Assembly (NCBI GenBank): GCA_902521835.1
Contig: CABYTH010000001.1
Location: forward strand, 22,602-86,601
DNA: 64,000 nt
Reading direction: 5' to 3'
DNA from: an uncultured Alphaproteobacteria bacterium
GTDB lineage: Bacteria; Pseudomonadota; Alphaproteobacteria; HIMB59
Under the pieces are notes generated by a model that saw nothing but the letters and a program-made list of their open reading frames with translations, was not told the DNA's origin and did no database searches. This document shows, piece by piece, positions 1 to 64,000 of this stretch. Position numbers and translations under genes: made by a program. Each line of letters opens with the position of its first letter. The stretch's first letter is position 1.

Positions 1-455
1 ATGTTGAGAGCATTTCTATTAAAGAGGACAACGTCTTGATAGCAAACAAATATCTTACTGAATACACATTAAAATCAACAAAAACAGGAAATATTTACGA
101 AATTCACGGCTCAAATAATCAATTGCAACTCAGTCCTGTTGAGTGCCTTGACATTCAAGATAGCTTTATTAATTCATTTCAAAAGAAAAACACCGAATTA
201 TTTCAAACTGAAGTTAAACAATTTCCAAATAAACTTAAAAGTAAAACAACCTGGGAAATTTATCTTAGCAATAAATCTAATAGTAGTGAGTTAATTTTCT
301 CAGTTACTTGTGATTATAGCTTTAATAATAGGAGAATGGATATAATTTTAACTGATAGTGCTTATTTGAGTAATGAAAATTCGAACTATGAAAATTTACT
401 TGATGAAAATAAAGAAAATATTTCAAAAGAAGAAATTGATACTAGTGGAATTTAG
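1..455 (+). CDS. Hypothetical protein, probably 5'-truncated by the window edge
   Basis: The frame of ORF 36..455 stays open back to the window start; no recognisable motif. Confidence 0.5.
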   Translation, partial: VESISIKEDNVLIANKYLTEYTLKSTKTGNIYEIHGSNNQLQLSPVECLDIQDSFINSFQKKNTELFQTEVKQFPNKLKSKTTWEIYLSNKSNSSELIFSVTCDYSFNNRRMDIILTDSAYLSNENSNYENLLDENKENISKEEIDTSGI

Positions 456-669
456 TAACTAGAGATAACATATTAATAATTATATAAGACTTTATTTCTG
501 ATTTAAGTTGATCATAAGTTTCAGGTAATTTATCACTAAGCTGGAAAGCAAAGTCTATAATTTCATAAGCTTCATCTTTACTCATATAAATCTCATTACA
601 TAGGTCATAGGCAAGTTTTTCTCTTATTAATATTAAAGAAGCTAATGATCTCTTTTGTTTTTTTTTCAA
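442..669 (-). CDS. Small hypothetical protein
   Basis: 75-aa ORF directly downstream of, and co-oriented with, the pxp operon genes; start uncertain. Confidence 0.45.
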   Translation of the reverse strand: MKKKQKRSLASLILIREKLAYDLCNEIYMSKDEAYEIIDFAFQLSDKLPETYDQLKSEIKSYIIINMLSLVTKFH

Positions 670-670
670 A

Positions 671-1219
671 CTATTTTTTTGTTGGTTTCTTAAGTTTCAT
701 TCCGGTTCCTCCAAGTTGCATGCCACCAGAACCTTTACACAAACTTTTCTTTTCTTTGTCACACTTTTCTATCTTCTTATCTTTTTTCTCTTCTTTTTTG
801 ACAACCTCTTTTTCTTCTTTCTTTTCTTCTGATTTTACTTCCTGATTTACAATTTTTGTATCTGAGGAAGGCTCAACATTTTGAACTGTGTTGACAGATC
901 CAACCTGAATATTAGAGAGCATTTCTAATATTTGATCTTGTTTTGATAGTTTATCTTTCTGTTTTGCCTTCCAAGATTTTGGTAGTTTTAAATCGATACA
1001 ACTCTCAGAACCGCAAAAAAGGACATCCCCAGTTTCATTATCAAATAAAAAACCACCGCAATTTTCAACACCTTTTTGAGTACAATTTGGGATGTGCATC
1101 TCATACTCTGCATTCAAATTCATCGATAATAATGGCAAACTTAGAAGAAGTACAAAAATATATCTCATCAACTTATAATGTATCATTTGTAGAAAAAATT
1201 TTCTAAATCTTTTATTCAT
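671..1219 (-). CDS. Hypothetical exported protein (probable true start ~1168, MRYIF...)
   Basis: Signal-peptide-like MRYIFVLLLSLPLLSMNLNA, Cys-containing N-domain, K/E-rich low-complexity tail. Confidence 0.6.
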   Translation of the reverse strand: MNKRFRKFFLQMIHYKLMRYIFVLLLSLPLLSMNLNAEYEMHIPNCTQKGVENCGGFLFDNETGDVLFCGSESCIDLKLPKSWKAKQKDKLSKQDQILEMLSNIQVGSVNTVQNVEPSSDTKIVNQEVKSEEKKEEKEVVKKEEKKDKKIEKCDKEKKSLCKGSGGMQLGGTGMKLKKPTKK

Positions 1220-1826
1220 ACTTAAAACTCTCTCCAGGTAATGTTGATTTCATAAAATCATTCTTGGTAATATTTTCTAACCATTTTTTTAATTTAATAT
1301 TATTGTCTCCCCAAGCATCAGTAAATCTAAATGATGTATAGTCTAATGCACAGGCAACAGATATTTGATCAATCGTTAACTTGTCAGTCACGAACTCATC
1401 ATATTTTCTTTCAATCCAATCAATGGATCTTAAAATTTTTTTCTCATATCGCTCTATAGATTTATGTCTTTGCTCTAATTCTGGTATAGCTGACATTTCT
1501 ATATAACGATTAACTGCATTTTCCATAATTCCATTTGAAACACTTATCATTGTCATACTTTCCCAATAACGATCTTTTGGATATATAGAGTCTTTTTTTG
1601 AAATACTATCAAAGTACAAACAAATATTATCACTGTCTGTGATCGTTTTATCACCAACTATTAAAGTAGGAACTTGTCTTAATGGATTAAATTCATCTAG
1701 AAATCTTGATTTATAAATATTTATCTTTTCTTCTTTATGAGCAACGTCTAATACAAGAGCAGATATTTTACATTTTCTTCCAAAAGGAGATGTAGGCCCA
1801 TTATATAAAAGTGGAGTATCTGTCAT
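1212..1826 (-). CDS. Glutathione S-transferase family protein
   Basis: N-terminal TSPFGRK, NPLRQVPTL and DSDNI motifs; C-terminal ACALDYTSFRF. Confidence 0.85.
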   Translation of the reverse strand: MTDTPLLYNGPTSPFGRKCKISALVLDVAHKEEKINIYKSRFLDEFNPLRQVPTLIVGDKTITDSDNICLYFDSISKKDSIYPKDRYWESMTMISVSNGIMENAVNRYIEMSAIPELEQRHKSIERYEKKILRSIDWIERKYDEFVTDKLTIDQISVACALDYTSFRFTDAWGDNNIKLKKWLENITKNDFMKSTLPGESFKYE

Positions 1827-2045
1827 TTAATCTATTATTATAGCAACAGTGCCAGGGCTTACACCCTCTTGGTCATTCCTAATGTTAACTTGAGTTATCG
1901 TTCCACTAACTGGAGCGTTATGATTGACCTCTGATTTCATAACTTCCATAATAAATAATATATCCCCCTCACTTACTTCATCACCAACTTCAACTAAAAC
2001 TTTCCATATGTTACCTGGAACTGACGTTAAAACTTCTGTAGACAT
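1827..2045 (-). CDS. Stand-alone biotin carboxyl carrier (biotin/lipoyl attachment) protein
   Basis: VPGNIWKVLVEVGDEV...MEVMKSE (biotinyl-Lys motif)...APVSGTI. Confidence 0.9.
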   Translation of the reverse strand: MSTEVLTSVPGNIWKVLVEVGDEVSEGDILFIMEVMKSEVNHNAPVSGTITQVNIRNDQEGVSPGTVAIIID

Positions 2046-2046
2046 G

Positions 2047-3015
2047 TTATATGACACTTCCCATTGAGCAGATGGAGGTTTGTTCAGATCTCATTTCCTG
2101 TGCCTCTTGCACACTTATTTCTTTAAACTTAAATTTTTCATTTGGTTTAGCTTGTCCTAATTTCCAAAAAGAGGCTGATGGAACAGTAAAAGGTACAATA
2201 AACCCACCCATACTAGGCCCATCATTTACGAGTATTATTGGCGTTTGACCCGCCAAATTAATACCACCAATTGGGTAGCCCTGATCTATTATATTTGAGG
2301 GTTCATAGCCATGTTCAGGAGATTTATTTGTAGCTTTTTCGGTAAAACTTAAAGTGGGTCCATCCAACCTAAATCCAGTACGATCACTTCTTGCTTGAAG
2401 TTTCCACTCTGCTTTTAGAAAAGTGTCATATCCTTCATCGTCAAGCCAATCATCATTTGGACCACGTACAACCTCAATTTCCCAAATACCACTATTGCTA
2501 ATTTCTGGAATTGAGTCAGTTCTAATTTTTCTGCCGATCTTCCCATTTGCTTGACCTAAAGGAATTTTTTGACCGTCTTTCAAAGCATGACCATCAATGC
2601 CACCAACGCCTGCTTTGTGAAAAGTTGATTGAGAGTTTAGCCATTTTTCTGACTCAATGCCACCAGCAAAAGACACATAAGATCTTGCACCAGATACTGT
2701 AAAACCCATTTCAAGAGTTTGTCCAGATTTTATTAAAACACTCTCCCACATAGGAATAGAATTTCCATTTATTTTGGGTTGCATATCCGCACCACAGACT
2801 GCAATGACGTGATCTTTTTCAAATTTTAAAGTTGGACCAGTGTACTGACACTCAAGTGCTGCAAAACTCTCCTCATTACCTACAAGTAAATTGGCAAGTC
2901 GAAAAGACCAACTATCCATTGGCCCTGAGGGAGGAAACCCTTGGTTAAGATAACCGACTCTCCCAGGATAATCTTGCACTGATGTTTCTAGTCCTTGTTT
3001 AATAACTTCAAACAT
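2047..3015 (-). CDS. pxpC: PxpC / urea carboxylase-like carboxyltransferase subunit (AHS2 domain)
   Basis: TSVQDYPGRVGY, GFPPSGPMD, ANLLVGN, SDRTGFRL, DGPSMGGF motifs. Confidence 0.85.
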   Translation of the reverse strand: MFEVIKQGLETSVQDYPGRVGYLNQGFPPSGPMDSWSFRLANLLVGNEESFAALECQYTGPTLKFEKDHVIAVCGADMQPKINGNSIPMWESVLIKSGQTLEMGFTVSGARSYVSFAGGIESEKWLNSQSTFHKAGVGGIDGHALKDGQKIPLGQANGKIGRKIRTDSIPEISNSGIWEIEVVRGPNDDWLDDEGYDTFLKAEWKLQARSDRTGFRLDGPTLSFTEKATNKSPEHGYEPSNIIDQGYPIGGINLAGQTPIILVNDGPSMGGFIVPFTVPSASFWKLGQAKPNEKFKFKEISVQEAQEMRSEQTSICSMGSVI

Positions 3016-4278
3016 TTAAAACTTCTTATTGTAATCTAGTTTAGACAACCAGTTTTTATATTTTTTGATGGAAAACTTATGCTCTTCAATTAAATCATAT
3101 CGATATGATTTATCTTCAACTTTTTTTTCAATCATTTCAAACTCATCATAATCACAAGGCACAAATTTAATTCTATCTCCTGGCCTAAATAGACAAATAC
3201 TATCTTTAAAAACATCAAAATTTTTGTCAGGATCCCAAATGGGAACAGGGGTTCTTCCAAAAATTTGATAACCTCCAGGTAGTCTATCAGGATAAATAGC
3301 TGTGGACGATCCCCCCATACCCACAGTTCCTTTTGGTGTCCATGTTCTAGGTGGGTTATACTTTGGAGCGGTTAATTTACACCTAGGGTCAAGCGGCATT
3401 GTAAATGGTAAACCAGGCCAAAAACCGAGCGAAGCCACCCAATACTCAGTTCCAGAGTGAACTCTGACAAAATGATTAACATCATCTAATTGATTTAATT
3501 CTGTAATGAACTCAGGATCTGGCTTTTTCATTGTGATTTTAGCTATATAGTCTTCAATTGCTTCTTTAGTCCATTTGTCAAGATAGACAGTCGGGAAATG
3601 AAAAAGTCTGCTATTTACAACTGTATCATCATTATCTTTCATATCTTTAAGCAATGACTTCAATTCATTAATTAAATCTTGAAAGCCTATATCATCTGGA
3701 TTGTAGTGAACTATCATTGAGGCAAAACATGGGAGTGTTTCGTAAACTCCCTTAATATTTGCTGTCTTAATTAAATTTGATAGTCCCTGCGCTTTAAAGT
3801 TCAATTCTAAATTCATCACATTACCAAATTCTATTAATAAATACTTATCACCACCTGGTAAAAACTTTGGCTCAGGGTAAATTCCTTGAAATATCTCTGA
3901 GGTTTTATCTTTTGTATTCTTTGAATCTAAATTGGGATAAGAGCCATCCTCGTTTATATGTTTTTTTACGGAGAGTTTACTAATATTTAATTTAGGTTGA
4001 GAGATATTATGAGGATACATATTTTTGAAACTAGCATAATCGTCAACATCGAGTTGAGAGAATAAAATATCATCAAGTTTTTTCGATTTGTCTTGAGATA
4101 AATGGCTCTCTAAATTTTCAAATTTTGAAATCTCGTGATTTAAATAATTAAATTCAATATTATTATTTTCTTTTTGCGAGGAACCTATCTTGTTTTTTTT
4201 TAATAACTCATCTTTAGGATTGGATAAATCTATTTTATCAAATAAATCTAAATCTGTATTTTTATATTCTTGAACCAT
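3016..4278 (-). CDS. pxpB: PxpB / carboxyltransferase subunit (AHS1 domain) with ~130-aa N-terminal extension
   Basis: GGDKYLLIEFG, LGFWPGLPF, APKYNPPRTWTPKGTVGMGG, PGGYQIFGRTP. Confidence 0.85.
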   Translation of the reverse strand: MVQEYKNTDLDLFDKIDLSNPKDELLKKNKIGSSQKENNNIEFNYLNHEISKFENLESHLSQDKSKKLDDILFSQLDVDDYASFKNMYPHNISQPKLNISKLSVKKHINEDGSYPNLDSKNTKDKTSEIFQGIYPEPKFLPGGDKYLLIEFGNVMNLELNFKAQGLSNLIKTANIKGVYETLPCFASMIVHYNPDDIGFQDLINELKSLLKDMKDNDDTVVNSRLFHFPTVYLDKWTKEAIEDYIAKITMKKPDPEFITELNQLDDVNHFVRVHSGTEYWVASLGFWPGLPFTMPLDPRCKLTAPKYNPPRTWTPKGTVGMGGSSTAIYPDRLPGGYQIFGRTPVPIWDPDKNFDVFKDSICLFRPGDRIKFVPCDYDEFEMIEKKVEDKSYRYDLIEEHKFSIKKYKNWLSKLDYNKKF

Positions 4279-4283
4279 TGAGT

Positions 4284-6068
4284 TTAAAAATATTTAACTT
4301 TAATTTTTTCTTTGCTCTTAGGTTTATCTGTAAAATCCACTACTTTGACATTTGTAGGTACTGTCGGTTTAATTATTTTATTTTGATTTTCTGCATTACT
4401 ATTAGCATTATGATTTGAATTTTTTGCGCTTGATAAATTATTATCATTAGATTTCTTTTGAGTGTGACCAAACATTCCCTCAAGGATAGTATTTGGATTG
4501 ATATCCTCTTTCTCAAATGTCTCAAATATACTCCCATCCCTAAAAACTAAAACTCGATGACATAGTCCTATGAATTCCTCGAGTTCACTTGATAGAAATA
4601 TCGCTGTACCACCTTCATTTACAAAATTTCTTAAGTGCTTATATAAGTCTCGTTTTGCACCAACATCAATACCTCGCGCTGGATCGTTAAGTATCAGTAT
4701 CTTTGGAGTTGTTGTGAAAGCTCTGGCAATCATGACTTTTTGCTGATTTCCTCCACTCAATGAGGTAATTAGATTATTCTTTGGACCTGTTTTAATACTT
4801 AACCTTTCTACTTCCCAATCAAAAATACCGTTTAATTCCATCCATTTAATAAATCCAATAAATCCACCTGATGTTTTAGCTTGTTTTCCTTTATATAAGG
4901 GTATCACCATATTTTCATATATGCTCATGTTAGGAAAAATACCCTCTTTTTTTCTATCCCCAGATACGTATCCAACTCCACTTTTCTTGGCATCTAACAA
5001 GCTATTTACAGTTGTGTAATCTTTCTTGGTTCTTTCTCGTTCCTCATCAGACTGTTTGACAATTACTTCTCCGCTAAGTGGTTGATCAATACCTGCAAGA
5101 GCCTTAACAAAATTATCTTGTCCTTGTCCATCAAGTCCTGTGACTCCAAGTATCTCACCTTTTGGTAGGTCAAAGTTAATAAAATCTCCATTATCCCAAA
5201 CCTTTAAATCTTTAGCAGATAAAACTATTTCATCTGAGATTGAGTTTGGAGGTGTAGCTTTTATTTCTGATGCTGTAGAAAATTTTTTATCACCCGTCAT
5301 TAGTCCGAGGAGATTTTTTTCAGTAATTTCATCTCCTGCTAAAACTCCAACATCAACACCATCTCTCATAACCGTTGCTCTATCACTTATTCTAACTAGC
5401 TCTGCAATTCTGTGAGTTACTATAAAAATTGCTGCACCTTGATCTCTTAATGTTCTCATTTTTGCAAAAAGTCTCTCTGTAGAGTCAAAATCAAGCGCAG
5501 CTGATGACTCATCTAAAATTAGTACTTTAGGATTTCTTAAAAATGCTCTACCAATAGTTATCCAAGCTTTCATACCAAGCGATAATTGACTTGCTATTGT
5601 ATATGGATCGACAAATTCACCGGATAGCTCTAACATTATAGAGGCAGCTTTTTCGACCCTATCTCGATGTGCTAATTTTTTTCCAAAAAAAGAGTCATAT
5701 CCAATAAATAAATTTTCATAAACAGTAGCCTCTTCAGCTATCATTACTTCTTGAAAAACTGTTGCAATACCAACTCTTTGGGCTTCAATTGGGGAATTGG
5801 GTGAATGACCCATAATAGAGACCTTTCCTTTGTCCAAAGGTAAAACTCCTGAAATAACCTTTGCCAATGTGCTCTTACCACATCCATTACCACCGACAAT
5901 GGCGTGTATTTCACCAAAGTTAGCTTTGAAATTTACACCGTTTAGGGCTTTTGTAACACCAAAGGACTTTGATGCATCTTGAACATATATATCTCCTCCG
6001 ACCTTAGAGGAGTTAGACTGTGCCCCATTCCCGTTTGGGGCACTGTCCAAAGTTTTTTCTTCATTCAT
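4284..6068 (-). CDS. Sugar-type (CUT2/RbsA-like) ABC transporter ATPase, two NBDs, with C-terminal tail
   Basis: Walker A GGNGCGKST, ILDESS, LSGGNQQKV, LNDPARGIDVGAK. Confidence 0.92.
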   Translation of the reverse strand: MNEEKTLDSAPNGNGAQSNSSKVGGDIYVQDASKSFGVTKALNGVNFKANFGEIHAIVGGNGCGKSTLAKVISGVLPLDKGKVSIMGHSPNSPIEAQRVGIATVFQEVMIAEEATVYENLFIGYDSFFGKKLAHRDRVEKAASIMLELSGEFVDPYTIASQLSLGMKAWITIGRAFLRNPKVLILDESSAALDFDSTERLFAKMRTLRDQGAAIFIVTHRIAELVRISDRATVMRDGVDVGVLAGDEITEKNLLGLMTGDKKFSTASEIKATPPNSISDEIVLSAKDLKVWDNGDFINFDLPKGEILGVTGLDGQGQDNFVKALAGIDQPLSGEVIVKQSDEERERTKKDYTTVNSLLDAKKSGVGYVSGDRKKEGIFPNMSIYENMVIPLYKGKQAKTSGGFIGFIKWMELNGIFDWEVERLSIKTGPKNNLITSLSGGNQQKVMIARAFTTTPKILILNDPARGIDVGAKRDLYKHLRNFVNEGGTAIFLSSELEEFIGLCHRVLVFRDGSIFETFEKEDINPNTILEGMFGHTQKKSNDNNLSSAKNSNHNANSNAENQNKIIKPTVPTNVKVVDFTDKPKSKEKIKVKYF

Positions 6069-6080
6069 TAATTACTTAAA

Positions 6081-7241
6081 TTAAAGTAATGCTTCTCCAC
6101 GATCGAAGAAATTATTTAAGTATTCATCACTAGCCCAGTTTTCAATTCCAACAGTTCTAAACTCACTTGAGTTTCTGTCACAATCTTCAGGAACAAATGA
6201 CTGAATAGTCTCAACATCTTCTTCATATGGAGGAACTAAGATAGACTGGATTTTAAGACCCTGACCATACATAGTTCTTAAAAGAACATTCATCGCAAAC
6301 TCTGCATCATCTCCAGGAGGCCATGCATAGACCGCTCTGTCGATAAAGTCTGGATTATTTCTCCAATAGCAGAATGCACCAATTTCTCCACCCAAAGCCA
6401 TAGGCACCATTGGTCTTCCAGATGATTCTAGAGCGTTAAGTGCTCCGGACTCTCCTGAAGACTGAACAGCAAATCCGTCAACTTGGATTGTGTTAGCTGA
6501 TAACCATTTTTGAAGTTCAGCTTGAGCAATTTGTGGTGTCCACATGTGTGCAATTTCAGCAACAACAGTAATGTCTGGATATTCTGCAAATCCATCTAGC
6601 ATACCTTGGTGCTGTGAGTCAGATGCTGATGTTCCAGGAATTCCTTCCATGATAACAACATTACCTTCACCACCAATAGTTTCTGCTAACCATTGTGCAA
6701 TATAATATCCGGTTAATTTGTAGTTAACAGATGTACTGATAGCATATTCTGAAGTTAAGTATCCTGTCATTGATGCAGTAGGAACACCTTTTCCGTACGC
6801 ATACTCAATAGTTGGATTTAATGCAACAGGATTTGAGCAACAGACTATTAATCCATCAACTCCTTGATCAGTTAACTGTCTCATTTGTTGAATTTGAACC
6901 GCGTCTTTTAGATTAGATTGTGTAACAACGATATCGTTAAGAATACCTGCTGCTTTCATTTTTGGTAAATAGTCACCATACAATCTCTCCATCACACCTT
7001 TTCTCCATAGATTACCTGCGTAAGAACTTGCATAACCGATAGTCCAAGGAAGTGGTCTATCACTTTTCCAATTTCTGTATACACTTTCACCAAGCGGTTG
7101 GTTAGGATCCATAAAGTCAGGATTATAAACGAAGTCTCTAATATCAGCTGGAATTTCGTCTAAAATGTCAGCATTTAAGTTACCTGCGACACCGACAAAA
7201 CTAACAGCTAAAATAGCTATGAACTTTTTAAGCAATGTCAT
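6081..7241 (-). CDS. ABC transporter periplasmic substrate-binding protein (Peripla_BP/RbsB-like)
   Basis: Signal peptide MTLLKKFIAILAVSFVGVAGNLNA; AGGAGG RBS ~9 nt upstream of ATG 7241; MEGIPGTSAS segment. Confidence 0.88.
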   Translation of the reverse strand: MTLLKKFIAILAVSFVGVAGNLNADILDEIPADIRDFVYNPDFMDPNQPLGESVYRNWKSDRPLPWTIGYASSYAGNLWRKGVMERLYGDYLPKMKAAGILNDIVVTQSNLKDAVQIQQMRQLTDQGVDGLIVCCSNPVALNPTIEYAYGKGVPTASMTGYLTSEYAISTSVNYKLTGYYIAQWLAETIGGEGNVVIMEGIPGTSASDSQHQGMLDGFAEYPDITVVAEIAHMWTPQIAQAELQKWLSANTIQVDGFAVQSSGESGALNALESSGRPMVPMALGGEIGAFCYWRNNPDFIDRAVYAWPPGDDAEFAMNVLLRTMYGQGLKIQSILVPPYEEDVETIQSFVPEDCDRNSSEFRTVGIENWASDEYLNNFFDRGEALL

Positions 7242-7311
7242 AGTTTTATCCTCCTTACTTATATATAAGTATCTATAATAATACCTATATTCTGAAAAAT
7301 ATAAGCAAAAT

Positions 7312-7330
7312 TGTTCCAACATGTGGAAAA
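7312..7330. promoter_or_regulatory. Palindromic operator candidate, copy 1 (TGTTCCA-acatg-TGGAAAA), in the divergent SBP/pxpA promoter
   Basis: 7-5-7 inverted repeat that recurs at 13395 and 19592. Confidence 0.7.
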
Positions 7331-7388
7331 GATTTTCACATAAAAGCCTGATTTTCTGTAAATTATAAATGAGAGGAATTTATTATTC

Positions 7389-8174
7389 ATGGTCGATTTG
7401 AATTGCGATATGGGTGAGGGTTTTGGTATTTACTCCTTCGCAGATGACGAAGAAATAATGCCTTTTATAGATGCTGCTAATGTAGCCTGTGGGTTTCACG
7501 CCTCAGACCCAAACACAATGAGGAAAACTGTCGAGCTCGCAAAAAAATATGATGTGAAAGTTGGATCGCACCCTGCCTATCCTGACTTAGTAGGATTTGG
7601 AAGAAGGCCGATGAAAATGAAACGTGATGAAATCAAAAATCTTGTGATGTATCAAACTGGTGCCATCAAAGCCTTTCTTGATGAGTATGGAATGCCATTA
7701 AACCATATCAAACCTCATGGATCTTTATATGGTGTCTCCGCGAAAGAGGAAGATGTGGCTCATGGAATTGCTGATGCAGCTGAAATTTTTAATGTTGGTA
7801 TTTTTGGAATGGTTAATACTTTTCACGAAAAAGTATACAAAGAAAGAGGAATAAAATTTTACGGAGAATTTTACTCTGACTTGGAATATGATGAAACAGG
7901 TTATTTGGTTATAGCCAAGGGTCGAAATAAATATTATCCAACTGATAGAGCTGTGGAGCGTTGTTTAAGAGCAATGAATGAAAATAAAGTTAAAACTGTT
8001 CAAGGAAACGATGTAGTTGTAGGATGTGAAACAATTTGTGTCCACTCTGACACTCCTAATGCTGTAGAAATCTTAAAGGCTCTGAGAGAAAAAATTTCCT
8101 CTGATAAAAAAATTCCACAAAAAACTTCAAACGGCAATCATAACAAAATGCCTTATATCGTTGATAAGAAATGA
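7389..8174 (+). CDS. pxpA: LamB/YcsF family protein (5-oxoprolinase subunit A-like)
   Basis: DLNCDMGEGFG, ANVACGFHASDP, HPAYPDLVGFGRR, HIKPHGSLY, TICVHSDTP. Confidence 0.92.
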   Translation: MVDLNCDMGEGFGIYSFADDEEIMPFIDAANVACGFHASDPNTMRKTVELAKKYDVKVGSHPAYPDLVGFGRRPMKMKRDEIKNLVMYQTGAIKAFLDEYGMPLNHIKPHGSLYGVSAKEEDVAHGIADAAEIFNVGIFGMVNTFHEKVYKERGIKFYGEFYSDLEYDETGYLVIAKGRNKYYPTDRAVERCLRAMNENKVKTVQGNDVVVGCETICVHSDTPNAVEILKALREKISSDKKIPQKTSNGNHNKMPYIVDKK

Positions 8175-9673
8175 AAAAAATTTTAATTGCTAATCGTGGT
8201 GAAATAGCAAATAGAATTATAAAAAGTTGTAAATTATTAGGGCACAAATCTGTAGCTGTTTATTCAGATGCAGATAAGAATTCAAAGCATGTAAGATTAT
8301 CTGACGAGTCTTATTATATAGGACCTAGTAAAGCTCAGGAAAGTTATCTTTCTTACAATAAGATTTTAGAAATAGCTACAAAATCAAATGTGGATGCTAT
8401 TCATCCCGGTTTTGGTTTTTTATCAGAAAACGACACTTTTGCTCAAGAGGTTATAGACAGAGGTATCACATGGATTGGCCCAAAACCAAAATCAATAAAA
8501 TCAATGGGAAATAAGGACATTGCTCGTGAATTGGCCTTAAATTCCAATATTCCTATTTGTCCAGGCATAAATAATGTTCACAAATTAAGTGATGAACAAC
8601 TTAAGACAAAATGTGAAGAGATTGGCTACCCTTTACTTGTAAAATCAAGTGCTGGCGGTGGGGGGATAGGCATGAGCGTCGTCCAAAATTTCAAAGACCT
8701 AGCCAATTCAATTGAAAAAACTAGTAATCTTGCTGCAAAATCTTTTGGTAATGGAGATATTTTTATTGAGAAATTTATCACCAACGCTCGACATATAGAG
8801 ATACAAGTTTTTGGATTTGGTGCTAAAGGATCTGTACATCTATTCGAAAGAGATTGCTCTATGCAAAGAAGATATCAAAAGATAATTGAGGAGTCTCCGG
8901 CACCAGAGGTAGATAGAGAACTAATAAATAATATGGCACAAGCCGCTGTAAAATTATCTTCTGATGTAAATTACGAAGGAGCTGGAACTGTAGAGTTTAT
9001 ATATGATGTTCAAGAAATGAAATATTATTTTCTTGAGATGAATACAAGAATTCAAGTTGAACATCCTGTTACAGAGTTAGTGACAAATAATGATTTAATT
9101 TCTATGCAAATAAATTTTGCTTTTAATAGAAAAAATAAATTTTTAAATCAAAATAAAATTAAAACTTATGGACATTCAATTGAATGCAGAGTCTATGCAG
9201 AGGATCCATCTCAAAATTTCTTACCATCTCCAGGAAAAATAACTAAATTAAAGTTTCCTAAAATACCAAATGGCATAAGATTAGATTGGGGATACGATGA
9301 AAGAGATGAAGTAAGTTTCTATTATGATCCGATGATAGGAAAAATTATATCTCACGACTTAATTCGAGACGATGCTATATCCAAATTAATAAAATTTTTA
9401 GAAGGCACTCAGATTGAGGGCATTAAGACAAATATCCCTTTTTTAATTTGTCTTCTTAAAGACAAAAACTTCATAGATGGTAAACACAACACTAAATATA
9501 TCGAAAATAATTTAAACACTCTTATTAGTAAGATATCTTTTAAAAATGGCTTTACTAAAAATATTGATTTGGACTCAAAGAGAATTAAAATTGTTGAAAC
9601 AGACAAACTTAAAGTAGGTCATAGAAGATCGCAGTCTGACAGAGGGGGTATCAAAGTCGTTTATTTTGACTAA
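8171..9673 (+). CDS. Biotin carboxylase (AccC-like ATP-grasp) with C-terminal tail
   Basis: KKILIANRGEIA, HPGFGFLSEN, GGGGIGM, RDCSMQRRYQKIIEESP, FLEMNTRIQVEHPVTE, YDPMIGK. Confidence 0.93.
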   Translation: MKKILIANRGEIANRIIKSCKLLGHKSVAVYSDADKNSKHVRLSDESYYIGPSKAQESYLSYNKILEIATKSNVDAIHPGFGFLSENDTFAQEVIDRGITWIGPKPKSIKSMGNKDIARELALNSNIPICPGINNVHKLSDEQLKTKCEEIGYPLLVKSSAGGGGIGMSVVQNFKDLANSIEKTSNLAAKSFGNGDIFIEKFITNARHIEIQVFGFGAKGSVHLFERDCSMQRRYQKIIEESPAPEVDRELINNMAQAAVKLSSDVNYEGAGTVEFIYDVQEMKYYFLEMNTRIQVEHPVTELVTNNDLISMQINFAFNRKNKFLNQNKIKTYGHSIECRVYAEDPSQNFLPSPGKITKLKFPKIPNGIRLDWGYDERDEVSFYYDPMIGKIISHDLIRDDAISKLIKFLEGTQIEGIKTNIPFLICLLKDKNFIDGKHNTKYIENNLNTLISKISFKNGFTKNIDLDSKRIKIVETDKLKVGHRRSQSDRGGIKVVYFD

Positions 9674-9678
9674 TTATA

Positions 9679-11952
9679 ATGGTTAATCAACTTGTAGCAG
9701 CAATAAAACCCTCTCAAATTCCAGGTTCTGATCCCCAGTCAACAAAATACTTAATCGTTCCAATATTTATATTTTTTGCCCTAATGATTTTTGCAATGAT
9801 TAGAGGACCACAAATAATTTCAGGCTCGGGTATTGGAACTGCAATTATGGTTTCAACACCTCTTATTCTTGCTACTTATGCCCTTACTGCGTTGGCTTTA
9901 GCCGGTAGAGTGACAGTCGATTTATCTATAGGACCACTTATTGGTTTTATTAATGTAACGACAATACAACTTTATGCTGCAGGTTACATTCAATCGCCAG
10001 TTGCGTATTTCATATGTGCTCTTGCAATAGGAGTAATTTACCAATTTCTTTATGCCTTAATCGTAATTTTTATTAGAGTTCAACCAATAATAGTTGCCTT
10101 AAGTATGTTTCTTGCTTTCTCTGGTATCAATTTAGTTATTTTACCAAGACCAGGAGGAAGAGCACCTGATTGGATGTTATCTTGGAGTGCTGGAACTGAG
10201 GTAGTACAACCCACACTGATACTTTTAATTTTCTCGACACTTATTTGGTATGCACTAACTCATACTGCTTACTGGCAACATTTAAAATTAATGGGTTCAG
10301 ATGAAAAGTCTGCTTATACAAGTGGAGTGAGAATTTACATTGTAAGAATTGGTGCCCATATTATCGGTGGAGTTTACGCTGCACTCGCAGCTATTGCTTT
10401 TACAGGTTTGATTGGTTCCGGAGACCCAACTCAAGGTACTACTTATACATTGATGGCAGTTACTGCACTTGTATTAGGTGGGTCAAGTTTAATTGGTGGA
10501 AGAGGCGGTGCGTTTGGAGCTATTCTAGGTTCAGTTAACATTTATTTGATAAATTTTATTCTATCAACTTTTAGGTTTGAAAGATTTCAAAGTTTCGTAA
10601 CAGACTTATCGTATGGTGCGGTATTGGTGGCTTCTCTTTTAATACTTATTGCGCTTCCTTATATTCAAAAAGCATTCAAAAATTTATCAGTTTTTGTATT
10701 TTTTATTATTGGAACATTAAGTGCTGCTGCTGTTCAAATACATATGAAATTTGATCAAGTAACCAGAGGGACTGTGGGAGGTTTTGGAGGTAAATCTAAA
10801 GATGCTGAAATTTTTGAAAAAGCTCTTGAGTCCGGGAGTGATTGTTTAATCACAGGTAAGGCATGCGCAGAGGGTGGAAATTCTACAGTGTGGATGTTTA
10901 TTGCTATCGGAATAGCAGCCTTGATTTATCTCGTCTATTTGCTTGTTAAACATAGAGATGGCCCAACAGTGTCTTTTATTATTGCAGCAATTGTTATTTT
11001 CTTCGGTTGTGTTTGGAGTGGCACGAGAGAGGCTTATTTCGTTAACGCTGATTTGGGTACCAACTTACAATATATTTTAAATTATGCCCCTCAGTATTTT
11101 ACATCTGAATATCTAAGAGTTGGTGCAGGATTGCCTGATTTTTCATCTTCTTCGAGTGCTTTAGTTGGCCTCGCTTACGCTGTCGCAACTTTAGGAGGAA
11201 TAGTTTTCTTTACATCTGCGATAGTAATAATTGCTATGCCAAGATTTAGAAAAGAAATCAAAACACAAACATTGGTATTATTTGCAATAGCAATTTCATT
11301 TATTGTATTTGCTGCAATATCTTATTACGGAATTGAGTCAAATAGACAGAGTTTCTTTGGCATAGATGGATACGCTGTAATACTAATTTTATTTTTACTT
11401 TTTTTACTCACGGCACCAACTCTTTTTTCGAATATCAATTTGAATAATGTTTTCATTATTTTCCTCGGTGTATTAGCAATACTCGCTGTATACTTTTTAG
11501 CCTCACCATCTGGAACAATTATTACTGATGATGGAAGTAAGTTTTACTCTCCAATTATTACAGAATTAATTGTTGGCGATACATCATCAATCAACTATAC
11601 AAGACCTATACGAGGAGAATTTATCACAAGTGATGTTACTTGGCTTAAAGAAGCAGCTCTAATTATATTTGCAATATTTGTATTTCAATTTTTTACATAT
11701 TTAACAATGGGAGCAAAAATATCATTTGCTAGATTCAGACCTTACATTGCTATTTTAAGTATAGCTGCATTAACATGGTCTGCGATGTTCTTCGCAATTG
11801 GTTATCCTTATTGGAAAATGATTTTAATTACTGCAATTGGAATAGCTATTTCGCCTCTGATATGGCAAGCGTTTGGTGTTTATAAAATAAAATTAAAATC
11901 TCAAGAAGGACTTGAAAAATGGGGAGGTCTATCAGAAGATAGAAAAGTTTAG
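9679..11952 (+). CDS. ABC transporter permease (RbsC/BPD_transp_2-like) with a large additional C-terminal membrane region
   Basis: DLSIG, VTALVLGGSSLIGGRGG in the first ~330 aa; many further hydrophobic helices follow. Confidence 0.8.
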   Translation: MVNQLVAAIKPSQIPGSDPQSTKYLIVPIFIFFALMIFAMIRGPQIISGSGIGTAIMVSTPLILATYALTALALAGRVTVDLSIGPLIGFINVTTIQLYAAGYIQSPVAYFICALAIGVIYQFLYALIVIFIRVQPIIVALSMFLAFSGINLVILPRPGGRAPDWMLSWSAGTEVVQPTLILLIFSTLIWYALTHTAYWQHLKLMGSDEKSAYTSGVRIYIVRIGAHIIGGVYAALAAIAFTGLIGSGDPTQGTTYTLMAVTALVLGGSSLIGGRGGAFGAILGSVNIYLINFILSTFRFERFQSFVTDLSYGAVLVASLLILIALPYIQKAFKNLSVFVFFIIGTLSAAAVQIHMKFDQVTRGTVGGFGGKSKDAEIFEKALESGSDCLITGKACAEGGNSTVWMFIAIGIAALIYLVYLLVKHRDGPTVSFIIAAIVIFFGCVWSGTREAYFVNADLGTNLQYILNYAPQYFTSEYLRVGAGLPDFSSSSSALVGLAYAVATLGGIVFFTSAIVIIAMPRFRKEIKTQTLVLFAIAISFIVFAAISYYGIESNRQSFFGIDGYAVILILFLLFLLTAPTLFSNINLNNVFIIFLGVLAILAVYFLASPSGTIITDDGSKFYSPIITELIVGDTSSINYTRPIRGEFITSDVTWLKEAALIIFAIFVFQFFTYLTMGAKISFARFRPYIAILSIAALTWSAMFFAIGYPYWKMILITAIGIAISPLIWQAFGVYKIKLKSQEGLEKWGGLSEDRKV

Positions 11953-11955
11953 TAA

Positions 11956-13347
11956 ATGGAGAAAAGAACTCATAATTTTTTAAAAGGACTTGGAATTCTT
12001 TTTGCTGTTGCTGCTGGGATAGGTACTGCAGTTCTTGGTTATGTAGATAGAACTGATTGGATACAGGTTGCATTTTACTCTGTAGCTGTTGTTGCCATTA
12101 TTCTTTGGGGCTGGCATTTTTTCTTAGTTAGATGGTCTTATCGATCTTTAGTAAAGGAAGATGGATCTAAACCTCCTGAAACTACTGAAACCACAAGCAA
12201 AAGAAGCCTTTTTTGGGACCTCATTGCAAAGAACTGGATAGCTGTTACGGGATTTTTACTTCTTTTAGGCCTTTTTATATTACTATGTTTTTTGGTACCT
12301 GGGTTCTTCTCAGGTAGAACAGTCGTATCAGCAATCATATTATTAGGTTTTTTAATCTTAGCATTTCTTGCTTACAAATTCTTAAACATTAACAAAAGCG
12401 TAATTATAGGAGTCGCCGTACTAGTTGGTCTTTTTATAATAGGATCAGTTTCTATTGATGGCTTCTTATCATTACAGAATATTAAATCTATGTTAGTTTT
12501 TGCTTCTTTCTTAGGAATTGCAACAATTGGACAGACATTAGTTGTGATGTTAGGCGGCCTCGATTTATCAATACCATTTTTAATCGGAGCGACTAATTTA
12601 GGATTAATGTCACTTATTTCACTTGGAGTTCCTCCTTGGCTTGCGTTTATAGTTATACTTGCATTTGGCACGATCGTCGGGCTTTTTAATGGGTTGATAA
12701 GTTTTAACCTCCAAGGTCAATCACTAATAGTCACGCTTGGAGTTGGCTTCATGGTAGTAGGTGGAGTACAGATATTGGTATCACTTCCTACTGTTACAGG
12801 TGGAACTGTTTTTGGTGTTGTTCCAGATTGGTTAAAAAATTTGGCCTCATTAAATGGAAAATTTTTTGGTCTTCCAATACCTCCAGTTATTTTAATTTGG
12901 ATATTGATTTCAATTTTATTAATTATTGGACTTAGACACACTAAGTGGGGAAGGAATTTATATGCTGTTGGTGGAAAAAGGTTATCTGCTGACAGATTAT
13001 CAATTTCTGAGAGAGCATATTGGGTTGGAGTTTATGTCATTAGTGGATTTACCTCCGCAGCAACTGGGGCAATGTTACTGGGTTGGAGTGGTGGAGGGTT
13101 CATTGGTGTAGGTGATCAATATTTATTTTTAACAGTGGCAGCTGTGGCTGTAGGAGGAACTTCTTTATTAGGTGGATATGGAGGATACGGCTTTACAGTA
13201 ATCGGTGTTCTTGCACTGCAAGTAATTAGTACATTTTTGGCAGGTCTAGGCTTAAGTTTTGAGGGTCAGCAATTTATATTTGGTCTTCTTATTTTACCTC
13301 TTGTTGCTCTTTACTCCAGAGCACCCCATATTAGGGAGCAAATATAA
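11956..13347 (+). CDS. ABC transporter permease (RbsC-like) with N-terminal extra TM region
   Basis: GQTLVVMLGGLDLSIP, WGRNLYAVGG, VAAVAVGGTSLLGGYGG. Confidence 0.88.
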   Translation: MEKRTHNFLKGLGILFAVAAGIGTAVLGYVDRTDWIQVAFYSVAVVAIILWGWHFFLVRWSYRSLVKEDGSKPPETTETTSKRSLFWDLIAKNWIAVTGFLLLLGLFILLCFLVPGFFSGRTVVSAIILLGFLILAFLAYKFLNINKSVIIGVAVLVGLFIIGSVSIDGFLSLQNIKSMLVFASFLGIATIGQTLVVMLGGLDLSIPFLIGATNLGLMSLISLGVPPWLAFIVILAFGTIVGLFNGLISFNLQGQSLIVTLGVGFMVVGGVQILVSLPTVTGGTVFGVVPDWLKNLASLNGKFFGLPIPPVILIWILISILLIIGLRHTKWGRNLYAVGGKRLSADRLSISERAYWVGVYVISGFTSAATGAMLLGWSGGGFIGVGDQYLFLTVAAVAVGGTSLLGGYGGYGFTVIGVLALQVISTFLAGLGLSFEGQQFIFGLLILPLVALYSRAPHIREQI

Positions 13348-13394
13348 AAAAATGTCTTTAATCAACAGATTTTGTTGTTTTTACAATGAATATT

Positions 13395-13413
13395 TATTTC
13401 AAAATATGAAACA
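13395..13413. promoter_or_regulatory. Palindromic operator candidate, copy 2 (TATTTCA-aaata-TGAAACA), upstream of the rhodopsin-flotillin operon
   Basis: Same 7-5-7 inverted repeat as 7312 and 19592; 57 nt before the rhodopsin ATG. Confidence 0.62.
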
Positions 13414-13470
13414 AAAATTATTATTAGTTAAAGAGGACGGGTAATATGTATTTAAGAGGAATAAGTTTTA

Positions 13471-14172
13471 ATGAATAAAATGCTTCTCCCTTACGACATT
13501 GTAGGGGGGTCTTTCTGGTTAATTTCTGTTGGCATGATTGGTGCCACATTGTTTTTCTTTTTTGAGCGTAGCAAAGTAAGCACAAGATTTCATACACCGA
13601 TGACAATGATAGCTGTTGTATGCTTGATGTCCTCTATACATTATTTTTTCGTAAAAAATCTCTGGGTAGTCAGCGGCACCGCCCCGACTTTATTAAGATA
13701 TATAGATTGGTTTCTTAACTTTCCAATGCTTGTGCTTATTTTTTATGCAATGCTTATGTCAGTTGTCAAAGTTAAACAAGGTATGTTCTGGAGATTATTG
13801 GTTGGAACTTTAGTTTTTGTTGTAGCAGGTTTCTTAGGTGCAGCGGGTTATATGAGCAAGACATTAGGTTTCATTGTTTGGTTAGCTGGATGGTTGTACA
13901 TCCTCGGTGAGCTATATGTTGGAGAAGCCGGCAGAGCAAATGCTAGATGCGGAAACGAAAATGTACAAATGGTTTTCTTCTCGAACAGACTTATTATCAC
14001 AATTGGATGGGCTATATATCCAATGGGATATTTCATAGAGCATTTGGGCGGGGGCATTGACCCCAATAGTGTTAATGTAATTTATAATTTAGCAGACTTT
14101 TTAAATAAAATAGTTTTTGGTTTAATAATTTACAAAGCAGCAATACAAGACATGAGAGTTAATGGACAATAA
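13471..14172 (+). CDS. Microbial rhodopsin, proteorhodopsin paralog with DNI motif (flotillin-associated rhodopsin, FArhodopsin type)
   Basis: Seven TM segments; RYIDWFLNFPMLVLIF (D79/N83/I90), GWAIYP, NLADFLNK (Schiff-base K213); directly upstream of flotillin. Confidence 0.92.
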   Translation: MNKMLLPYDIVGGSFWLISVGMIGATLFFFFERSKVSTRFHTPMTMIAVVCLMSSIHYFFVKNLWVVSGTAPTLLRYIDWFLNFPMLVLIFYAMLMSVVKVKQGMFWRLLVGTLVFVVAGFLGAAGYMSKTLGFIVWLAGWLYILGELYVGEAGRANARCGNENVQMVFFSNRLIITIGWAIYPMGYFIEHLGGGIDPNSVNVIYNLADFLNKIVFGLIIYKAAIQDMRVNGQ

Positions 14173-14199
14173 CATCAACTTAGGAGGTGATAAATAGGT

Positions 14200-16188
14200 A
14201 TGAACATTACTAGTGGTGCAGATATTATTGCAATAATAATCTTAATAGCGTTAGCAATAGCAATTATAGTTTACTTGCTACATTGGCTGTACAGGCGTTC
14301 CTCAAAGGAAATAGCGTTTGTTAGAACTGGTATGGGAGGTGAACAAGTTGTGATCAGCGGAGGTGCCTTCGTTTTACCTATTATTCATAACATTACCTCA
14401 GTGGGTATGAAAACTCTTTGTATAGAGGTTCAACGAAACGGCAGTAAATCATTTATTACAAAAAATAGAATGAGGGCTGAAGTAACCGCTGAATTCTATG
14501 TGAGAGTAGCTCCCACAACCGAAGCTGTCTCAATAGCAGCGCAAACATTGGGAAATAGAACATTAGAGCCTGACCATTTAAAGGAGCTTGTTCAAGGTCG
14601 ATTTGTTGATGGACTAGGTGTTGTAGCCGCAAAAATGAGCCTTGATGAAATTCAAGAGAATAGATCTGAGTACATTAAAAAAGTTGCAACTCATGTTGAA
14701 GAAGCAATTAAGCATACTGGTTTGGAGTTAGAGACTGTGTCTTTGACATCTCTTAACCAAGCACCCGTGGGTGTATTCGACCCTTCAAATACATTTGATG
14801 CAGAGGGTTTAACTCAAATAACAGAATTTACTCAGTCACGTAAAAAGAAAAGAAATGATATTGAGAAAGATACAGAGGTAAGTATTCGAAATAAAAACCT
14901 CCAATCTATCAAGCAAACTCTTGAAATTGAAAAAGAGGAAGAATTTTCAAAGTATCAACAAAAACGCGAAATCGAACAACAAAGAGCTATTGAAAATACT
15001 GAGACCGTCAAAACAAAAGCTGAGAAAGATAAAGAGTCTGAGCTGGCTGAAATCTCCTCAGAAAAAGATATTGAAATTGCTAAGATTAGCAAGAAAGACT
15101 TTGTTGAGATGGAAAAAAGTTTACAAGAAACTAAACTTATTCAAGAAATTGAGAAAAGAAGAAAAGAACAAAATGAGTTTAAACAACAAACTTCTATCGA
15201 GATTAAACAGAAAGATATTGAGACAGAAAAAACTATTCTTGAATTGGAAAGAGATGTTGAATTCAGTCGTCTAGAAAAACAAAGATCAGTTGATATTAAA
15301 CTTGCTGAGGAAAAAGCTCAAACAGCAAAAGAAGAGGCTAGAAAAAGATATGAGTCTGAAGAGGCTTATATTATGGCTGAGGAGCAAATTAAAAATGCAA
15401 AAACCGCTCAACAGAAAAATGTTGATGCGTTCAAAATTGCTGCTGAGCAAGAGACAAGAGTCTTAGATATTGAAAAGGCAAAAAGAATAGAAATTGAAGA
15501 AAAGCAAAAACAAATGGAAGTCCTAGAAAAATCTAAGTCAGTCTTAAAAACTAAAATGGAAGAAGAAAATGCTCGCGCTAAAGCTGTAGAAGCTGAGGAA
15601 AAAGTCAACACCATTAGAGATGTTGAACAAGCTGAGAAGACAAAAGCTCTAGGAGTAATAGACGCTAGTAAAAATGCTGAGAGAGAAAAATTAGCATCGA
15701 TGGCTGCGAAAATTAGATATGAAATTGAAGCAGCTGGCAAAAAAGCGCTAAATGAAGCGGAAAATGCTAGAAGCGATGCAAGTAGAAGAAGTGCTCTTAG
15801 ACAAAAACTCGCTGAAAAAATTGAGGGTATTATTAGAGAATGGGTTAGACCAATGCAAAACATTGACTCAATTAAAGTTGTCGATGTAAATGGATTACCT
15901 GGATTTAGTCAGGGAGGAGGAGCTGAAGGAAGCGGCAACGCTGATAACCCCTCTGCATCTTCAGGTGGATATTCAAAAAAAGGATCTTTAGCAGATAACG
16001 TTGTTAATTCTGCTCTTCGATACAGAGCACAACAGCCGTTCTTAGATAGTCTTTTAAAAGAAATTGGTATGTCGCCCGGTGAGGCAAGTAATATCAGGAA
16101 CATTCTTGGTGACTATGATGATCCTAAGAAGGACAAGCATATGAGATTTGATGAGCAAGCCACAAAGACACCCAGGAAAAAGAAATAG
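14200..16188 (+). CDS. Flotillin (SPFH/band 7) family protein
   Basis: N-terminal TM helix, AFVRTGMGG..GGAFVLP, FDPSNTFDAEGLT, long coiled coil, C-terminal PMQNIDSIKVV and SALRYRAQQP; GGAGG RBS. Confidence 0.92.
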   Translation: MNITSGADIIAIIILIALAIAIIVYLLHWLYRRSSKEIAFVRTGMGGEQVVISGGAFVLPIIHNITSVGMKTLCIEVQRNGSKSFITKNRMRAEVTAEFYVRVAPTTEAVSIAAQTLGNRTLEPDHLKELVQGRFVDGLGVVAAKMSLDEIQENRSEYIKKVATHVEEAIKHTGLELETVSLTSLNQAPVGVFDPSNTFDAEGLTQITEFTQSRKKKRNDIEKDTEVSIRNKNLQSIKQTLEIEKEEEFSKYQQKREIEQQRAIENTETVKTKAEKDKESELAEISSEKDIEIAKISKKDFVEMEKSLQETKLIQEIEKRRKEQNEFKQQTSIEIKQKDIETEKTILELERDVEFSRLEKQRSVDIKLAEEKAQTAKEEARKRYESEEAYIMAEEQIKNAKTAQQKNVDAFKIAAEQETRVLDIEKAKRIEIEEKQKQMEVLEKSKSVLKTKMEEENARAKAVEAEEKVNTIRDVEQAEKTKALGVIDASKNAEREKLASMAAKIRYEIEAAGKKALNEAENARSDASRRSALRQKLAEKIEGIIREWVRPMQNIDSIKVVDVNGLPGFSQGGGAEGSGNADNPSASSGGYSKKGSLADNVVNSALRYRAQQPFLDSLLKEIGMSPGEASNIRNILGDYDDPKKDKHMRFDEQATKTPRKKK

Positions 16189-16197
16189 GTATAAAAC

Positions 16198-16587
16198 ATG
16201 AGTATAGATGTAAAATCCTGGGCAAAAAAATATAAAGAGCTTACTGAAAAAGATGAAACCATAAAAGCGATGGCTAAATATTATACTTGTTCATTTCTTT
16301 TCGACATGGGTAGTGTGAAAGTAATTATCGAGATGCACGATGGAAAGGTAAAAAATATTAATACCAACCCTGGAGGTTTAGATCCATATGACTTTGCATT
16401 AAGGGCATCAGAGCAAACATGGAGAGAGTTTGCAAAGCCTGTTCCAAAACCTATGTTTCATGGTATCTATGCAGCCTCATTTAGAGAAGACCTTAAAATC
16501 GAGGGCAATCATTTAGTCTTAATGCAAAATCTTAGAAACTTTACTGTTCAATTTGAATTGCTAAGGCAATCAGGAGTTCCAGTATGA
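16198..16587 (+). CDS. SCP2-like (sterol carrier/lipid-binding) small protein
   Basis: DFALRASEQTWREF and LKIEGNH..LMQNL resemble the SCP2 fold; adjacent to an alpha/beta hydrolase. Confidence 0.6.
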   Translation: MSIDVKSWAKKYKELTEKDETIKAMAKYYTCSFLFDMGSVKVIIEMHDGKVKNINTNPGGLDPYDFALRASEQTWREFAKPVPKPMFHGIYAASFREDLKIEGNHLVLMQNLRNFTVQFELLRQSGVPV

Positions 16588-16612
16588 TTAAGAAAATTGA
16601 AAGGAAAAATTT

Positions 16613-17476
16613 ATGGCAGTAAAACATCATGACCCAATAGGTAGATATGTTACCATCGAGGTAGATGGTCAACAGTATAAAGTCTTTTATCTTTCAAATG
16701 GAAAAGGTACTCCATTAGTATGTCAGCATACTGCAGGATGTCACAATCATCAGTGGAGAGGATTACTGGAAGATGAAGAAATTACTCAAAATTATCAAGT
16801 TATCGCTTACGACCTTCCAAGACATGGTAAATCAGACCCACCTCATAATACGGAATGGTGGAAAGAGGAATACAAATTAACTGCAGAGCATTATTGTAAT
16901 TTTATAGTAGAACTTTGTAAGGCCCTAGACCTTGAAAACCCTATATTTATGGGTTCTTCATTCGGAGGAAACGTGGCTCTTCAATTAGCTCTGAAGTATC
17001 CTAATAAATTTAAAGCTGTGATCCCTGTCGAGGCTGCGCATTACTCCCCTGGTTTTTATATTGATTGGTGGAGGCATCCTCATGCCAATGCAGCTCAAGT
17101 GTGTGGTAGTGGAGTTTGGGATTTAATGGCTCCACAATCTCCAGATATGGATAGATGGTTAACTTGGCATTATTACACTCAAGGATCAGAGGCTTTTAAA
17201 GGAGACCTTCATTTTTATTCAGTTGATCATGATTTAAGAGATGAGCTACAAAATATCGATGGTCACAAGTGCCCTGTTATCATGCTGACTGGTACTTATG
17301 ACTACCTAACCCCTCCCGAAGCAACAGAAGATACTGCCAGACAAATAAAAGGAGGAGTTTATATTGAAATGAGAGATATTGGTCATTTCCCGATGAGTGA
17401 AAACCATGAAGTCTTTAGAGTATATTTATTAGAGGCACTCAGAATTATTAAGGAAAAGACTGATTACAACTCTTAA
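16613..17476 (+). CDS. Alpha/beta hydrolase
   Basis: HTAG oxyanion region, YDLPRHGKSDP, GSSFGG nucleophile elbow, GTYDYL Asp, GHFPMSEN His. Confidence 0.88.
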   Translation: MAVKHHDPIGRYVTIEVDGQQYKVFYLSNGKGTPLVCQHTAGCHNHQWRGLLEDEEITQNYQVIAYDLPRHGKSDPPHNTEWWKEEYKLTAEHYCNFIVELCKALDLENPIFMGSSFGGNVALQLALKYPNKFKAVIPVEAAHYSPGFYIDWWRHPHANAAQVCGSGVWDLMAPQSPDMDRWLTWHYYTQGSEAFKGDLHFYSVDHDLRDELQNIDGHKCPVIMLTGTYDYLTPPEATEDTARQIKGGVYIEMRDIGHFPMSENHEVFRVYLLEALRIIKEKTDYNS

Positions 17477-17490
17477 TTCAAGTTTGAGTT

Positions 17491-19545
17491 ATGGTCGCTA
17501 ATCTTTATTGGTTTTTTTTCTTTCTTGTCCTTTATATAAGCTTTTGTCTTTTTTGGGGAGCTAGAACTCTTAGAAAAAATAAAACCCCTGAGGCTTACTA
17601 TTTAGCAGATAGAAGTGTATCTCCTTGGGTATTCTTTTTCTCTGCAACAGTAACTACATTTGCAGGCATAACTATCATTTCTTTTCCATCATTAATTTAT
17701 GCAGATGGATACTCTTTTCTAGCTACTGCTGCAATTGTAATAACAATTCCTCTTGGAAGTATATTATTTTTTAAAAGGCAGTGGATGTTAAGTAGAAAAT
17801 TTAATTTTATCACTCCAGGAGAGATGTATTATAAATATTATCAAAGTAATACTCTTAGAATTGTAGTACTAATAATCGGATTATTTTTTGCTGTTCCATT
17901 TCTTGGTATAATTATTGGATCAACAGGTAATGTTGTAGAGTTTATTAGCGGAGGTGAAATAACCAGAGACTCTGCAATGTGGGCACTAACTGCTGTTGTC
18001 TTATTTTATATAGTATCTGGTGGATTTAAACCCATGGTGAGTGTAAGCGTTGTTCAATCATGGTTATTTTTTGTTTTTTTCTTAGCACTTGGTGTTGGTG
18101 TATTTAATTACTTAGGAGGTTTAAGTTTTTTTGAAGACCTATCTATGGCGAACAGTTTTATGTCGTTTGGAGCTTGGGGAACTACTGGAGGTTACGGAGG
18201 CGGTGATATTTCAGGATATTTCAACGTTCCTGGTGTAATTCAGTGGGTTGCAGGTATTGGAAAAAATAACCCGTTAGGAGGCCCTTGGACAGCAGTTATG
18301 ATTTTATCCTTTACTCTCTCTTATATGGGTATTGTGCTTTCTCCTACATTTTCGATGTGGAGCTATTCAGTAAAATCACCGAGGTCATTTTATTTTTACC
18401 AAGTTTGGGGTTCAGGTGCTGTTGTTGGAATATTTTTATTTATATTCGCCCCTTTATTAGGTGTTGGAGCACATCTTCTTGGAGCTAATAGTATTGTTAA
18501 TTCAAATGGTTTTGCCATTAACCAAATATTCCCTGAGTTAAGTCTACAAAATATATCATCTTTAATTTATGTGTTTGTTGAAAGCTTTAGTAATCTCTCA
18601 CCAATTATTGTTGGATTTTTAGCAATATCTATAATTGCTGCGCTGCAATCTACATTATCTGCTTTTTTAATGACTTCAGGCAGCATGGTGGCAAGAGATC
18701 TCTATAGACCATATATCGATAGTAACCCTACATGGAAAAGGGAGTTATTAGTTGCTAGGTTAGCGATGTTGTTATTAAGCCTAGCGGCATTGTATCTTGC
18801 AACTTTTTTTGAAACTTCTCTAATATTACTTGGTGGATTAGCAATCGCTTTTGGTTTCCAATTATTTCCTGTTTTACTTGGAATGCTTTGGTTTAAATGG
18901 ATCACAAGAGGTGGGGCAATTCTAGGACTCATCACCGGATTAGGTTTTGTAACTTTAGCTGAAACTTTTGGTCATAAGCTAACAGGAAATTCTCTTCCTT
19001 GGGGGCGATGGCCACTAACAATCTACTCTGGGTTATGGGGTTTATTCTTTAATGTGATTGTATGTTTTTTATCCTCTATATTTGCAAGTAACGATACAGA
19101 TAAAGAACATCGAGCATCATTCCACAATTTTTTAAATGAACATATGGGTATTCACCCATCAAGAAAAAAAATAAAATCTCTCGCCTATGTCTTTTTTTTA
19201 ATTTGGGCATTCTTTTCTATTGGTCCAGGTTTAATTTTTGGAAACTTAATATTTGGTAGCGCGGATCAAAGTTATGATAATTGGGTGATGGGAGTCCCTT
19301 CACTATGGGCTTACCAAATAATTTGGTGGGTAGCAGGTATATTTCTAATTTGGTTTTTAGCTAATAAGATGGACTTATCGACTTTGCCAAAAAAACCTAT
19401 ACTAAATGGTGATGAATATTTGGCACCTGACGATGTTGAGGAACAAGGAAACTATATTGATAGAATGGGAGGCGGATATGGTTGGCCACTTATATTAATA
19501 GGAATGGCTGTGGCAACTGTAATACTTTCCGTTTATGCATTATGA
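17491..19545 (+). CDS. Sodium:solute symporter (SSS) family transporter
   Basis: YYLADRS, FITPGEM, AALQST, GSMVARDLYR; more than 13 TM segments. Confidence 0.88.
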   Translation: MVANLYWFFFFLVLYISFCLFWGARTLRKNKTPEAYYLADRSVSPWVFFFSATVTTFAGITIISFPSLIYADGYSFLATAAIVITIPLGSILFFKRQWMLSRKFNFITPGEMYYKYYQSNTLRIVVLIIGLFFAVPFLGIIIGSTGNVVEFISGGEITRDSAMWALTAVVLFYIVSGGFKPMVSVSVVQSWLFFVFFLALGVGVFNYLGGLSFFEDLSMANSFMSFGAWGTTGGYGGGDISGYFNVPGVIQWVAGIGKNNPLGGPWTAVMILSFTLSYMGIVLSPTFSMWSYSVKSPRSFYFYQVWGSGAVVGIFLFIFAPLLGVGAHLLGANSIVNSNGFAINQIFPELSLQNISSLIYVFVESFSNLSPIIVGFLAISIIAALQSTLSAFLMTSGSMVARDLYRPYIDSNPTWKRELLVARLAMLLLSLAALYLATFFETSLILLGGLAIAFGFQLFPVLLGMLWFKWITRGGAILGLITGLGFVTLAETFGHKLTGNSLPWGRWPLTIYSGLWGLFFNVIVCFLSSIFASNDTDKEHRASFHNFLNEHMGIHPSRKKIKSLAYVFFLIWAFFSIGPGLIFGNLIFGSADQSYDNWVMGVPSLWAYQIIWWVAGIFLIWFLANKMDLSTLPKKPILNGDEYLAPDDVEEQGNYIDRMGGGYGWPLILIGMAVATVILSVYAL

Positions 19546-19591
19546 TGATAAAGTACTTAAAATTGAGGAGGAATAAGAATTTTTCGTATTG

Positions 19592-19610
19592 TGTTTCATT
19601 ATTTGGAACA
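19592..19610. promoter_or_regulatory. Palindromic operator candidate, copy 3 (TGTTTCA-ttatt-TGGAACA), upstream of the DMFase operon
   Basis: Same 7-5-7 inverted repeat; 40 nt before ATG 19651. Confidence 0.7.
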
Positions 19611-19650
19611 AAAAACTGTGCGAAAGGTTAACTATATTTAAAATATAATT

Positions 19651-20079
19651 ATGTCTGATTACAGCTACAAGCATCCCTCAAACGTCCAATTAAATAAAGG
19701 ACATAAACACACTGATGATTTTATTACCAAAAAATACATTTTAAAAATGTTGAGAGATCCTCAAAAATTAAAATCTTTAATTGAAGAACACAGAGCAACT
19801 CCAGTTGGAAGGGCTGCTACTCGAGACCATGGTGTCATTCAGCATAGCCAAGATCTCCAAACATTATTAGATAAGTTAAGAAGAGGAAGTAAAGAAAATG
19901 GTTTTGTAACTGTTTGTTTAAGAAGACATGAAGATTATAGAGTTGGAATAACAACAGGAGTTAGAGGTGAGCCAGTTGAAATAACTGAAGACTCTTATTC
20001 ATCTGAAGAGGCATGTGAACATGCAATATTTTTAAAAAGAATTAACAGACTTCTTGAGGAGTATAGCGGGGAAGAGTAA
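19651..20079 (+). CDS. dmfA1: N,N-dimethylformamidase small (alpha) subunit-like protein
   Basis: IEEHRATPVG...HSQDLQ...YRVG...RGEP...SEEACEHAIFLKRI matches the DMFase small-subunit pattern; stop overlaps the large-subunit start (TAATG). Confidence 0.78.
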   Translation: MSDYSYKHPSNVQLNKGHKHTDDFITKKYILKMLRDPQKLKSLIEEHRATPVGRAATRDHGVIQHSQDLQTLLDKLRRGSKENGFVTVCLRRHEDYRVGITTGVRGEPVEITEDSYSSEEACEHAIFLKRINRLLEEYSGEE

Positions 20080-22433
20080 TGTTAAAAATAACAGGTTATA
20101 GCGATAAGTACTCAGCTCATCCAGGTGAAGAAGTTAAATTTTATATTAATGCAGAATACAATGATAGTTATGAAGTTCAATTAGTCCGTCTTATACACGG
20201 TGATACAAATCCTGAAGGCCCTGGGTATAAAGAAGCTGAAATAGATGCCAGTTGTAATGGAACTTATCAAGGGAAAAACCAGAGAATACATGGTGGATCG
20301 TACATCATCATGCCTCAGCATGATAATTTAAATTTAGAGAGCTTTACTATGCAAGCTTATATTTTTCCTACAACGCCAGATAAAGGTAGACAAGGAATTT
20401 TCACTAAATTTAATGAAGAAGAAAAAAAAGGCTATGGTCTCTTCATTAATGATGAGGGATGTTTATCTGTAGAAATAGGAGATGGATCTCAGGTTGTTAC
20501 TGTCTCCTCAGAAAAAAAACTTTTAAGAAAAGTTTGGTATCTGGTAATTGCAACATTTGATGCACAATCAAGAAGGCTTACCCTTCACCAAGAACCTAGG
20601 GTTACATCCACAAATGGTGGTTTAGGTATGGCTATTTTGAATCCAATTGAAGAAACCTCAGCTATTATTGAGACCACTAGTTCAGTTTTACCTGCCGCTA
20701 ATGATGCTCCATTGTTAATTGCAGCTACTACATTAAATAATAGATCTGGTAGGCACATTTCCGGAGGTCATTTTAAAGAAGTACCTCATCCCATTGAATT
20801 ACCTGAGCAAACCAAGACTTTTAATGGCAAGATAGACAGACCTAGATTATCTAATATCGCGCTATCGAAGGCTGAGATCGAAACACTTGCATCAAGCTAT
20901 GATGAGTGTAATACCACTGTCAGGTCAACAGTCGTAGGCGCTTGGGACTTTCATGCGAATATTGGCAAAAACATTGCTTCAACAAAGATTGTTGATACTT
21001 CTCCAAATAATCACCACGGATTTATTATTAATATGCCAAATAGAGGTATGACTGGACATAACTGGACAGCGGATGAAATGGTTTTCCATCACAAACCTGA
21101 AGAGTACGGAGCTATCCATTTCCATGATGATGATATCGATGATGCAAGATGGGATGTTGATTTTACATTAAAAATCCCAGAGGGTCTGAAAAGTGGTGTG
21201 TATGCTGCTCGACTTAGAGTTGATGGAAGAGAAGAGTCAGAAAATGAAGATTATATTCCTTTTTGTGTAAAACCTCCAAGAGGGACAGCCACAGCTAAAA
21301 TTTTATTTCTCTTACCCACAAACAGTTATATGGCTTACTCCAATGATAATCTTGGAACTAATTCTGTCGTAGCTCAATTACTCGCAGGTAAAGTTCCTGT
21401 GCTAGAACCTGCAGATTTATATTTAAATGAACACAGAGAATATGGTTTATCAACTTACTCACTTCACTCTGATGGACATGGTGTATCTATTTCATCAAGA
21501 CTTAGACCAATCCTTAATATGAGACCTAAATACAGACACTGGCTTTCTCCATCATTATGGCAACTAAATGCCGACTTACATTTAACAGACTGGCTTGAGG
21601 AAAAGGGCTTTGAGTTTGATGTTCTTACAGATGAAGATTTGGAACATGAAGGTATAAATTTATTAAATCGTTATAAAGTCGTGATGACTGGAAGTCACCC
21701 TGAGTATTCATCTGAGAAATATATGGACGCCTTAGAGTCCTATCAAATGCAAGGTGGTAGATGTTTTTATTTAGGTTCGGATGGATTTTACTGGATTAGT
21801 GAATATCATCCAGACAACTCCAATATTACTGAAGTACGAAAAGGTGAGGCTGGCACAAGAGCATGGACATCTAACCCAGGTGAATACAATAATGCCTTTG
21901 ATGGTAAATATGGAGGTATGTGGAGAGCTCGAGGAAGAATACCTTCTAAAGTTTGTGGTTTAACTTTTACATCATATGGATTTGACGTTTCTTCATACTA
22001 CAAAAGAGAAGAAGATAGCTTTAAACCTGAATGTTCATGGATCTTTGAAGGGATTGGAGCAGATGAGGTTATTGGTGACTTTGGTTTAGTTGGTGGAGGA
22101 GCTGCTGGTTTAGAATTAGATAGGTACGACTTAGAGTTTGGAACTCCACATAATGCATATTATTTGGCTCGTTCACAAGATCACTCTAATATGATGTTGC
22201 AAGTTAACGAGGAAATACACTTTGCTGTTCGCGGCTACTATGGCGGTGGTCATGAAAATCCAATGGTAAGAGCTGATATGATTTACTATAAAACACCTAA
22301 TAACGGAGCTATGTTTGCACCAGGGTCTTTGGCTTGGTGCGGTAGTCTTTCACATAATAATTATAATAATAATGTCTCCAGAATTATGGAAAACACTCTT
22401 AAAGGTTTTTTAAAGGACGGGCCTTTACCTTAA
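20079..22433 (+). CDS. dmfA2: N,N-dimethylformamidase large (beta) subunit family protein
   Basis: VRLIHGDTNPEGPG, LamG-like N-domain, YGAIHFHDDD, PTNSYMAYSN, GLSTYSLHSDG, GSHPEY, GGGAAGLELDR. Confidence 0.92.
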   Translation: MLKITGYSDKYSAHPGEEVKFYINAEYNDSYEVQLVRLIHGDTNPEGPGYKEAEIDASCNGTYQGKNQRIHGGSYIIMPQHDNLNLESFTMQAYIFPTTPDKGRQGIFTKFNEEEKKGYGLFINDEGCLSVEIGDGSQVVTVSSEKKLLRKVWYLVIATFDAQSRRLTLHQEPRVTSTNGGLGMAILNPIEETSAIIETTSSVLPAANDAPLLIAATTLNNRSGRHISGGHFKEVPHPIELPEQTKTFNGKIDRPRLSNIALSKAEIETLASSYDECNTTVRSTVVGAWDFHANIGKNIASTKIVDTSPNNHHGFIINMPNRGMTGHNWTADEMVFHHKPEEYGAIHFHDDDIDDARWDVDFTLKIPEGLKSGVYAARLRVDGREESENEDYIPFCVKPPRGTATAKILFLLPTNSYMAYSNDNLGTNSVVAQLLAGKVPVLEPADLYLNEHREYGLSTYSLHSDGHGVSISSRLRPILNMRPKYRHWLSPSLWQLNADLHLTDWLEEKGFEFDVLTDEDLEHEGINLLNRYKVVMTGSHPEYSSEKYMDALESYQMQGGRCFYLGSDGFYWISEYHPDNSNITEVRKGEAGTRAWTSNPGEYNNAFDGKYGGMWRARGRIPSKVCGLTFTSYGFDVSSYYKREEDSFKPECSWIFEGIGADEVIGDFGLVGGGAAGLELDRYDLEFGTPHNAYYLARSQDHSNMMLQVNEEIHFAVRGYYGGGHENPMVRADMIYYKTPNNGAMFAPGSLAWCGSLSHNNYNNNVSRIMENTLKGFLKDGPLP

Positions 22434-22436
22434 ATT

Positions 22437-22796
22437 ATGAAAAAACTAAATATGCAGGAGATCCCATGGGGAAAAGAAACACTTGGAGCTCTTGATACTC
22501 CTTTAAATGAACTAGAAAAAAAAGCACTTCAAAATTTAGACGTAGATAAATTAAATGATATGGCAGAGTGCCTTTTTGCTTTAAATAACAGGCATTATGG
22601 TCCTATACCTGGAACATATATGGTCATGTGTGTTGAACCCGGTAAGACCTGGTGTGTTGGACAGCTCAGTGCTGATAGAGCAAAACCTTTTGTTCTTTTT
22701 CCTGAACTTGTTTTCGACTCAGTTGAAAAAGCAACAAAAGCTGCCGAAGCTCTAAAGGCTGAAAAAGCTGAGGGCGTACCCTGTAGAAATATCTAA
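22437..22796 (+). CDS. Second, divergent DMFase small-subunit-like protein
   Basis: PIPGTYMVMCVEPGKTWCVGQLSADRAKPFVL...VFDSVEKA parallels the C-half of 19651..20079. Confidence 0.5.
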   Translation: MKKLNMQEIPWGKETLGALDTPLNELEKKALQNLDVDKLNDMAECLFALNNRHYGPIPGTYMVMCVEPGKTWCVGQLSADRAKPFVLFPELVFDSVEKATKAAEALKAEKAEGVPCRNI

Positions 22797-22800
22797 CGAC

Positions 22801-23076
22801 ATGGCTAAAGCCAATGTCATGATAGATAATCAAAAAACCAGAGTTACAGAGTGGTCTTTTGAAGTTGGGGACTCAACTGGTCAGCATATCCATGAATACG
22901 ATTATGTGGTAGTACCCTTGCTAGATGGGGAACTAAAAATTGTTAATCATGATGGCGAGGAAACAATTTCAAAACTAGCAAAAGGTGGATCTTACTTTAG
23001 AGAAAAGGGAGTTAACCACAATGTATTTAATAACAATGATTTTATTTACAAATTTATTGAGATAGAATTTAAATAG
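22801..23076 (+). CDS. Small cupin (BauB-like)
   Basis: RVTEWSF..G..TGQHIHEYDYVVVP...SYFREKGVNHNV cupin motifs. Confidence 0.8.
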   Translation: MAKANVMIDNQKTRVTEWSFEVGDSTGQHIHEYDYVVVPLLDGELKIVNHDGEETISKLAKGGSYFREKGVNHNVFNNNDFIYKFIEIEFK

Positions 23077-24030
23077 ATGGAAAAAAAATTAAGCGTAAGT
23101 TACAAAAAATCTGATTTGGATCAATTTGATAAAATTATTACTAATAAACAGACGGATCAAAAAGTTAAAGAATATTCCATAAAAGAAGCAATTGAAAAGT
23201 CAAAAAAAGAATATAGTCACTTGACGAACTCACAAGTTTCTACTGATATGAGACTCTATATGTTTCAGACCGGCACACTAAAAACAAAAATGAAATATAT
23301 AAAAATGAACCAATCTAATGAGGATTTTGAGATACCTGTTCCATGGTTTTTGATTAGACACCCAAAAGGGGATGTGGTAATTGACGGAGGCAATGCAAAA
23401 GAGGTTAGTGAAGATAAACATGCTCATTGGGGTTCTGTTGTTGCTGCTTATGATCCAATTATGGGAAAAACTGAAAATTGTATTGATCAACTTAACTCTA
23501 TTGGGGTTAATCCAGCAGGTATAAGATACGTCTTACATTCTCATCTTCACCTCGATCACTCAGGTGGTGTTGGAAGGTTTCCTAATGCAACACACCTAGT
23601 TCAACAAAAGGAATATGATTATGCTTTTAATCCTGATTGGTTCTCAAAGCCTGCTTATATTAGAAAAGACTTTGATAAACCTGGAATTAATTGGAAATTT
23701 TTAAGAGATAAAAATGATGACTTTTATGACTTATATGGCGACGGATCAATAATTGTAATTTTTACTCCGGGGCATGCACCGGGCCATCAGTCTTTTTTAG
23801 TTAATTTACCAAATTCAGGTTATGTATTGCTTACTATAGATGCAGCTTACACAATGGATCATTGGAACAATTTAACACTACCAGGTCTTGTTTGCTCTGC
23901 TGTTGACGTTGTTGACTCTGTAAAAAAACTCAAAAAAATTGCAAAAGACAAAAATGCTACAGTAGTCACAGGGCACGACCCGCATGCTTGGGAAGAATTT
24001 AAAAAAGCCCCAATGTTTTATTACGACTAA
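23077..24030 (+). CDS. N-acyl homoserine lactonase family metallo-beta-lactamase (AttM/AiiB-like) with ~55-aa N-terminal extension
   Basis: HSHLHLDHSG (HxHxDH), TPGHAPGHQS, IDAAY, GHD. Confidence 0.88.
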   Translation: MEKKLSVSYKKSDLDQFDKIITNKQTDQKVKEYSIKEAIEKSKKEYSHLTNSQVSTDMRLYMFQTGTLKTKMKYIKMNQSNEDFEIPVPWFLIRHPKGDVVIDGGNAKEVSEDKHAHWGSVVAAYDPIMGKTENCIDQLNSIGVNPAGIRYVLHSHLHLDHSGGVGRFPNATHLVQQKEYDYAFNPDWFSKPAYIRKDFDKPGINWKFLRDKNDDFYDLYGDGSIIVIFTPGHAPGHQSFLVNLPNSGYVLLTIDAAYTMDHWNNLTLPGLVCSAVDVVDSVKKLKKIAKDKNATVVTGHDPHAWEEFKKAPMFYYD

Positions 24031-24033
24031 TTT

Positions 24034-25341
24034 ATGTCTGATTATTTCAAAGATATACCTACAATTAAATATGAAGGTAGAGACTCTACAAATCCACTTT
24101 CATTTAAATTTTATGATGCTAATAAAAAAATTCTAGGAAAAACATTAGAGGAACATCTGAGAATGGCAGTATGTTACTGGCACACTTTTAATTGGCCAGG
24201 GGGTGACCCTTTTGGAGGACAGACATTTTTAAGACCATGGATGGAAGCAGGAGATAAAATAGAACAAGCAAAAGATAAGCTCAATAATGCATTCGAATTT
24301 TTTGAAAAATTAGGAATACCATATTTCTGTTTTCATGATGTAGATGTTGCTCCAGAGGGTGAAAGTTTTTCAGAGACAGAAAAAATTCAAAAAACTATTA
24401 TTGATGAAATTTCAAAAAAACTTGAAACAAGTAAAGTAAAACTTCTTTGGGGAACAGCAAATTTATTCAGCCATCGCAGATACATGTCTGGTGCTGCTAC
24501 TAACCCTGATCCTGATGTTTTTCAATATGCAGCTGCTCAAGTGAAGATGTGTATGGAAAACACAATGTTTTTAGGTGGACAAAATTATGTTTTATGGGGA
24601 GGCAGAGAGGGTTACGAAACAATTCTAAATACTAATATGAAACAAGAATATGATCAGCTTGGTAGATTTTTGAACATGGTAGCTGAGCATAAGCACAAAA
24701 TTGGTTTTAAGGGTCTACTCCTCATTGAGCCGAAACCCCATGAGCCAACGAAACATCAATATGATTTTGACTCTGCTAATGTTTTCGCATTTCTTCAAAA
24801 ATATGGTTTAGAAAAAGAATTCAAGTTAAATATCGAGCAAAATCACGCTATTTTAGCAAAACATTCATTCGAGCACGAGATTGCATATGCACTTTCCAAT
24901 GACATCTTTGGGAGTATTGATATTAACAGAGGAGACTACTTAGTAGGATGGGATACAGACCAATTCCCTAACAATGTAGAAGAATTAGTTTTGCCTTTTT
25001 ACTATATTTTTAAAAATGGAGGTTTTTCCTCAGGAGGTCTTAACATGGATGCTAAGATTAGAAGGCAATCAATAGATCCTGAGGATCTATTCTATGCACA
25101 TATTGGCTCTATGGATACTTGTGCTAGAACTCTTATTGCTGTTGAAAAAATGATTAATGATGGTGGTTATGAGAATTTTTTAAAACAAAGATATGAACAG
25201 TGGGCCTCTGAAAAACAACTAATGACTTCAATGTCTCTTGAAGATATTCATAAAAATGTCATTGCTAAAAATATAAACCCTCAACCAAAGTCCGGTCGCC
25301 AAGAATATCTTGAAAATCTAATAAATTCTTTTGTCGATTAA
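24034..25341 (+). CDS. xylA: Xylose isomerase (class II)
   Basis: [43 protein letters not shown]. Confidence 0.96.
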
Positions 25342-25345
25342 GTCG

Positions 25346-25951
25346 ATGAAAATTACAAAATTTCTATTTGATTTAGGTAATGTTTTTTTTGATTGGGATC
25401 CACATTATGTATTTAAAAATATCATTCCTGATCAAACTAAAAGAGAATATTTTATGAATACAATCGCATTTCCTCATCTAGATATGAGATGCGATGCTGG
25501 AGTAAAAATTAATGATGCAGTTAAAGATGCAATAAAAAATTTCCCTAATTATGAGAATGAAATAAAGCAATATTATCCAAATCATAGGAATATGGTTAAT
25601 GGGGTTTATCAAGATACAGTTGATATTTTTCGAAAAATAAAATCAAGTGGTTACCCCTGCTATGTCTTGTCAAACTGGTCAGATGAGACTTATGAGGGTA
25701 TGGAAGATCAACACCCATTCCTGAAAGAATTTGATGATAAAATTATCTCTGGTAGAGAGTTTTTAGTAAAACCAGACCCTGAAATTTATAAATTAGCGAT
25801 TTCAAGATTTAATTTAACACCTGAACAAACTCTTTTCATTGATGATCGTATTGAAAATATTGAGGCGGGGGAATCACTTGGCTTTCAAACTATTCATTTA
25901 ACCGACCCACTGACCATAAAAAGTCAAATAGCAAATCATATAATTGTTTAA
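25346..25951 (+). CDS. HAD-family phosphatase
   Basis: FLFDLGNV motif I, LSNW, KPDPEIY, FIDD. Confidence 0.85.
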   Translation: MKITKFLFDLGNVFFDWDPHYVFKNIIPDQTKREYFMNTIAFPHLDMRCDAGVKINDAVKDAIKNFPNYENEIKQYYPNHRNMVNGVYQDTVDIFRKIKSSGYPCYVLSNWSDETYEGMEDQHPFLKEFDDKIISGREFLVKPDPEIYKLAISRFNLTPEQTLFIDDRIENIEAGESLGFQTIHLTDPLTIKSQIANHIIV

Positions 25952-26897
25952 ATTAGACAATAAAATAGGCCTAGGATTGGCTTCTCTTGGGAGGCCCGGA
26001 TATATAAACATTGGTCATAGTTCAGATTTAGGCAGCAACATATCAAAAAATTCTATGAGATCTCATTGTCACGAAGTACTTAGTCATGCTTACAAGAGAG
26101 GTATTCGATATTTCGATGCGGCAAGGGTATATGGAGATGCTGAGGAATTTTTATCTAGTTGGATTAGAGCTCAAAAACAATTTGATGGTTTTGTGGGGTC
26201 TAAGTGGGGCTATGAATATTTAGCAAATTGGGAAGTTCAGGCAGATCAACATGAAAGAAAAGATCACTCAGTTGAATTTTTAAAACAACAATGGGTGGAG
26301 ACAAGACTTAATTTAGGAAAAAGTATTGATCTATATCACATTCATTCTGTCAATTCAGAAAGTAAAGTCTTAGATGATATTAATGTTCTAAAGGAACTTG
26401 AGACAATAAAAAAAAATGGAATAGAAATAGGAATCTCAACAAGTGGCCCAGATCAAGAGAAAACTATTAATGACCTTTTAATTAAGAATGAAAAACTTAA
26501 TCTATTTTCTTATTTACAAACGACCATTAATATCTTTGACCAATCTTGTATTTCCATTTTAAAAGAAGTATCTGAAAAAAAGATCAATGTAATTGCAAAA
26601 GAGATTTTCTCAAATGGAAGACTAACTAATTCAAATAGAGAATTTCATCAAAACAAAATTAAAGAATTAAAGTCAGTTGCCTCATCTATGGATTTAACTT
26701 TGGAGCAATTGTCTTATCTTTGGGTTTATCAACTACCGTTTGTTAAAATTTGCCTAACAGGAGCATCAACAATCAAACAGTTAGATGAAAATTTAAGTTG
26801 TCTTGAAAAAATAGATACCGAATTGCCCTCTCTTGAGTCTTTTAGTTTGTCCACTCAAGATTATTGGGATACACGTAAAAAACTTAGTTGGAATTAA
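25944..26897 (+). CDS. Aldo/keto reductase
   Basis: GLGLASLGRPGYIN, GIRYFDAARVYG, GSKWGY, DLYHIHS, LTGAST. Confidence 0.85.
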   Translation: MFKLDNKIGLGLASLGRPGYINIGHSSDLGSNISKNSMRSHCHEVLSHAYKRGIRYFDAARVYGDAEEFLSSWIRAQKQFDGFVGSKWGYEYLANWEVQADQHERKDHSVEFLKQQWVETRLNLGKSIDLYHIHSVNSESKVLDDINVLKELETIKKNGIEIGISTSGPDQEKTINDLLIKNEKLNLFSYLQTTINIFDQSCISILKEVSEKKINVIAKEIFSNGRLTNSNREFHQNKIKELKSVASSMDLTLEQLSYLWVYQLPFVKICLTGASTIKQLDENLSCLEKIDTELPSLESFSLSTQDYWDTRKKLSWN

Positions 26898-28051
26898 TTG
26901 AAATTTACCCAGCTTGAATTTGATGAGCTTGATGCGATTGACCTTTCGATAAATTTAATACCCTCAAGTCCATCTTCTACACTTGGAAAATGATGATTTT
27001 CCTCATTAAATTTGCCATTTTTCTGATCAATTAGTGCATTAGCTACATCTGTATATATATTTGCAAAGCCCTCTAAATATCCCTCGGGGTGTCCGGCAGG
27101 AATTCTAGTAACATCTCCCGCATCGCTCATAGCGCCTGATCCACCTCTTGTAATTTTTTGTTTGGGTTCTCCAAATTTTGTAAAGTAAAGGTAATTTGGA
27201 TCTTCTTGACACCATTCTAGTCCGGCCTTATTACCATAAATTCTTATTTGTAAATGATTTTCATTTCCTGGGGCTACTTGTGAAGACCAGATAGTGCCTT
27301 TTGCTCCTCCTTTAAATCGTAAAGATATTTGAGCATTATCATCTAATTTTCTCCCAGGCACAAATGATGTTAACTCTGCAGATATCTCCTCTGTATTGAG
27401 ATCAGTTATAAACCTAATCAGATTGTAAGCATGAGTTCCAATGTCACCAATACATCCACCAGCACCTGATTGATTAGGATCAGTTCTCCAAGAGGCCTGT
27501 TTGTTTCCCCCATCATTAATTCTATTTTCTAAATCTTCGGTCAGCCAATCTTGAGCATACTCTGCTTGAATTATCCTTATTTCACCTAAGTCACCTCTCT
27601 TACAAAGAGCTCTGGCATTCCTAATCATGGGATAACCAGTGTAGTTATGAGTTAAAGCAAAAAGAACATTATTGTCTTTTTTGCATTTTATTAGTTCCTC
27701 ACATTGATTAACATTCATGGCAAGGGGTTTGTCACAAATTATGTTAAAGCCTTTCTCCATGAAAGCTTTTGCGATCGGATGGTGCATATGATTTGGTGTA
27801 ACTATAGCTACAACATCTATTTTATCCTCTCTGATCAATTCTTTTTCGACCATTTCAAGGTAGTCCTTATAATTCCTTTCATCTGCTATTCCAATATCTC
27901 TTCCAGAGGCTTGAGCTTTTTCAGGATTAGATGAAAAGGCACCAGCGACCAGTTCAAAGCGGTCATCAATTCTAGATGCAATACGGTGAACCTCTCCAAT
28001 AAATGCTCCTGACCCGCCACCAACCATTCCTAATTTTAATTTTTTGGTCAT
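26894..28051 (-). CDS. Gfo/Idh/MocA family oxidoreductase
   Basis: LGMVGGGSGAFIG, VTPNHMH, ICDKPL, GDIGTHA, GHPEGYLEGF; start set at MTKK (28051). Confidence 0.9.
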   Translation of the reverse strand: MTKKLKLGMVGGGSGAFIGEVHRIASRIDDRFELVAGAFSSNPEKAQASGRDIGIADERNYKDYLEMVEKELIREDKIDVVAIVTPNHMHHPIAKAFMEKGFNIICDKPLAMNVNQCEELIKCKKDNNVLFALTHNYTGYPMIRNARALCKRGDLGEIRIIQAEYAQDWLTEDLENRINDGGNKQASWRTDPNQSGAGGCIGDIGTHAYNLIRFITDLNTEEISAELTSFVPGRKLDDNAQISLRFKGGAKGTIWSSQVAPGNENHLQIRIYGNKAGLEWCQEDPNYLYFTKFGEPKQKITRGGSGAMSDAGDVTRIPAGHPEGYLEGFANIYTDVANALIDQKNGKFNEENHHFPSVEDGLEGIKFIERSIASSSSNSSWVNFN

Positions 28052-28055
28052 ATTA

Positions 28056-29108
28056 TCATTCAATTCCAAGCATTTTTTTGTTCGCATCTTGATCAGTACC
28101 AGCATCGGCAAAATCATCGAAAGCATTCTCGGTAACTCTAATTAAATGATCTTTAATAAATACAGAGCCCTCCTTAGCTCCGTCTTCAGGGTGTTTCAAA
28201 GCACACTCCCATTCTAAAACAGCCCATCCATCAAAGCCGTAAGTAGTAAGTTTGGAGAAAATTGACTTGAAATCTACTTGCCCGTCTCCTAAAGACCTAA
28301 ATCGACCTGCTCTGTTTTTCCAAGATTGAAATCCACTATAGACCCCTTGTTTACCAGTGGGATTGAGTTCTGCGTCTTTGACATGAAACATTTTTATTTT
28401 CTCGTGATAAATATCAATATGCTGCAAATAATCTAAATGTTGCAAAACAAAGTGGCTTGGATCATATAACATGTTGCAGCGTTCATGATTACCTACTTTA
28501 TCTAGAAACATTTCAAAAGTTATTCCATCAAAAAGATCCTCGCCTGGATGAATTTCATAACACAAATTCACCCCACACTCATCAAATTCATTAAGAATTG
28601 GTTTCCACCTTTTAGCAAGTTCATCAAATGCAGTTTCAACTAACCCTTCTGGTCTTTGAGGCCATGGATAAACATATGGCCAAGCCAATGCTCCTGAAAA
28701 AGTAACATGTTCAGTCAATCCAAAATTTTTTGAAGCTTTAGCAGCCATCATTAATTGATCGACTGCCCATTGCTGCCTTGCAGATGGATTTCCTCTAACC
28801 TCTGAGGCTGCAAAACCATCAAATACTGAGTCATATGCAGGATGAACGGCTACAAGCTGACCTTGAAGATGTGTCGATAGCTCAGTTAGATTTAAATTAA
28901 AACTTTTAAGAGTCCCTTTTATCTCGTCACAGTAATCTTTGCTTTCAGATGCTTGTTTTAGATTAATTAACCTCTCATCCCAACTAGGTATTTGAACACC
29001 TAGGTATCCTAAATCACTAGCCCATTTTGATATATTCTCTAAATTGTTAAATGGAGCATCATCACCTGCAAATTGAGCTAAAAATATAGCTGGACCTTTA
29101 ATAGACAT
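28056..29108 (-). CDS. Sugar phosphate isomerase/epimerase (xylose-isomerase-like TIM barrel)
   Basis: KGPAIFLAQF, YEIHPGEDL, YDPSHF, FHVKDAE, FRSLGDGQVDF, VLEWEC. Confidence 0.9.
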   Translation of the reverse strand: MSIKGPAIFLAQFAGDDAPFNNLENISKWASDLGYLGVQIPSWDERLINLKQASESKDYCDEIKGTLKSFNLNLTELSTHLQGQLVAVHPAYDSVFDGFAASEVRGNPSARQQWAVDQLMMAAKASKNFGLTEHVTFSGALAWPYVYPWPQRPEGLVETAFDELAKRWKPILNEFDECGVNLCYEIHPGEDLFDGITFEMFLDKVGNHERCNMLYDPSHFVLQHLDYLQHIDIYHEKIKMFHVKDAELNPTGKQGVYSGFQSWKNRAGRFRSLGDGQVDFKSIFSKLTTYGFDGWAVLEWECALKHPEDGAKEGSVFIKDHLIRVTENAFDDFADAGTDQDANKKMLGIE

Positions 29109-29255
29109 CGCTTAACCCCCTCCTGCGACAAACTATAATATTACAGTTAACTGCTATTTAAAATGTTTTTAAAACTATGAATAATCTGCATTTATAAATA
29201 TGTAAAAAGACTGTATAATCAGCCAGTTTTGTTATTAAAGAGGAGGAATAATAAC

Positions 29256-30566
29256 ATGAGAAAAATACTATCTGTATTTCTAGTTCCTGTTTTTGCCTTA
29301 CTTTTTTCTTTGAATGCTAAATCTGAGTCTTTGACTTTGGGCTGGGCCGCTTGGGATCCTGCTAATGCCTTACAAGAATTAAGTAAAGAATTTACAGCTG
29401 AAACAGGCGTTGAAATGAACTTCGAATTTGTGCCATGGCCAAATTTTGCTGAGAGAATGCTTAACGAGTTAAATAACCAAGGTAAAACTTTTGACTTGTT
29501 AATTGGTGACTCACAGTGGATTGGACAAGGTGCTGAATATGGTCACTATGTTAAGTTAAATGATTTCTTTGATGCTAACGGAATTTCAATGGATGATTTT
29601 AACCCAGCAACTGTTTACGCATATTCAACATGGCCAAAAGGATCACCTAACTATTACGCTCTTCCAGCAATGGGTGATGCTTTAGCATGGGCTTATCGAA
29701 AAGACTGGTTTGATAGACCAGAGCTTCAAGCTGAATTTAAAAGTAAGCATGGATATGATCTAGGTGTTCCAAAAACTTGGGATGAGTTATATGACATGTG
29801 TACTTTCTTCCAAGGAAGAGAAATTGATGGACAAGTAAGATATGGTGCAGCTATCAATACAGAGCGTGGATCTGAAGGTATCACCATGGGTGTAACAGCA
29901 GCCATGTATGCATGGGGTATGCAGTACGAAAATCCTGATAACCCATACGAGATGGACGGTTATTTTAACTCAGATGCTTCTGTAGAGGCTGTTGAATTTT
30001 ATAGAAAAATGTACGAAGATTGTGCACCTCCAGGGCATTCAGATGCTTATATGGTTGCAAATCTTGATGCATATAAATCAGGACAGGTTGCATTTCAAAT
30101 GAACTGGTATGCTTTCTGGCCTGGCGTTTCTAAAGAAGACAGTGACGGAAGAGTTTCTGGTTTCTTTGCTAACCCATGTCAAAACGTATGTGCAGCTACT
30201 CTTGGTGGTCAAGGTATCTCAGTTGTGAGTTACTCTGACAAACAAGACTTGGCTCTTGAATACATGAAGTGGTTTGCAAAGCCAGATATTCAACAAAAAT
30301 GGTGGGATTTAGGAGGATATTCATGTCATATGGATGTTCTTGGATCACCTGATTTCGTTGACTCAGCTGTTTACGCACAAGGCTTCCTTGACTCAATGGG
30401 CATCGTCAAAGACTTTTGGCAAGAGCCTACATTTGTTGAATTAATGCTTCCAATGCAGGAGAGAATTCATGACTACGTTGTGAATGGAAAAGGTTCTGCA
30501 AAAGACGCATTAGACAAAATTATTGATGATTGGACTGAAGTCTTCGAAGACGACGGTAAAATTTAA
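29256..30566 (+). CDS. Carbohydrate/polyol ABC transporter substrate-binding protein (CUT1)
   Basis: AGGAGG RBS, signal peptide, WAAWDPANAL, GDSQWIG, LGGQGISV. Confidence 0.9.
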   Translation: MRKILSVFLVPVFALLFSLNAKSESLTLGWAAWDPANALQELSKEFTAETGVEMNFEFVPWPNFAERMLNELNNQGKTFDLLIGDSQWIGQGAEYGHYVKLNDFFDANGISMDDFNPATVYAYSTWPKGSPNYYALPAMGDALAWAYRKDWFDRPELQAEFKSKHGYDLGVPKTWDELYDMCTFFQGREIDGQVRYGAAINTERGSEGITMGVTAAMYAWGMQYENPDNPYEMDGYFNSDASVEAVEFYRKMYEDCAPPGHSDAYMVANLDAYKSGQVAFQMNWYAFWPGVSKEDSDGRVSGFFANPCQNVCAATLGGQGISVVSYSDKQDLALEYMKWFAKPDIQQKWWDLGGYSCHMDVLGSPDFVDSAVYAQGFLDSMGIVKDFWQEPTFVELMLPMQERIHDYVVNGKGSAKDALDKIIDDWTEVFEDDGKI

Positions 30567-30582
30567 TCACTAAATTAATATA

Positions 30583-30606
30583 AAGGGTGGGATCAATCCC
30601 ACCCTT
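30583..30606 (+). terminator. GC-rich stem-loop after the SBP gene (attenuating or mRNA-stabilising hairpin)
   Basis: AAGGGTGGGAT-CA-ATCCCACCCTT inverted repeat between SBP and permease; no U-tract. Confidence 0.65.
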
Positions 30607-30621
30607 CAATCTAAAACATAT

Positions 30622-31524
30622 ATGAAAAGTGCTGTTAAAAAGTTCAAAGGCTTATCTGATAAAGCAATAGCCTGGATTTTCATAGCACCAACTTTAATTC
30701 TATTACTTGCTATAAATATTTATCCTCTCATCTATGCCATAAGGATGTCATTCACCAACTTTTATGCCAATAAAATAGGCAGAGAAGTAAAATTTGTGGG
30801 TTTAAAAAACTATAAAAAGATATTAGGTAAAGAAGAGATATGGGAAAAGATGCAGATAACTGCCCATTTCGTTTGTTGGACATTAGTCTTACAAGCATTA
30901 ATTGGATTGGGTCTTGCTCTTCTTTTAAACAAAAAATTTAAAGGTAATGAATTACTCACTACTTTAATAGTTTTACCAATGATGCTTTCTCCTGCAGTCG
31001 TAGGTGTATTTTGGACATACTTATATAATCCTCAAGTAGGTTTGTTTAATTACGTAGTTAATTTTTTCTATGACTTTGGTATTTTTGATATGATTGGTTC
31101 AAGCACTTTAGCCCCTTGGTCAATTGTGATTGTCGACACATGGATGTGGACACCTTTTACCATGTTAATTTGTCTGGCAGGATTAAGATCAATCCCAAAT
31201 TATTTGTACGAGGCTGCAGAAGTTGACCGAGCTAGTAAGTGGCAGCAATTTATCCATATAACATTGCCATCTGTCCTTCCTTTTCTACTTCTTGCATTAT
31301 TATTTAGAGGGATCGAGAATTTCAAAATGTTTGATCTGGTCGCTGAGCTTACTTCAGGTGGCCCAGGATCGGCGACTGAACTAGCATCAATCAATTTAAA
31401 ACGTGAAGCATTTGAAAAATGGAAAACAGGTTACAGCTCTGCTTTTGCTGTAATATTATTTGTCACCATATTCGGCTTTGGAAATGTGTATGTAAAAGTT
31501 ATGAACAAAATTAAAGAGAGATAA
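30622..31524 (+). CDS. Carbohydrate ABC permease
   Basis: EAA loop LRSIPNYLYEAAEVDRAS. Confidence 0.92.
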   Translation: MKSAVKKFKGLSDKAIAWIFIAPTLILLLAINIYPLIYAIRMSFTNFYANKIGREVKFVGLKNYKKILGKEEIWEKMQITAHFVCWTLVLQALIGLGLALLLNKKFKGNELLTTLIVLPMMLSPAVVGVFWTYLYNPQVGLFNYVVNFFYDFGIFDMIGSSTLAPWSIVIVDTWMWTPFTMLICLAGLRSIPNYLYEAAEVDRASKWQQFIHITLPSVLPFLLLALLFRGIENFKMFDLVAELTSGGPGSATELASINLKREAFEKWKTGYSSAFAVILFVTIFGFGNVYVKVMNKIKER

Positions 31525-32468
31525 TGGACACTTCAAGATCACCACTAGAAGCAACAGGATTTTCAAGAAAATTAGCTGCCACTATCATAATCGTTTACAT
31601 GATTGTAACCCTTATACCGATCACATGGATGGTTGCTACAAGCTTTAAAAGTGTTGATAGTGCTATCTCTTACCCACCAGAGGTCTTTTTTGAACCATCT
31701 TTAGAGGGTTATGTGAATTTATTTACAAATCGATCAAGACAACCGAAGGATTATTTGGACTCTCTTCCACCACCAGATACATGGTATGAGGAGTTAGTTC
31801 GCAGTAGAGAAATGGTCATAACAGGTCCATCGAAATTTTTACCGAGGTATTCCAATTCTTTGATAATTGGATTTGGTGCAACGTTCTTTTCGGTATTTTT
31901 AGGCTCCTTAGCTGCCTATGCTCTTTCAAGATTTAAAGTCCCACTGAAAGATGATTTATTATTTTTTATTTTATCTACGAGAATGTTCCCACCAATAGCA
32001 GTGGCAGTACCTATATTTATTATGTACAGAAAACTTGGTCTTGGTGATACTCACGTTGGCATGATTATTCTGTACACTGTTGTAAATTTAAGTTTGTCAG
32101 TTTGGCTGTTAAAAGGCTTTATGGATGAGATACCGAGAGAGTATGAGGAGGCTGCGATGATAGATGGTTACTCTAGAATGCAAGCATTTTTTAAAGTAGT
32201 CCTTCCGCAAGCAACTACAGGTATTGCAGCAACAGCAATTTTCTGCATGATATTCTCTTGGAATGAATATGCTTTTGCTGTTTTACTAACACAATTTAAT
32301 GCGCAAACTGCACCACCATTTATCCCAACAATTATAGGAGAGGGTGGTCTTGATTGGCCTGCTATTGGAGCAGGGACAACATTATTTTTAATCCCAGTGA
32401 TGATATTTACAGTTGTATTGAGAAAGCATCTTCTAAGGGGAATAACATTTGGAGCGGTAAGAAAATAA
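31524..32468 (+). CDS. Carbohydrate ABC permease
   Basis: EAA loop IPREYEEAAMIDG; C-terminal LLRGITFGAVRK. Confidence 0.92.
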   Translation: MDTSRSPLEATGFSRKLAATIIIVYMIVTLIPITWMVATSFKSVDSAISYPPEVFFEPSLEGYVNLFTNRSRQPKDYLDSLPPPDTWYEELVRSREMVITGPSKFLPRYSNSLIIGFGATFFSVFLGSLAAYALSRFKVPLKDDLLFFILSTRMFPPIAVAVPIFIMYRKLGLGDTHVGMIILYTVVNLSLSVWLLKGFMDEIPREYEEAAMIDGYSRMQAFFKVVLPQATTGIAATAIFCMIFSWNEYAFAVLLTQFNAQTAPPFIPTIIGEGGLDWPAIGAGTTLFLIPVMIFTVVLRKHLLRGITFGAVRK

Positions 32469-32659
32469 TGGCTGAGAAAAAAAGTTTATTGAGAAGAATT
32501 TTTAGAAGATCTATTTGGGAAAATGCATCAACCGTTTTAATTTTATTGGGTGTATTTATGCTGATGCAGCCTTTTGCTATGTGGATGTATACATATTCTT
32601 TTATCGTTATTTTGGTGGGAACTATCGGATTTGTGATCACAAGTCATTTCCCAGATTAG
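32468..32659 (+). CDS. Small 2-TM membrane protein inside the ABC operon (63 aa)
   Basis: ATG overlaps the permease stop (TAATG); MAEKK...WENASTVLILLGVFMLMQPF...SHFPD; ends 2 nt before the ATPase ATG. Confidence 0.75.
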   Translation: MAEKKSLLRRIFRRSIWENASTVLILLGVFMLMQPFAMWMYTYSFIVILVGTIGFVITSHFPD

Positions 32660-32661
32660 CT

Positions 32662-33744
32662 ATGGCAGAAATAGAAATTAAAAATTTACATAAATCTTTT
32701 GGAGATTTCGTAGCAGTGAAAAACTCCAATCTTATTATTGAAAATAAAGAATTCTTCGTTTTACTCGGTCCTTCAGGTTGTGGAAAAACTACCACTTTAA
32801 GAATGATTGCTGGTTTAGAGCTACCAACTTCTGGAAATATATATTTGGATAAGGAAGATGTGGGCTATCTAAGGGCCTCTCAGCGAGATATAGCCTTTGT
32901 TTTTCAGCTTTTTGCACTCTATCCACACATGAATGTAAGAAATAATCTGGCTTTCCCACTGAAAATGCAAAAGCTCTCACGAAGCGAAGTAGATGCTAAA
33001 GTTCTGGAAGCTGCAAAGCTTCTTAGAATTGATCACTTATTAAAATCAAAAGTATCCTCTTTAGCAGGAGGTGATCGCCAACGTGTTGCACTCGGAAGAG
33101 CGCTAGTCAGAAGACCTAAAGCATTTTTAATGGATGAACCTTTGGGCACACTTGATGCAGAATTTAGAGAATTGATGTGTTTGGAATTAAGAAAACTTCA
33201 CGATGATATTGATGCAACTACAGTTTATGTAACGCACGATCAACAAGAGGCAATGTCGATGGCTGATCGAATAGCAGTAATGAATGAGGGAGTGGTGTTG
33301 CAGGCAGACTCACCAAAAGTTATTTATAATAAACCTAAAACAAAGTTTGTTGCCAATTTTATTGGATCACCAGGAATGAACTTCATACCCATAAATGAGA
33401 AAATTTCTCCAAGTCAATCGAGTATTAAATTATTAGACTCATCATTAAATATCCCTGAACAAAAAGAAGGAACAGACTCCAATGAAAATTTTTTAGGTGT
33501 AAGGCCAGAGAATTTAAAATTAGTTTCTGAAAATGGCGTAAAAGGCAATGTCTTTGGTGTTGAATACTTAGGTTCAAGAAAAATTCTTACAATTGAAACT
33601 CAACTCGGAAATATAAAAATTAGAGTTGATAGTGACACACAAGTTAATATTAATGAGCAAATTCAATTTGATACTCTTAATAATAACCAAATAATTTTTG
33701 ATGGTTCAAATGACAAGGCACTTCAAAGTGAGTTTATGAGTTAA
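32662..33744 (+). CDS. ABC ATPase (MalK/UgpC-like)
   Basis: GPSGCGKTT, LAGGDRQR, LMDEP, YVTHDQ; start set at MAEIEIK. Confidence 0.93.
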   Translation: MAEIEIKNLHKSFGDFVAVKNSNLIIENKEFFVLLGPSGCGKTTTLRMIAGLELPTSGNIYLDKEDVGYLRASQRDIAFVFQLFALYPHMNVRNNLAFPLKMQKLSRSEVDAKVLEAAKLLRIDHLLKSKVSSLAGGDRQRVALGRALVRRPKAFLMDEPLGTLDAEFRELMCLELRKLHDDIDATTVYVTHDQQEAMSMADRIAVMNEGVVLQADSPKVIYNKPKTKFVANFIGSPGMNFIPINEKISPSQSSIKLLDSSLNIPEQKEGTDSNENFLGVRPENLKLVSENGVKGNVFGVEYLGSRKILTIETQLGNIKIRVDSDTQVNINEQIQFDTLNNNQIIFDGSNDKALQSEFMS

Positions 33745-34754
33745 TGTCTAAAGTAGAACTACAAAATATTACAAAAATATATGATAAAACTATTAAGGCT
33801 TTAGATGATATTAGCTTTACAGTAAATGATGGAGAGTTTTTTGTATTATTGGGTCCAACCGGTGCAGGTAAAACAACAACATTAAGATCAATAGCAGGTT
33901 TAGAAAAAATTGATAAAGGAAAGATCCTTTTTGATGATGAAGATTTCTCAGAGGCTCAGCCTGCAGCAAGAGACACAGCGTTTGTATTTCAACAATACTC
34001 TTTATACCCTCATTATAAGGTTTACGACAATTTAGCTTTTCCTCTTCGGTCTCCTCTTAGAAAAATCCCAGAAGACAAGATTAGAGAAAAAGTCACAAAA
34101 ATAGCGGAAATGTTGAAGATTTCAGCTAAATTAGACAACAAAGCTACTGAATTATCAGGGGGAGAAATGCAAAGAGTTGCGATAGGTCGTGCTTTAGTTA
34201 GAGACCCAAGTATATATTTAATGGATGAGCCTCTTTCATCCCTTGATGCAAAATTAAGGGAAAGTTTGAGAGTCGAACTGAAAAAAATTCAATTAAATTT
34301 AGGCTCCACAATTCTCTACGTCACACATGATCAAGCTGAAGCTACAACTATGGCAGATCGCATCGGAGTATTAGAAAATGGTAAGATCGCCCAGATTGAT
34401 AAACCAGAAGATATATATAATAATCCAAAATCTATTTATGTTGCAAATAGATTAGGTTCACCAAAAATAAATATTCTCAACAGAGCTTCTTTAAATACTT
34501 CATCACCAGATAAAGCAAGTCAACTTGGTCTAAGACCTGAGCACATTAAGATAGGAGAAGGTGAACTTTCAGGCTCAATTAAAACTGTTGAGTCTCTCGG
34601 TGCAGAAACTGTGGTAGAGTTAGACTTTAATGGAGCAGAAATTTTATCCTTATATCAAGGAGCATTCCAAGGACAAAAAGGGGACAAAGTAAATTTTGCA
34701 ATAGATCAAAATAAAATTTTATTTTTTGACGAAAAAGGAATGAGCGTGCAATGA
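33744..34754 (+). CDS. ABC ATPase (MalK/UgpC-like)
   Basis: GPTGAGKTT, LSGGEMQR, LMDEP, YVTHDQ. Confidence 0.93.
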   Translation: MSKVELQNITKIYDKTIKALDDISFTVNDGEFFVLLGPTGAGKTTTLRSIAGLEKIDKGKILFDDEDFSEAQPAARDTAFVFQQYSLYPHYKVYDNLAFPLRSPLRKIPEDKIREKVTKIAEMLKISAKLDNKATELSGGEMQRVAIGRALVRDPSIYLMDEPLSSLDAKLRESLRVELKKIQLNLGSTILYVTHDQAEATTMADRIGVLENGKIAQIDKPEDIYNNPKSIYVANRLGSPKINILNRASLNTSSPDKASQLGLRPEHIKIGEGELSGSIKTVESLGAETVVELDFNGAEILSLYQGAFQGQKGDKVNFAIDQNKILFFDEKGMSVQ

Positions 34755-35380
34755 GTGTTAATTTTTTAATCCATAGAGCAAAAGAAATTCAAGCTGTAAT
34801 TGATGCAAATGCAAGTGAAATAGAAAAATTGGACCAAGAAATAGGAGATGGGGATCATATTTTTAATGTCCAAAGAGGAATCAAGCTGGTTATAGAATTA
34901 GAAGCTGTAATTAAAGATTTGCCAATGTCTAAAGCTCTAAATCAAATAGCAATGAAAGTTCTTTCTGGTATTGGTGGCTCATCTGGAGCCCTGTTTGGCA
35001 CATTATTTATGACCATGGCCAAAGGAAACGATATAGATAATGGTGTTGATTATAAAAAGGCAATCGAAATTTTTGCAGATGGTGTGGAAGCTGTAAAACA
35101 AAGAGGTAAAGCAGATGTAGGTGAAAAAACAATGATGGATGTTCTCATACCTGTATCTAACTGCCTTAAAAAAGGTGTCGAGGATAACAAAGATGTTAAA
35201 GAGATACTTCAAGAAGCTATAGAAGTGGCGGAAAAAGGGATGTTTTCAACAAAAGATCTTTTAGCTACAAAAGGGAGAGCTTCTTTTTTAGGAGAGCGAG
35301 CGAAAGGTCATATCGATCCTGGAGCCAGGTCTTCACAATTAATGATAAAAACTGTCTGTGAGTCAGTGTTAAATAGTTAG
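34751..35380 (+). CDS. dhaL: Dihydroxyacetone kinase subunit L
   Basis: LDQEIGDGDH, GGSSGALFG, GEKTMMDV, KGRASFLGER, DPGARSS. Confidence 0.92.
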   Translation: MSVNFLIHRAKEIQAVIDANASEIEKLDQEIGDGDHIFNVQRGIKLVIELEAVIKDLPMSKALNQIAMKVLSGIGGSSGALFGTLFMTMAKGNDIDNGVDYKKAIEIFADGVEAVKQRGKADVGEKTMMDVLIPVSNCLKKGVEDNKDVKEILQEAIEVAEKGMFSTKDLLATKGRASFLGERAKGHIDPGARSSQLMIKTVCESVLNS

Positions 35381-35389
35381 GAGGATACT

Positions 35390-36382
35390 ATGAAAAAATT
35401 TATGAATTCAGCGGATGATTTTCTAAAGGAGAGTCTGCAAGGTTTTGGTGCTGCGCATCAAGATATTGTTAACTGCCACTACGACCCCAACTTCATCACC
35501 AGAGCCACTCCCACAAAAGAGGGGAAAGTAGCTCTGATCAGTGGAGGGGGGAGTGGACACGAACCCATGCATGGTGGCCTAGTCGGCTACGGTATGCTGG
35601 ATGCAGCCTGCCCCGGATTTGTTTTTTCATCACCCACACCTGATCAAATGTTAGCTGCTGCTGAAAAAGTAGACAGCGGAGCTGGAGTTTTATTTATCGT
35701 TAAAAACTATTCTGGAGATGTAATGAATTTCCAAATGGCAGCTGAGATGATGCAAGGTCCAAATGAGTCTGTATTAACAAATGATGACGTTGCTGTGGAG
35801 GACTCTTCATTTACAACTGGTAGAAGAGGTGTTGCCGCTACTGTTGTTGTTGAAAAAATAGTTGGTTCTTTAGCTGAGCACGGAGGTAGCTTACAAGAAT
35901 GTAAAGCCTTAGGGGATAAGGTAAATAAAAATTCAGGTTCTATGGGAGTTGCTTTTTCAAGTTGCACTGTCCCGGCTGCAGGAAAACCAAATTTTGATAT
36001 AGGCGATGATGAAATGGAATTTGGTGTTGGAATTCATGGTGAACCTGGAAGAAGAAGAGATAAAATGAAATCTGCACAAGAGATTACAAACGAGTTATTA
36101 GAGGCAATTAATGAGGATTTAAAGCCTGAGACAAACGAAGAAATTCTTTTATTCGTCAATGGTATGGGAGGTACTCCTTTAACAGAGCTATACCTAATTT
36201 TTGATAACGCTAAAAATATGTTAGACAAAAAAAATATAAAGATATCAAGGTCTCTTGTTGGAAATTATTGTACTTCTCTTGAGATGCAGGGTGCCTCTAT
36301 TACTCTTACAAAGCTTGATGAAGAGCTTTTAAAGCATTGGGACTCATCTGTTCACACAGCAGCTATGAGATGGGGTGTCTAA
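35390..36382 (+). CDS. dhaK: Dihydroxyacetone kinase subunit K
   Basis: ISGGGSGHEP, KNYSGDVMNF, GRRGVA, GVGIHGEPG. Confidence 0.94.
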   Translation: MKKFMNSADDFLKESLQGFGAAHQDIVNCHYDPNFITRATPTKEGKVALISGGGSGHEPMHGGLVGYGMLDAACPGFVFSSPTPDQMLAAAEKVDSGAGVLFIVKNYSGDVMNFQMAAEMMQGPNESVLTNDDVAVEDSSFTTGRRGVAATVVVEKIVGSLAEHGGSLQECKALGDKVNKNSGSMGVAFSSCTVPAAGKPNFDIGDDEMEFGVGIHGEPGRRRDKMKSAQEITNELLEAINEDLKPETNEEILLFVNGMGGTPLTELYLIFDNAKNMLDKKNIKISRSLVGNYCTSLEMQGASITLTKLDEELLKHWDSSVHTAAMRWGV

Positions 36383-36387
36383 AAATC

Positions 36388-36419
36388 ATAAAGCCTTTAG
36401 ACTGATCTAAAGGCTTTAT
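36388..36419. terminator. Probable bidirectional intrinsic terminator
   Basis: ATAAAGCCTTTAGA-CTGA-TCTAAAGGCTTTAT between the convergent dhaK and 36442..36729 genes. Confidence 0.8.
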
Positions 36420-36441
36420 ATTCGTCTGATTACCCTCATAA

Positions 36442-36729
36442 TTAGTGATTATGATGATCTAATGTAACTTCGCCAACTACTGTCTCGACTGAGACCCTAT
36501 TTTCTATATTAGTATTTAATCTTTTTTCTCGTGCTGCATCTGCTGCTTTCATAGTTTCAGCATCAGGATAAATTGTAACCGCCATCAATGTAACATCATC
36601 AATTCTAATGCCAATTAACTGACTTGCTTGTGGAAATTCTGATGGCGCACTTTGTACGTACCCTTGTGTTTGTTCGTCAGCTGCCTCCTTTGAGTCCATT
36701 TTTACTGTTGTTACTCTTGCTATGCTCAT
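36442..36729 (-). CDS. Small hypothetical protein, possible dimeric alpha+beta barrel (ABM-like) fold
   Basis: GGAGG RBS; beta-alpha-beta-beta-alpha-beta pattern judged by eye. Confidence 0.65.
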   Translation of the reverse strand: MSIARVTTVKMDSKEAADEQTQGYVQSAPSEFPQASQLIGIRIDDVTLMAVTIYPDAETMKAADAAREKRLNTNIENRVSVETVVGEVTLDHHNH

Positions 36730-36873
36730 TTATTACCCTCCTTCATTGTTACCTAAATAGTTTAGTTTATTAGTTAACAGTACACTCTATTAACAATTAA
36801 ATTAAATATTTTATAGACTAATTGACCTGACTATTTTGCATATCAAAAGATAAAATAATTTTTGTTAGCTAAT

Positions 36874-37080
36874 TTAACTATAGAAGTATATTAAGAAGCC
36901 GAAAATAAATATAAAAGTTAAAAAATAGCTGATTGCTGATTTTTTAAAGTATATCTCTGACTTAAACAGAATATTAAATATTTTATAACTAGCAAAAATT
37001 ACTAATGCTATTACTGCTAGAGTAACAAGCCATGTTCCTAAAAAGTTAATTGAAAAAAGTTTATCTAAGTTTTGTTCCAT
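36874..37080 (-). CDS. Small 2-TM hypothetical membrane protein
   Basis: Two hydrophobic stretches; begins 15 nt after the tRNA 3' end. Confidence 0.5.
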   Translation of the reverse strand: MEQNLDKLFSINFLGTWLVTLAVIALVIFASYKIFNILFKSEIYFKKSAISYFLTFIFIFGFLIYFYS

Positions 37081-37095
37081 TTTTTAATTTCATCT

Positions 37096-37171
37096 TGGTG
37101 GAGCCAAGGGGGATCGAACCCCTGACCTCTACGCTGCCAGCGTAGCGCTCTCCCAGCTGAGCTATGGCCCC
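37096..37171 (-). tRNA. tRNA-Ala (GGC)
   Basis: Reverse complement GGGGCCATAGCTCAGCTGGGAGAGCGCTACGCTGGCAGCGTAGAGGTCAGGGGTTCGATCCCCCTTGGCTCCACCA; 76 nt, G3:U70 pair, encoded CCA. Confidence 0.97.
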
Positions 37172-37283
37172 AATCATGCGTAGAATAAGCATAATAGAGT
37201 ATTCGGTAGTTAGTTCAAATCATATAACCGAGAAAAAACCGAGAATAAATACAAAAAAGGGAACTATTTGATAAGTTAAAATT

Positions 37284-37607
37284 ATGAGACTCGTTCTAAT
37301 ATTTATATTCTCATTAATTTCTATTTCCTCTCATAGCTATCATGAAAAAGATATAATTTATGATGAAGGGGAAATAATCTGTATTGCAACCTATGAGCTA
37401 GCCGAAGATTTTTTTTTACAAATGAAAGACCCTAACACTTCTGAAGAAATGAATAAAAGAAAACAAGCTCTATTGGATAAATACGATGAGGGTCACTTTC
37501 CTCAGGAGGATATAGAATTTTATACTCTTGAAATTCATTATGCATGGACTGCTAATTTTGATTTTTTACCACCAATTTTAAAAAATTGTCGTGAAAATAT
37601 CCGTTGA
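37284..37607 (+). CDS. Hypothetical exported protein
   Basis: Signal peptide MRLVLIFIFSLISISSHS; two Cys. Confidence 0.65.
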   Translation: MRLVLIFIFSLISISSHSYHEKDIIYDEGEIICIATYELAEDFFLQMKDPNTSEEMNKRKQALLDKYDEGHFPQEDIEFYTLEIHYAWTANFDFLPPILKNCRENIR

Positions 37608-37622
37608 TCAATTTGGGTATTA

Positions 37623-37877
37623 CTACATTTTTTCCAACTTATATACGTCATCTACATTATTAAATTTAGCATCAAATTCCTTTGATCTTGGATCTTCAAA
37701 CAAAGCATAAAATTTTTCCTCATCGGTGACATTTGCTACAATTATCACTTTTCCATCTCTGACAAACCCCATCTCAAATCCATCAGTATATTTCGCAATG
37801 TCATCTTTAAAAGAGTCATACAATTTTAAGTAGTCTTCTTTAGTTCCGTTATAAGTAGATACAACACATAAATTCAT
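37623..37877 (-). CDS. Small hypothetical protein, possible ABM-like/DUF3764-like fold
   Basis: AGGAG RBS; 84 aa; pattern resembles 37989..38264. Confidence 0.6.
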   Translation of the reverse strand: MNLCVVSTYNGTKEDYLKLYDSFKDDIAKYTDGFEMGFVRDGKVIIVANVTDEEKFYALFEDPRSKEFDAKFNNVDDVYKLEKM

Positions 37878-37988
37878 AATTATTTTCTCCTTTAAACTAA
37901 TTTACGTATTGTTCAATTTTAGAGATCAATATCTTTTGAATGAATTATTTTTAAATAAACTTTATAATAACTTATAGAGAGGACAGCT

Positions 37989-38264
37989 ATGAAAATTATT
38001 ACAAATGCAAAAATAACTAAAGGTTATGAACATTGGAAACAAATGTTTGAAGAAAATGAAAATCTGAGAAAGGAATATGGTCTTAATGTATTAGCCTATG
38101 GACATCCAAAAGATAACAATGAAGAAATTTATACGGTTATAGAAGTAGAGTCGATGGATAAAATGCAAGAAATGTTAAAACTTCCTGAAATGATAAAACT
38201 TAGAACAGAAGCTGGAGTTGATCTAGATACACAAAAATTTATTTTACTTGAGGGTGGGAACTAA
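37989..38264 (+). CDS. Small ABM-like (DUF3764-like) protein
   Basis: GAGG RBS; GYEHWKQMFEEN..LRKEYG...LRTEAGVD pattern. Confidence 0.65.
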   Translation: MKIITNAKITKGYEHWKQMFEENENLRKEYGLNVLAYGHPKDNNEEIYTVIEVESMDKMQEMLKLPEMIKLRTEAGVDLDTQKFILLEGGN

Positions 38265-38449
38265 GATTGTGTAAGTAAGAAATATAAGCTTAAAAATATT
38301 AAAAATATTGATACAGATAAGCCTAATTTAAAGGCTTTATCTATAATAGAATATTCCTTTTTACCTACATACCTCTTTTTAATAATGTAAATAGCTGCAG
38401 TAAAAATCGAAAAAAACCAAAATGTATTTACCACTAATTCTATGTTCAT
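38261..38449 (-). CDS. Small 2-TM membrane protein
   Basis: Two hydrophobic helices; ATGA overlap with the upstream gene. Confidence 0.5.
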   Translation of the reverse strand: MNIELVVNTFWFFSIFTAAIYIIKKRYVGKKEYSIIDKAFKLGLSVSIFLIFLSLYFLLTQS

Positions 38450-38787
38450 GTGCTCTTGTATGAATTTCTTTCTAAATATTTTTCACCGTTTTCTGACAAA
38501 TACCAAAGATATCGCTTTTCATTATTTTGATCGTCCTCCCACATAATTTTATTTGCTAGATTCATTCTTATCAGTTTTGCCCCGGTATCACTCACAATAT
38601 TGAAATTTAACCCTGTCAAAAATGAAATTTCATCCAAGTCAAAAGCATTAATCACATCTTTTGAAATTAAAAACTTATCGTTTATCTTTTTACCTGTTGT
38701 TTTTAATGTGACATGTCTTTTACATATTTTTTCCTGGAGACACTTCATAAATATGTAATCTTGAGTTTCAATATCATCACTATTCAT
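38446..38787 (-). CDS. Hypothetical protein, possible winged-helix
   Basis: C-terminal WYLSENGEKYL resembles the wHTH wing motif. Confidence 0.55.
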   Translation of the reverse strand: MNSDDIETQDYIFMKCLQEKICKRHVTLKTTGKKINDKFLISKDVINAFDLDEISFLTGLNFNIVSDTGAKLIRMNLANKIMWEDDQNNEKRYLWYLSENGEKYLERNSYKST

Positions 38788-38796
38788 AAATTTTGA

Positions 38797-39006
38797 TTAT
38801 TTAAACCAATCGCTATAAACACTAATTAAAACTAGTGAGAAAGTCCCGTACCCTAAAACGATTATAATGAAATATTTAATATATATTCTTTTGGAACTTA
38901 CATTTTTTGTTAATTTACCAAATTTTTTTTGAGTATAGATAAAAGCTGCCCATAGTAAAATTGCAAAGCCGTATGATGATAATAAAACTTTAATTACTTC
39001 TGACAT
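38797..39006 (-). CDS. Small 2-TM membrane protein
   Basis: Two hydrophobic helices; abuts the upstream gene stop. Confidence 0.5.
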   Translation of the reverse strand: MSEVIKVLLSSYGFAILLWAAFIYTQKKFGKLTKNVSSKRIYIKYFIIIVLGYGTFSLVLISVYSDWFK

Positions 39007-39660
39007 TTAAAAAGACAATGATCCTGACAATAAGTTTTCATTCAAGGGGCCTAAATTTTTAGGGTAGGTTAGTATACCATCAGATATATATTTATCATCA
39101 AATTGTGACACACACCAAGATAGCGATGCTGGTTTGGGTACTAGAGTTTTATTATCTCTAATAGAGTAAAGTAAATTATCTCTAACAGCTAAGTCACCCA
39201 TATATACTAAATAAGCAACTTTTGTCCGCCTTGTAATAAAGTTACTTTCGCCTTGATTGAGACTTTTAGGAGGGTTGTAGATCACTGGCTTTTTTTTGAC
39301 ATACTCATCTTTAAGTCTCTTTATTAACCAATTTCTCATTATTTTTCTGACCGCATGATAAGCTGCAAATTGCGGTTTAATTAAATATGTAGTTTGGTGC
39401 CCAATATTCAAAATTGTATTATTTTCAGAAAACTTGTAAGAATAGCCGTCTTTATATCTTTGATGAAACTTTGAGAATTCTTTAGCCCAAGTTACTCCCT
39501 CAATTACCCTATCTTTAGTTTGAGAGGTGTACTTTTCTCTTGATGAGGTGTCATGTAAAACTACATCCCGGAAAAAAGATAAGTAATCTGACTCATTTTT
39601 AAATTTTTCCTTATGAACTTGTTTTAATTCTTCCCAAGGTTTGATTTTTATATCTTGCAC
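39007..39660 (-). CDS. Hypothetical protein (GTG start)
   Basis: 217-aa ORF heading a tight 4-gene minus-strand run; no recognised motif. Confidence 0.6.
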   Translation of the reverse strand: MQDIKIKPWEELKQVHKEKFKNESDYLSFFRDVVLHDTSSREKYTSQTKDRVIEGVTWAKEFSKFHQRYKDGYSYKFSENNTILNIGHQTTYLIKPQFAAYHAVRKIMRNWLIKRLKDEYVKKKPVIYNPPKSLNQGESNFITRRTKVAYLVYMGDLAVRDNLLYSIRDNKTLVPKPASLSWCVSQFDDKYISDGILTYPKNLGPLNENLLSGSLSF

Positions 39661-39968
39661 TTCTTTTGAACTTATATTATTTTCAATTCATACACAAACT
39701 ATTATATAATTTATGTGTAATTTATGGAAAAAATAGAAAAATTATCAATAAAATCAACAATTTTTCAATAAAATCGCAAAATTAGAAAAAATTTCAAATT
39801 TAAGGTAAATTAAAAAAAAATCATGATTAATTTTTTTAAATCCTTGGTTTCCATTTTTAGGATTTTTCTGTGATTATTAAAAATTTTATTACACTAAATT
39901 TTATTGGTTATGTGTGTAAATTACAAAGTAAAAAAATACTAACATTTACTTACAAATATTTAATTTTT

Positions 39969-40376
39969 TCAGAGATAACCCTTAAACTTACTAGGTTTCC
40001 AATTTTTGGGAGCAATTTCTAAATCCTCAAATTCAAAAGCTGGAGCAACAGTACAACCAATTAAACTAAATAATCCAGTCGTTTCTAAAGAGAACCATAT
40101 ATTACTTTCGATGCTGTAAATAAATCTATTTTCAGATCCTATTTCATTTATTTCATATTCTTCGCCATTTTTCGATGTATATATTCTCAAAGGACTACCA
40201 GTATAAAAGTGTATTGTTTCGTTCTTTTTGATGCGATGCCAATGTGAATATTGTCCTTTTTCTAACAAATAGTATATGTGACTAACATCCTTATTTTTGT
40301 AAACTTCGACGTAATGGCCTCCTTCAGGATGAGGTATCATTTTATGGCTTTTTATAAGAGATTTTATTGTATCCAT
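39969..40376 (-). CDS. Cupin_5 (DUF985) family protein
   Basis: MIPHPEGGHY, IYYLL, SHWHRI..ETIHFYTG, GCTVAPAFEFEDLE. Confidence 0.88.
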   Translation of the reverse strand: MDTIKSLIKSHKMIPHPEGGHYVEVYKNKDVSHIYYLLEKGQYSHWHRIKKNETIHFYTGSPLRIYTSKNGEEYEINEIGSENRFIYSIESNIWFSLETTGLFSLIGCTVAPAFEFEDLEIAPKNWKPSKFKGYL

Positions 40377-40514
40377 CCAAATTAAAAGTACATTTTTATT
40401 TTATGCATACAAAATATAAATTTATTTAATTAAAAATACTGAATCTATTGATTATTTTCTATTTTTAGGAATCAATTCCATTTTTCATCTAAAAATGTAT
40501 GATTTAAGTAATAT

Positions 40515-40700
40515 ATGGCAATGGAAAACTTACAAACAATATCCTGTCCAAAGTGTGACTTATCCGTATCTTCTATTTGTTCAAAGTGTAACAAAGAAGT
40601 AGAGGTATCTCAATTAGCTGATGGCTGTGTAGTTCAAATCACTAAATGTGTTGAGTGCACAAATACACCAGTTATCAAAGATGTCTGCGTAGAAAACTAG
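40515..40700 (+). CDS. Small Cys-rich putative zinc-binding protein
   Basis: CPKC, CSKC and CVEC motifs in 61 aa. Confidence 0.6.
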   Translation: MAMENLQTISCPKCDLSVSSICSKCNKEVEVSQLADGCVVQITKCVECTNTPVIKDVCVEN

Positions 40701-40791
40701 TTCTCACTTAACCGACATTAATTCCTTAATTATTCCTTTAAGATCCAAAGATTATTTTGAGACTAAAAAGTATTATTGGAGAATTATTTTA

Positions 40792-40983
40792 ATGAAAATA
40801 CTAAAAATATTGGATAAGGCTGAGCTGATACTCGTAGATTTAGAAGTGAACTTAGGAAAAGAAGTTAGGAACGCCCCAACTTTATGTGTCAGATATAAAG
40901 GTAAAATTATACCCTTAAACACTGCACATGATGGTAGACCTATATTAATGAATGAAGAAAACGCCATTCCAATTCAAAATTAA
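40792..40983 (+). CDS. Small hypothetical protein
   Basis: GGAG RBS; 63-aa ORF. Confidence 0.55.
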   Translation: MKILKILDKAELILVDLEVNLGKEVRNAPTLCVRYKGKIIPLNTAHDGRPILMNEENAIPIQN

Positions 40984-41093
40984 AATTAGATGTTTACTGG
41001 TACACTTTGGGTAGATTTAACAATCTCTCTTATACTACTAGCTACTTTTTTTATGTGGATAATGAGAGGGGATTAAATAAGATTAATTCCTTA

Positions 41094-41381
41094 ATGGAGA
41101 TATTAAACAATAAAGAGGAAGTAAGAGAAAAACTCAAAAACAACCCTTTACAAGCTGCTCATTTACTCAGACTCAATGGATATGGTTCTATTAAATATGA
41201 ATGCGCCTGTGGTGAAACACATGATGCTAATGGTAAAGATGTAAGTTGTAAAGGATCTGCTAAACCTTTTAAAGCTCTTCTTAAATGTTCAAACAATTTT
41301 GTAACGATGATAAAAATTGAGGGCTTTTTTCGAAAAAAAGCTATCTCAGAGTATGGATTTAAAGCAAGCATAATGGATTAA
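41094..41381 (+). CDS. Hypothetical protein with a putative metal-binding CxC..H/C cluster
   Basis: YECACGETH...C...C; start set at MEIL. Confidence 0.55.
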   Translation: MEILNNKEEVREKLKNNPLQAAHLLRLNGYGSIKYECACGETHDANGKDVSCKGSAKPFKALLKCSNNFVTMIKIEGFFRKKAISEYGFKASIMD

Positions 41382-41384
41382 ATT

Positions 41385-41777
41385 ATGAAGTTTTTTTTTA
41401 TATTATTTTTTATTCCAACTTTATCTTTCGGTCAGAGTATAAAATTAGCTTGTCAAGAAACATCTCTTATTGATTACTCAAAAGTACAAATTATTGAATT
41501 TAAAAATGAGGATATAAATGAATTTGAATACTCATTTGACCAAAACCTCTTTGTATTTAAGGAGAGATTTCAAGATTTACAATATGAGTACATGGGAGAA
41601 GATGACGTAAGTTATCATTTTAGAATTGAAACTGACTTCTCCTTTAACACCCTAATTCTATATAAAAAAATCCTTAGATATGAGAGAAACATATTTTATC
41701 CTGATAGTGTAAATTTGAAAAAAACTTATTACGGCGATTGCAATAAATCAGACAGTTTTTTTGCTGCTTTGAAATAG
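41385..41777 (+). CDS. Hypothetical exported protein
   Basis: Signal peptide MKFFFILFFIPTLSFG; Cys near both ends. Confidence 0.6.
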   Translation: MKFFFILFFIPTLSFGQSIKLACQETSLIDYSKVQIIEFKNEDINEFEYSFDQNLFVFKERFQDLQYEYMGEDDVSYHFRIETDFSFNTLILYKKILRYERNIFYPDSVNLKKTYYGDCNKSDSFFAALK

Positions 41778-41865
41778 AATACAGAAAAATCATCTTTTAT
41801 TAATTTTTAGGTAATACATTTTCACGAACTAGACTTAAATACTATTTTTTGTATAGTTTTTCTAT

Positions 41866-42072
41866 ATGTCCGATGTTTATAGTTTAATGAAATATTTAAC
41901 GCCCTATGAATTAGATCATATTAAGTTCTTGGCACATAATGACGAGATACCATACCAAATAATAAATTCTCAATATAATATTGATAAACATGATGTAAAA
42001 AACTTGATGAGATTTATGTTAAATGACCAAGACTATTTAAAATGGAAAAAAATTTATAATAAAACGCATTGA
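41866..42072 (+). CDS. Divergent TIGR03643/DUF2805-like small protein
   Basis: A..D.IPY..I..QY.I...DV..LMR..L....Y.KWKK resembles the family pattern. Confidence 0.5.
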   Translation: MSDVYSLMKYLTPYELDHIKFLAHNDEIPYQIINSQYNIDKHDVKNLMRFMLNDQDYLKWKKIYNKTH

Positions 42073-42107
42073 GGAACTTCCTAAATTTTATTATTCACAA
42101 TCTTTAT

Positions 42108-43088
42108 TTAATTTTTTAGTCTCATTTCACTGAAATGCTGAGCTAATTTCTTACCAGATAACCAAGCATCTTGCATACTTGGACCCTCACACCAATCTCC
42201 AAAAGCATATAGACGCTGATCTATGGACTCAATGAATCTTTTAGAGTTTTGATCTCTAAGACTTTTCTTTGTATAAGAGTATCTCCATCTATGTGACTTC
42301 TTAAAAACAGCATCAGCTTTTGATTGAAAAGACTTTTTCATTTGATTTACCACATAGTCCTCTAAAACATAATTTTCTATGTTGTAATACTCTTTTGTCC
42401 AATCAGCTCTCATATTTACAACCCAACACTCTTCATTAAAAAATTCGTGTTTAAAATTTTGATTCATCAAAAAACTAATTTCAGGTGTTAAGTGATATCC
42501 AAATTGAAACGGAGCTCCTAATCTTTTATTAAATGCAATCATGACTGTCCAAATGGAGTCAAACTCTATTTCAGGAATATCGCTATAATCTATAAATTGA
42601 TCTAACAATTTTTTTGATTGTTCAAAGGGCATGCTACAAAAAACATAATCATAAGGTCCTAATTTCTCATCTACTGCGATTAAGAAATATTCATTATTAT
42701 TGCTTTCAATGTTGGTTATCTCTTTTGAAAAATGCGTAGGGTAGTGCAGTGATTTATGTATCTTTATAGGAATTGATTCATTTCCATCTTTACCAACAAT
42801 GACCTCTTTATCTTCAATTGGAGAATTTTGTGAGATATTTGAACAAAATTGACCTTTTAAAATTTTAATAGCATCAATTTTTTTTAAAAATTCATTTAAG
42901 CCAATAACACCATGATCTAATTTCAAATAGTGAGCACCATGATCAAAAGCATATTGCTCATGTTTTCTTGTGCTTATTCTTCCACCTGGTCTCCAGGATT
43001 TCTCAAAAAATGTAATATCAAGTGCTGGCAAGTGATATGCTAAAGAGAGCGCACTGAGCCCAGTTCCAATGACTGCAATTTTTTTCAA
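42108..43088 (-). CDS. Renalase-like NAD(P)/FAD-dependent oxidoreductase
   Basis: IAVIGTGLSAL, FEKS..PGGRISTR, FDHGAHY, HRWRYS, GDWCEGP..AWLSG. Confidence 0.88.
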   Translation of the reverse strand: MKKIAVIGTGLSALSLAYHLPALDITFFEKSWRPGGRISTRKHEQYAFDHGAHYLKLDHGVIGLNEFLKKIDAIKILKGQFCSNISQNSPIEDKEVIVGKDGNESIPIKIHKSLHYPTHFSKEITNIESNNNEYFLIAVDEKLGPYDYVFCSMPFEQSKKLLDQFIDYSDIPEIEFDSIWTVMIAFNKRLGAPFQFGYHLTPEISFLMNQNFKHEFFNEECWVVNMRADWTKEYYNIENYVLEDYVVNQMKKSFQSKADAVFKKSHRWRYSYTKKSLRDQNSKRFIESIDQRLYAFGDWCEGPSMQDAWLSGKKLAQHFSEMRLKN

Positions 43089-43093
43089 TTTTA

Positions 43094-43516
43094 TTACTTT
43101 TTTGTGCTTTTAGGTTTAATTTCATCAACATCTTCAATAGGACGAAGTATTGGGACATACCTAAGTCGAAGAATGATGACTGCAATCGCAACTAAGACTA
43201 TTGCTCCTGCTTCGTACAGAAGAAGCTCTGGGTTTGAGTCTTTACCTTGAAGTATAATAAGACGAGATAAAGCGGTAATAGCAATAAATAAGGGATATGT
43301 CATTCTTACACGATTGGAAACATAGTAGACTCGAACCATTCCAATAACCTCAACATAAATAAACAAGAGGAGTAGATCAGCTAACTCTACATACTGAACT
43401 TCTATCATTCTCATTATCTCAAACATAATGGCTGTGATAGTAGCTACTAATATTATTGCAATAACTGCTTTTTCAATAAACCCTACGAGATTTTCAACAT
43501 TAGTCTTCATTACCAT
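43094..43516 (-). CDS. Phosphate-starvation-inducible PsiE family membrane protein
   Basis: LADLLLLFIYVEVIGM, PLFIAITALSRLIIL. Confidence 0.8.
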   Translation of the reverse strand: MVMKTNVENLVGFIEKAVIAIILVATITAIMFEIMRMIEVQYVELADLLLLFIYVEVIGMVRVYYVSNRVRMTYPLFIAITALSRLIILQGKDSNPELLLYEAGAIVLVAIAVIILRLRYVPILRPIEDVDEIKPKSTKK

Positions 43517-44187
43517 TCAACCATATCAATTTGTTTTGATTTTAGAAAGGTATTTGTCTTAGAAAAAGGCTTACTCCCAAAAAAACCGCGGTGAGCCGAT
43601 AATGGGGAAGGGTGCGGTGCTGATAAAATAAGATGTTTATTCGAATCAATTATCTCTTTCTTTGATTGAGCAAACGTACCCCATAATATGAAAACAATAT
43701 TTTCTAATTCATTACTGATAACTGAGATAACTTTGTCTGTAAAAATATCCCAACCAAACTTTTGATGTGAGAGGGGTTTTGATTTTTCTACTGTAAGAGT
43801 TGTGTTTAAAAGAAATACTCCCTGCTTAGCCCACTTATCTAAATTACCATTGTTGTAATTCACCTCTTTTTTTAAGTCATCTTGAAGTTCTTTATAAATA
43901 TTCAACAGTGAGGGCGGTGGTTTTATATTTTCTGGTACAGAAAAACTGAGCCCATGAGCTTGGCCAGGTCCATGGTAGGGATCTTGACCTAATATCACTA
44001 CCTTCACCTTGTCTAAAGGAGTTAAATTAAATGCATTAAAAATTTGTTTTCCTGGAGGATAAAAAATAATTTTATTTTTTTTTAATTCTAAAAGTTTGCT
44101 TTTGAGTTTAATCATATAATCTTGATTAAATTCCTCTTTTAAATGTTCAAGCCAAGTATCAGGAAGTTGAATGGTAGATTTTTCCAT
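43510..44187 (-). CDS. ung: Uracil-DNA glycosylase (family 1)
   Basis: ILGQDPYHGPGQAHGLSFSV, PPSLLNI, HPSPLSA. Confidence 0.97.
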   Translation of the reverse strand: MEKSTIQLPDTWLEHLKEEFNQDYMIKLKSKLLELKKNKIIFYPPGKQIFNAFNLTPLDKVKVVILGQDPYHGPGQAHGLSFSVPENIKPPPSLLNIYKELQDDLKKEVNYNNGNLDKWAKQGVFLLNTTLTVEKSKPLSHQKFGWDIFTDKVISVISNELENIVFILWGTFAQSKKEIIDSNKHLILSAPHPSPLSAHRGFFGSKPFSKTNTFLKSKQIDMVEW

Positions 44188-44198
44188 TCAGATTTTAG

Positions 44199-44471
44199 TT
44201 AATTTAAAGTTGCGTCTTTACTTCTGCCGTATTTTTCAAGCTTGTAAATAATCTTTTCCTTAAGTTCATGATTTTCCTCTAAAGCCATTACTAAAGCTTG
44301 TGTATAGAAAAAACATGCTGCTTCAATATCAGCCTTATTTTCGAAGTAATTTGCTGCTTCATAGTAGAGAGAACATACTTTATCCATTTGCTTTTTTTGA
44401 AAAGCATCAGCAATATCGCTATCTAATTGAAAAGTGTCTTTCATAAATATTTTGAAACTAGCACATTTCAA
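44199..44471 (-). CDS. Small helical hypothetical protein
   Basis: AACFFYTQALVMALE; lies between gloB and ung. Confidence 0.6.
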   Translation of the reverse strand: MKCASFKIFMKDTFQLDSDIADAFQKKQMDKVCSLYYEAANYFENKADIEAACFFYTQALVMALEENHELKEKIIYKLEKYGRSKDATLN

Positions 44472-44497
44472 TAAAACACCAAGATTAAAATAATTTT

Positions 44498-45259
44498 CTA
44501 GAAATTATCCTTTGCAGAGCGCATTTTAGCAAATACCTCTGTTGCATCTTGCGTGTCAAAAAATTTCATAAATTGATCTGTGTCACATCTCAAAAATGGA
44601 TTACAGAGCAATTGGTCTGAGAGAGTTGTTGGAATTGTTGGTCGATGCTCTTTTTCTCGGTATGAGGCCCATTTATAATATTCATTAAGCTTTTCATTAT
44701 CAGGGTCTATGTTTAGGGCAAATTTTAAATTAGCCATCGTATATTCATGCCCACAATATACTTTTGTATCTTCAGGTAATTGTTTTAACTTAGATAAACT
44801 GTTCCAAAAAACTTCAGGATTTCCCTCAAACATTCTTCCACATCCAATGCTAAATAGAGTATCCCCAGAAAATAAAATATTATGTTTTAGCATAAAATAA
44901 TTTATGTGTTGAAGCGTATGCCCAGGAGTATGTATGACTTTATATTCATTTCCATGTATCTCAAAAATTTCCTGATCCTCAACTTCTTTATCTGGTTTTG
45001 GTATTTTGGAGTCATTTTTGTTCCCTATGACTAAAGATTTAAATCTTGATTTAATTTCATCAACAGCACCAATGTGATCATCGTGATGATGTGTAATGAT
45101 TATGTGAGAAGCACTACAATCATTTAGTTCAAGTATCTTCAAACACATATCTAGATCTGAGGGATCAACTAGCACTCCTTTTGTTTCATGAGGATTTTTA
45201 ATTAAATATCCATAGTTATCATCTAATTGGGGAAACAAATACACATTAGGTTTTTGCAT
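44498..45259 (-). CDS. gloB: Hydroxyacylglutathione hydrolase (glyoxalase II)
   Basis: DNYGYL, THHHDDHIG, TPGHT, FSGDTLFSIGCGRMFEG, CGHEYT. Confidence 0.95.
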   Translation of the reverse strand: MQKPNVYLFPQLDDNYGYLIKNPHETKGVLVDPSDLDMCLKILELNDCSASHIIITHHHDDHIGAVDEIKSRFKSLVIGNKNDSKIPKPDKEVEDQEIFEIHGNEYKVIHTPGHTLQHINYFMLKHNILFSGDTLFSIGCGRMFEGNPEVFWNSLSKLKQLPEDTKVYCGHEYTMANLKFALNIDPDNEKLNEYYKWASYREKEHRPTIPTTLSDQLLCNPFLRCDTDQFMKFFDTQDATEVFAKMRSAKDNF

Positions 45260-45299
45260 AAGAAATAGAATGTTATGTAAATCTCGTTAAAATACAACT

Positions 45300-46007
45300 A
45301 TGGATATCAACGCATCCGATATTTATAGTTTTTATAATTCAAGACTAGGCACTATTGTTAAACGCAACATACGTCATCAATTAAACACCCATTTAAATTC
45401 CGTAAACGATAGTGTTATTTGTGGATATGGTTATACAAACCCTTTTCTTTCTTTTCTAAGTAAGCAAAATAAAAATTTACAAATATCCTCTATGCAGCCA
45501 GAATTTTTAGATGGTAATGTTAAAGAGAAATACGATTTCGAACACCAAATAATACATGAATATTTCTTACCTTTGGATCCAAGTTCAGTTGATGTGGTAA
45601 TATCAACTCATTTACTTGAGTTCGTTGATAAGCCCCAGAGTAGTATTGAAGAAATATGGAGAATACTTAAGCCAAACGGTTTATTTTTATCAATTATTCC
45701 CAGAAGATCAGGTATATGGACTCGGTATGATAACAACCCTTTTGGGTTTGGTCGATCTTACTCAAACAAGCAATTTAAATCACTAATACAAGACTTTTTG
45801 GTTCTTGATTATAGAAAAACATTTTTGCACTTTCCTCCATGGAATCATTATTTAAATTACAAATCACATCGAACAATTGAAAAAATAGGTAAATTATTTT
45901 TTCCTTATATGGGAGGACTAATGATTTGCGTATGTAAAAAGATTGTTTACGCAAAGAGTTCAAAAAAACAAAAAAAAATACCTATTAAAAATTTTGTGCC
46001 GACTTAA
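45300..46007 (+). CDS. Class I SAM-dependent methyltransferase (YafS-like), divergent from gloB
   Basis: LPLDPSSVD..HLLEF, WRILKPNG, PFGFGRSYS; typical gloB-divergent arrangement. Confidence 0.8.
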   Translation: MDINASDIYSFYNSRLGTIVKRNIRHQLNTHLNSVNDSVICGYGYTNPFLSFLSKQNKNLQISSMQPEFLDGNVKEKYDFEHQIIHEYFLPLDPSSVDVVISTHLLEFVDKPQSSIEEIWRILKPNGLFLSIIPRRSGIWTRYDNNPFGFGRSYSNKQFKSLIQDFLVLDYRKTFLHFPPWNHYLNYKSHRTIEKIGKLFFPYMGGLMICVCKKIVYAKSSKKQKKIPIKNFVPT

Positions 46008-46046
46008 TATTAATTTATATTGAGATTTAAAATATAGGATAAATTT

Positions 46047-46799
46047 TTGTTAGATATTAGTTATTACTTAATAGTTTCTTTTTCTATTCTTTTATTTGCA
46101 ATTTCGAAATCAGGTTTTTCCGGGGGTGGATTGGCTTTAATCTCAGTAACCCTTTTATCCATAACTTATGGTCCTTTAACTGCAATAGCTATATTAATGC
46201 CAATGTTAATTGTATGTGATGTAATCGCTTTGTTTTTAAATAGAAAACATTTTGAATATAAAATTTTATGGTCAATTGCACCATATTCTTTATTGGGAGT
46301 CATTATTGGAACAATCTTGTTTAAATTTATCAATTTATCAATGATAAGTATTTTTATTGGATCAATTTCCTTACTATATGTTTTGCTTAATTACTTAATC
46401 GCAGATAACAGAAATTTAAAAAAAATACCCTTTTATGGAAGTAAATCTTTTTGGGGAGCACTAGCGGGGTTTACTAGTTTTGTACTCCACTCTGGAGGAT
46501 TGCCATTAAATATATATTTTATGGCAATTTATAATAAAAAAGTGCAGTTTGTTGCAGGCGTAGTTTTTTCTATTGCTTTAATAAATTTATTTAAATTAAT
46601 CCCGTATTTCTATTTGGAAATATTAAACTTTGAGAAGTTATATAGTTATTTAATTTTTTCACCAATTGCAGTAATAGGAGTAATTTTGGGACACTGGATG
46701 AATAGTAAACTTTCAGATAATTCTTTTTTTACCATTATCAATATTTTTGTAGTGATAGGCTCGCTTCGATTAATTTATTTGGGTTTAGTCGGTTTATAA
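46047..46799 (+). CDS. TauE/SafE family (sulfite exporter-like) membrane protein
   Basis: SKSGFSGGG, AILMPMLIVCD, GFTSFVLHSGG, NLFKLIPY. Confidence 0.85.
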   Translation: MLDISYYLIVSFSILLFAISKSGFSGGGLALISVTLLSITYGPLTAIAILMPMLIVCDVIALFLNRKHFEYKILWSIAPYSLLGVIIGTILFKFINLSMISIFIGSISLLYVLLNYLIADNRNLKKIPFYGSKSFWGALAGFTSFVLHSGGLPLNIYFMAIYNKKVQFVAGVVFSIALINLFKLIPYFYLEILNFEKLYSYLIFSPIAVIGVILGHWMNSKLSDNSFFTIINIFVVIGSLRLIYLGLVGL

Positions 46800-47150
46800 T
46801 ATCTTTTCTAAAATATTGATTAATTCAAATTCATTTTTAAATTCGTTCATTTGTTTCTTATCTATCAATAATTTGTATTTACCTTCTTTTTCCTCAAGAC
46901 ATATAGGCAGGTCATCTTTGTAATTTAGAAGATTAAATTCTTCCAATTCTTCAGAATGTAAAAACTTAAAATTATGTGGTGAGCTCTCTATAAATTTCTT
47001 CCACGTCTCGCGCATTTTCAGGTCGTGAGTAATTTTACATAAATTGCAATCATAGGTGCTGGGGGAGGCATATTTATGGACTGTATCAAGAATATAGTTC
47101 CATTTACCACCTTTGGCGTTATAGACAAAAATTATATTTTTATTGTTCAT
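46794..47150 (-). CDS. Conserved hypothetical protein
   Basis: IIFVYNAKGG...HK..SPSTYDCNLCKITH; start set at MNNK. Confidence 0.7.
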   Translation of the reverse strand: MNNKNIIFVYNAKGGKWNYILDTVHKYASPSTYDCNLCKITHDLKMRETWKKFIESSPHNFKFLHSEELEEFNLLNYKDDLPICLEEKEGKYKLLIDKKQMNEFKNEFELINILEKIL

Positions 47151-47736
47151 TAGTAATATGGAAGAGAACTTCTTTACAAAATAAATTTGAAGGAATTTTA
47201 CCGTTTTCAAATTTCTTTTGAGAAAGGACATCAAAAGTTGAAATTATTTTTAGATCTAAATCTGTTGCTAATTTTTTAAAATCTTTGATGCTACATGGGT
47301 GAATATAATCAGTATTATACCAGTGATCACTATTTGCTTTTTTTAAAAGTGAGTCAAAACTTCCTGTTAAAAGAAAATTTGAAATTTTACTCAGACGTGC
47401 CGAATTATTAAAGCTCACAATGATATTTTTACTTACTTTTTTGAGGGTGTTTAATAATTGGTCTGGTTCTTGAACTGCCTGAATTGTCTGAGTCAAAAGA
47501 CAATAATCGAATTGATTAAATGGAAAATCTTCAACTATTAAATTTATATCACCGTGTATTACATCTAATCCTTTTTCCAAACATTTGATTACTTTTTCTT
47601 GACTCAATTCCACACCTTGAGCACTTATTCCTTTATTTTCTAAGTAAGTGATTAGCTCTCCATCAGAACAACCAATATCCAACACCTTTGAGTTTTCTGG
47701 AATTAAATTTAAAATGATCTCATAGTCTTTTCTCAT
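47140..47736 (-). CDS. metW: Methionine biosynthesis protein MetW
   Basis: [32 protein letters not shown]; downstream of metX. Confidence 0.9.
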
Positions 47737-48854
47737 TTTATTCCCTTTAAAAATCCCTGAGCAACTTTAAAAAATTGTGGCTCATCTAATAAAAAACTAT
47801 CGTGACCTCTATCTGATACGACTTCAGCAAAACTAACATTGGACCCAATAGAATTTAATAAAGATACTATCTCTCTTGACTCTTTTGTTGGAAATAGCCA
47901 ATCACTGGTAAATGATAAAACTAGAAATCGGATCGAATTATCAATTATAGTTTTTTTATTTGCAATAATTTCATCTTTCACGTCAAAATAATCCATTGCT
48001 CGAGTCATATATAGATAGCTATTAGCATCAAATCGATCAACAAAAGATCTACCTTGATAACGAAGATAACTTTCGACCTGAAAGTCTATTCCAAAGCCAA
48101 AAGATAAATCATTTTTTTCTTGTAAATTTCGACCAAATTTATTTTGAAAAGCTTTCTCAGATAAGTAAGTAATATGTGCTATCATTCTTGCAACAGAGAG
48201 ACCATTCTCAGGTTTTTCATTACTCTCCAAATATCTTCCATTTTGCCATTTAGGATCCAACATAATGGATTGTCTTCCTGCCTCGTCAAATGCAATATTT
48301 TGGGCAGAGTGTTTCAATGAACCTGCTATACTCATAATAGACCTCACACTTTCCGGATAAGTAGCAGCCCATTGTAGAACTTGCATTGCACCCATTGAAC
48401 CACCTGCTACAGAAAGCAATTTGGATATTCCAAGCTCATCAACAAGTATTTTTTGTACTCTCACCATATCTCTAATCGTTATGGTGGGAAAATCTAAACC
48501 ATATATTTTTGACGTATCAGGATTAGTATCATTAGGACCTGTCGTTCCAACACAGCCCCCAAGAACATTCGAGCAGATAACAAAGTATTTATTCGTATCA
48601 ATAGGCTTATCGGGTCCAATCATTAATTCCCACCATCCATTTTTTTTAGTTATAGGATTTTCCTCTGCAGGGAATTGATCACCAGTTAATGCATGACAAA
48701 CCAAAATTGCATTATTTTTTTGAGCATTAAGACTTCCATATGTTTGATAAGCGATTTGAAAATTCTTAATTTTTTTACCAGAGTCCAATGATAGCTCTTC
48801 TTGGCATTTCAGTAAGAAACCTGGATATTCAGTATTTGCAATTATTTCTCTCAT
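47733..48854 (-). CDS. metX: Homoserine O-acyltransferase
   Basis: [49 protein letters not shown]. Confidence 0.95.
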
Positions 48855-48889
48855 TTTTAAACCTGTTCGAAAGATAACTGCGGGAGATA

Positions 48890-48935
48890 CGCTTTAGCTG
48901 TTTTACACCCGCAAGCTGCTATCAAATCGGTGAAA
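48890..48935 (-). promoter_or_regulatory. SAM-II-type riboswitch upstream of metX
   Basis: Reverse complement TTTCACC-GATTTG-ATAGCAGC-TTGC-GGGTG-TAAAACA-GCTAAA-GCG: P1 CACC/GGTG with the GAUUU, UUGC and GCUAAA elements of SAM-II; 5' of metX. Confidence 0.8.
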
Positions 48936-49018
48936 CTGGAATTTAAGGCTTTTTGGATTAATTTTCAATATAAAATGATGATATTTTCTTTATATAGTTT
49001 ATTTATTATCAAAAAATT

Positions 49019-50074
49019 ATGAAAAATAGCCAACCAAAAAATACCTACAAGGGTGGAGCAGAAGTATTTAAAGGGTATGTAAGGCTTTCATCAAATGAGA
49101 ACAACTATGGCCCAGCTAAATCTGTAAAGTTATTAATAAAAAAAAATATTAAATTTTCAAATATCTATCCTGAGCTTGATGGAGAGAGTTTAATTAATCA
49201 AATTGCTAAAACTTATAAAATAAATAATAAACAAATTATATTAGGCGCAGGCTCAGATGAAGTTCTCCAAATGATATATGCTACTTTTTCAAAACCCAAT
49301 GATGAAGTTGTTTTTACTAAATATGCTTTTGCTATGTATTCGATCTATGCAAAACACTTTAGATGCAAAGTAAATAAATATGATGATAAAGAGTTTCAAT
49401 TTAAATTAGAAAATTTAAGTAAAATGATTAGCTCAAAAACAAAAATTGTTTTTTTAGCTAATCCCAATAATCCTACCGGATCAATTTTTTACAAAAATGA
49501 ATTAATTAAATTTTTAAATAAAATAAGTAAAAAAACAATTGTTGTATTAGACTCAGCATACTGTGAATATATTAGAGATAAAAAATATGATGATGGAATG
49601 CAATTAGTTAAAAAATATTCTAATTTGATTATAACAAGGTCTTTTTCAAAAATATTTGCTCTAGGCGGCTTAAGAGTAGGTTGGGGATATGCTAATTCAA
49701 ACCTTATTTCTCAACTCTATCAATATAAAAAGCCTTTTAATGTATCTAGATTATCATGTATTGCAGCTCAAGAGTCTTTGAAAAATAAAAAATGGATTAA
49801 TGACTCTGTAAAAAATAATTTTGTAAACAAATCTCTTACTTGTAGTGGTCTAAATAACAAATTATTTGAAACCATTGATACTCAGGCCAATTTTATCCTT
49901 TTAAAGTTTAAAAGTTCATCAATAACACAAAAATTTGTTGATTTTTTACACTCCAATAAAATTACAGTCAGATCATTGTCATCATATGGATTACATAATT
50001 TTGTAAGAATGACTATTGGAACAAAAAGTGACATGAAAAAGGCAGTAAAAACAGCCAATAAATTTAATGTTTAA
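49019..50074 (+). CDS. hisC: Histidinol-phosphate aminotransferase
   Basis: LSSNEN, GAGSDE, ANPNNPTG, DSAY, RSFSKIFALGGLRVGW. Confidence 0.93.
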   Translation: MKNSQPKNTYKGGAEVFKGYVRLSSNENNYGPAKSVKLLIKKNIKFSNIYPELDGESLINQIAKTYKINNKQIILGAGSDEVLQMIYATFSKPNDEVVFTKYAFAMYSIYAKHFRCKVNKYDDKEFQFKLENLSKMISSKTKIVFLANPNNPTGSIFYKNELIKFLNKISKKTIVVLDSAYCEYIRDKKYDDGMQLVKKYSNLIITRSFSKIFALGGLRVGWGYANSNLISQLYQYKKPFNVSRLSCIAAQESLKNKKWINDSVKNNFVNKSLTCSGLNNKLFETIDTQANFILLKFKSSSITQKFVDFLHSNKITVRSLSSYGLHNFVRMTIGTKSDMKKAVKTANKFNV

Positions 50075-50963
50075 AAATATTCTCATAATTGGTTTTGGAA
50101 TGATTGGATCATCAATAGCAAGATCAGTAATTAAAAAATACAAAAATGTTAATATTTTTGCCTTTGATAAATCCAATAACCTCAAAATTAGAATTAATAA
50201 ATCAAAATTAAATAATGTAAAAGTTTTGAAATCACTTCAAGAAATCAACAATTTAAATATTGATCTCATAATTATTTGTGTACCTATGCTCCAGTATCAA
50301 TCTATATTCAAAAAACTTAGCAACATTAATTTAGATAAAACAATTGTTACAGATGTGGGCTCAACAAAAGTAAATATAGAAAAATTATATAATCAAAAAA
50401 AATATAAATTTAATTTTATTCCCTCACACCCAATAGCGGGTATTGAAAAAGCTGGACTGGAGAATGGATTTGATGGACTATTTACAAATAGATATAATAT
50501 TATTTGTCCTTTAAAAAAATCTTCCAAGACAAACATCAATAAGATAGTTAGGTTTTGGAAGTCACTAAATATGAAAATAGAAATTATGTCTGCAAAAGAG
50601 CATGATAAAGTGCTTAGCTTGACTTCACATTTGCCTCATTTAATTTCCTATTCATTAGTTTTGACGGCAATGAAAAAAGAATCTTCACTAAATTCAAAGC
50701 TTGTAAAATTTTCTGCTGGAGGATTTAGAGACTTTACTAGAGTAGCAGGAAGTGATCCAGAAATGTGGAGGGATATATTTTTAGCAAATAATTCTCAAAT
50801 TCAAAAATTAACTAATAATTTCATAAGTGAATTAAAAAAATTTTCTAAAACCCTCAATCAGGGAAATTCTAAGAATTTATTAACAAAATTAAAGAAGACC
50901 AAAAACGTAAGAGATAGAATTGTTAAGGCAAGACAGGCAGGAAAATTTATTCCTAATGATTAA
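50067..50963 (+). CDS. tyrA: Prephenate/cyclohexadienyl dehydrogenase
   Basis: IIGFGMIGSS, TDVGSTK, HPIAGIE, TSHLPHL, GGFRDFTRVAGSDPEMWRDI. Confidence 0.92.
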   Translation: MFKNILIIGFGMIGSSIARSVIKKYKNVNIFAFDKSNNLKIRINKSKLNNVKVLKSLQEINNLNIDLIIICVPMLQYQSIFKKLSNINLDKTIVTDVGSTKVNIEKLYNQKKYKFNFIPSHPIAGIEKAGLENGFDGLFTNRYNIICPLKKSSKTNINKIVRFWKSLNMKIEIMSAKEHDKVLSLTSHLPHLISYSLVLTAMKKESSLNSKLVKFSAGGFRDFTRVAGSDPEMWRDIFLANNSQIQKLTNNFISELKKFSKTLNQGNSKNLLTKLKKTKNVRDRIVKARQAGKFIPND

Positions 50964-51624
50964 GGCTATTTATCTCCATTTTGAGTTTATTTAAAAATTC
51001 TTGCTTGCTTAACCCTGGAGGTATCGGTTCTTTAAACTCTACTGTTATGGAGCCTTTATGAATCTGATTATTTTTAGGCCAAAATTTTCCAGAATTTAAA
51101 GCAATAGGCACAACTGGCTTGTTCAAAGACTTGTACATAGAATAAATTCCAGGTTTTAAATCAGGTTGATCCTTAAAGGTTGTTCTAGTTCCCTCGGGAA
51201 AAATTATTACAGGTCTATGATCTAAATATTCAGCTGTTTGCTGATTTACGTAACGAAGACTATGGATTCCTTGTTTTCTATCAATAGCAATCATTCCCAA
51301 TTTTTTAAGATAGGTCCCAAATAATGGAATATTCAATAATTCTTTTTTTAAAATATATGCAGGATTATAAAAGAGTTCATTAAAGTATATTGTTTCAAAC
51401 ATTGACTGATGTTTACTCGCATAGAGATAACCCTTTTTGTGCGCAAAATCAGAATTAATTACTTCTATATTAATTCCAAACAGTTTTAAAATTACTGTCA
51501 TGTTCCTTGTAAAGAAAAGCACAAAAAATCTAAATTTTGTATATTTGAAGGGAAGGCCTAACAAAGAAATAATTAATACAATAGCTGTTGTAAAATAAAA
51601 TGTTATTAAAAAACTAAATTTCAT
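50953..51624 (-). CDS. plsC: 1-acyl-sn-glycerol-3-phosphate acyltransferase family
   Basis: KHQSMFET, IIFPEGTR, VPIALNSG. Confidence 0.88.
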   Translation of the reverse strand: MKFSFLITFYFTTAIVLIISLLGLPFKYTKFRFFVLFFTRNMTVILKLFGINIEVINSDFAHKKGYLYASKHQSMFETIYFNELFYNPAYILKKELLNIPLFGTYLKKLGMIAIDRKQGIHSLRYVNQQTAEYLDHRPVIIFPEGTRTTFKDQPDLKPGIYSMYKSLNKPVVPIALNSGKFWPKNNQIHKGSITVEFKEPIPPGLSKQEFLNKLKMEINSLNH

Positions 51625-52180
51625 ATTTTTTTATAAAAACTAATTTTGAGACAATTAACTTAATGTATTCCTCTACCAATTTTTCAAAAGGGATGACTAT
51701 ATCACTATTGCTTACAGAATAAGGAGTTACTTTCAAACCTGATAGTTGATTAAATAAAAATTCTGCACGTTGCATATGTAAATCTGAAGTAATTAATAAA
51801 ATCGATTTTATTTTTTTTTCTAAGGCCCAATATCTTGTTTCTAATGCATTTTCATATGTATTTTTTGATAAATATCCAACCTCAATACAACATTCAACAA
51901 TGTTTTGATCAAAGTTAAGAATATTCACTAATACAACTTCTGAATTAAAGGTATTATCAACACCAGAAATAAACAACTTATTTTGATTAGATTTTTCTAT
52001 TTGTTTATAACCCTCAATTATTCTCTCTCCTTTTCCCCCTGTTAATACAACAATCGCATCAACATTAAAGTTATTTACAGGATCATGAGATAAGTTATTT
52101 TTAAATTTAATTAAACCAAGAGTTAAAAATAATACAATTAAGGCGATTATAATATTTACGCGCTTTAAAAATATTATCAT
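51614..52180 (-). CDS. YdcF/DUF218 family protein
   Basis: DAIVVLTGG, LFISG, NTYENA, ITSDLHMQRA. Confidence 0.85.
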   Translation of the reverse strand: MIIFLKRVNIIIALIVLFLTLGLIKFKNNLSHDPVNNFNVDAIVVLTGGKGERIIEGYKQIEKSNQNKLFISGVDNTFNSEVVLVNILNFDQNIVECCIEVGYLSKNTYENALETRYWALEKKIKSILLITSDLHMQRAEFLFNQLSGLKVTPYSVSNSDIVIPFEKLVEEYIKLIVSKLVFIKKYEI

Positions 52181-53367
52181 TACATGATCTCATTTTTACA
52201 TAGATCTTCTAAGGTATCACGAGATCGGATTACACGATACTCATCTTTGTTGAACAATACCTCTAGAGGTCGAGGTCGACTATTATAAGTTGAGGACATA
52301 GAGGATCCGTAAGCACCAACATTCATAAATACTATATTATCTCCAACTTCTATCTTGGGGAGTTCAATATCTTTTACAAAATAATCAGTAGACTCACAAA
52401 TTCCACCTGCGATATCATAAATTTCAACATCCTTTGAGTTGTTTGAAACTTTTATTGGAGGCTTTATGTCATACAAAGCTGGACGAATGTATTCCGAAAA
52501 TGAACAGTCAATAATAGCAATTTTCTTATTGCCACTATTTTTTATATATAAAACTTTACTAATAAGTTCACAGCTATCAGCTACTATAAATCTTCCAGGT
52601 TCAAATATAATATTATAATTTTTACCATTAAGTATTTTGTTACAATTATTTTTCCAACCATCAAAATTGATTTCTTTATCTGAGTGATCAAGGACAGCAA
52701 ATCCTCCACCAAAATCTAAAGTATCAATATTTATATTATTTTTAAGATTTTGCTCATCTGCAATTTTGATTAGATTTTCATATGAACTAAGTAACTTCTG
52801 ATAATCTGTTATTTGACTTCCTATATGAACAGAGAGTGTTTTTAAGTTTACCCCCTCTAAATTAGAGATTGTATCAAAGTCAATTTGATCAATTGAAATA
52901 CCGAATTTACCTCCTGATAAACCAGTAGTAATCTTATCCATGGTCGACCCATCAATATCAGGGTTTATTCTGATACCAATATTTGTTTTTAGCCCCTTAC
53001 TTAAAGAGTAATCATTAATAAATTCAACTTCCTCAATATTTTCAACATTTATAGAGTGAACTTTCTGAGTGATTGCGTACTTTAAATCGAAATCAGTTTT
53101 TCCTGGCCCATCAAATATAATATCCTCAGGTTCAAACCCGGCCTTCAATGATTTAAATAGTTCACCAGCAGAGACAACTTCAGCACCAAAACCACAACGA
53201 TGAATAAGGTTTAAAATTGCAAGGTTAGGATTAGCTTTGACAGCAAAATTAAATTTTCTAGGAAATTCTAATTCTAAATTATTTAGAAAACTTATTTTAT
53301 CTTTAATTTTATCCTCATCATAAAGATAAAAAGGACTAGAAAACTCTTTTAATATTTTATCCAGCAT
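52180..53367 (-). CDS. lysA: Diaminopimelate decarboxylase
   Basis: FAVKANPN, VVSAGEL, HIGSQ, DFGGG, FEPGRF, GGICESTD, GAYG.SMSSTYNSRPR. Confidence 0.95.
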   Translation of the reverse strand: MLDKILKEFSSPFYLYDEDKIKDKISFLNNLELEFPRKFNFAVKANPNLAILNLIHRCGFGAEVVSAGELFKSLKAGFEPEDIIFDGPGKTDFDLKYAITQKVHSINVENIEEVEFINDYSLSKGLKTNIGIRINPDIDGSTMDKITTGLSGGKFGISIDQIDFDTISNLEGVNLKTLSVHIGSQITDYQKLLSSYENLIKIADEQNLKNNINIDTLDFGGGFAVLDHSDKEINFDGWKNNCNKILNGKNYNIIFEPGRFIVADSCELISKVLYIKNSGNKKIAIIDCSFSEYIRPALYDIKPPIKVSNNSKDVEIYDIAGGICESTDYFVKDIELPKIEVGDNIVFMNVGAYGSSMSSTYNSRPRPLEVLFNKDEYRVIRSRDTLEDLCKNEIM

Positions 53368-53516
53368 TATTCGCTCTCAGGGTAATCATAGTCATCATTA
53401 GGAGGAAATGGATATTGAGATTTATCTACAACACCCTCTGGTAATTTATTAGGTTTTTGGTTTCCACAGCCAATGATAAATATGGGTAATAATATTATTA
53501 ATAAAAACTTGATCAT
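53367..53516 (-). CDS. Small lipoprotein (LptM/YifL/LppL-like), 49 aa, not in the ORF track
   Basis: MIKFLLIILLPIFIIGCGNQKPNKLPEG...ESE*; lipobox IIGC; ATGA overlap with the argH stop and TAATG overlap with the lysA start. Confidence 0.75.
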   Translation of the reverse strand: MIKFLLIILLPIFIIGCGNQKPNKLPEGVVDKSQYPFPPNDDYDYPESE

Positions 53517-54904
53517 CTTACTCTAAGAAATTTAATATATTTTTTAATCACTCTAGAAACATCTTTTGGATTAGAGCTCATGGGTGTTTTTTTTCTTGAA
53601 AGACTGTTATTTATATCAACGTATTTATAAATATTTTTATCAATTGATTTTTGAAATTTTTGGTATTCATCAATTTTTATTTGTGAGAGATTTTTATTTT
53701 TTTTCTGAGCATAATTTACTATATCAGCAATAATTTTATAAGAGTCTCTAAAAGGTATTTTCTTTTCTATAACTAGATAGTCTGCTAAATCTGTAGCTGT
53801 AGCAAAATAATTATTGCATAAATCTCTTCCAATAGATTTTTCAAAATTAGATTTTTTTATAACTTCTTCCATAATTTTAATACAGCTTAATAACTCATCA
53901 TAACAATCAAATATTATCCTTTTATCCTCCTGAAAATCTTTAAAATAAGTTAAAGGAAGGTTTGAAACAATATTTGAGAGTTCTATTGACTTAATTCTAA
54001 TGCTATTCGTTTTTGATCTTACAAGTTCTAATGAGTCGGGATTTCTTTTTTGAGGCATTATGGAACTACCTGTAGAATATTCATTACTTATATTAAATAA
54101 CTTCATGAAATTACTTGACCATAAAATTAGCTCAGATGATAATTTACTTAAATGCGTCGCAGTTAAAGAACTAGCATGTAGAAAATACATGCAAAAATCA
54201 CGATCACTTACACCATCCATAGAATTATTTTTAGATTTTGAAAAATGTAAACATTTATTTAGTAAACCTATATCTAAGTTATAATTACTCCCTGCTAAAG
54301 CAGCACTGCCTAATACATTTTCATCGCTGTTATCTATACAAAAATCAAAATAATTTAAGTCTCTTTTAAACATCTCTAAATATGCAATTAGGTGATGAGC
54401 CAAAGATACAGGTTGTGCCACTTGCAAATGAGTAAATCCAGGAATAATAGTTTTTTCATTTCCACGAGCTTGATTTAAAATAGACTTCATTAAATTCTTG
54501 ATTTCTTCTTGTAAATTTTTGGAGGCTTTAATTGTCCATAATCTAGTATCAGTTGCTACCTGATCATTACGAGACCTTCCAGTATGTATCTTATTAGCTA
54601 CATTACCTATTTTTTTATTGAGGAAAGACTCTACATTCATGTGAATATCCTCATTTTTTTTTGAAAATTTTAGTCTACCTTTTTTATTATCATTCAATAT
54701 TGAATTTAATCCTTTTTGAATAGTAAGAGCTTCTTTTTTTGAAATAACTTTTAGTTTTACTAAAGCTTTTACATGTGCACTTGTAACGGCAATATCCTCT
54801 CCAATTAATCTTTTATCAATATCAATTGAGCTATTAAAATCATCCATTAAACTGGAAGTGCTTTTATTAATTGTGGTTGATAGTATTTTACTTTTCTTAT
54901 TCAT
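53513..54904 (-). CDS. argH: Argininosuccinate lyase
   Basis: EDIHMNVE, HTGRSRNDQVATD, PGFTHLQVAQP, GSSIMPQKRNPD. Confidence 0.95.
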   Translation of the reverse strand: MNKKSKILSTTINKSTSSLMDDFNSSIDIDKRLIGEDIAVTSAHVKALVKLKVISKKEALTIQKGLNSILNDNKKGRLKFSKKNEDIHMNVESFLNKKIGNVANKIHTGRSRNDQVATDTRLWTIKASKNLQEEIKNLMKSILNQARGNEKTIIPGFTHLQVAQPVSLAHHLIAYLEMFKRDLNYFDFCIDNSDENVLGSAALAGSNYNLDIGLLNKCLHFSKSKNNSMDGVSDRDFCMYFLHASSLTATHLSKLSSELILWSSNFMKLFNISNEYSTGSSIMPQKRNPDSLELVRSKTNSIRIKSIELSNIVSNLPLTYFKDFQEDKRIIFDCYDELLSCIKIMEEVIKKSNFEKSIGRDLCNNYFATATDLADYLVIEKKIPFRDSYKIIADIVNYAQKKNKNLSQIKIDEYQKFQKSIDKNIYKYVDINNSLSRKKTPMSSNPKDVSRVIKKYIKFLRVR

Positions 54905-54921
54905 GATTTTAGTAATTTAAA

Positions 54922-55122
54922 TTATCTTGATAAATATATTATCGCAGCGAATACTAAAACAGCAATACCTTGAAACAATACTCTCATTCGCATAAGTTTG
55001 TTACTGTGTTTTTTATTAAAACTTCCATTTTTAGCCATAGCTATTACACCAATTACAACCATTAAAAGAGCTAAAATCATGGATACAACTAAAACAAAAG
55101 GCAATAAAGTAGATGAAAACAT
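54922..55122 (-). CDS. HIG1 domain / twin-transmembrane-helix small protein
   Basis: SNKLMRMRVLFQ motif between two TM helices. Confidence 0.85.
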   Translation of the reverse strand: MFSSTLLPFVLVVSMILALLMVVIGVIAMAKNGSFNKKHSNKLMRMRVLFQGIAVLVFAAIIYLSR

Positions 55123-55179
55123 GGTAAATAGTTATCAAATTATCTATAAATGTCTAATTATTAAATTTTAGAAGAATTG

Positions 55180-55782
55180 ATGAAGAAAATTGTATTATTT
55201 TTGCATGGTTATGGGTCTAATGGAAATGACCTAATTTCCTTAAAAGATTATATATCTATGGAAAAAGAAGAAACTGAGTTTATATCTCCTAATGCCCCGG
55301 AGCCCTGTGAATTCAATTATTTTGGGTATCAGTGGTTTCCATTAAAAGAGAGATCAATTGAAGAATTAAAAGAGGGCCTAAAATCAGCCTTCTTTCATCT
55401 TGAAAAAATAATTGAAAAAATAATTCATGAACACTCAGTTGATGAAACTCAGATTTCTATCATTGGTTTCTCTCAGGGCTCTATGTTGGCGACATATTAT
55501 GCTCTACAAAAAAATTTAAATTTTCACAGTATCATTTCATTATCAGGATCATTACCAAAAGAAATTTTAAATGATTTGAAAATATCTGAAATCAAATCTA
55601 GTTTTTTAATTTTTCATGGAAAAATGGACGATGTCGTACCATTTAATAGGGCAGTTGAGACAAATTCGTTTTTGGAATCAAAAAAATTTTCTAGTAAACT
55701 GGTTTTAGATGACAACTGTGCACATTCAATTAGCCCAATTGCTTTAGATGAAATTAACAAGCTGTATGAACGCTGGAATTAA
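55180..55782 (+). CDS. Phospholipase/carboxylesterase (Abhydrolase_2)
   Basis: FLHGYGSNGND, PNAP, GYQWF, GFSQG, HGKMDDVVP, AHSI. Confidence 0.88.
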   Translation: MKKIVLFLHGYGSNGNDLISLKDYISMEKEETEFISPNAPEPCEFNYFGYQWFPLKERSIEELKEGLKSAFFHLEKIIEKIIHEHSVDETQISIIGFSQGSMLATYYALQKNLNFHSIISLSGSLPKEILNDLKISEIKSSFLIFHGKMDDVVPFNRAVETNSFLESKKFSSKLVLDDNCAHSISPIALDEINKLYERWN

Positions 55783-55827
55783 TAAACTATTAAAAATACT
55801 CTTTTTTAGATATGTTAATATGTAATC

Positions 55828-56388
55828 ATGATTAACTCGAATCATTGCCCATCTTTAGTATTAAATGCAGACTACCGGCCTCTTAGCTATTTCCCCTTAT
55901 CTATATGGAATTGGAAAGATACGGTAAAAGCGGTTTTTCTTGATAGAGTTAATATAGTTGAAGAATATGATCAAAAGGTTTCATCCCCATCTTTTGAAAT
56001 AAAACTCCCTAGCATTATCGCACTCAAAGATTACATACCACATAGTCATAAACCTGCATTTACAAGATTTAATGTTTTTTTGAGAGATGATTTCACATGT
56101 CAATATTGCAATGATAAATTTTCAACAAAAGAATTAACTTTCGATCATTTAATACCTCGTTCAAAAGGTGGATTGACAAATTGGGAGAACGTTGTGACTG
56201 CATGTTCAAAATGTAATTGGACCAAAGGAAGTAGGGATTTAAGTCAAGTTGGTTTTAAATTGCTTAGAAAACCTAAAGAACCCTCTCAATATTCTTTAAG
56301 ATTAAAAAGTAAAAATTTCCCCTCTGATTATCTTCATTCAAGTTGGAGAGATTATTTATATTGGGATAGTGTCTTAGAGAAAGATTAA
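55828..56388 (+). CDS. HNH endonuclease (McrA-like, chromosomal alphaproteobacterial type)
   Basis: LVLNADYRPLSYFPLS, FTRFNVFLRD.F.CQYC, DHLIPRSKGG..WENVV.AC..CN. Confidence 0.9.
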   Translation: MINSNHCPSLVLNADYRPLSYFPLSIWNWKDTVKAVFLDRVNIVEEYDQKVSSPSFEIKLPSIIALKDYIPHSHKPAFTRFNVFLRDDFTCQYCNDKFSTKELTFDHLIPRSKGGLTNWENVVTACSKCNWTKGSRDLSQVGFKLLRKPKEPSQYSLRLKSKNFPSDYLHSSWRDYLYWDSVLEKD

Positions 56389-56942
56389 TATTTTTTAGTT
56401 ATTTTTATAGCTGTATAGCATAGCTGTTTTATTGTTTTAGACAAAAGAACATACCCAGTTGTCATTTCTGCCTGGTGTTCGACGCCTGTATCATGATGTT
56501 CTAGCTCATCTTCTCTAAACTTTTTTACAGTCTTCAATAAATCTGGTTTTAATTTTCTTTTTGATAGTTCCTTGGCTTGTTCCTCATAGTGTTGACCAAT
56601 AACCTCCTCAACAGCAACGGTGCATGCCATTGCAGCTTTTTTCCCCATTAATGCAGTACCTAATCCAAGGGCATAACCTGCTAAATTCCAAAATGGAAAT
56701 AAAGCGGTTGGTTTTACGTTCTCTTTTACTATGTATTCATCAAAAGTTGATTTATGAATTTCCTCTTGGTCAGCCATCTCCTTAATTTCTTTACCAAATT
56801 CTGTGTTTTCTTTAAAAATAGCTAATTGTCCACGATATATTTGTGTTGCTCCATGCTCACCTGCGTGATCCACTCTGATAATTTCTTCGATCAATTTTTT
56901 ATCTTCACTGCTTAGTGATTTATTTTTCTTTTTTGTAGGCAT
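56385..56942 (-). CDS. coq7: Demethoxyubiquinone hydroxylase (Coq7 family)
   Basis: IRVDHAGEHGA.QIY.GQ, ACTVAVEEVI..HY, FREDELEH. Confidence 0.92.
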   Translation of the reverse strand: MPTKKKNKSLSSEDKKLIEEIIRVDHAGEHGATQIYRGQLAIFKENTEFGKEIKEMADQEEIHKSTFDEYIVKENVKPTALFPFWNLAGYALGLGTALMGKKAAMACTVAVEEVIGQHYEEQAKELSKRKLKPDLLKTVKKFREDELEHHDTGVEHQAEMTTGYVLLSKTIKQLCYTAIKITKKY

Positions 56943-57390
56943 TGAAAATAATTAATAACAGAAAAGTCATTGAAAACAAGAAGTTATAAACTGATAATGG
57001 AATACCAAAGTAAGGTAAGTTTGCATCAGAGCATGTGGTAATTAATGTATTAGAGATTAATTCTTCTTTTAATTTTGTAATATCATTTGGAAGCGTGGCA
57101 GCTTCACATCCGGTGTACTCAATTATTCCAAATGTTGTAAGAGAATGATAACCGGAGATTCCTAATTCAACAAGAAGCAAGATAGTTAGTAATATATAAA
57201 TTAAATTGAAATATCTCTTAATAAAAAAATAAAATACACCTAATATCAAAATTGAGTAATATGGAACTCGTTGATATACACACAATTTACATGGACTATG
57301 ACCATATGCATATTGTAATATTAAAGCAAAAGATATAGCTACCAGCGAAAATAAAAAAACAATAAATAAAATATTAGTTTGTTTAATCAT
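56920..57390 (-). CDS. DsbB-family disulfide bond formation protein
   Basis: PCKLCVYQR motif; 4 TM; second Cys pair. Confidence 0.85.
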   Translation of the reverse strand: MIKQTNILFIVFLFSLVAISFALILQYAYGHSPCKLCVYQRVPYYSILILGVFYFFIKRYFNLIYILLTILLLVELGISGYHSLTTFGIIEYTGCEAATLPNDITKLKEELISNTLITTCSDANLPYFGIPLSVYNFLFSMTFLLLIIFNAYKKEK

Positions 57391-57952
57391 GATAAATAAA
57401 TAAATAAATAAAAAAGACTATTCCAAGAGGTATGATTATAAAAATTAATAGTTTATTTCTTTGTAAAATTTCCATACCTAATTTCCCAAATTGTTTAATG
57501 ATAAAAGCAATAATAAAAAACCTCAACCCCCTAGATAACAATGAAAGGAGTATAAAATAGATAAAATTAAATTGAGCATATCCACTTGTTAAAGCTATAA
57601 CTTTGTAAGGTATAGGTGTAAAACCACCCAAAAAAACCGCAAAAATACCCCAATCTTTATAAAAATTCATAAATTCACCCTGCTTGCTTATATCAAAATA
57701 AGATTGAGCAATATCAAAAATGAAATACCCTATGATATATCCAAAAGCGCCACCGATGACTGAAAATATCGTACAATTCAGTGCAGTTGCTAAAAAATTT
57801 TTAGGATTAAAATAAACAATCGGTATTAAAATTATATCTGGAGGAATTGGAAAAAAAATACTTTCTATAAAAGCAACTAAAGATAAAAAATATTGTGAAT
57901 ATTTTGATTTAGATTTTTTTTCAACATATATATGTAAATTCTTCCAAATCAT
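57383..57952 (-). CDS. YqaA/DedA (SNARE-associated) family membrane protein
   Basis: FIESIFFPIPPD, GFTPIPYKV, SRGLRFF. Confidence 0.88.
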   Translation of the reverse strand: MIWKNLHIYVEKKSKSKYSQYFLSLVAFIESIFFPIPPDIILIPIVYFNPKNFLATALNCTIFSVIGGAFGYIIGYFIFDIAQSYFDISKQGEFMNFYKDWGIFAVFLGGFTPIPYKVIALTSGYAQFNFIYFILLSLLSRGLRFFIIAFIIKQFGKLGMEILQRNKLLIFIIIPLGIVFFIYLFIYHD

Positions 57953-57975
57953 ATCGATTAATTAATATTTAGTAT

Positions 57976-59103
57976 TTAACCTATAAGGTAATACCAGAGA
58001 TAAGCAATTATAATAGCTGGGATCGCACTGTAGAGTGTTGCAACTATTGCTGCCTTTGCAGATATGGCTATCGCAGGGAAAAGTGCATCACCGTCGTTAG
58101 ATATAGAGTTTCCTATTTGTGCGGACATAGGAATTTGACCACTCACATACATGGATGTGATCATAATTTGAGGACCACAGCCAGGAATAAAGCCGATTAG
58201 TATAGCCAAAAGAGGAATAAATGGACCAAATAGTATTAATGACTCAAATATTAAACCATTAGTTGATAGATCTATTAGCTCGTAGACAACAAATGAAATA
58301 ATGACCCAAACAGTAACAAAGCAAGTTGTATCTACAACTTTTCTATAGGAGTTTTCGTGAATTGAAGCCATTTGAATATCTGTTAGCGGATTCAAAACCC
58401 ACAACAAGACACAGTATATCGCCAAAATAAATGCCATTACTTCAACCACATTAATTCCAATAAAATTAAAGTTTAGTTCAATGTTAAAAGCATTTAACAT
58501 TCCCAAAATAAATCCAGGAGCTAAAAATAAAAACCAAATATAATAAAATTTATTTGATATTTTATTTTTAGGTAAATGGGTTGTATTTATATTCTTATTA
58601 ATTTTATTTTGTAAAAAATTTTTTGTAAAAGGTTGAGCAACATATCCAGATATTATACCTACTATAAAAGTAACTGGTAGTATGATTAAAGCAGCCTGGG
58701 GTTTTGTTGCAATAAGAAGAAAAGCTGCATCGCCCATAGTACTAATAAGTGCTGCGAGCACACCTCCAAAAGAAACTACCTTTCTAGTGAATAAACTCAT
58801 TACCATTATTGCTCCGCCGCAACCAGGTATAACTCCTAACATAGAGCAAATGGGAATTTCAAATTTCTTATTTTGTAAAATTAATTTTTGTAAATTAAAA
58901 TTTCTCTTTTCAAGAATAACAAATAGAAGAAGTGTCACTCCAACAAAGCTAGATACAGCTATGTAGGCGTCACTCGATGACGAAATTAAAATATTTCTAG
59001 TTTGTTCAGAAAATAAAAGAAGGAGAATACATATAAAGAGGAAAATTTTTGATAATCTTAAATATTGAAATTTTCTACTTAATTCTAATACTAATTCTGT
59101 CAT
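57976..59103 (-). CDS. Putative manganese transporter
   Basis: Duplicated IPGCG motifs, STMGDAAF, SNDGDALFP; divergent from an MntR/DtxR regulator. Confidence 0.85.
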   Translation of the reverse strand: MTELVLELSRKFQYLRLSKIFLFICILLLLFSEQTRNILISSSSDAYIAVSSFVGVTLLLFVILEKRNFNLQKLILQNKKFEIPICSMLGVIPGCGGAIMVMSLFTRKVVSFGGVLAALISTMGDAAFLLIATKPQAALIILPVTFIVGIISGYVAQPFTKNFLQNKINKNINTTHLPKNKISNKFYYIWFLFLAPGFILGMLNAFNIELNFNFIGINVVEVMAFILAIYCVLLWVLNPLTDIQMASIHENSYRKVVDTTCFVTVWVIISFVVYELIDLSTNGLIFESLILFGPFIPLLAILIGFIPGCGPQIMITSMYVSGQIPMSAQIGNSISNDGDALFPAIAISAKAAIVATLYSAIPAIIIAYLWYYLIG

Positions 59104-59106
59104 ATT

Positions 59107-59122
59107 TTTAGCCTAGGCTAAA
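59107..59122. promoter_or_regulatory. DtxR/MntR-type operator
   Basis: Perfect 16-bp palindrome TTTAGCCTAGGCTAAA, 3 nt upstream of the transporter ATG; resembles the DtxR-family box. Confidence 0.82.
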
Positions 59123-59196
59123 CAATATAGATATAACTAAATATTAGTCAAACAATTCTTTACTTTTAATTGTTAACAAAATAGATTGAACCCGCT

Positions 59197-59604
59197 ATGA
59201 AAAACACTAGATCTAGTGAGCCATATCAATTTTCAAATATCAGAAGTCAAAATAAGAATGAAATACTAGAGGATTATGTTGAGGCTATTCAAGAAATTTT
59301 GCAAAATAAAGGTGATGTTAAAAATGCTGATTTAGCTCAACATTTTGGTGTGTCACAAGCTACTGTTAATAAAAATTTGAAGCGTTTAATAAGTTTTAAT
59401 TTAGCAAAATCTGAACCATACCGTTCGATTTTTTTGACAGAAAAGGGAGAAAAATTAGCCACACAGTCAAAACAAAAGCATGAAATTGTTTATAATTTCT
59501 TAATTAAGTTAGGTGTCTCCAGAAAGACTGCAGAAAATGACAGTGAAGGTATTGAGCATCACGTTAGTGATGAAACATTAAAGTTAATGAAAAAATTTAA
59601 ATAA
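59197..59604 (+). CDS. mntR: Manganese-responsive DtxR/MntR family regulator
   Basis: EDYVEAI, DLAQHFGVSQATV, PYRSIFLTEKG, DSEGIEHHVS. Confidence 0.9.
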   Translation: MKNTRSSEPYQFSNIRSQNKNEILEDYVEAIQEILQNKGDVKNADLAQHFGVSQATVNKNLKRLISFNLAKSEPYRSIFLTEKGEKLATQSKQKHEIVYNFLIKLGVSRKTAENDSEGIEHHVSDETLKLMKKFK

Positions 59605-61173
59605 TTATTTTTTCGTCTTTAACAACATTCTTTTTTCTAGCACGTTATCGAACAAATAAATTACAATAGAAAGAAAACAAATAATTGTTAAAGCATGCAA
59701 ACTTCCATATTCAAACATTTCATTTGATGAATATTCGTATAGGCTGGTAGCAAGTGTATCAAAATTAAAAGGTCTAAGTAGTAAAGTAATAGGCAACTCT
59801 TTTACGGTATCAACAAATACTAGAAAAAATCCTGCTAATATACTCAACTTAACCTGAGGTAAAATTATTCGAAAATATGTTGTTGACGATTTTCTTCCAA
59901 TTAATCTTGAGGCATCATCAATTGATTTTCCAATTTTTTCCATCCCTGAGTCTAAAGAATTATTTGATAGAGCAATTAATCTAATTATCAGAGCTAAGGA
60001 CAAGCCCAATAAAGTGGTAGACAAAGATAATGTTGTTAATCGATCAAAATAAAATAAAAAGAAAAGTACTCCTAAAGCTATTACTACACCTGGTATTGCA
60101 TACCCAATGTTTATTATTTTTTTGTAATATGTAATGTGATTTTTAGTAGTGAATCTTGAGTAAAAACTAATAAATACTGAGATGATAGCACATCCAATTC
60201 CAGCAATAACTCCAAGCACGATTGAATTATATAATGAGGTAAAATAGTTATTAAAATCAATAAAATTTAAATTATGTAAAAATGTATAAATTACAAAAAC
60301 AAGAGGCAGAATAAAACCAAACAAAATAGGTAAGACTCCTAAGATTAATGCAATTATTCCAATGAACTTTCCTAATTTATATTTTGACCACTGAATATTT
60401 TCATAGGAATTATTATTGAATTTCCTTTTACCTCTTAATTTTTGCTCAAAAAAATATAACAAACCCATTACTAAAATAATAATTAAGGCTAATAAGAAAG
60501 CTAAAGGTAAATCATTTAATATCGCTATATAGTGAAAAACTCCTACTGAAAGTGTTTGTAAACCAAAAAAATCTGCAACACCAAAATCATTGACTGTTTC
60601 CATCAAAACTAATGCTAGTCCTGCAGCTATTCCAGGTAGGGCCATGGGTAAACCAATTTTAAAAAAACATTGATAAGGATTTTTACCAAGAGTTTTTGCA
60701 GCCTCTATATATCTTGTGGAGAAATTTATGATTGCAATCCTAGTTAGGATATAAACATATGGAAAAAAAGATAAAGAAATTATTAGCGAAGCCGCGATAC
60801 TATTTCTTATTGAGAAACCATCATAAAACAAAAATTTGAGAGTCATAAAACCACCTGGCTCCAAAATTTCGGCATAAGTATATGCTGAAATATAGGCTGG
60901 AACTGCTAAAGGTAGTATTGCAAATATTTGTAGAAATTTTCGCCCCCAAAATTCGGTCATTGTATTTATCCATGCCAATGGAACACTGATGATTGTTGTA
61001 AAAATACTTACCATTACTATGAGTTTAGTAGACCCAATTAAATATCTATTAATGTAAAGCTCATTGGTTAAAGAAATTGCACTCAAACCATTTGTTATAA
61101 CTAAGGCTATAGGTGTAAGCAGTAAGAAGCTAATTAATAAAAAGAAAAATAATTTAAATAAATTTACTGTCAT
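59605..61173 (-). CDS. Fe3+-type ABC transporter permease (FbpB/SfuB-like)
   Basis: LPLAVPAYI, EAAKTLG, METVNDFG, GYAIPG, KELPITLLLRPFNFDTLA. Confidence 0.88.
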   Translation of the reverse strand: MTVNLFKLFFFLLISFLLLTPIALVITNGLSAISLTNELYINRYLIGSTKLIVMVSIFTTIISVPLAWINTMTEFWGRKFLQIFAILPLAVPAYISAYTYAEILEPGGFMTLKFLFYDGFSIRNSIAASLIISLSFFPYVYILTRIAIINFSTRYIEAAKTLGKNPYQCFFKIGLPMALPGIAAGLALVLMETVNDFGVADFFGLQTLSVGVFHYIAILNDLPLAFLLALIIILVMGLLYFFEQKLRGKRKFNNNSYENIQWSKYKLGKFIGIIALILGVLPILFGFILPLVFVIYTFLHNLNFIDFNNYFTSLYNSIVLGVIAGIGCAIISVFISFYSRFTTKNHITYYKKIINIGYAIPGVVIALGVLFFLFYFDRLTTLSLSTTLLGLSLALIIRLIALSNNSLDSGMEKIGKSIDDASRLIGRKSSTTYFRIILPQVKLSILAGFFLVFVDTVKELPITLLLRPFNFDTLATSLYEYSSNEMFEYGSLHALTIICFLSIVIYLFDNVLEKRMLLKTKK

Positions 61174-61766
61174 ATAATTATATAAAAAACACAGCCTAGT
61201 AACAATAGAGCCATAACTCTATTAAAATAAATAATTTTTCTTTTATCATTAAGATATTTTCTAAATGAGTGTCCAATAGCAGCCCAAACTACTGCACTAG
61301 TTGATGTTGAAATTATAAAACAAATAAAGATTAAAATAAATTCCTCTAAATATGAGAATTTATTTTGTATAAAAATTGCAGAACTAGACATTGAAACACT
61401 TACAGCTTTAGGATTTATTAATTGAAAAAAATAAATATCTCTAAATGTAAATCTTCTTTTATTATTATTTTCTGAAAATTCAGTTGAAATAAAAATTTTA
61501 TAAGCCAAATAAGTTAAGAAGATAGTGGCTACAATTTTTATAAAATTCCTAAAATTTGGATAGTTTTCATAAATCTCTCCTATTCCTAATAAGCAAAGAG
61601 TTAAAACCGATAAAAATCCAAAAAAGACACCTAACATAAGTGGAATTGTTGCTTTAAAACCATAATTAACAGCGTTTGTTGAAAGAATTATATTATTAGG
61701 TCCCGGTGTAATGGCAGCAGTCATTGCAAAAGTAAGTATGGGCGCCATAAAGTAAATGTATTCCAA
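61170..61766 (-). CDS. LysE family translocator
   Basis: ITPGPNN, FQLINPK. Confidence 0.87.
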   Translation of the reverse strand: MEYIYFMAPILTFAMTAAITPGPNNIILSTNAVNYGFKATIPLMLGVFFGFLSVLTLCLLGIGEIYENYPNFRNFIKIVATIFLTYLAYKIFISTEFSENNNKRRFTFRDIYFFQLINPKAVSVSMSSSAIFIQNKFSYLEEFILIFICFIISTSTSAVVWAAIGHSFRKYLNDKRKIIYFNRVMALLLLGCVFYIII

Positions 61767-61863
61767 AGTATCGAGATATTATTCTTAAATTTAAATAAAT
61801 ACACAATTAGTTATCAATTTGCCTAATTTGTCTTAATAATATAAGTAAATAAGATTATTTTAA

Positions 61864-61949
61864 GGCGTTGTGGCGGAATGGTAGACGCGCCGGATTCAAA
61901 ATCCGGTGAGGGCAACCTCGTGAGAGTTCGAGTCTCTCCAGCGCTACCA
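61864..61949 (+). tRNA. tRNA-Leu (CAA)
   Basis: GGCGTTG...GGAATGGTAGAC, anticodon arm CCGGA-TTCAAAA-TCCGG, long variable arm, GTTCGA, CAGCGCTACCA. Confidence 0.96.
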
Positions 61950-61964
61950 ATAATAAATAAAACT

Positions 61965-62435
61965 ATGAAAAATATTAAAAATTTAACGGCTGTTTTCTCA
62001 TTATTTTCCACAGGTATTACGATTGTAACAAATGGAACTAATCGAAAACAATTTTTTGGTTGTACAGTCAACTCTTTCTCAAGCCTTTCTCTTGTCCCTC
62101 CAAAGTTTTTATTTTGTCTTGGAAATGAAAATTTAAATTTAAAAAGTTTTAAAATAAATAGTCCTTTAAATGTAAATTTTTTAGCTAAATCTCAACTTAA
62201 TTTATCTAATAAATTCGCCGGATCATTAGAGAAGAGGTGGGTGAATACAAAATATAAAATTGCGAATAATAAGGTTCCTTTCTTTCCGGAGTCTCTGGGA
62301 CTATTAGAAGCAAAAGTTGAAAAAAAAGTCATATCAGGCGATCATACAATAATCATATGTTTAATAACAAACTGTATTAAATTAAACACCAAAAAACCCC
62401 TTATTTATTATAAGAGCAAATATCACACCGTTTAA
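61965..62435 (+). CDS. Flavin reductase family protein
   Basis: FSTGITIVT, GCTVNSFSSLSL.PP, GDHTII; start moved downstream of the tRNA. Confidence 0.87.
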   Translation: MKNIKNLTAVFSLFSTGITIVTNGTNRKQFFGCTVNSFSSLSLVPPKFLFCLGNENLNLKSFKINSPLNVNFLAKSQLNLSNKFAGSLEKRWVNTKYKIANNKVPFFPESLGLLEAKVEKKVISGDHTIIICLITNCIKLNTKKPLIYYKSKYHTV

Positions 62436-62443
62436 TTCTTTCT

Positions 62444-63379
62444 ATGAAATATATCAATAGTAGTTTTGAAGAAATTAATATCGATGATAACCTATGTTTA
62501 ACCATAGGTAACTTTGATGGTATTCACAAAGGCCATAGAGAGATAATTAAAAACTTAATACAAAAAACTAAAATATCAAAATCTAAATCTGCTATTTTAT
62601 CATTCACACCACATCCAAAAATTTATTTTAAAAAACAAAATAATTTTATGATTAATTCTCAATTAAAAAAAAAAGAGATTTTAGAGAGCTTAGGTTTAGA
62701 CTATTTAATTGACTTACATTTTAATAAAAAATTTACTCAACTAAATCATCTAGAATTCGAAGATAAAATTTTATTAGGAAAACTTAATACCAAAAAAATT
62801 TTAATAGGAAGAGACTTCCAGTATGGGAATCAAAGAAAAGGAAACATAGAGACCTTAAGAATATTTTGTGAGAAAAATAATATTCAACTAAACGAAATTG
62901 ATCTCATTTTCGATGAGCAAAATAATAACAAAATTTCTTCAAGTAAAATAAGAGAAAATCTTAATTTAGGAAATATTGAATTAGCAAATAAAGATTTGAA
63001 AAGAAAATTTAGTATTTCTGGTAAAGTTATCAAAGGCGATCAGAGAGGTCGTTCAATTGGTATTCCCACAGCCAATATTGAGTACCCTCTCAATACAATT
63101 ATTATTCCATATGGTGTCTATGCTGTAGAGACCACGATTGATGGAAATACTTATTTTGGTATTGTTAATTTTGGTATAAGACCAACTTTTAATAAAGAAA
63201 AGCCAATTGTTGAGGCCTATTTGTTTGATTTTGACAATAATATTTATGATAAGAATATAGAATTATTTTTTTATAAACAGATTAGACAAGAGAAAAAATT
63301 TAATGGTATAAAAGAATTATTAAATCAAATCAATTTAGATATCGCTGAAGCAAAAAAAATATTAAATTATGGAAATTAA
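62444..63379 (+). CDS. ribF: Bifunctional riboflavin kinase / FAD synthetase
   Basis: [34 protein letters not shown]. Confidence 0.95.
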
Positions 63380-64000
63380 AGACTCTATTACTCTTCCAAA
63401 GACTGGATTTTCTATGAAAGCTGACTTGCCTAAAAAAGAGCCAGGAATTCTAGATGAATGGCTTAAAAATGACATATATAAAAAATTAAGAGAACAATCC
63501 AATTCTAAAGAAAAATTTATTCTTCACGACGGACCTCCTTATGCAAATGGTCATCTTCATATGGGTCATGCCCTTAATAAAATTTTAAAAGATATAATTG
63601 TAAAATATCAACAACTTCTTAATAAAAACTCTATTTACGTTCCAGGATGGGATTGTCACGGACTACCTATTGAATGGAAAATAGAGGAGGAGTACAGAGC
63701 TAAAAAGAAAAATAAAGACGATGTACCTGTGATTGAATTCAGAAAACAGTGCAGAGATTTTGCTAATAAGTGGATATCTATTCAAAAAAAAGAATTCCAA
63801 AGATTAGGAGTAATTGGCGATTGGGATAACCCATACACAACTATGCATTTTCATGCAGAGGCACAAATAGTGAGAGAATTAGGAAAGTTTCTCAAAAATG
63901 GTGGTATTTATAAAGGACACAGACCAGTTTTATGGTCAGTTATAGAAAAAACAGCACTTGCAGATGCAGAGGTTGAATATCATGATCATAAATCAACAAC
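63369..64000 (+). CDS. ileS: Isoleucine--tRNA ligase (5' part, truncated by the window end; not in the ORF track)
   Basis: [57 protein letters not shown]; follows ribF. Confidence 0.96.

Follow-up and report, generated by a model that had tools for sequence, protein, structure and literature searches.

Very abundant bacteria of the ocean carry FArhodopsins, and the locus analysed here raises the question of what such a rhodopsin, paired with a flotillin, does among genes for uptake and hydrolysis. The locus lies in a window of 64,000 nucleotides from an uncultured HIMB59 alphaproteobacterium, in which domain and family profile searches found all the genes named in the initial annotation in place. 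A FAR cluster with DMFase, PxpA, biotin carboxyltransferases, SCP2 and sodium:solute symporter (SSS) genes has already been described (Haro-Moreno, 2023; PMC10308929), so that, as far as the accessible part of that paper goes, the earlier proposal of a new system is not supported. The same genes and the rhodopsin-flotillin tandem of the published FAR cluster and PsFAR (PMC10308929; bioRxiv 10.1101/2025.04.29.651185) are present here, and the locus is the HIMB59 form of that cluster. According to the accessible text, FArhodopsin function was left open because a cultured host was not known to the authors. Operator, regulator, tags and cultured host are absent from the accessible parts of the FAR papers; the present analysis supplies cultured, non-pathogenic hosts, two peptide tags, a short substrate list and a candidate regulator whose sites are placed exactly. 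What appears to be new is an IclR-type palindrome common to the FAR and methylamine promoters, two mobile tags, and cultured Rhizobiales hosts carrying the cluster with a BlcR-like IclR and lactone-pathway genes. Judged from sequence and gene context, it is suggested with a probability of roughly 0.55 that the cluster, activated by an IclR, is a unit that takes up and hydrolyses small neutral lactones and amides, its tags holding enzymes at the ABC ATPase under a membrane patch of flotillin and rhodopsin.

Solute import would be carried out by an ABC transporter and the SSS, going by homology and gene context. The former comprises a CUT2-type ATPase with a disordered tail of ~60 aa (4284..6068, minus strand; profile matches), a sugar-type periplasmic binding protein (SBP; 6081..7241, minus strand; PF13407) with an RBS and a start probably at 7241, not 7322, and two permeases, the first of them extended (9679..11952 and 11956..13347, both plus strand; PF02653). 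The SSS gene is located at 17491..19545 (plus strand; PF00474).

The lactone pathway is most complete in the Rhizobiales. Cultured Hoeflea, Martelella and Pararhizobium were found to carry the FAR-flotillin cluster with a BlcR-like IclR (41-42% identity to BlcR), AttM and a BlcB-like dehydrogenase (53%), with an SSADH in Martelella at 58% to BlcA, and this combination suggests a route from lactone through GHB to succinate semialdehyde, which is that of blcABC from GBL (PMC3907764). In the HIMB59 window, an AttM/BlcC-type lactonase with an N-terminal extension (23077..24030, plus strand; NF045700, 427 bits against a cut-off of 390) shares 62% identity with C58 BlcC. Immediately to the left of the window is a gene for a BlcB-like Fe-ADH (G000:C1:20053-21216), and an SSADH homologue is encoded at C1:9466-10923 of the same genome, so that homologues of the blcABC set are all present. 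They are dispersed in HIMB59; only the Rhizobiales form has them together in one operon controlled by a divergent BlcR. Compared with Agrobacterium blcR-blcABC (attJKLM), identities are 62% for AttM to BlcC, ~45-53% for the Fe-ADH to BlcB and 57-58% for the SSADH to BlcA, and the IclR sites of the Rhizobiales cluster (GTTCA..TGAAC) are similar to those of Agrobacterium blcR; unlike the FAR cluster, blc is without transporters, FAR, flotillin and tags. By homology and gene context, AttM would open a gamma-butyrolactone-type ring to GHB, which the BlcB-like Fe-ADH would oxidise to succinate semialdehyde.

An SCP2-fold protein (16198..16587, plus strand; model pLDDT 91.5; Foldseek match 2cx7, TM 0.70) is always paired with an alpha/beta hydrolase (16613..17476, plus strand; GSSFG), for which the best NCBIfam match was PcaD, below its cut-off, and which is predicted to be an enol-lactonase. 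The hydrolase is 78% identical to the Rhizobiales copy, and a homologue search found no close characterised relative. The pair also occurs 5' of SSADH in Peribacillus and Rhodococcus aetherivorans and 3' of muconate cycloisomerase in Alloyangia, and may act on a butenolide as isomerase and enol-lactonase. It should be noted that AttM, SCP2 and hydrolase are absent from the Pseudothioglobus cluster in the accessible part of PMC10308929 (Table S2), and lactones therefore cannot be the universal substrate.

Two marine additions would extend the range to amides. The first contains a biotin carboxyl carrier protein (1827..2057, minus strand; PF00364) with an EVMKS biotinylation-type motif at 1932-1946, a carboxyltransferase A/B subunit (2047..3015, minus strand), a carboxyltransferase C/D subunit with a 135-aa N-terminal extension (3016..4278, minus strand; profile matches), LamB/PxpA (7389..8174, plus strand; NF003814 above cut-off) and a biotin carboxylase with a C-terminal tail (8171..9673, plus strand; profile matches). 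The initial annotation had called pxpA, pxpB and pxpC here; the first name stood, and the other two genes score better as split urea-carboxylase type. A PxpABC 5-oxoprolinase was rejected with PxpB at 88 against a cut-off of 146 and PxpC at 173 against 500, while the A/B subunit, of LamA-like type, reached 307 bits with TIGR02712 and had 3va7 as its best PDB match. A full urea carboxylase was also rejected, the split genes falling under the TIGR02712 cut-off and the carboxyltransferase lacking the equivalent of Asp1584, with Lys1605 kept; we take these two residues to be the urea carboxylase catalytic pair. LamA-LamB of Aspergillus has a lactam role. Biotin carboxylase, carrier and carboxyltransferase domains and LamB are held in common with the urea carboxylase, LamA-LamB and PxpABC systems, the closest structure being K. 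lactis urea carboxylase; the FAR version differs from urea carboxylase in its split into four genes, and PxpABC, unlike the FAR cluster, is without biotin parts. LamB and the split biotin enzyme would open lactams. A glutathione S-transferase family protein beside them (1212..1826, minus strand; Pfam GST_N) is considered accessory; the SAR11 cluster also has one.

The second addition consists of homologues of the DMFase small subunit (19651..20079; 6lvb_B, E=0.008) and large subunit (20079..22433; 6lvb_A, E=8e-194), a second DMF_alpha-family protein (22437..22796; PF26354) and a cupin added in HIMB59 (22801..23076; PF07883), all on the plus strand. The initial reading as alpha, beta and alpha' was partly borne out, as both small proteins match the DMFase small subunit or DMF_alpha, but in a pairwise comparison they do not align to each other. 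Equivalents of Y399, Y440, H519 and E521 are kept in the large subunit, where the iron site is presumably formed by Tyr-Tyr-Glu residues. The large subunit and its active-site equivalents are shared with Paracoccus N,N-dimethylformamidase (6lvb), whose type of product would feed the methylamine pathway; the Paracoccus regulator is LuxR-type DmfR, whereas HIMB59 has an IclR-type site and two small-subunit homologues. One DMFase-family member is an N-acetyl-beta-phenylalanine acylase, and a P. aminophilus DMFase paralogue has no link to DMF use (PMC4543880). Release of methylamine or dimethylamine and formate by this enzyme would explain the co-regulation with methylamine genes described below and, if true, would connect the cycling of methylamine in the sea with natural homologues of DMFase. 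The DMFase and Pxp/biotin carboxylase genes are lineage add-ons (0/80 Rhizobiales-type loci). Variation of FAR-flotillin independent of these genes, which the initial annotation had set as a test against its proposal, is thus seen in part: all 80 Rhizobiales-type metagenome loci, with flanks of up to 10 kb and many of them short, are without DMFase/pxp, and so are 4 cultured isolates.

The reported tags on four unrelated proteins were recovered by strict terminal patterns and found to be conserved across orthologues, in counts that are not independent since many compared loci are at least 97% identical. The alpha-tag is present on the carboxyltransferase C/D subunit (YKNTDLDLFDKI; 4231..4266, minus strand; 39/39 HIMB59-type orthologues), with a weaker second copy at 4111-4146 (minus strand), and on the lactonase (YKKSDLDQFDKI; 23101..23136, plus strand; 38/42 by pattern and the remaining 4 on visual inspection). 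The bipartite beta-tag, in two copies each, is carried by the ABC ATPase (VKVVDF ... IKVKYF; 4287..4349, minus strand; 40/40) and the biotin carboxylase (IKIVETD ... IKVVYFD; 9584..9670, plus strand; 44/44). Among 955 ORFs the patterns matched only these four proteins and one weak hit; AT-rich genomes had served to tune the one for the alpha-tag. Both tags are mobile, being carried by different proteins in HIMB59, SAR11 and Rhizobiales. Within the metagenome loci the beta-tag was detected on 33/38 complete ATPases and 25/25 AttM N-termini, with arrays of 4-5 copies in L199 and P0167, and outside the cluster on 0/138 other ATPase representatives and 0/3 non-FAR AttMs. A SAR11 ORF of 170 aa is made up of tags only, 2 of them beta and 3-4 alpha. 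Cargo-targeting peptides and multivalent linkers are known from encapsulin CLPs, microcompartment peptides and CsoS2/EPYC1. The short motifs, disordered tails, unrelated enzymes and linker-only repeat protein resemble these; the FAR cluster differs in having no shell gene, motifs unrelated by eye and an ABC ATPase as carrier.

As to the partner, the beta-tag may dock on the hydrolase, alone or together with SCP2, and the DMFase trio may receive the alpha-tag. With transporter and enzymes cross-linked in this way, membrane-permeant intermediates would not escape, and, if true, this would be a further case of motif-coded enzyme tethering to an ABC transporter. A complex prediction of beta-tag and hydrolase scored 0.52, against 0.00 for the best control and 0.00 once the hydrolase was replaced, with contact agreement of at least 65% and partner pLDDT of at least 51; this mark is reached by 116/157 solved and 2/215 mismatched pairs, the range up to 0.60 holding just 18 solved pairs and both mismatches. 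Together with covariation, it weakly suggests the hydrolase as a candidate receptor. Docking of the tags on the flotillin, in which the beta-tag would add to the barrel where the cage narrows and transporter and enzymes would be enclosed, is considered rather unlikely. The flotillin (14200..16188, plus strand; PF01145, PF15975) has an SPFH domain, a long helical wall, a cap helix and a barrel-type strand IKVVDVNG (15871-15894), the last unformed in the monomer model, and no sequence relative was found in the PDB. The tag I-K-I-V-E-F-D-x-x-G is similar both to the flotillin strand IK[IV][LVM][HQD]V[DEN]G and to KIVY[TS], the tail of Rhizobiales flotillins; multi-copy tags would suit a ring, and the cage of human flotillin is tight, with a barrel of 44 strands (PMC11260169). 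At the loci of the 5 untagged ATPases, SCP2/hydrolase are divergent (30-34% / 47-51%) and the flotillins long and divergent, and covariation cannot separate the partners there because flotillin and FAR diverge as well. However, flotillin is present in every locus, yet the Pseudothioglobus-like ATPase, known from one context-free protein (P0121), is without the beta-tag and its cluster without SCP2/hydrolase; the alpha-tag is missing wherever DMFase is missing; L199 has its tag array and no KIVY tail; and a tag-like NIVTFD ends a non-FAR ATPase adjoining SCP2-hydrolase. By covariation, flotillin is a weaker candidate than the SCP2-hydrolase pair and the DMFase trio. Equally doubtful is a wider proposal that a two-tag code builds a metabolon of ABC importer and enzymes in a flotillin cage around a retinal-less rhodopsin pentamer, a shell-free compartment trapping permeant lactones and formamides and wired to the methylamine regulon in HIMB59.

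The FArhodopsin (13471..14172, plus strand), of HIMB59 type, lies directly 5' of the flotillin on the same strand with a gap of 27 nt. It has the DNI motif (D79-N83-I90), aromatic F84 at the H84 site, G120 and W137, by which FArhodopsins are recognised, as well as K213; the HIMB59 DNI motif and retinal-pocket substitutions given for FArhodopsins and PsFAR (PMC10308929) are matched. The authors of the FAR cluster proposed, in the accessible text, a role in assisting proteorhodopsin (PMC10308929). That the catabolic genes form a regulated operon in which FAR and flotillin are co-expressed passengers serving proteorhodopsin or general membrane organisation is improbable. Proteorhodopsin is present in all marine FAR genomes studied and FAR abundance is depth-linked, by the same accessible text, and both rhodopsins occur in 4/5 SAR11 genomes. 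Against this, FAR shares its operator with the transporter and enzyme genes, it is found between the permease and flotillin genes in isolates from soil, plants and cold seeps, the helix-G lysine was found in 0/66 scored metagenome copies (14/80 unscored), and PsFAR binds no retinal according to the accessible part of its report (bioRxiv 10.1101/2025.04.29.651185). The catabolic, non-light reading of the initial annotation is supported; a retinal-less rhodopsin and flotillin would form a putative membrane scaffold for the uptake-and-hydrolysis unit. If true, FAR shifts from light biology to dissolved-organic-matter scavenging.

Gaps of more than 100 nt between cluster genes occur only at 7242-7388, 13348-13470 and 19546-19650, and the palindrome claimed for the three promoter regions was confirmed in each as RTTYCA-N5-TGRAAH. 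The sites are GTTCCAACATGTGGAAA (7313..7329), common to the divergent SBP and LamB units with TANNNT 29 nt off on both strands, ATTTCAAAATATGAAAC (13396..13412) upstream of FArhodopsin, kept in 49/49 HIMB59-type loci, and GTTTCATTATTTGGAAC (19593..19609) upstream of the DMFase unit, kept in 43/44. Conservation did not extend to SAR11 FAR (0/11), and an IclR was found in 0/5 SAR11 FAR genomes, which are incomplete. The distance from palindrome end to -10 box is 29 nt in all four promoters, a geometry kept in 44/49, 43/44 and 40/41 loci, many of them again near-identical, and at 6/10 methylamine sites. Shuffles gave a chance match of ~1-2% per region, with a consensus partly derived from these same sites; a matrix trained on 12 methylamine-cluster sites only ranked the three FAR sites 1st, 4th and 10th in 945,666 bp. 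A reversed-pattern control gave 2 sites against 17 real-pattern sites (5 genomes). The 17-bp palindrome resembles the IclR group-1 consensus GTTYCRYW3RYGRAAC (PMC8222616), its arms having 0-1 mismatch to RTTYCR-N5-YGRAAY and its spacers fitting in part only.

The genus's IclR gene is housed in the methylamine cluster (tmm/tdm/gmaS/mgs/mgd) among tmm, tdm and gmaS, all exceeding curated cut-offs, with the operator on its flanks, and was present in 54/70 genomes (mean completeness 77%). It was not found in the source genome G000 (66% complete), where the contig with tdm ends partway through the methylamine cluster, nor in G036, a 94% complete genome that also lacks tmm and keeps the operator. 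This IclR, which shares only 24-25% identity with BlcR-type IclRs, may bind the operator of all four promoters, and the poor -35 boxes that directly follow the site make it a probable activator. BlcR, by contrast, represses, so that the HIMB59 geometry would fit an activating protein of another IclR clade. Binding by another or global regulator, with the tags as degradation or localisation signals unrelated to assembly, is very improbable: the missing IclR in G000 and G036 and some sites outside both clusters would fit it, but the site flanks the IclR gene itself and the tags occupy N-termini, C-termini, internal linkers and a tag-only protein, within this cluster only. The strict form GTTYCA-N5-TGRAAC gave 25 sites in 7 genus genomes, 21 of them at FAR promoters (7) or in the methylamine cluster (14). 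The other 4 were one coding site, rpoC-rpsL, a betaine-type ABC and a TTT/oxalate operon, so that this may be a C1 regulon of wide scope. The -10 box of the DMFase unit lies a few nt 5' of the ATG, its transcript likely being leaderless, and this last unit, from DMFase to lactonase, continues into xylA with a gap of 3 nt.

All ORFs and protein families that the initial annotation had assigned to 1212..24030 were found at the locus, and the window rhodopsin bears the HIMB59 signature of the flotillin-associated rhodopsins (FAR). Genes are spaced by −11 to 27 nt inside each unit, with the only long gaps being 147, 123 and 105 nt. The cluster is not the new system it had been taken for, because a cluster of ~26 kb including DMFase, PxpA, biotin carboxyltransferases, SCP2 and the sodium:solute symporter (SSS) is described by Haro-Moreno et al. 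(PMC10308929). As far as the available text of that paper goes, FAR and flotillin were demonstrated to be co-transcribed in SAR11, no cultured genome with two rhodopsins was found and a role in supporting proteorhodopsin was proposed. One FAR, PsFAR, is reported as a retinal-less pentamer (Kovalev et al., bioRxiv). These and the other papers drawn on here (including PMC12379486, PMC10308909 and PMC4543880) are cited from partial texts. A literature search with subscription journals largely outside its coverage found no paper on the operator, regulator, tags or cultured hosts of the cluster; the cluster is known, while the regulon link, the tag code and the cultured models appear to be newly identified. 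The whole model, combining a shared regulon, lactone and amide breakdown and tag-tethered enzymes, is given a probability of roughly 0.55. Trigonelline and homarine pathways, considered as possible functions, were dropped for want of an oxygenase in the cluster. Thirteen RNA-labelled runs contain the window, and contigs from four runs span all 30 bins, although such contigs give no strand, level or co-transcription. It should also be noted that two small unannotated ORFs lie downstream of the GST gene: 671–1219 (−) is secreted-looking and matches, at 35%, a counterpart bordering the SAR11 cluster; 442–669 (−) resembles by eye a 66-aa ORF adjoining the SAR11 BCCP. At the other end (24034–30566), the lactonase is followed after 3 nt by xylA and then a HAD, aldo-keto reductase and sugar ABC region, to which transcription from the DMFase promoter may extend.

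The palindrome said to be common to the promoter regions was present as a 17-bp copy in each long gap, at 7313–7329 between the divergent units, at 13396–13412 for the FAR promoter and at 19593–19609 for the DMFase promoter, with a TANNNT hexamer 29 nt beyond the palindrome end in all four promoter directions. Among HIMB59-type loci, which are not independent since many are near-identical, the arms are conserved with a variable spacer, and the site is kept at 49/49 FAR and 43/44 DMFase promoters and, within two mismatches, at 41/41 LamB promoters, the sixth-most divergent LamB site being a possible chance match. Its identity as a sigma-54, ECF or RpoH promoter was ruled out by eye, the alignments having no conserved −12/−10 partner. 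It fits the IclR group 1 consensus (PMC8222616).

Of 70 genus genomes (mean completeness 77%), 54 yielded the IclR protein, and four of five near-complete relatives have exactly one IclR_C match; no IclR is assembled in the window's own genome (66% complete). The IclR gene has the palindrome on both sides, and its neighbours encode trimethylamine monooxygenase, TMAO demethylase, GmaS, mgs- and mgd-type proteins, a betaine/TMAO-type ABC transporter and Amt. Twenty-five strict sites were detected in seven genomes, 14 in the methylamine cluster, seven at FAR promoters (two of them assigned by distance from flotillin) and four elsewhere. When a matrix trained solely on 12 methylamine sites was scanned genome-wide, the three window sites ranked 1st, 4th and 10th (scores of 20.7, 16.8 and 14.8), with the next true intergenic region at 10.7; the 29-nt geometry recurs in 6/10 methylamine sites. 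From these motif data it is likely that the FAR and methylamine genes share one IclR-type regulon with predicted regulator binding. Counting against this, in the 94% complete G036 the site is kept and neither IclR nor tmm was found; tmm is also missing in four of five IclR-less genomes tested, consistent with gaps in the assemblies or with the entire cluster having been lost.

The operator had also been expected in orthologous loci; it is kept in the HIMB59 type, but neither site nor IclR was found in SAR11 FAR loci. The Pseudothioglobus cluster, in the source text available, instead has a TorT-annotated binding protein, hybrid kinase and LuxR-type regulator, which loosely ties the cluster to methylated amines a second time. 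The lineages thus differ in how the cluster is regulated, through rewiring. The large methylated-amine cluster with IclR, tmm and tdm in relatives G020 (C4:100000–131000; L078, L079) and G029 (C45; L081, L082) carries two mgsABC-type sets together with three paralogues of type III glutamine synthetase; the word "methylamine" is absent from the main text of the AEGEAN-169 paper, as far as available. The same palindrome lies upstream of transporter operons at G029:C41:7895, G002:C1:37560 (L093) and G017:C39:31532 (L103), where possible further regulon members are an operon for a TTT transporter and formyl-CoA transferase and, separately, a betaine-type ABC transporter.

Three cultured bacteria, Hoeflea IMCC20628, Martelella AD-3 and Pararhizobium gei, proved to carry the cluster in a plasmid search, with IclR divergent from SCP2-hydrolase-AttM-SBP-ATPase-two permeases-FAR-flotillin-141-aa membrane protein-SSS-Fe-ADH; Martelella also has SSADH, a Shinella variant lacks AttM and the cultured Rhizobiales FARs are without the lysine. 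The second DMF_alpha protein as query gave no match in a plasmid search. Among 31 metagenome loci with long upstream flank, the periplasmic binding protein (SBP), ATPase, SCP2 and hydrolase were present in 30, IclR in 26 and AttM in 25; with long downstream flank, SSS was present in 34/34 and Fe-ADH in 28/34. Co-occurrence of FAR-flotillin with DMFase or pxp genes, proposed as a check, did not hold for this type, with DMFase or Pxp/BC matches in 0/80 Rhizobiales-type metagenome loci. The cluster IclR, ADH, SSADH and AttM are 41–62% identical to Agrobacterium BlcR, B, A and C, whose pathway catabolises the lactone GBL via GHB and succinate semialdehyde (SSA) (PMC3907764). The ADH lies inside the SAR11 cluster and, in the window's own genome, 1.4 kb to the left of the window. 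A lactone-to-SSA core is predicted with fair confidence. The SCP2-hydrolase precedes SSADH or aldehyde dehydrogenase in Peribacillus, Rhodococcus and Agrobacterium, comes after muconate cycloisomerase in Alloyangia and stands with none of these in a halophilic archaeon; we infer a putative butenolide isomerase plus enol-lactonase. A PDB sequence search gave no close relative of the hydrolase, and no usable paper linking furanone with SSA and enol-lactonase was found in the literature search. A MipZ/ParA-type ATPase adjoins the Fe-ADH left of the window (G000:C1:21346–21984) and likewise borders the SAR11 cluster.

The DMFase large subunit retains equivalents of Y399, Y440, H519 and E521, and DMFase peptides have been seen in Pacific metaproteomes (PMC9477243). 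The biotin enzyme, initially assigned as pxpB/pxpC, is of the split urea-carboxylase type without an Asp1584 equivalent, rather than plain PxpABC. The literature search yielded no usable paper on LamAB or on the DMFase residues.

The shared terminal tags were borne out as two motifs kept across HIMB59 orthologues. The beta-tag ([IMV][KR][IV][IV][DE]F[DN]) is carried by the ATPase (40/40) and biotin carboxylase (44/44) in HIMB59, by three SAR11 products (ATPase, CT_A_B and that of a tag-only ORF), and by the ATPase tail (33/38) and unannotated AttM N-terminus (25/25) in Rhizobiales-type loci, as well as in 3/3 isolates. Its linkers vary freely and arrays of four to five copies exist; no match was seen in the C-terminal 60 residues of any of 138 full-length ATPase representatives, although one of them, P0122, carries degenerate copies, or in three non-FAR AttMs. 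The alpha-tag ([YF]xxxDxxxFxx[IL]; three background matches per 284,000 residues of the own genome) is present on HIMB59 CT_C_D (39/39) and AttM (pattern match in 38/42, the other four recognised by eye); SAR11 has two copies in the BC-CT linker and three to four in the tag-only ORF. The alpha-tag was not found in Rhizobiales-type loci. P0121, which resembles a 732-aa Pseudothioglobus ATPase by length and eye, has four copies. That the tags move among proteins with no relationship to one another, and from one terminus to the other, speaks for docking motifs, a role predicted from sequence with high confidence.

As to the receptor, an enzyme rather than flotillin is predicted at even odds. Beta-tag presence tracks a close SCP2-hydrolase type and alpha-tag presence tracks DMFase, with flotillin always present. 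One complex prediction with hydrolase, SCP2, two flotillin C-termini and the ATPase tag scored 0.52 against 0.00 for the best control, and the signal vanished once another protein stood in for the hydrolase. It weakly backs a hydrolase-containing receptor; the calibration of the tool indicates that passes of this kind are wrong in the majority of cases, except where the complex was already likely. The control retaining two flotillin C-terminal pieces and SCP2 (0.00) says nothing on flotillin itself, because two subunits form no ring. The flotillin C-terminal monomer model was of low confidence (pLDDT 64), with no relative in a PDB sequence search. Docking on flotillin, as originally proposed, stays alive because the beta-tag resembles a flotillin barrel strand, the barrel being part of the cage structure (PMC11260169).

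The SAR11 tag-only ORF (L109:3123–3635 (−), L111:2888–3409 (−), L115:15783–16295 (+)) encodes a 170-aa low-complexity protein with three to four alpha- and two beta-tags, a candidate cross-linker. Public AttM models start ~55 codons late at L127:12240–12406, L128:12330–12492 and L123:2175–2340, omitting the tag-bearing N-terminus. Untagged ATPases with a fused C-terminal domain, YbhB/PEBP-like by eye, occur at L131:11541–13748 and in L203, L204, L211 and L213; in these loci the flotillins are long and AttM is missing. In one SAR11 genome the ABC ATPase is split by a frameshift (L111:3409–5177), either an assembly error or a pseudogene. The 141-aa membrane protein that separates flotillin from SSS (L127:21705–22130), absent in HIMB59 and SAR11, belongs to no Pfam family and is present in 33/34 long Rhizobiales-type loci.
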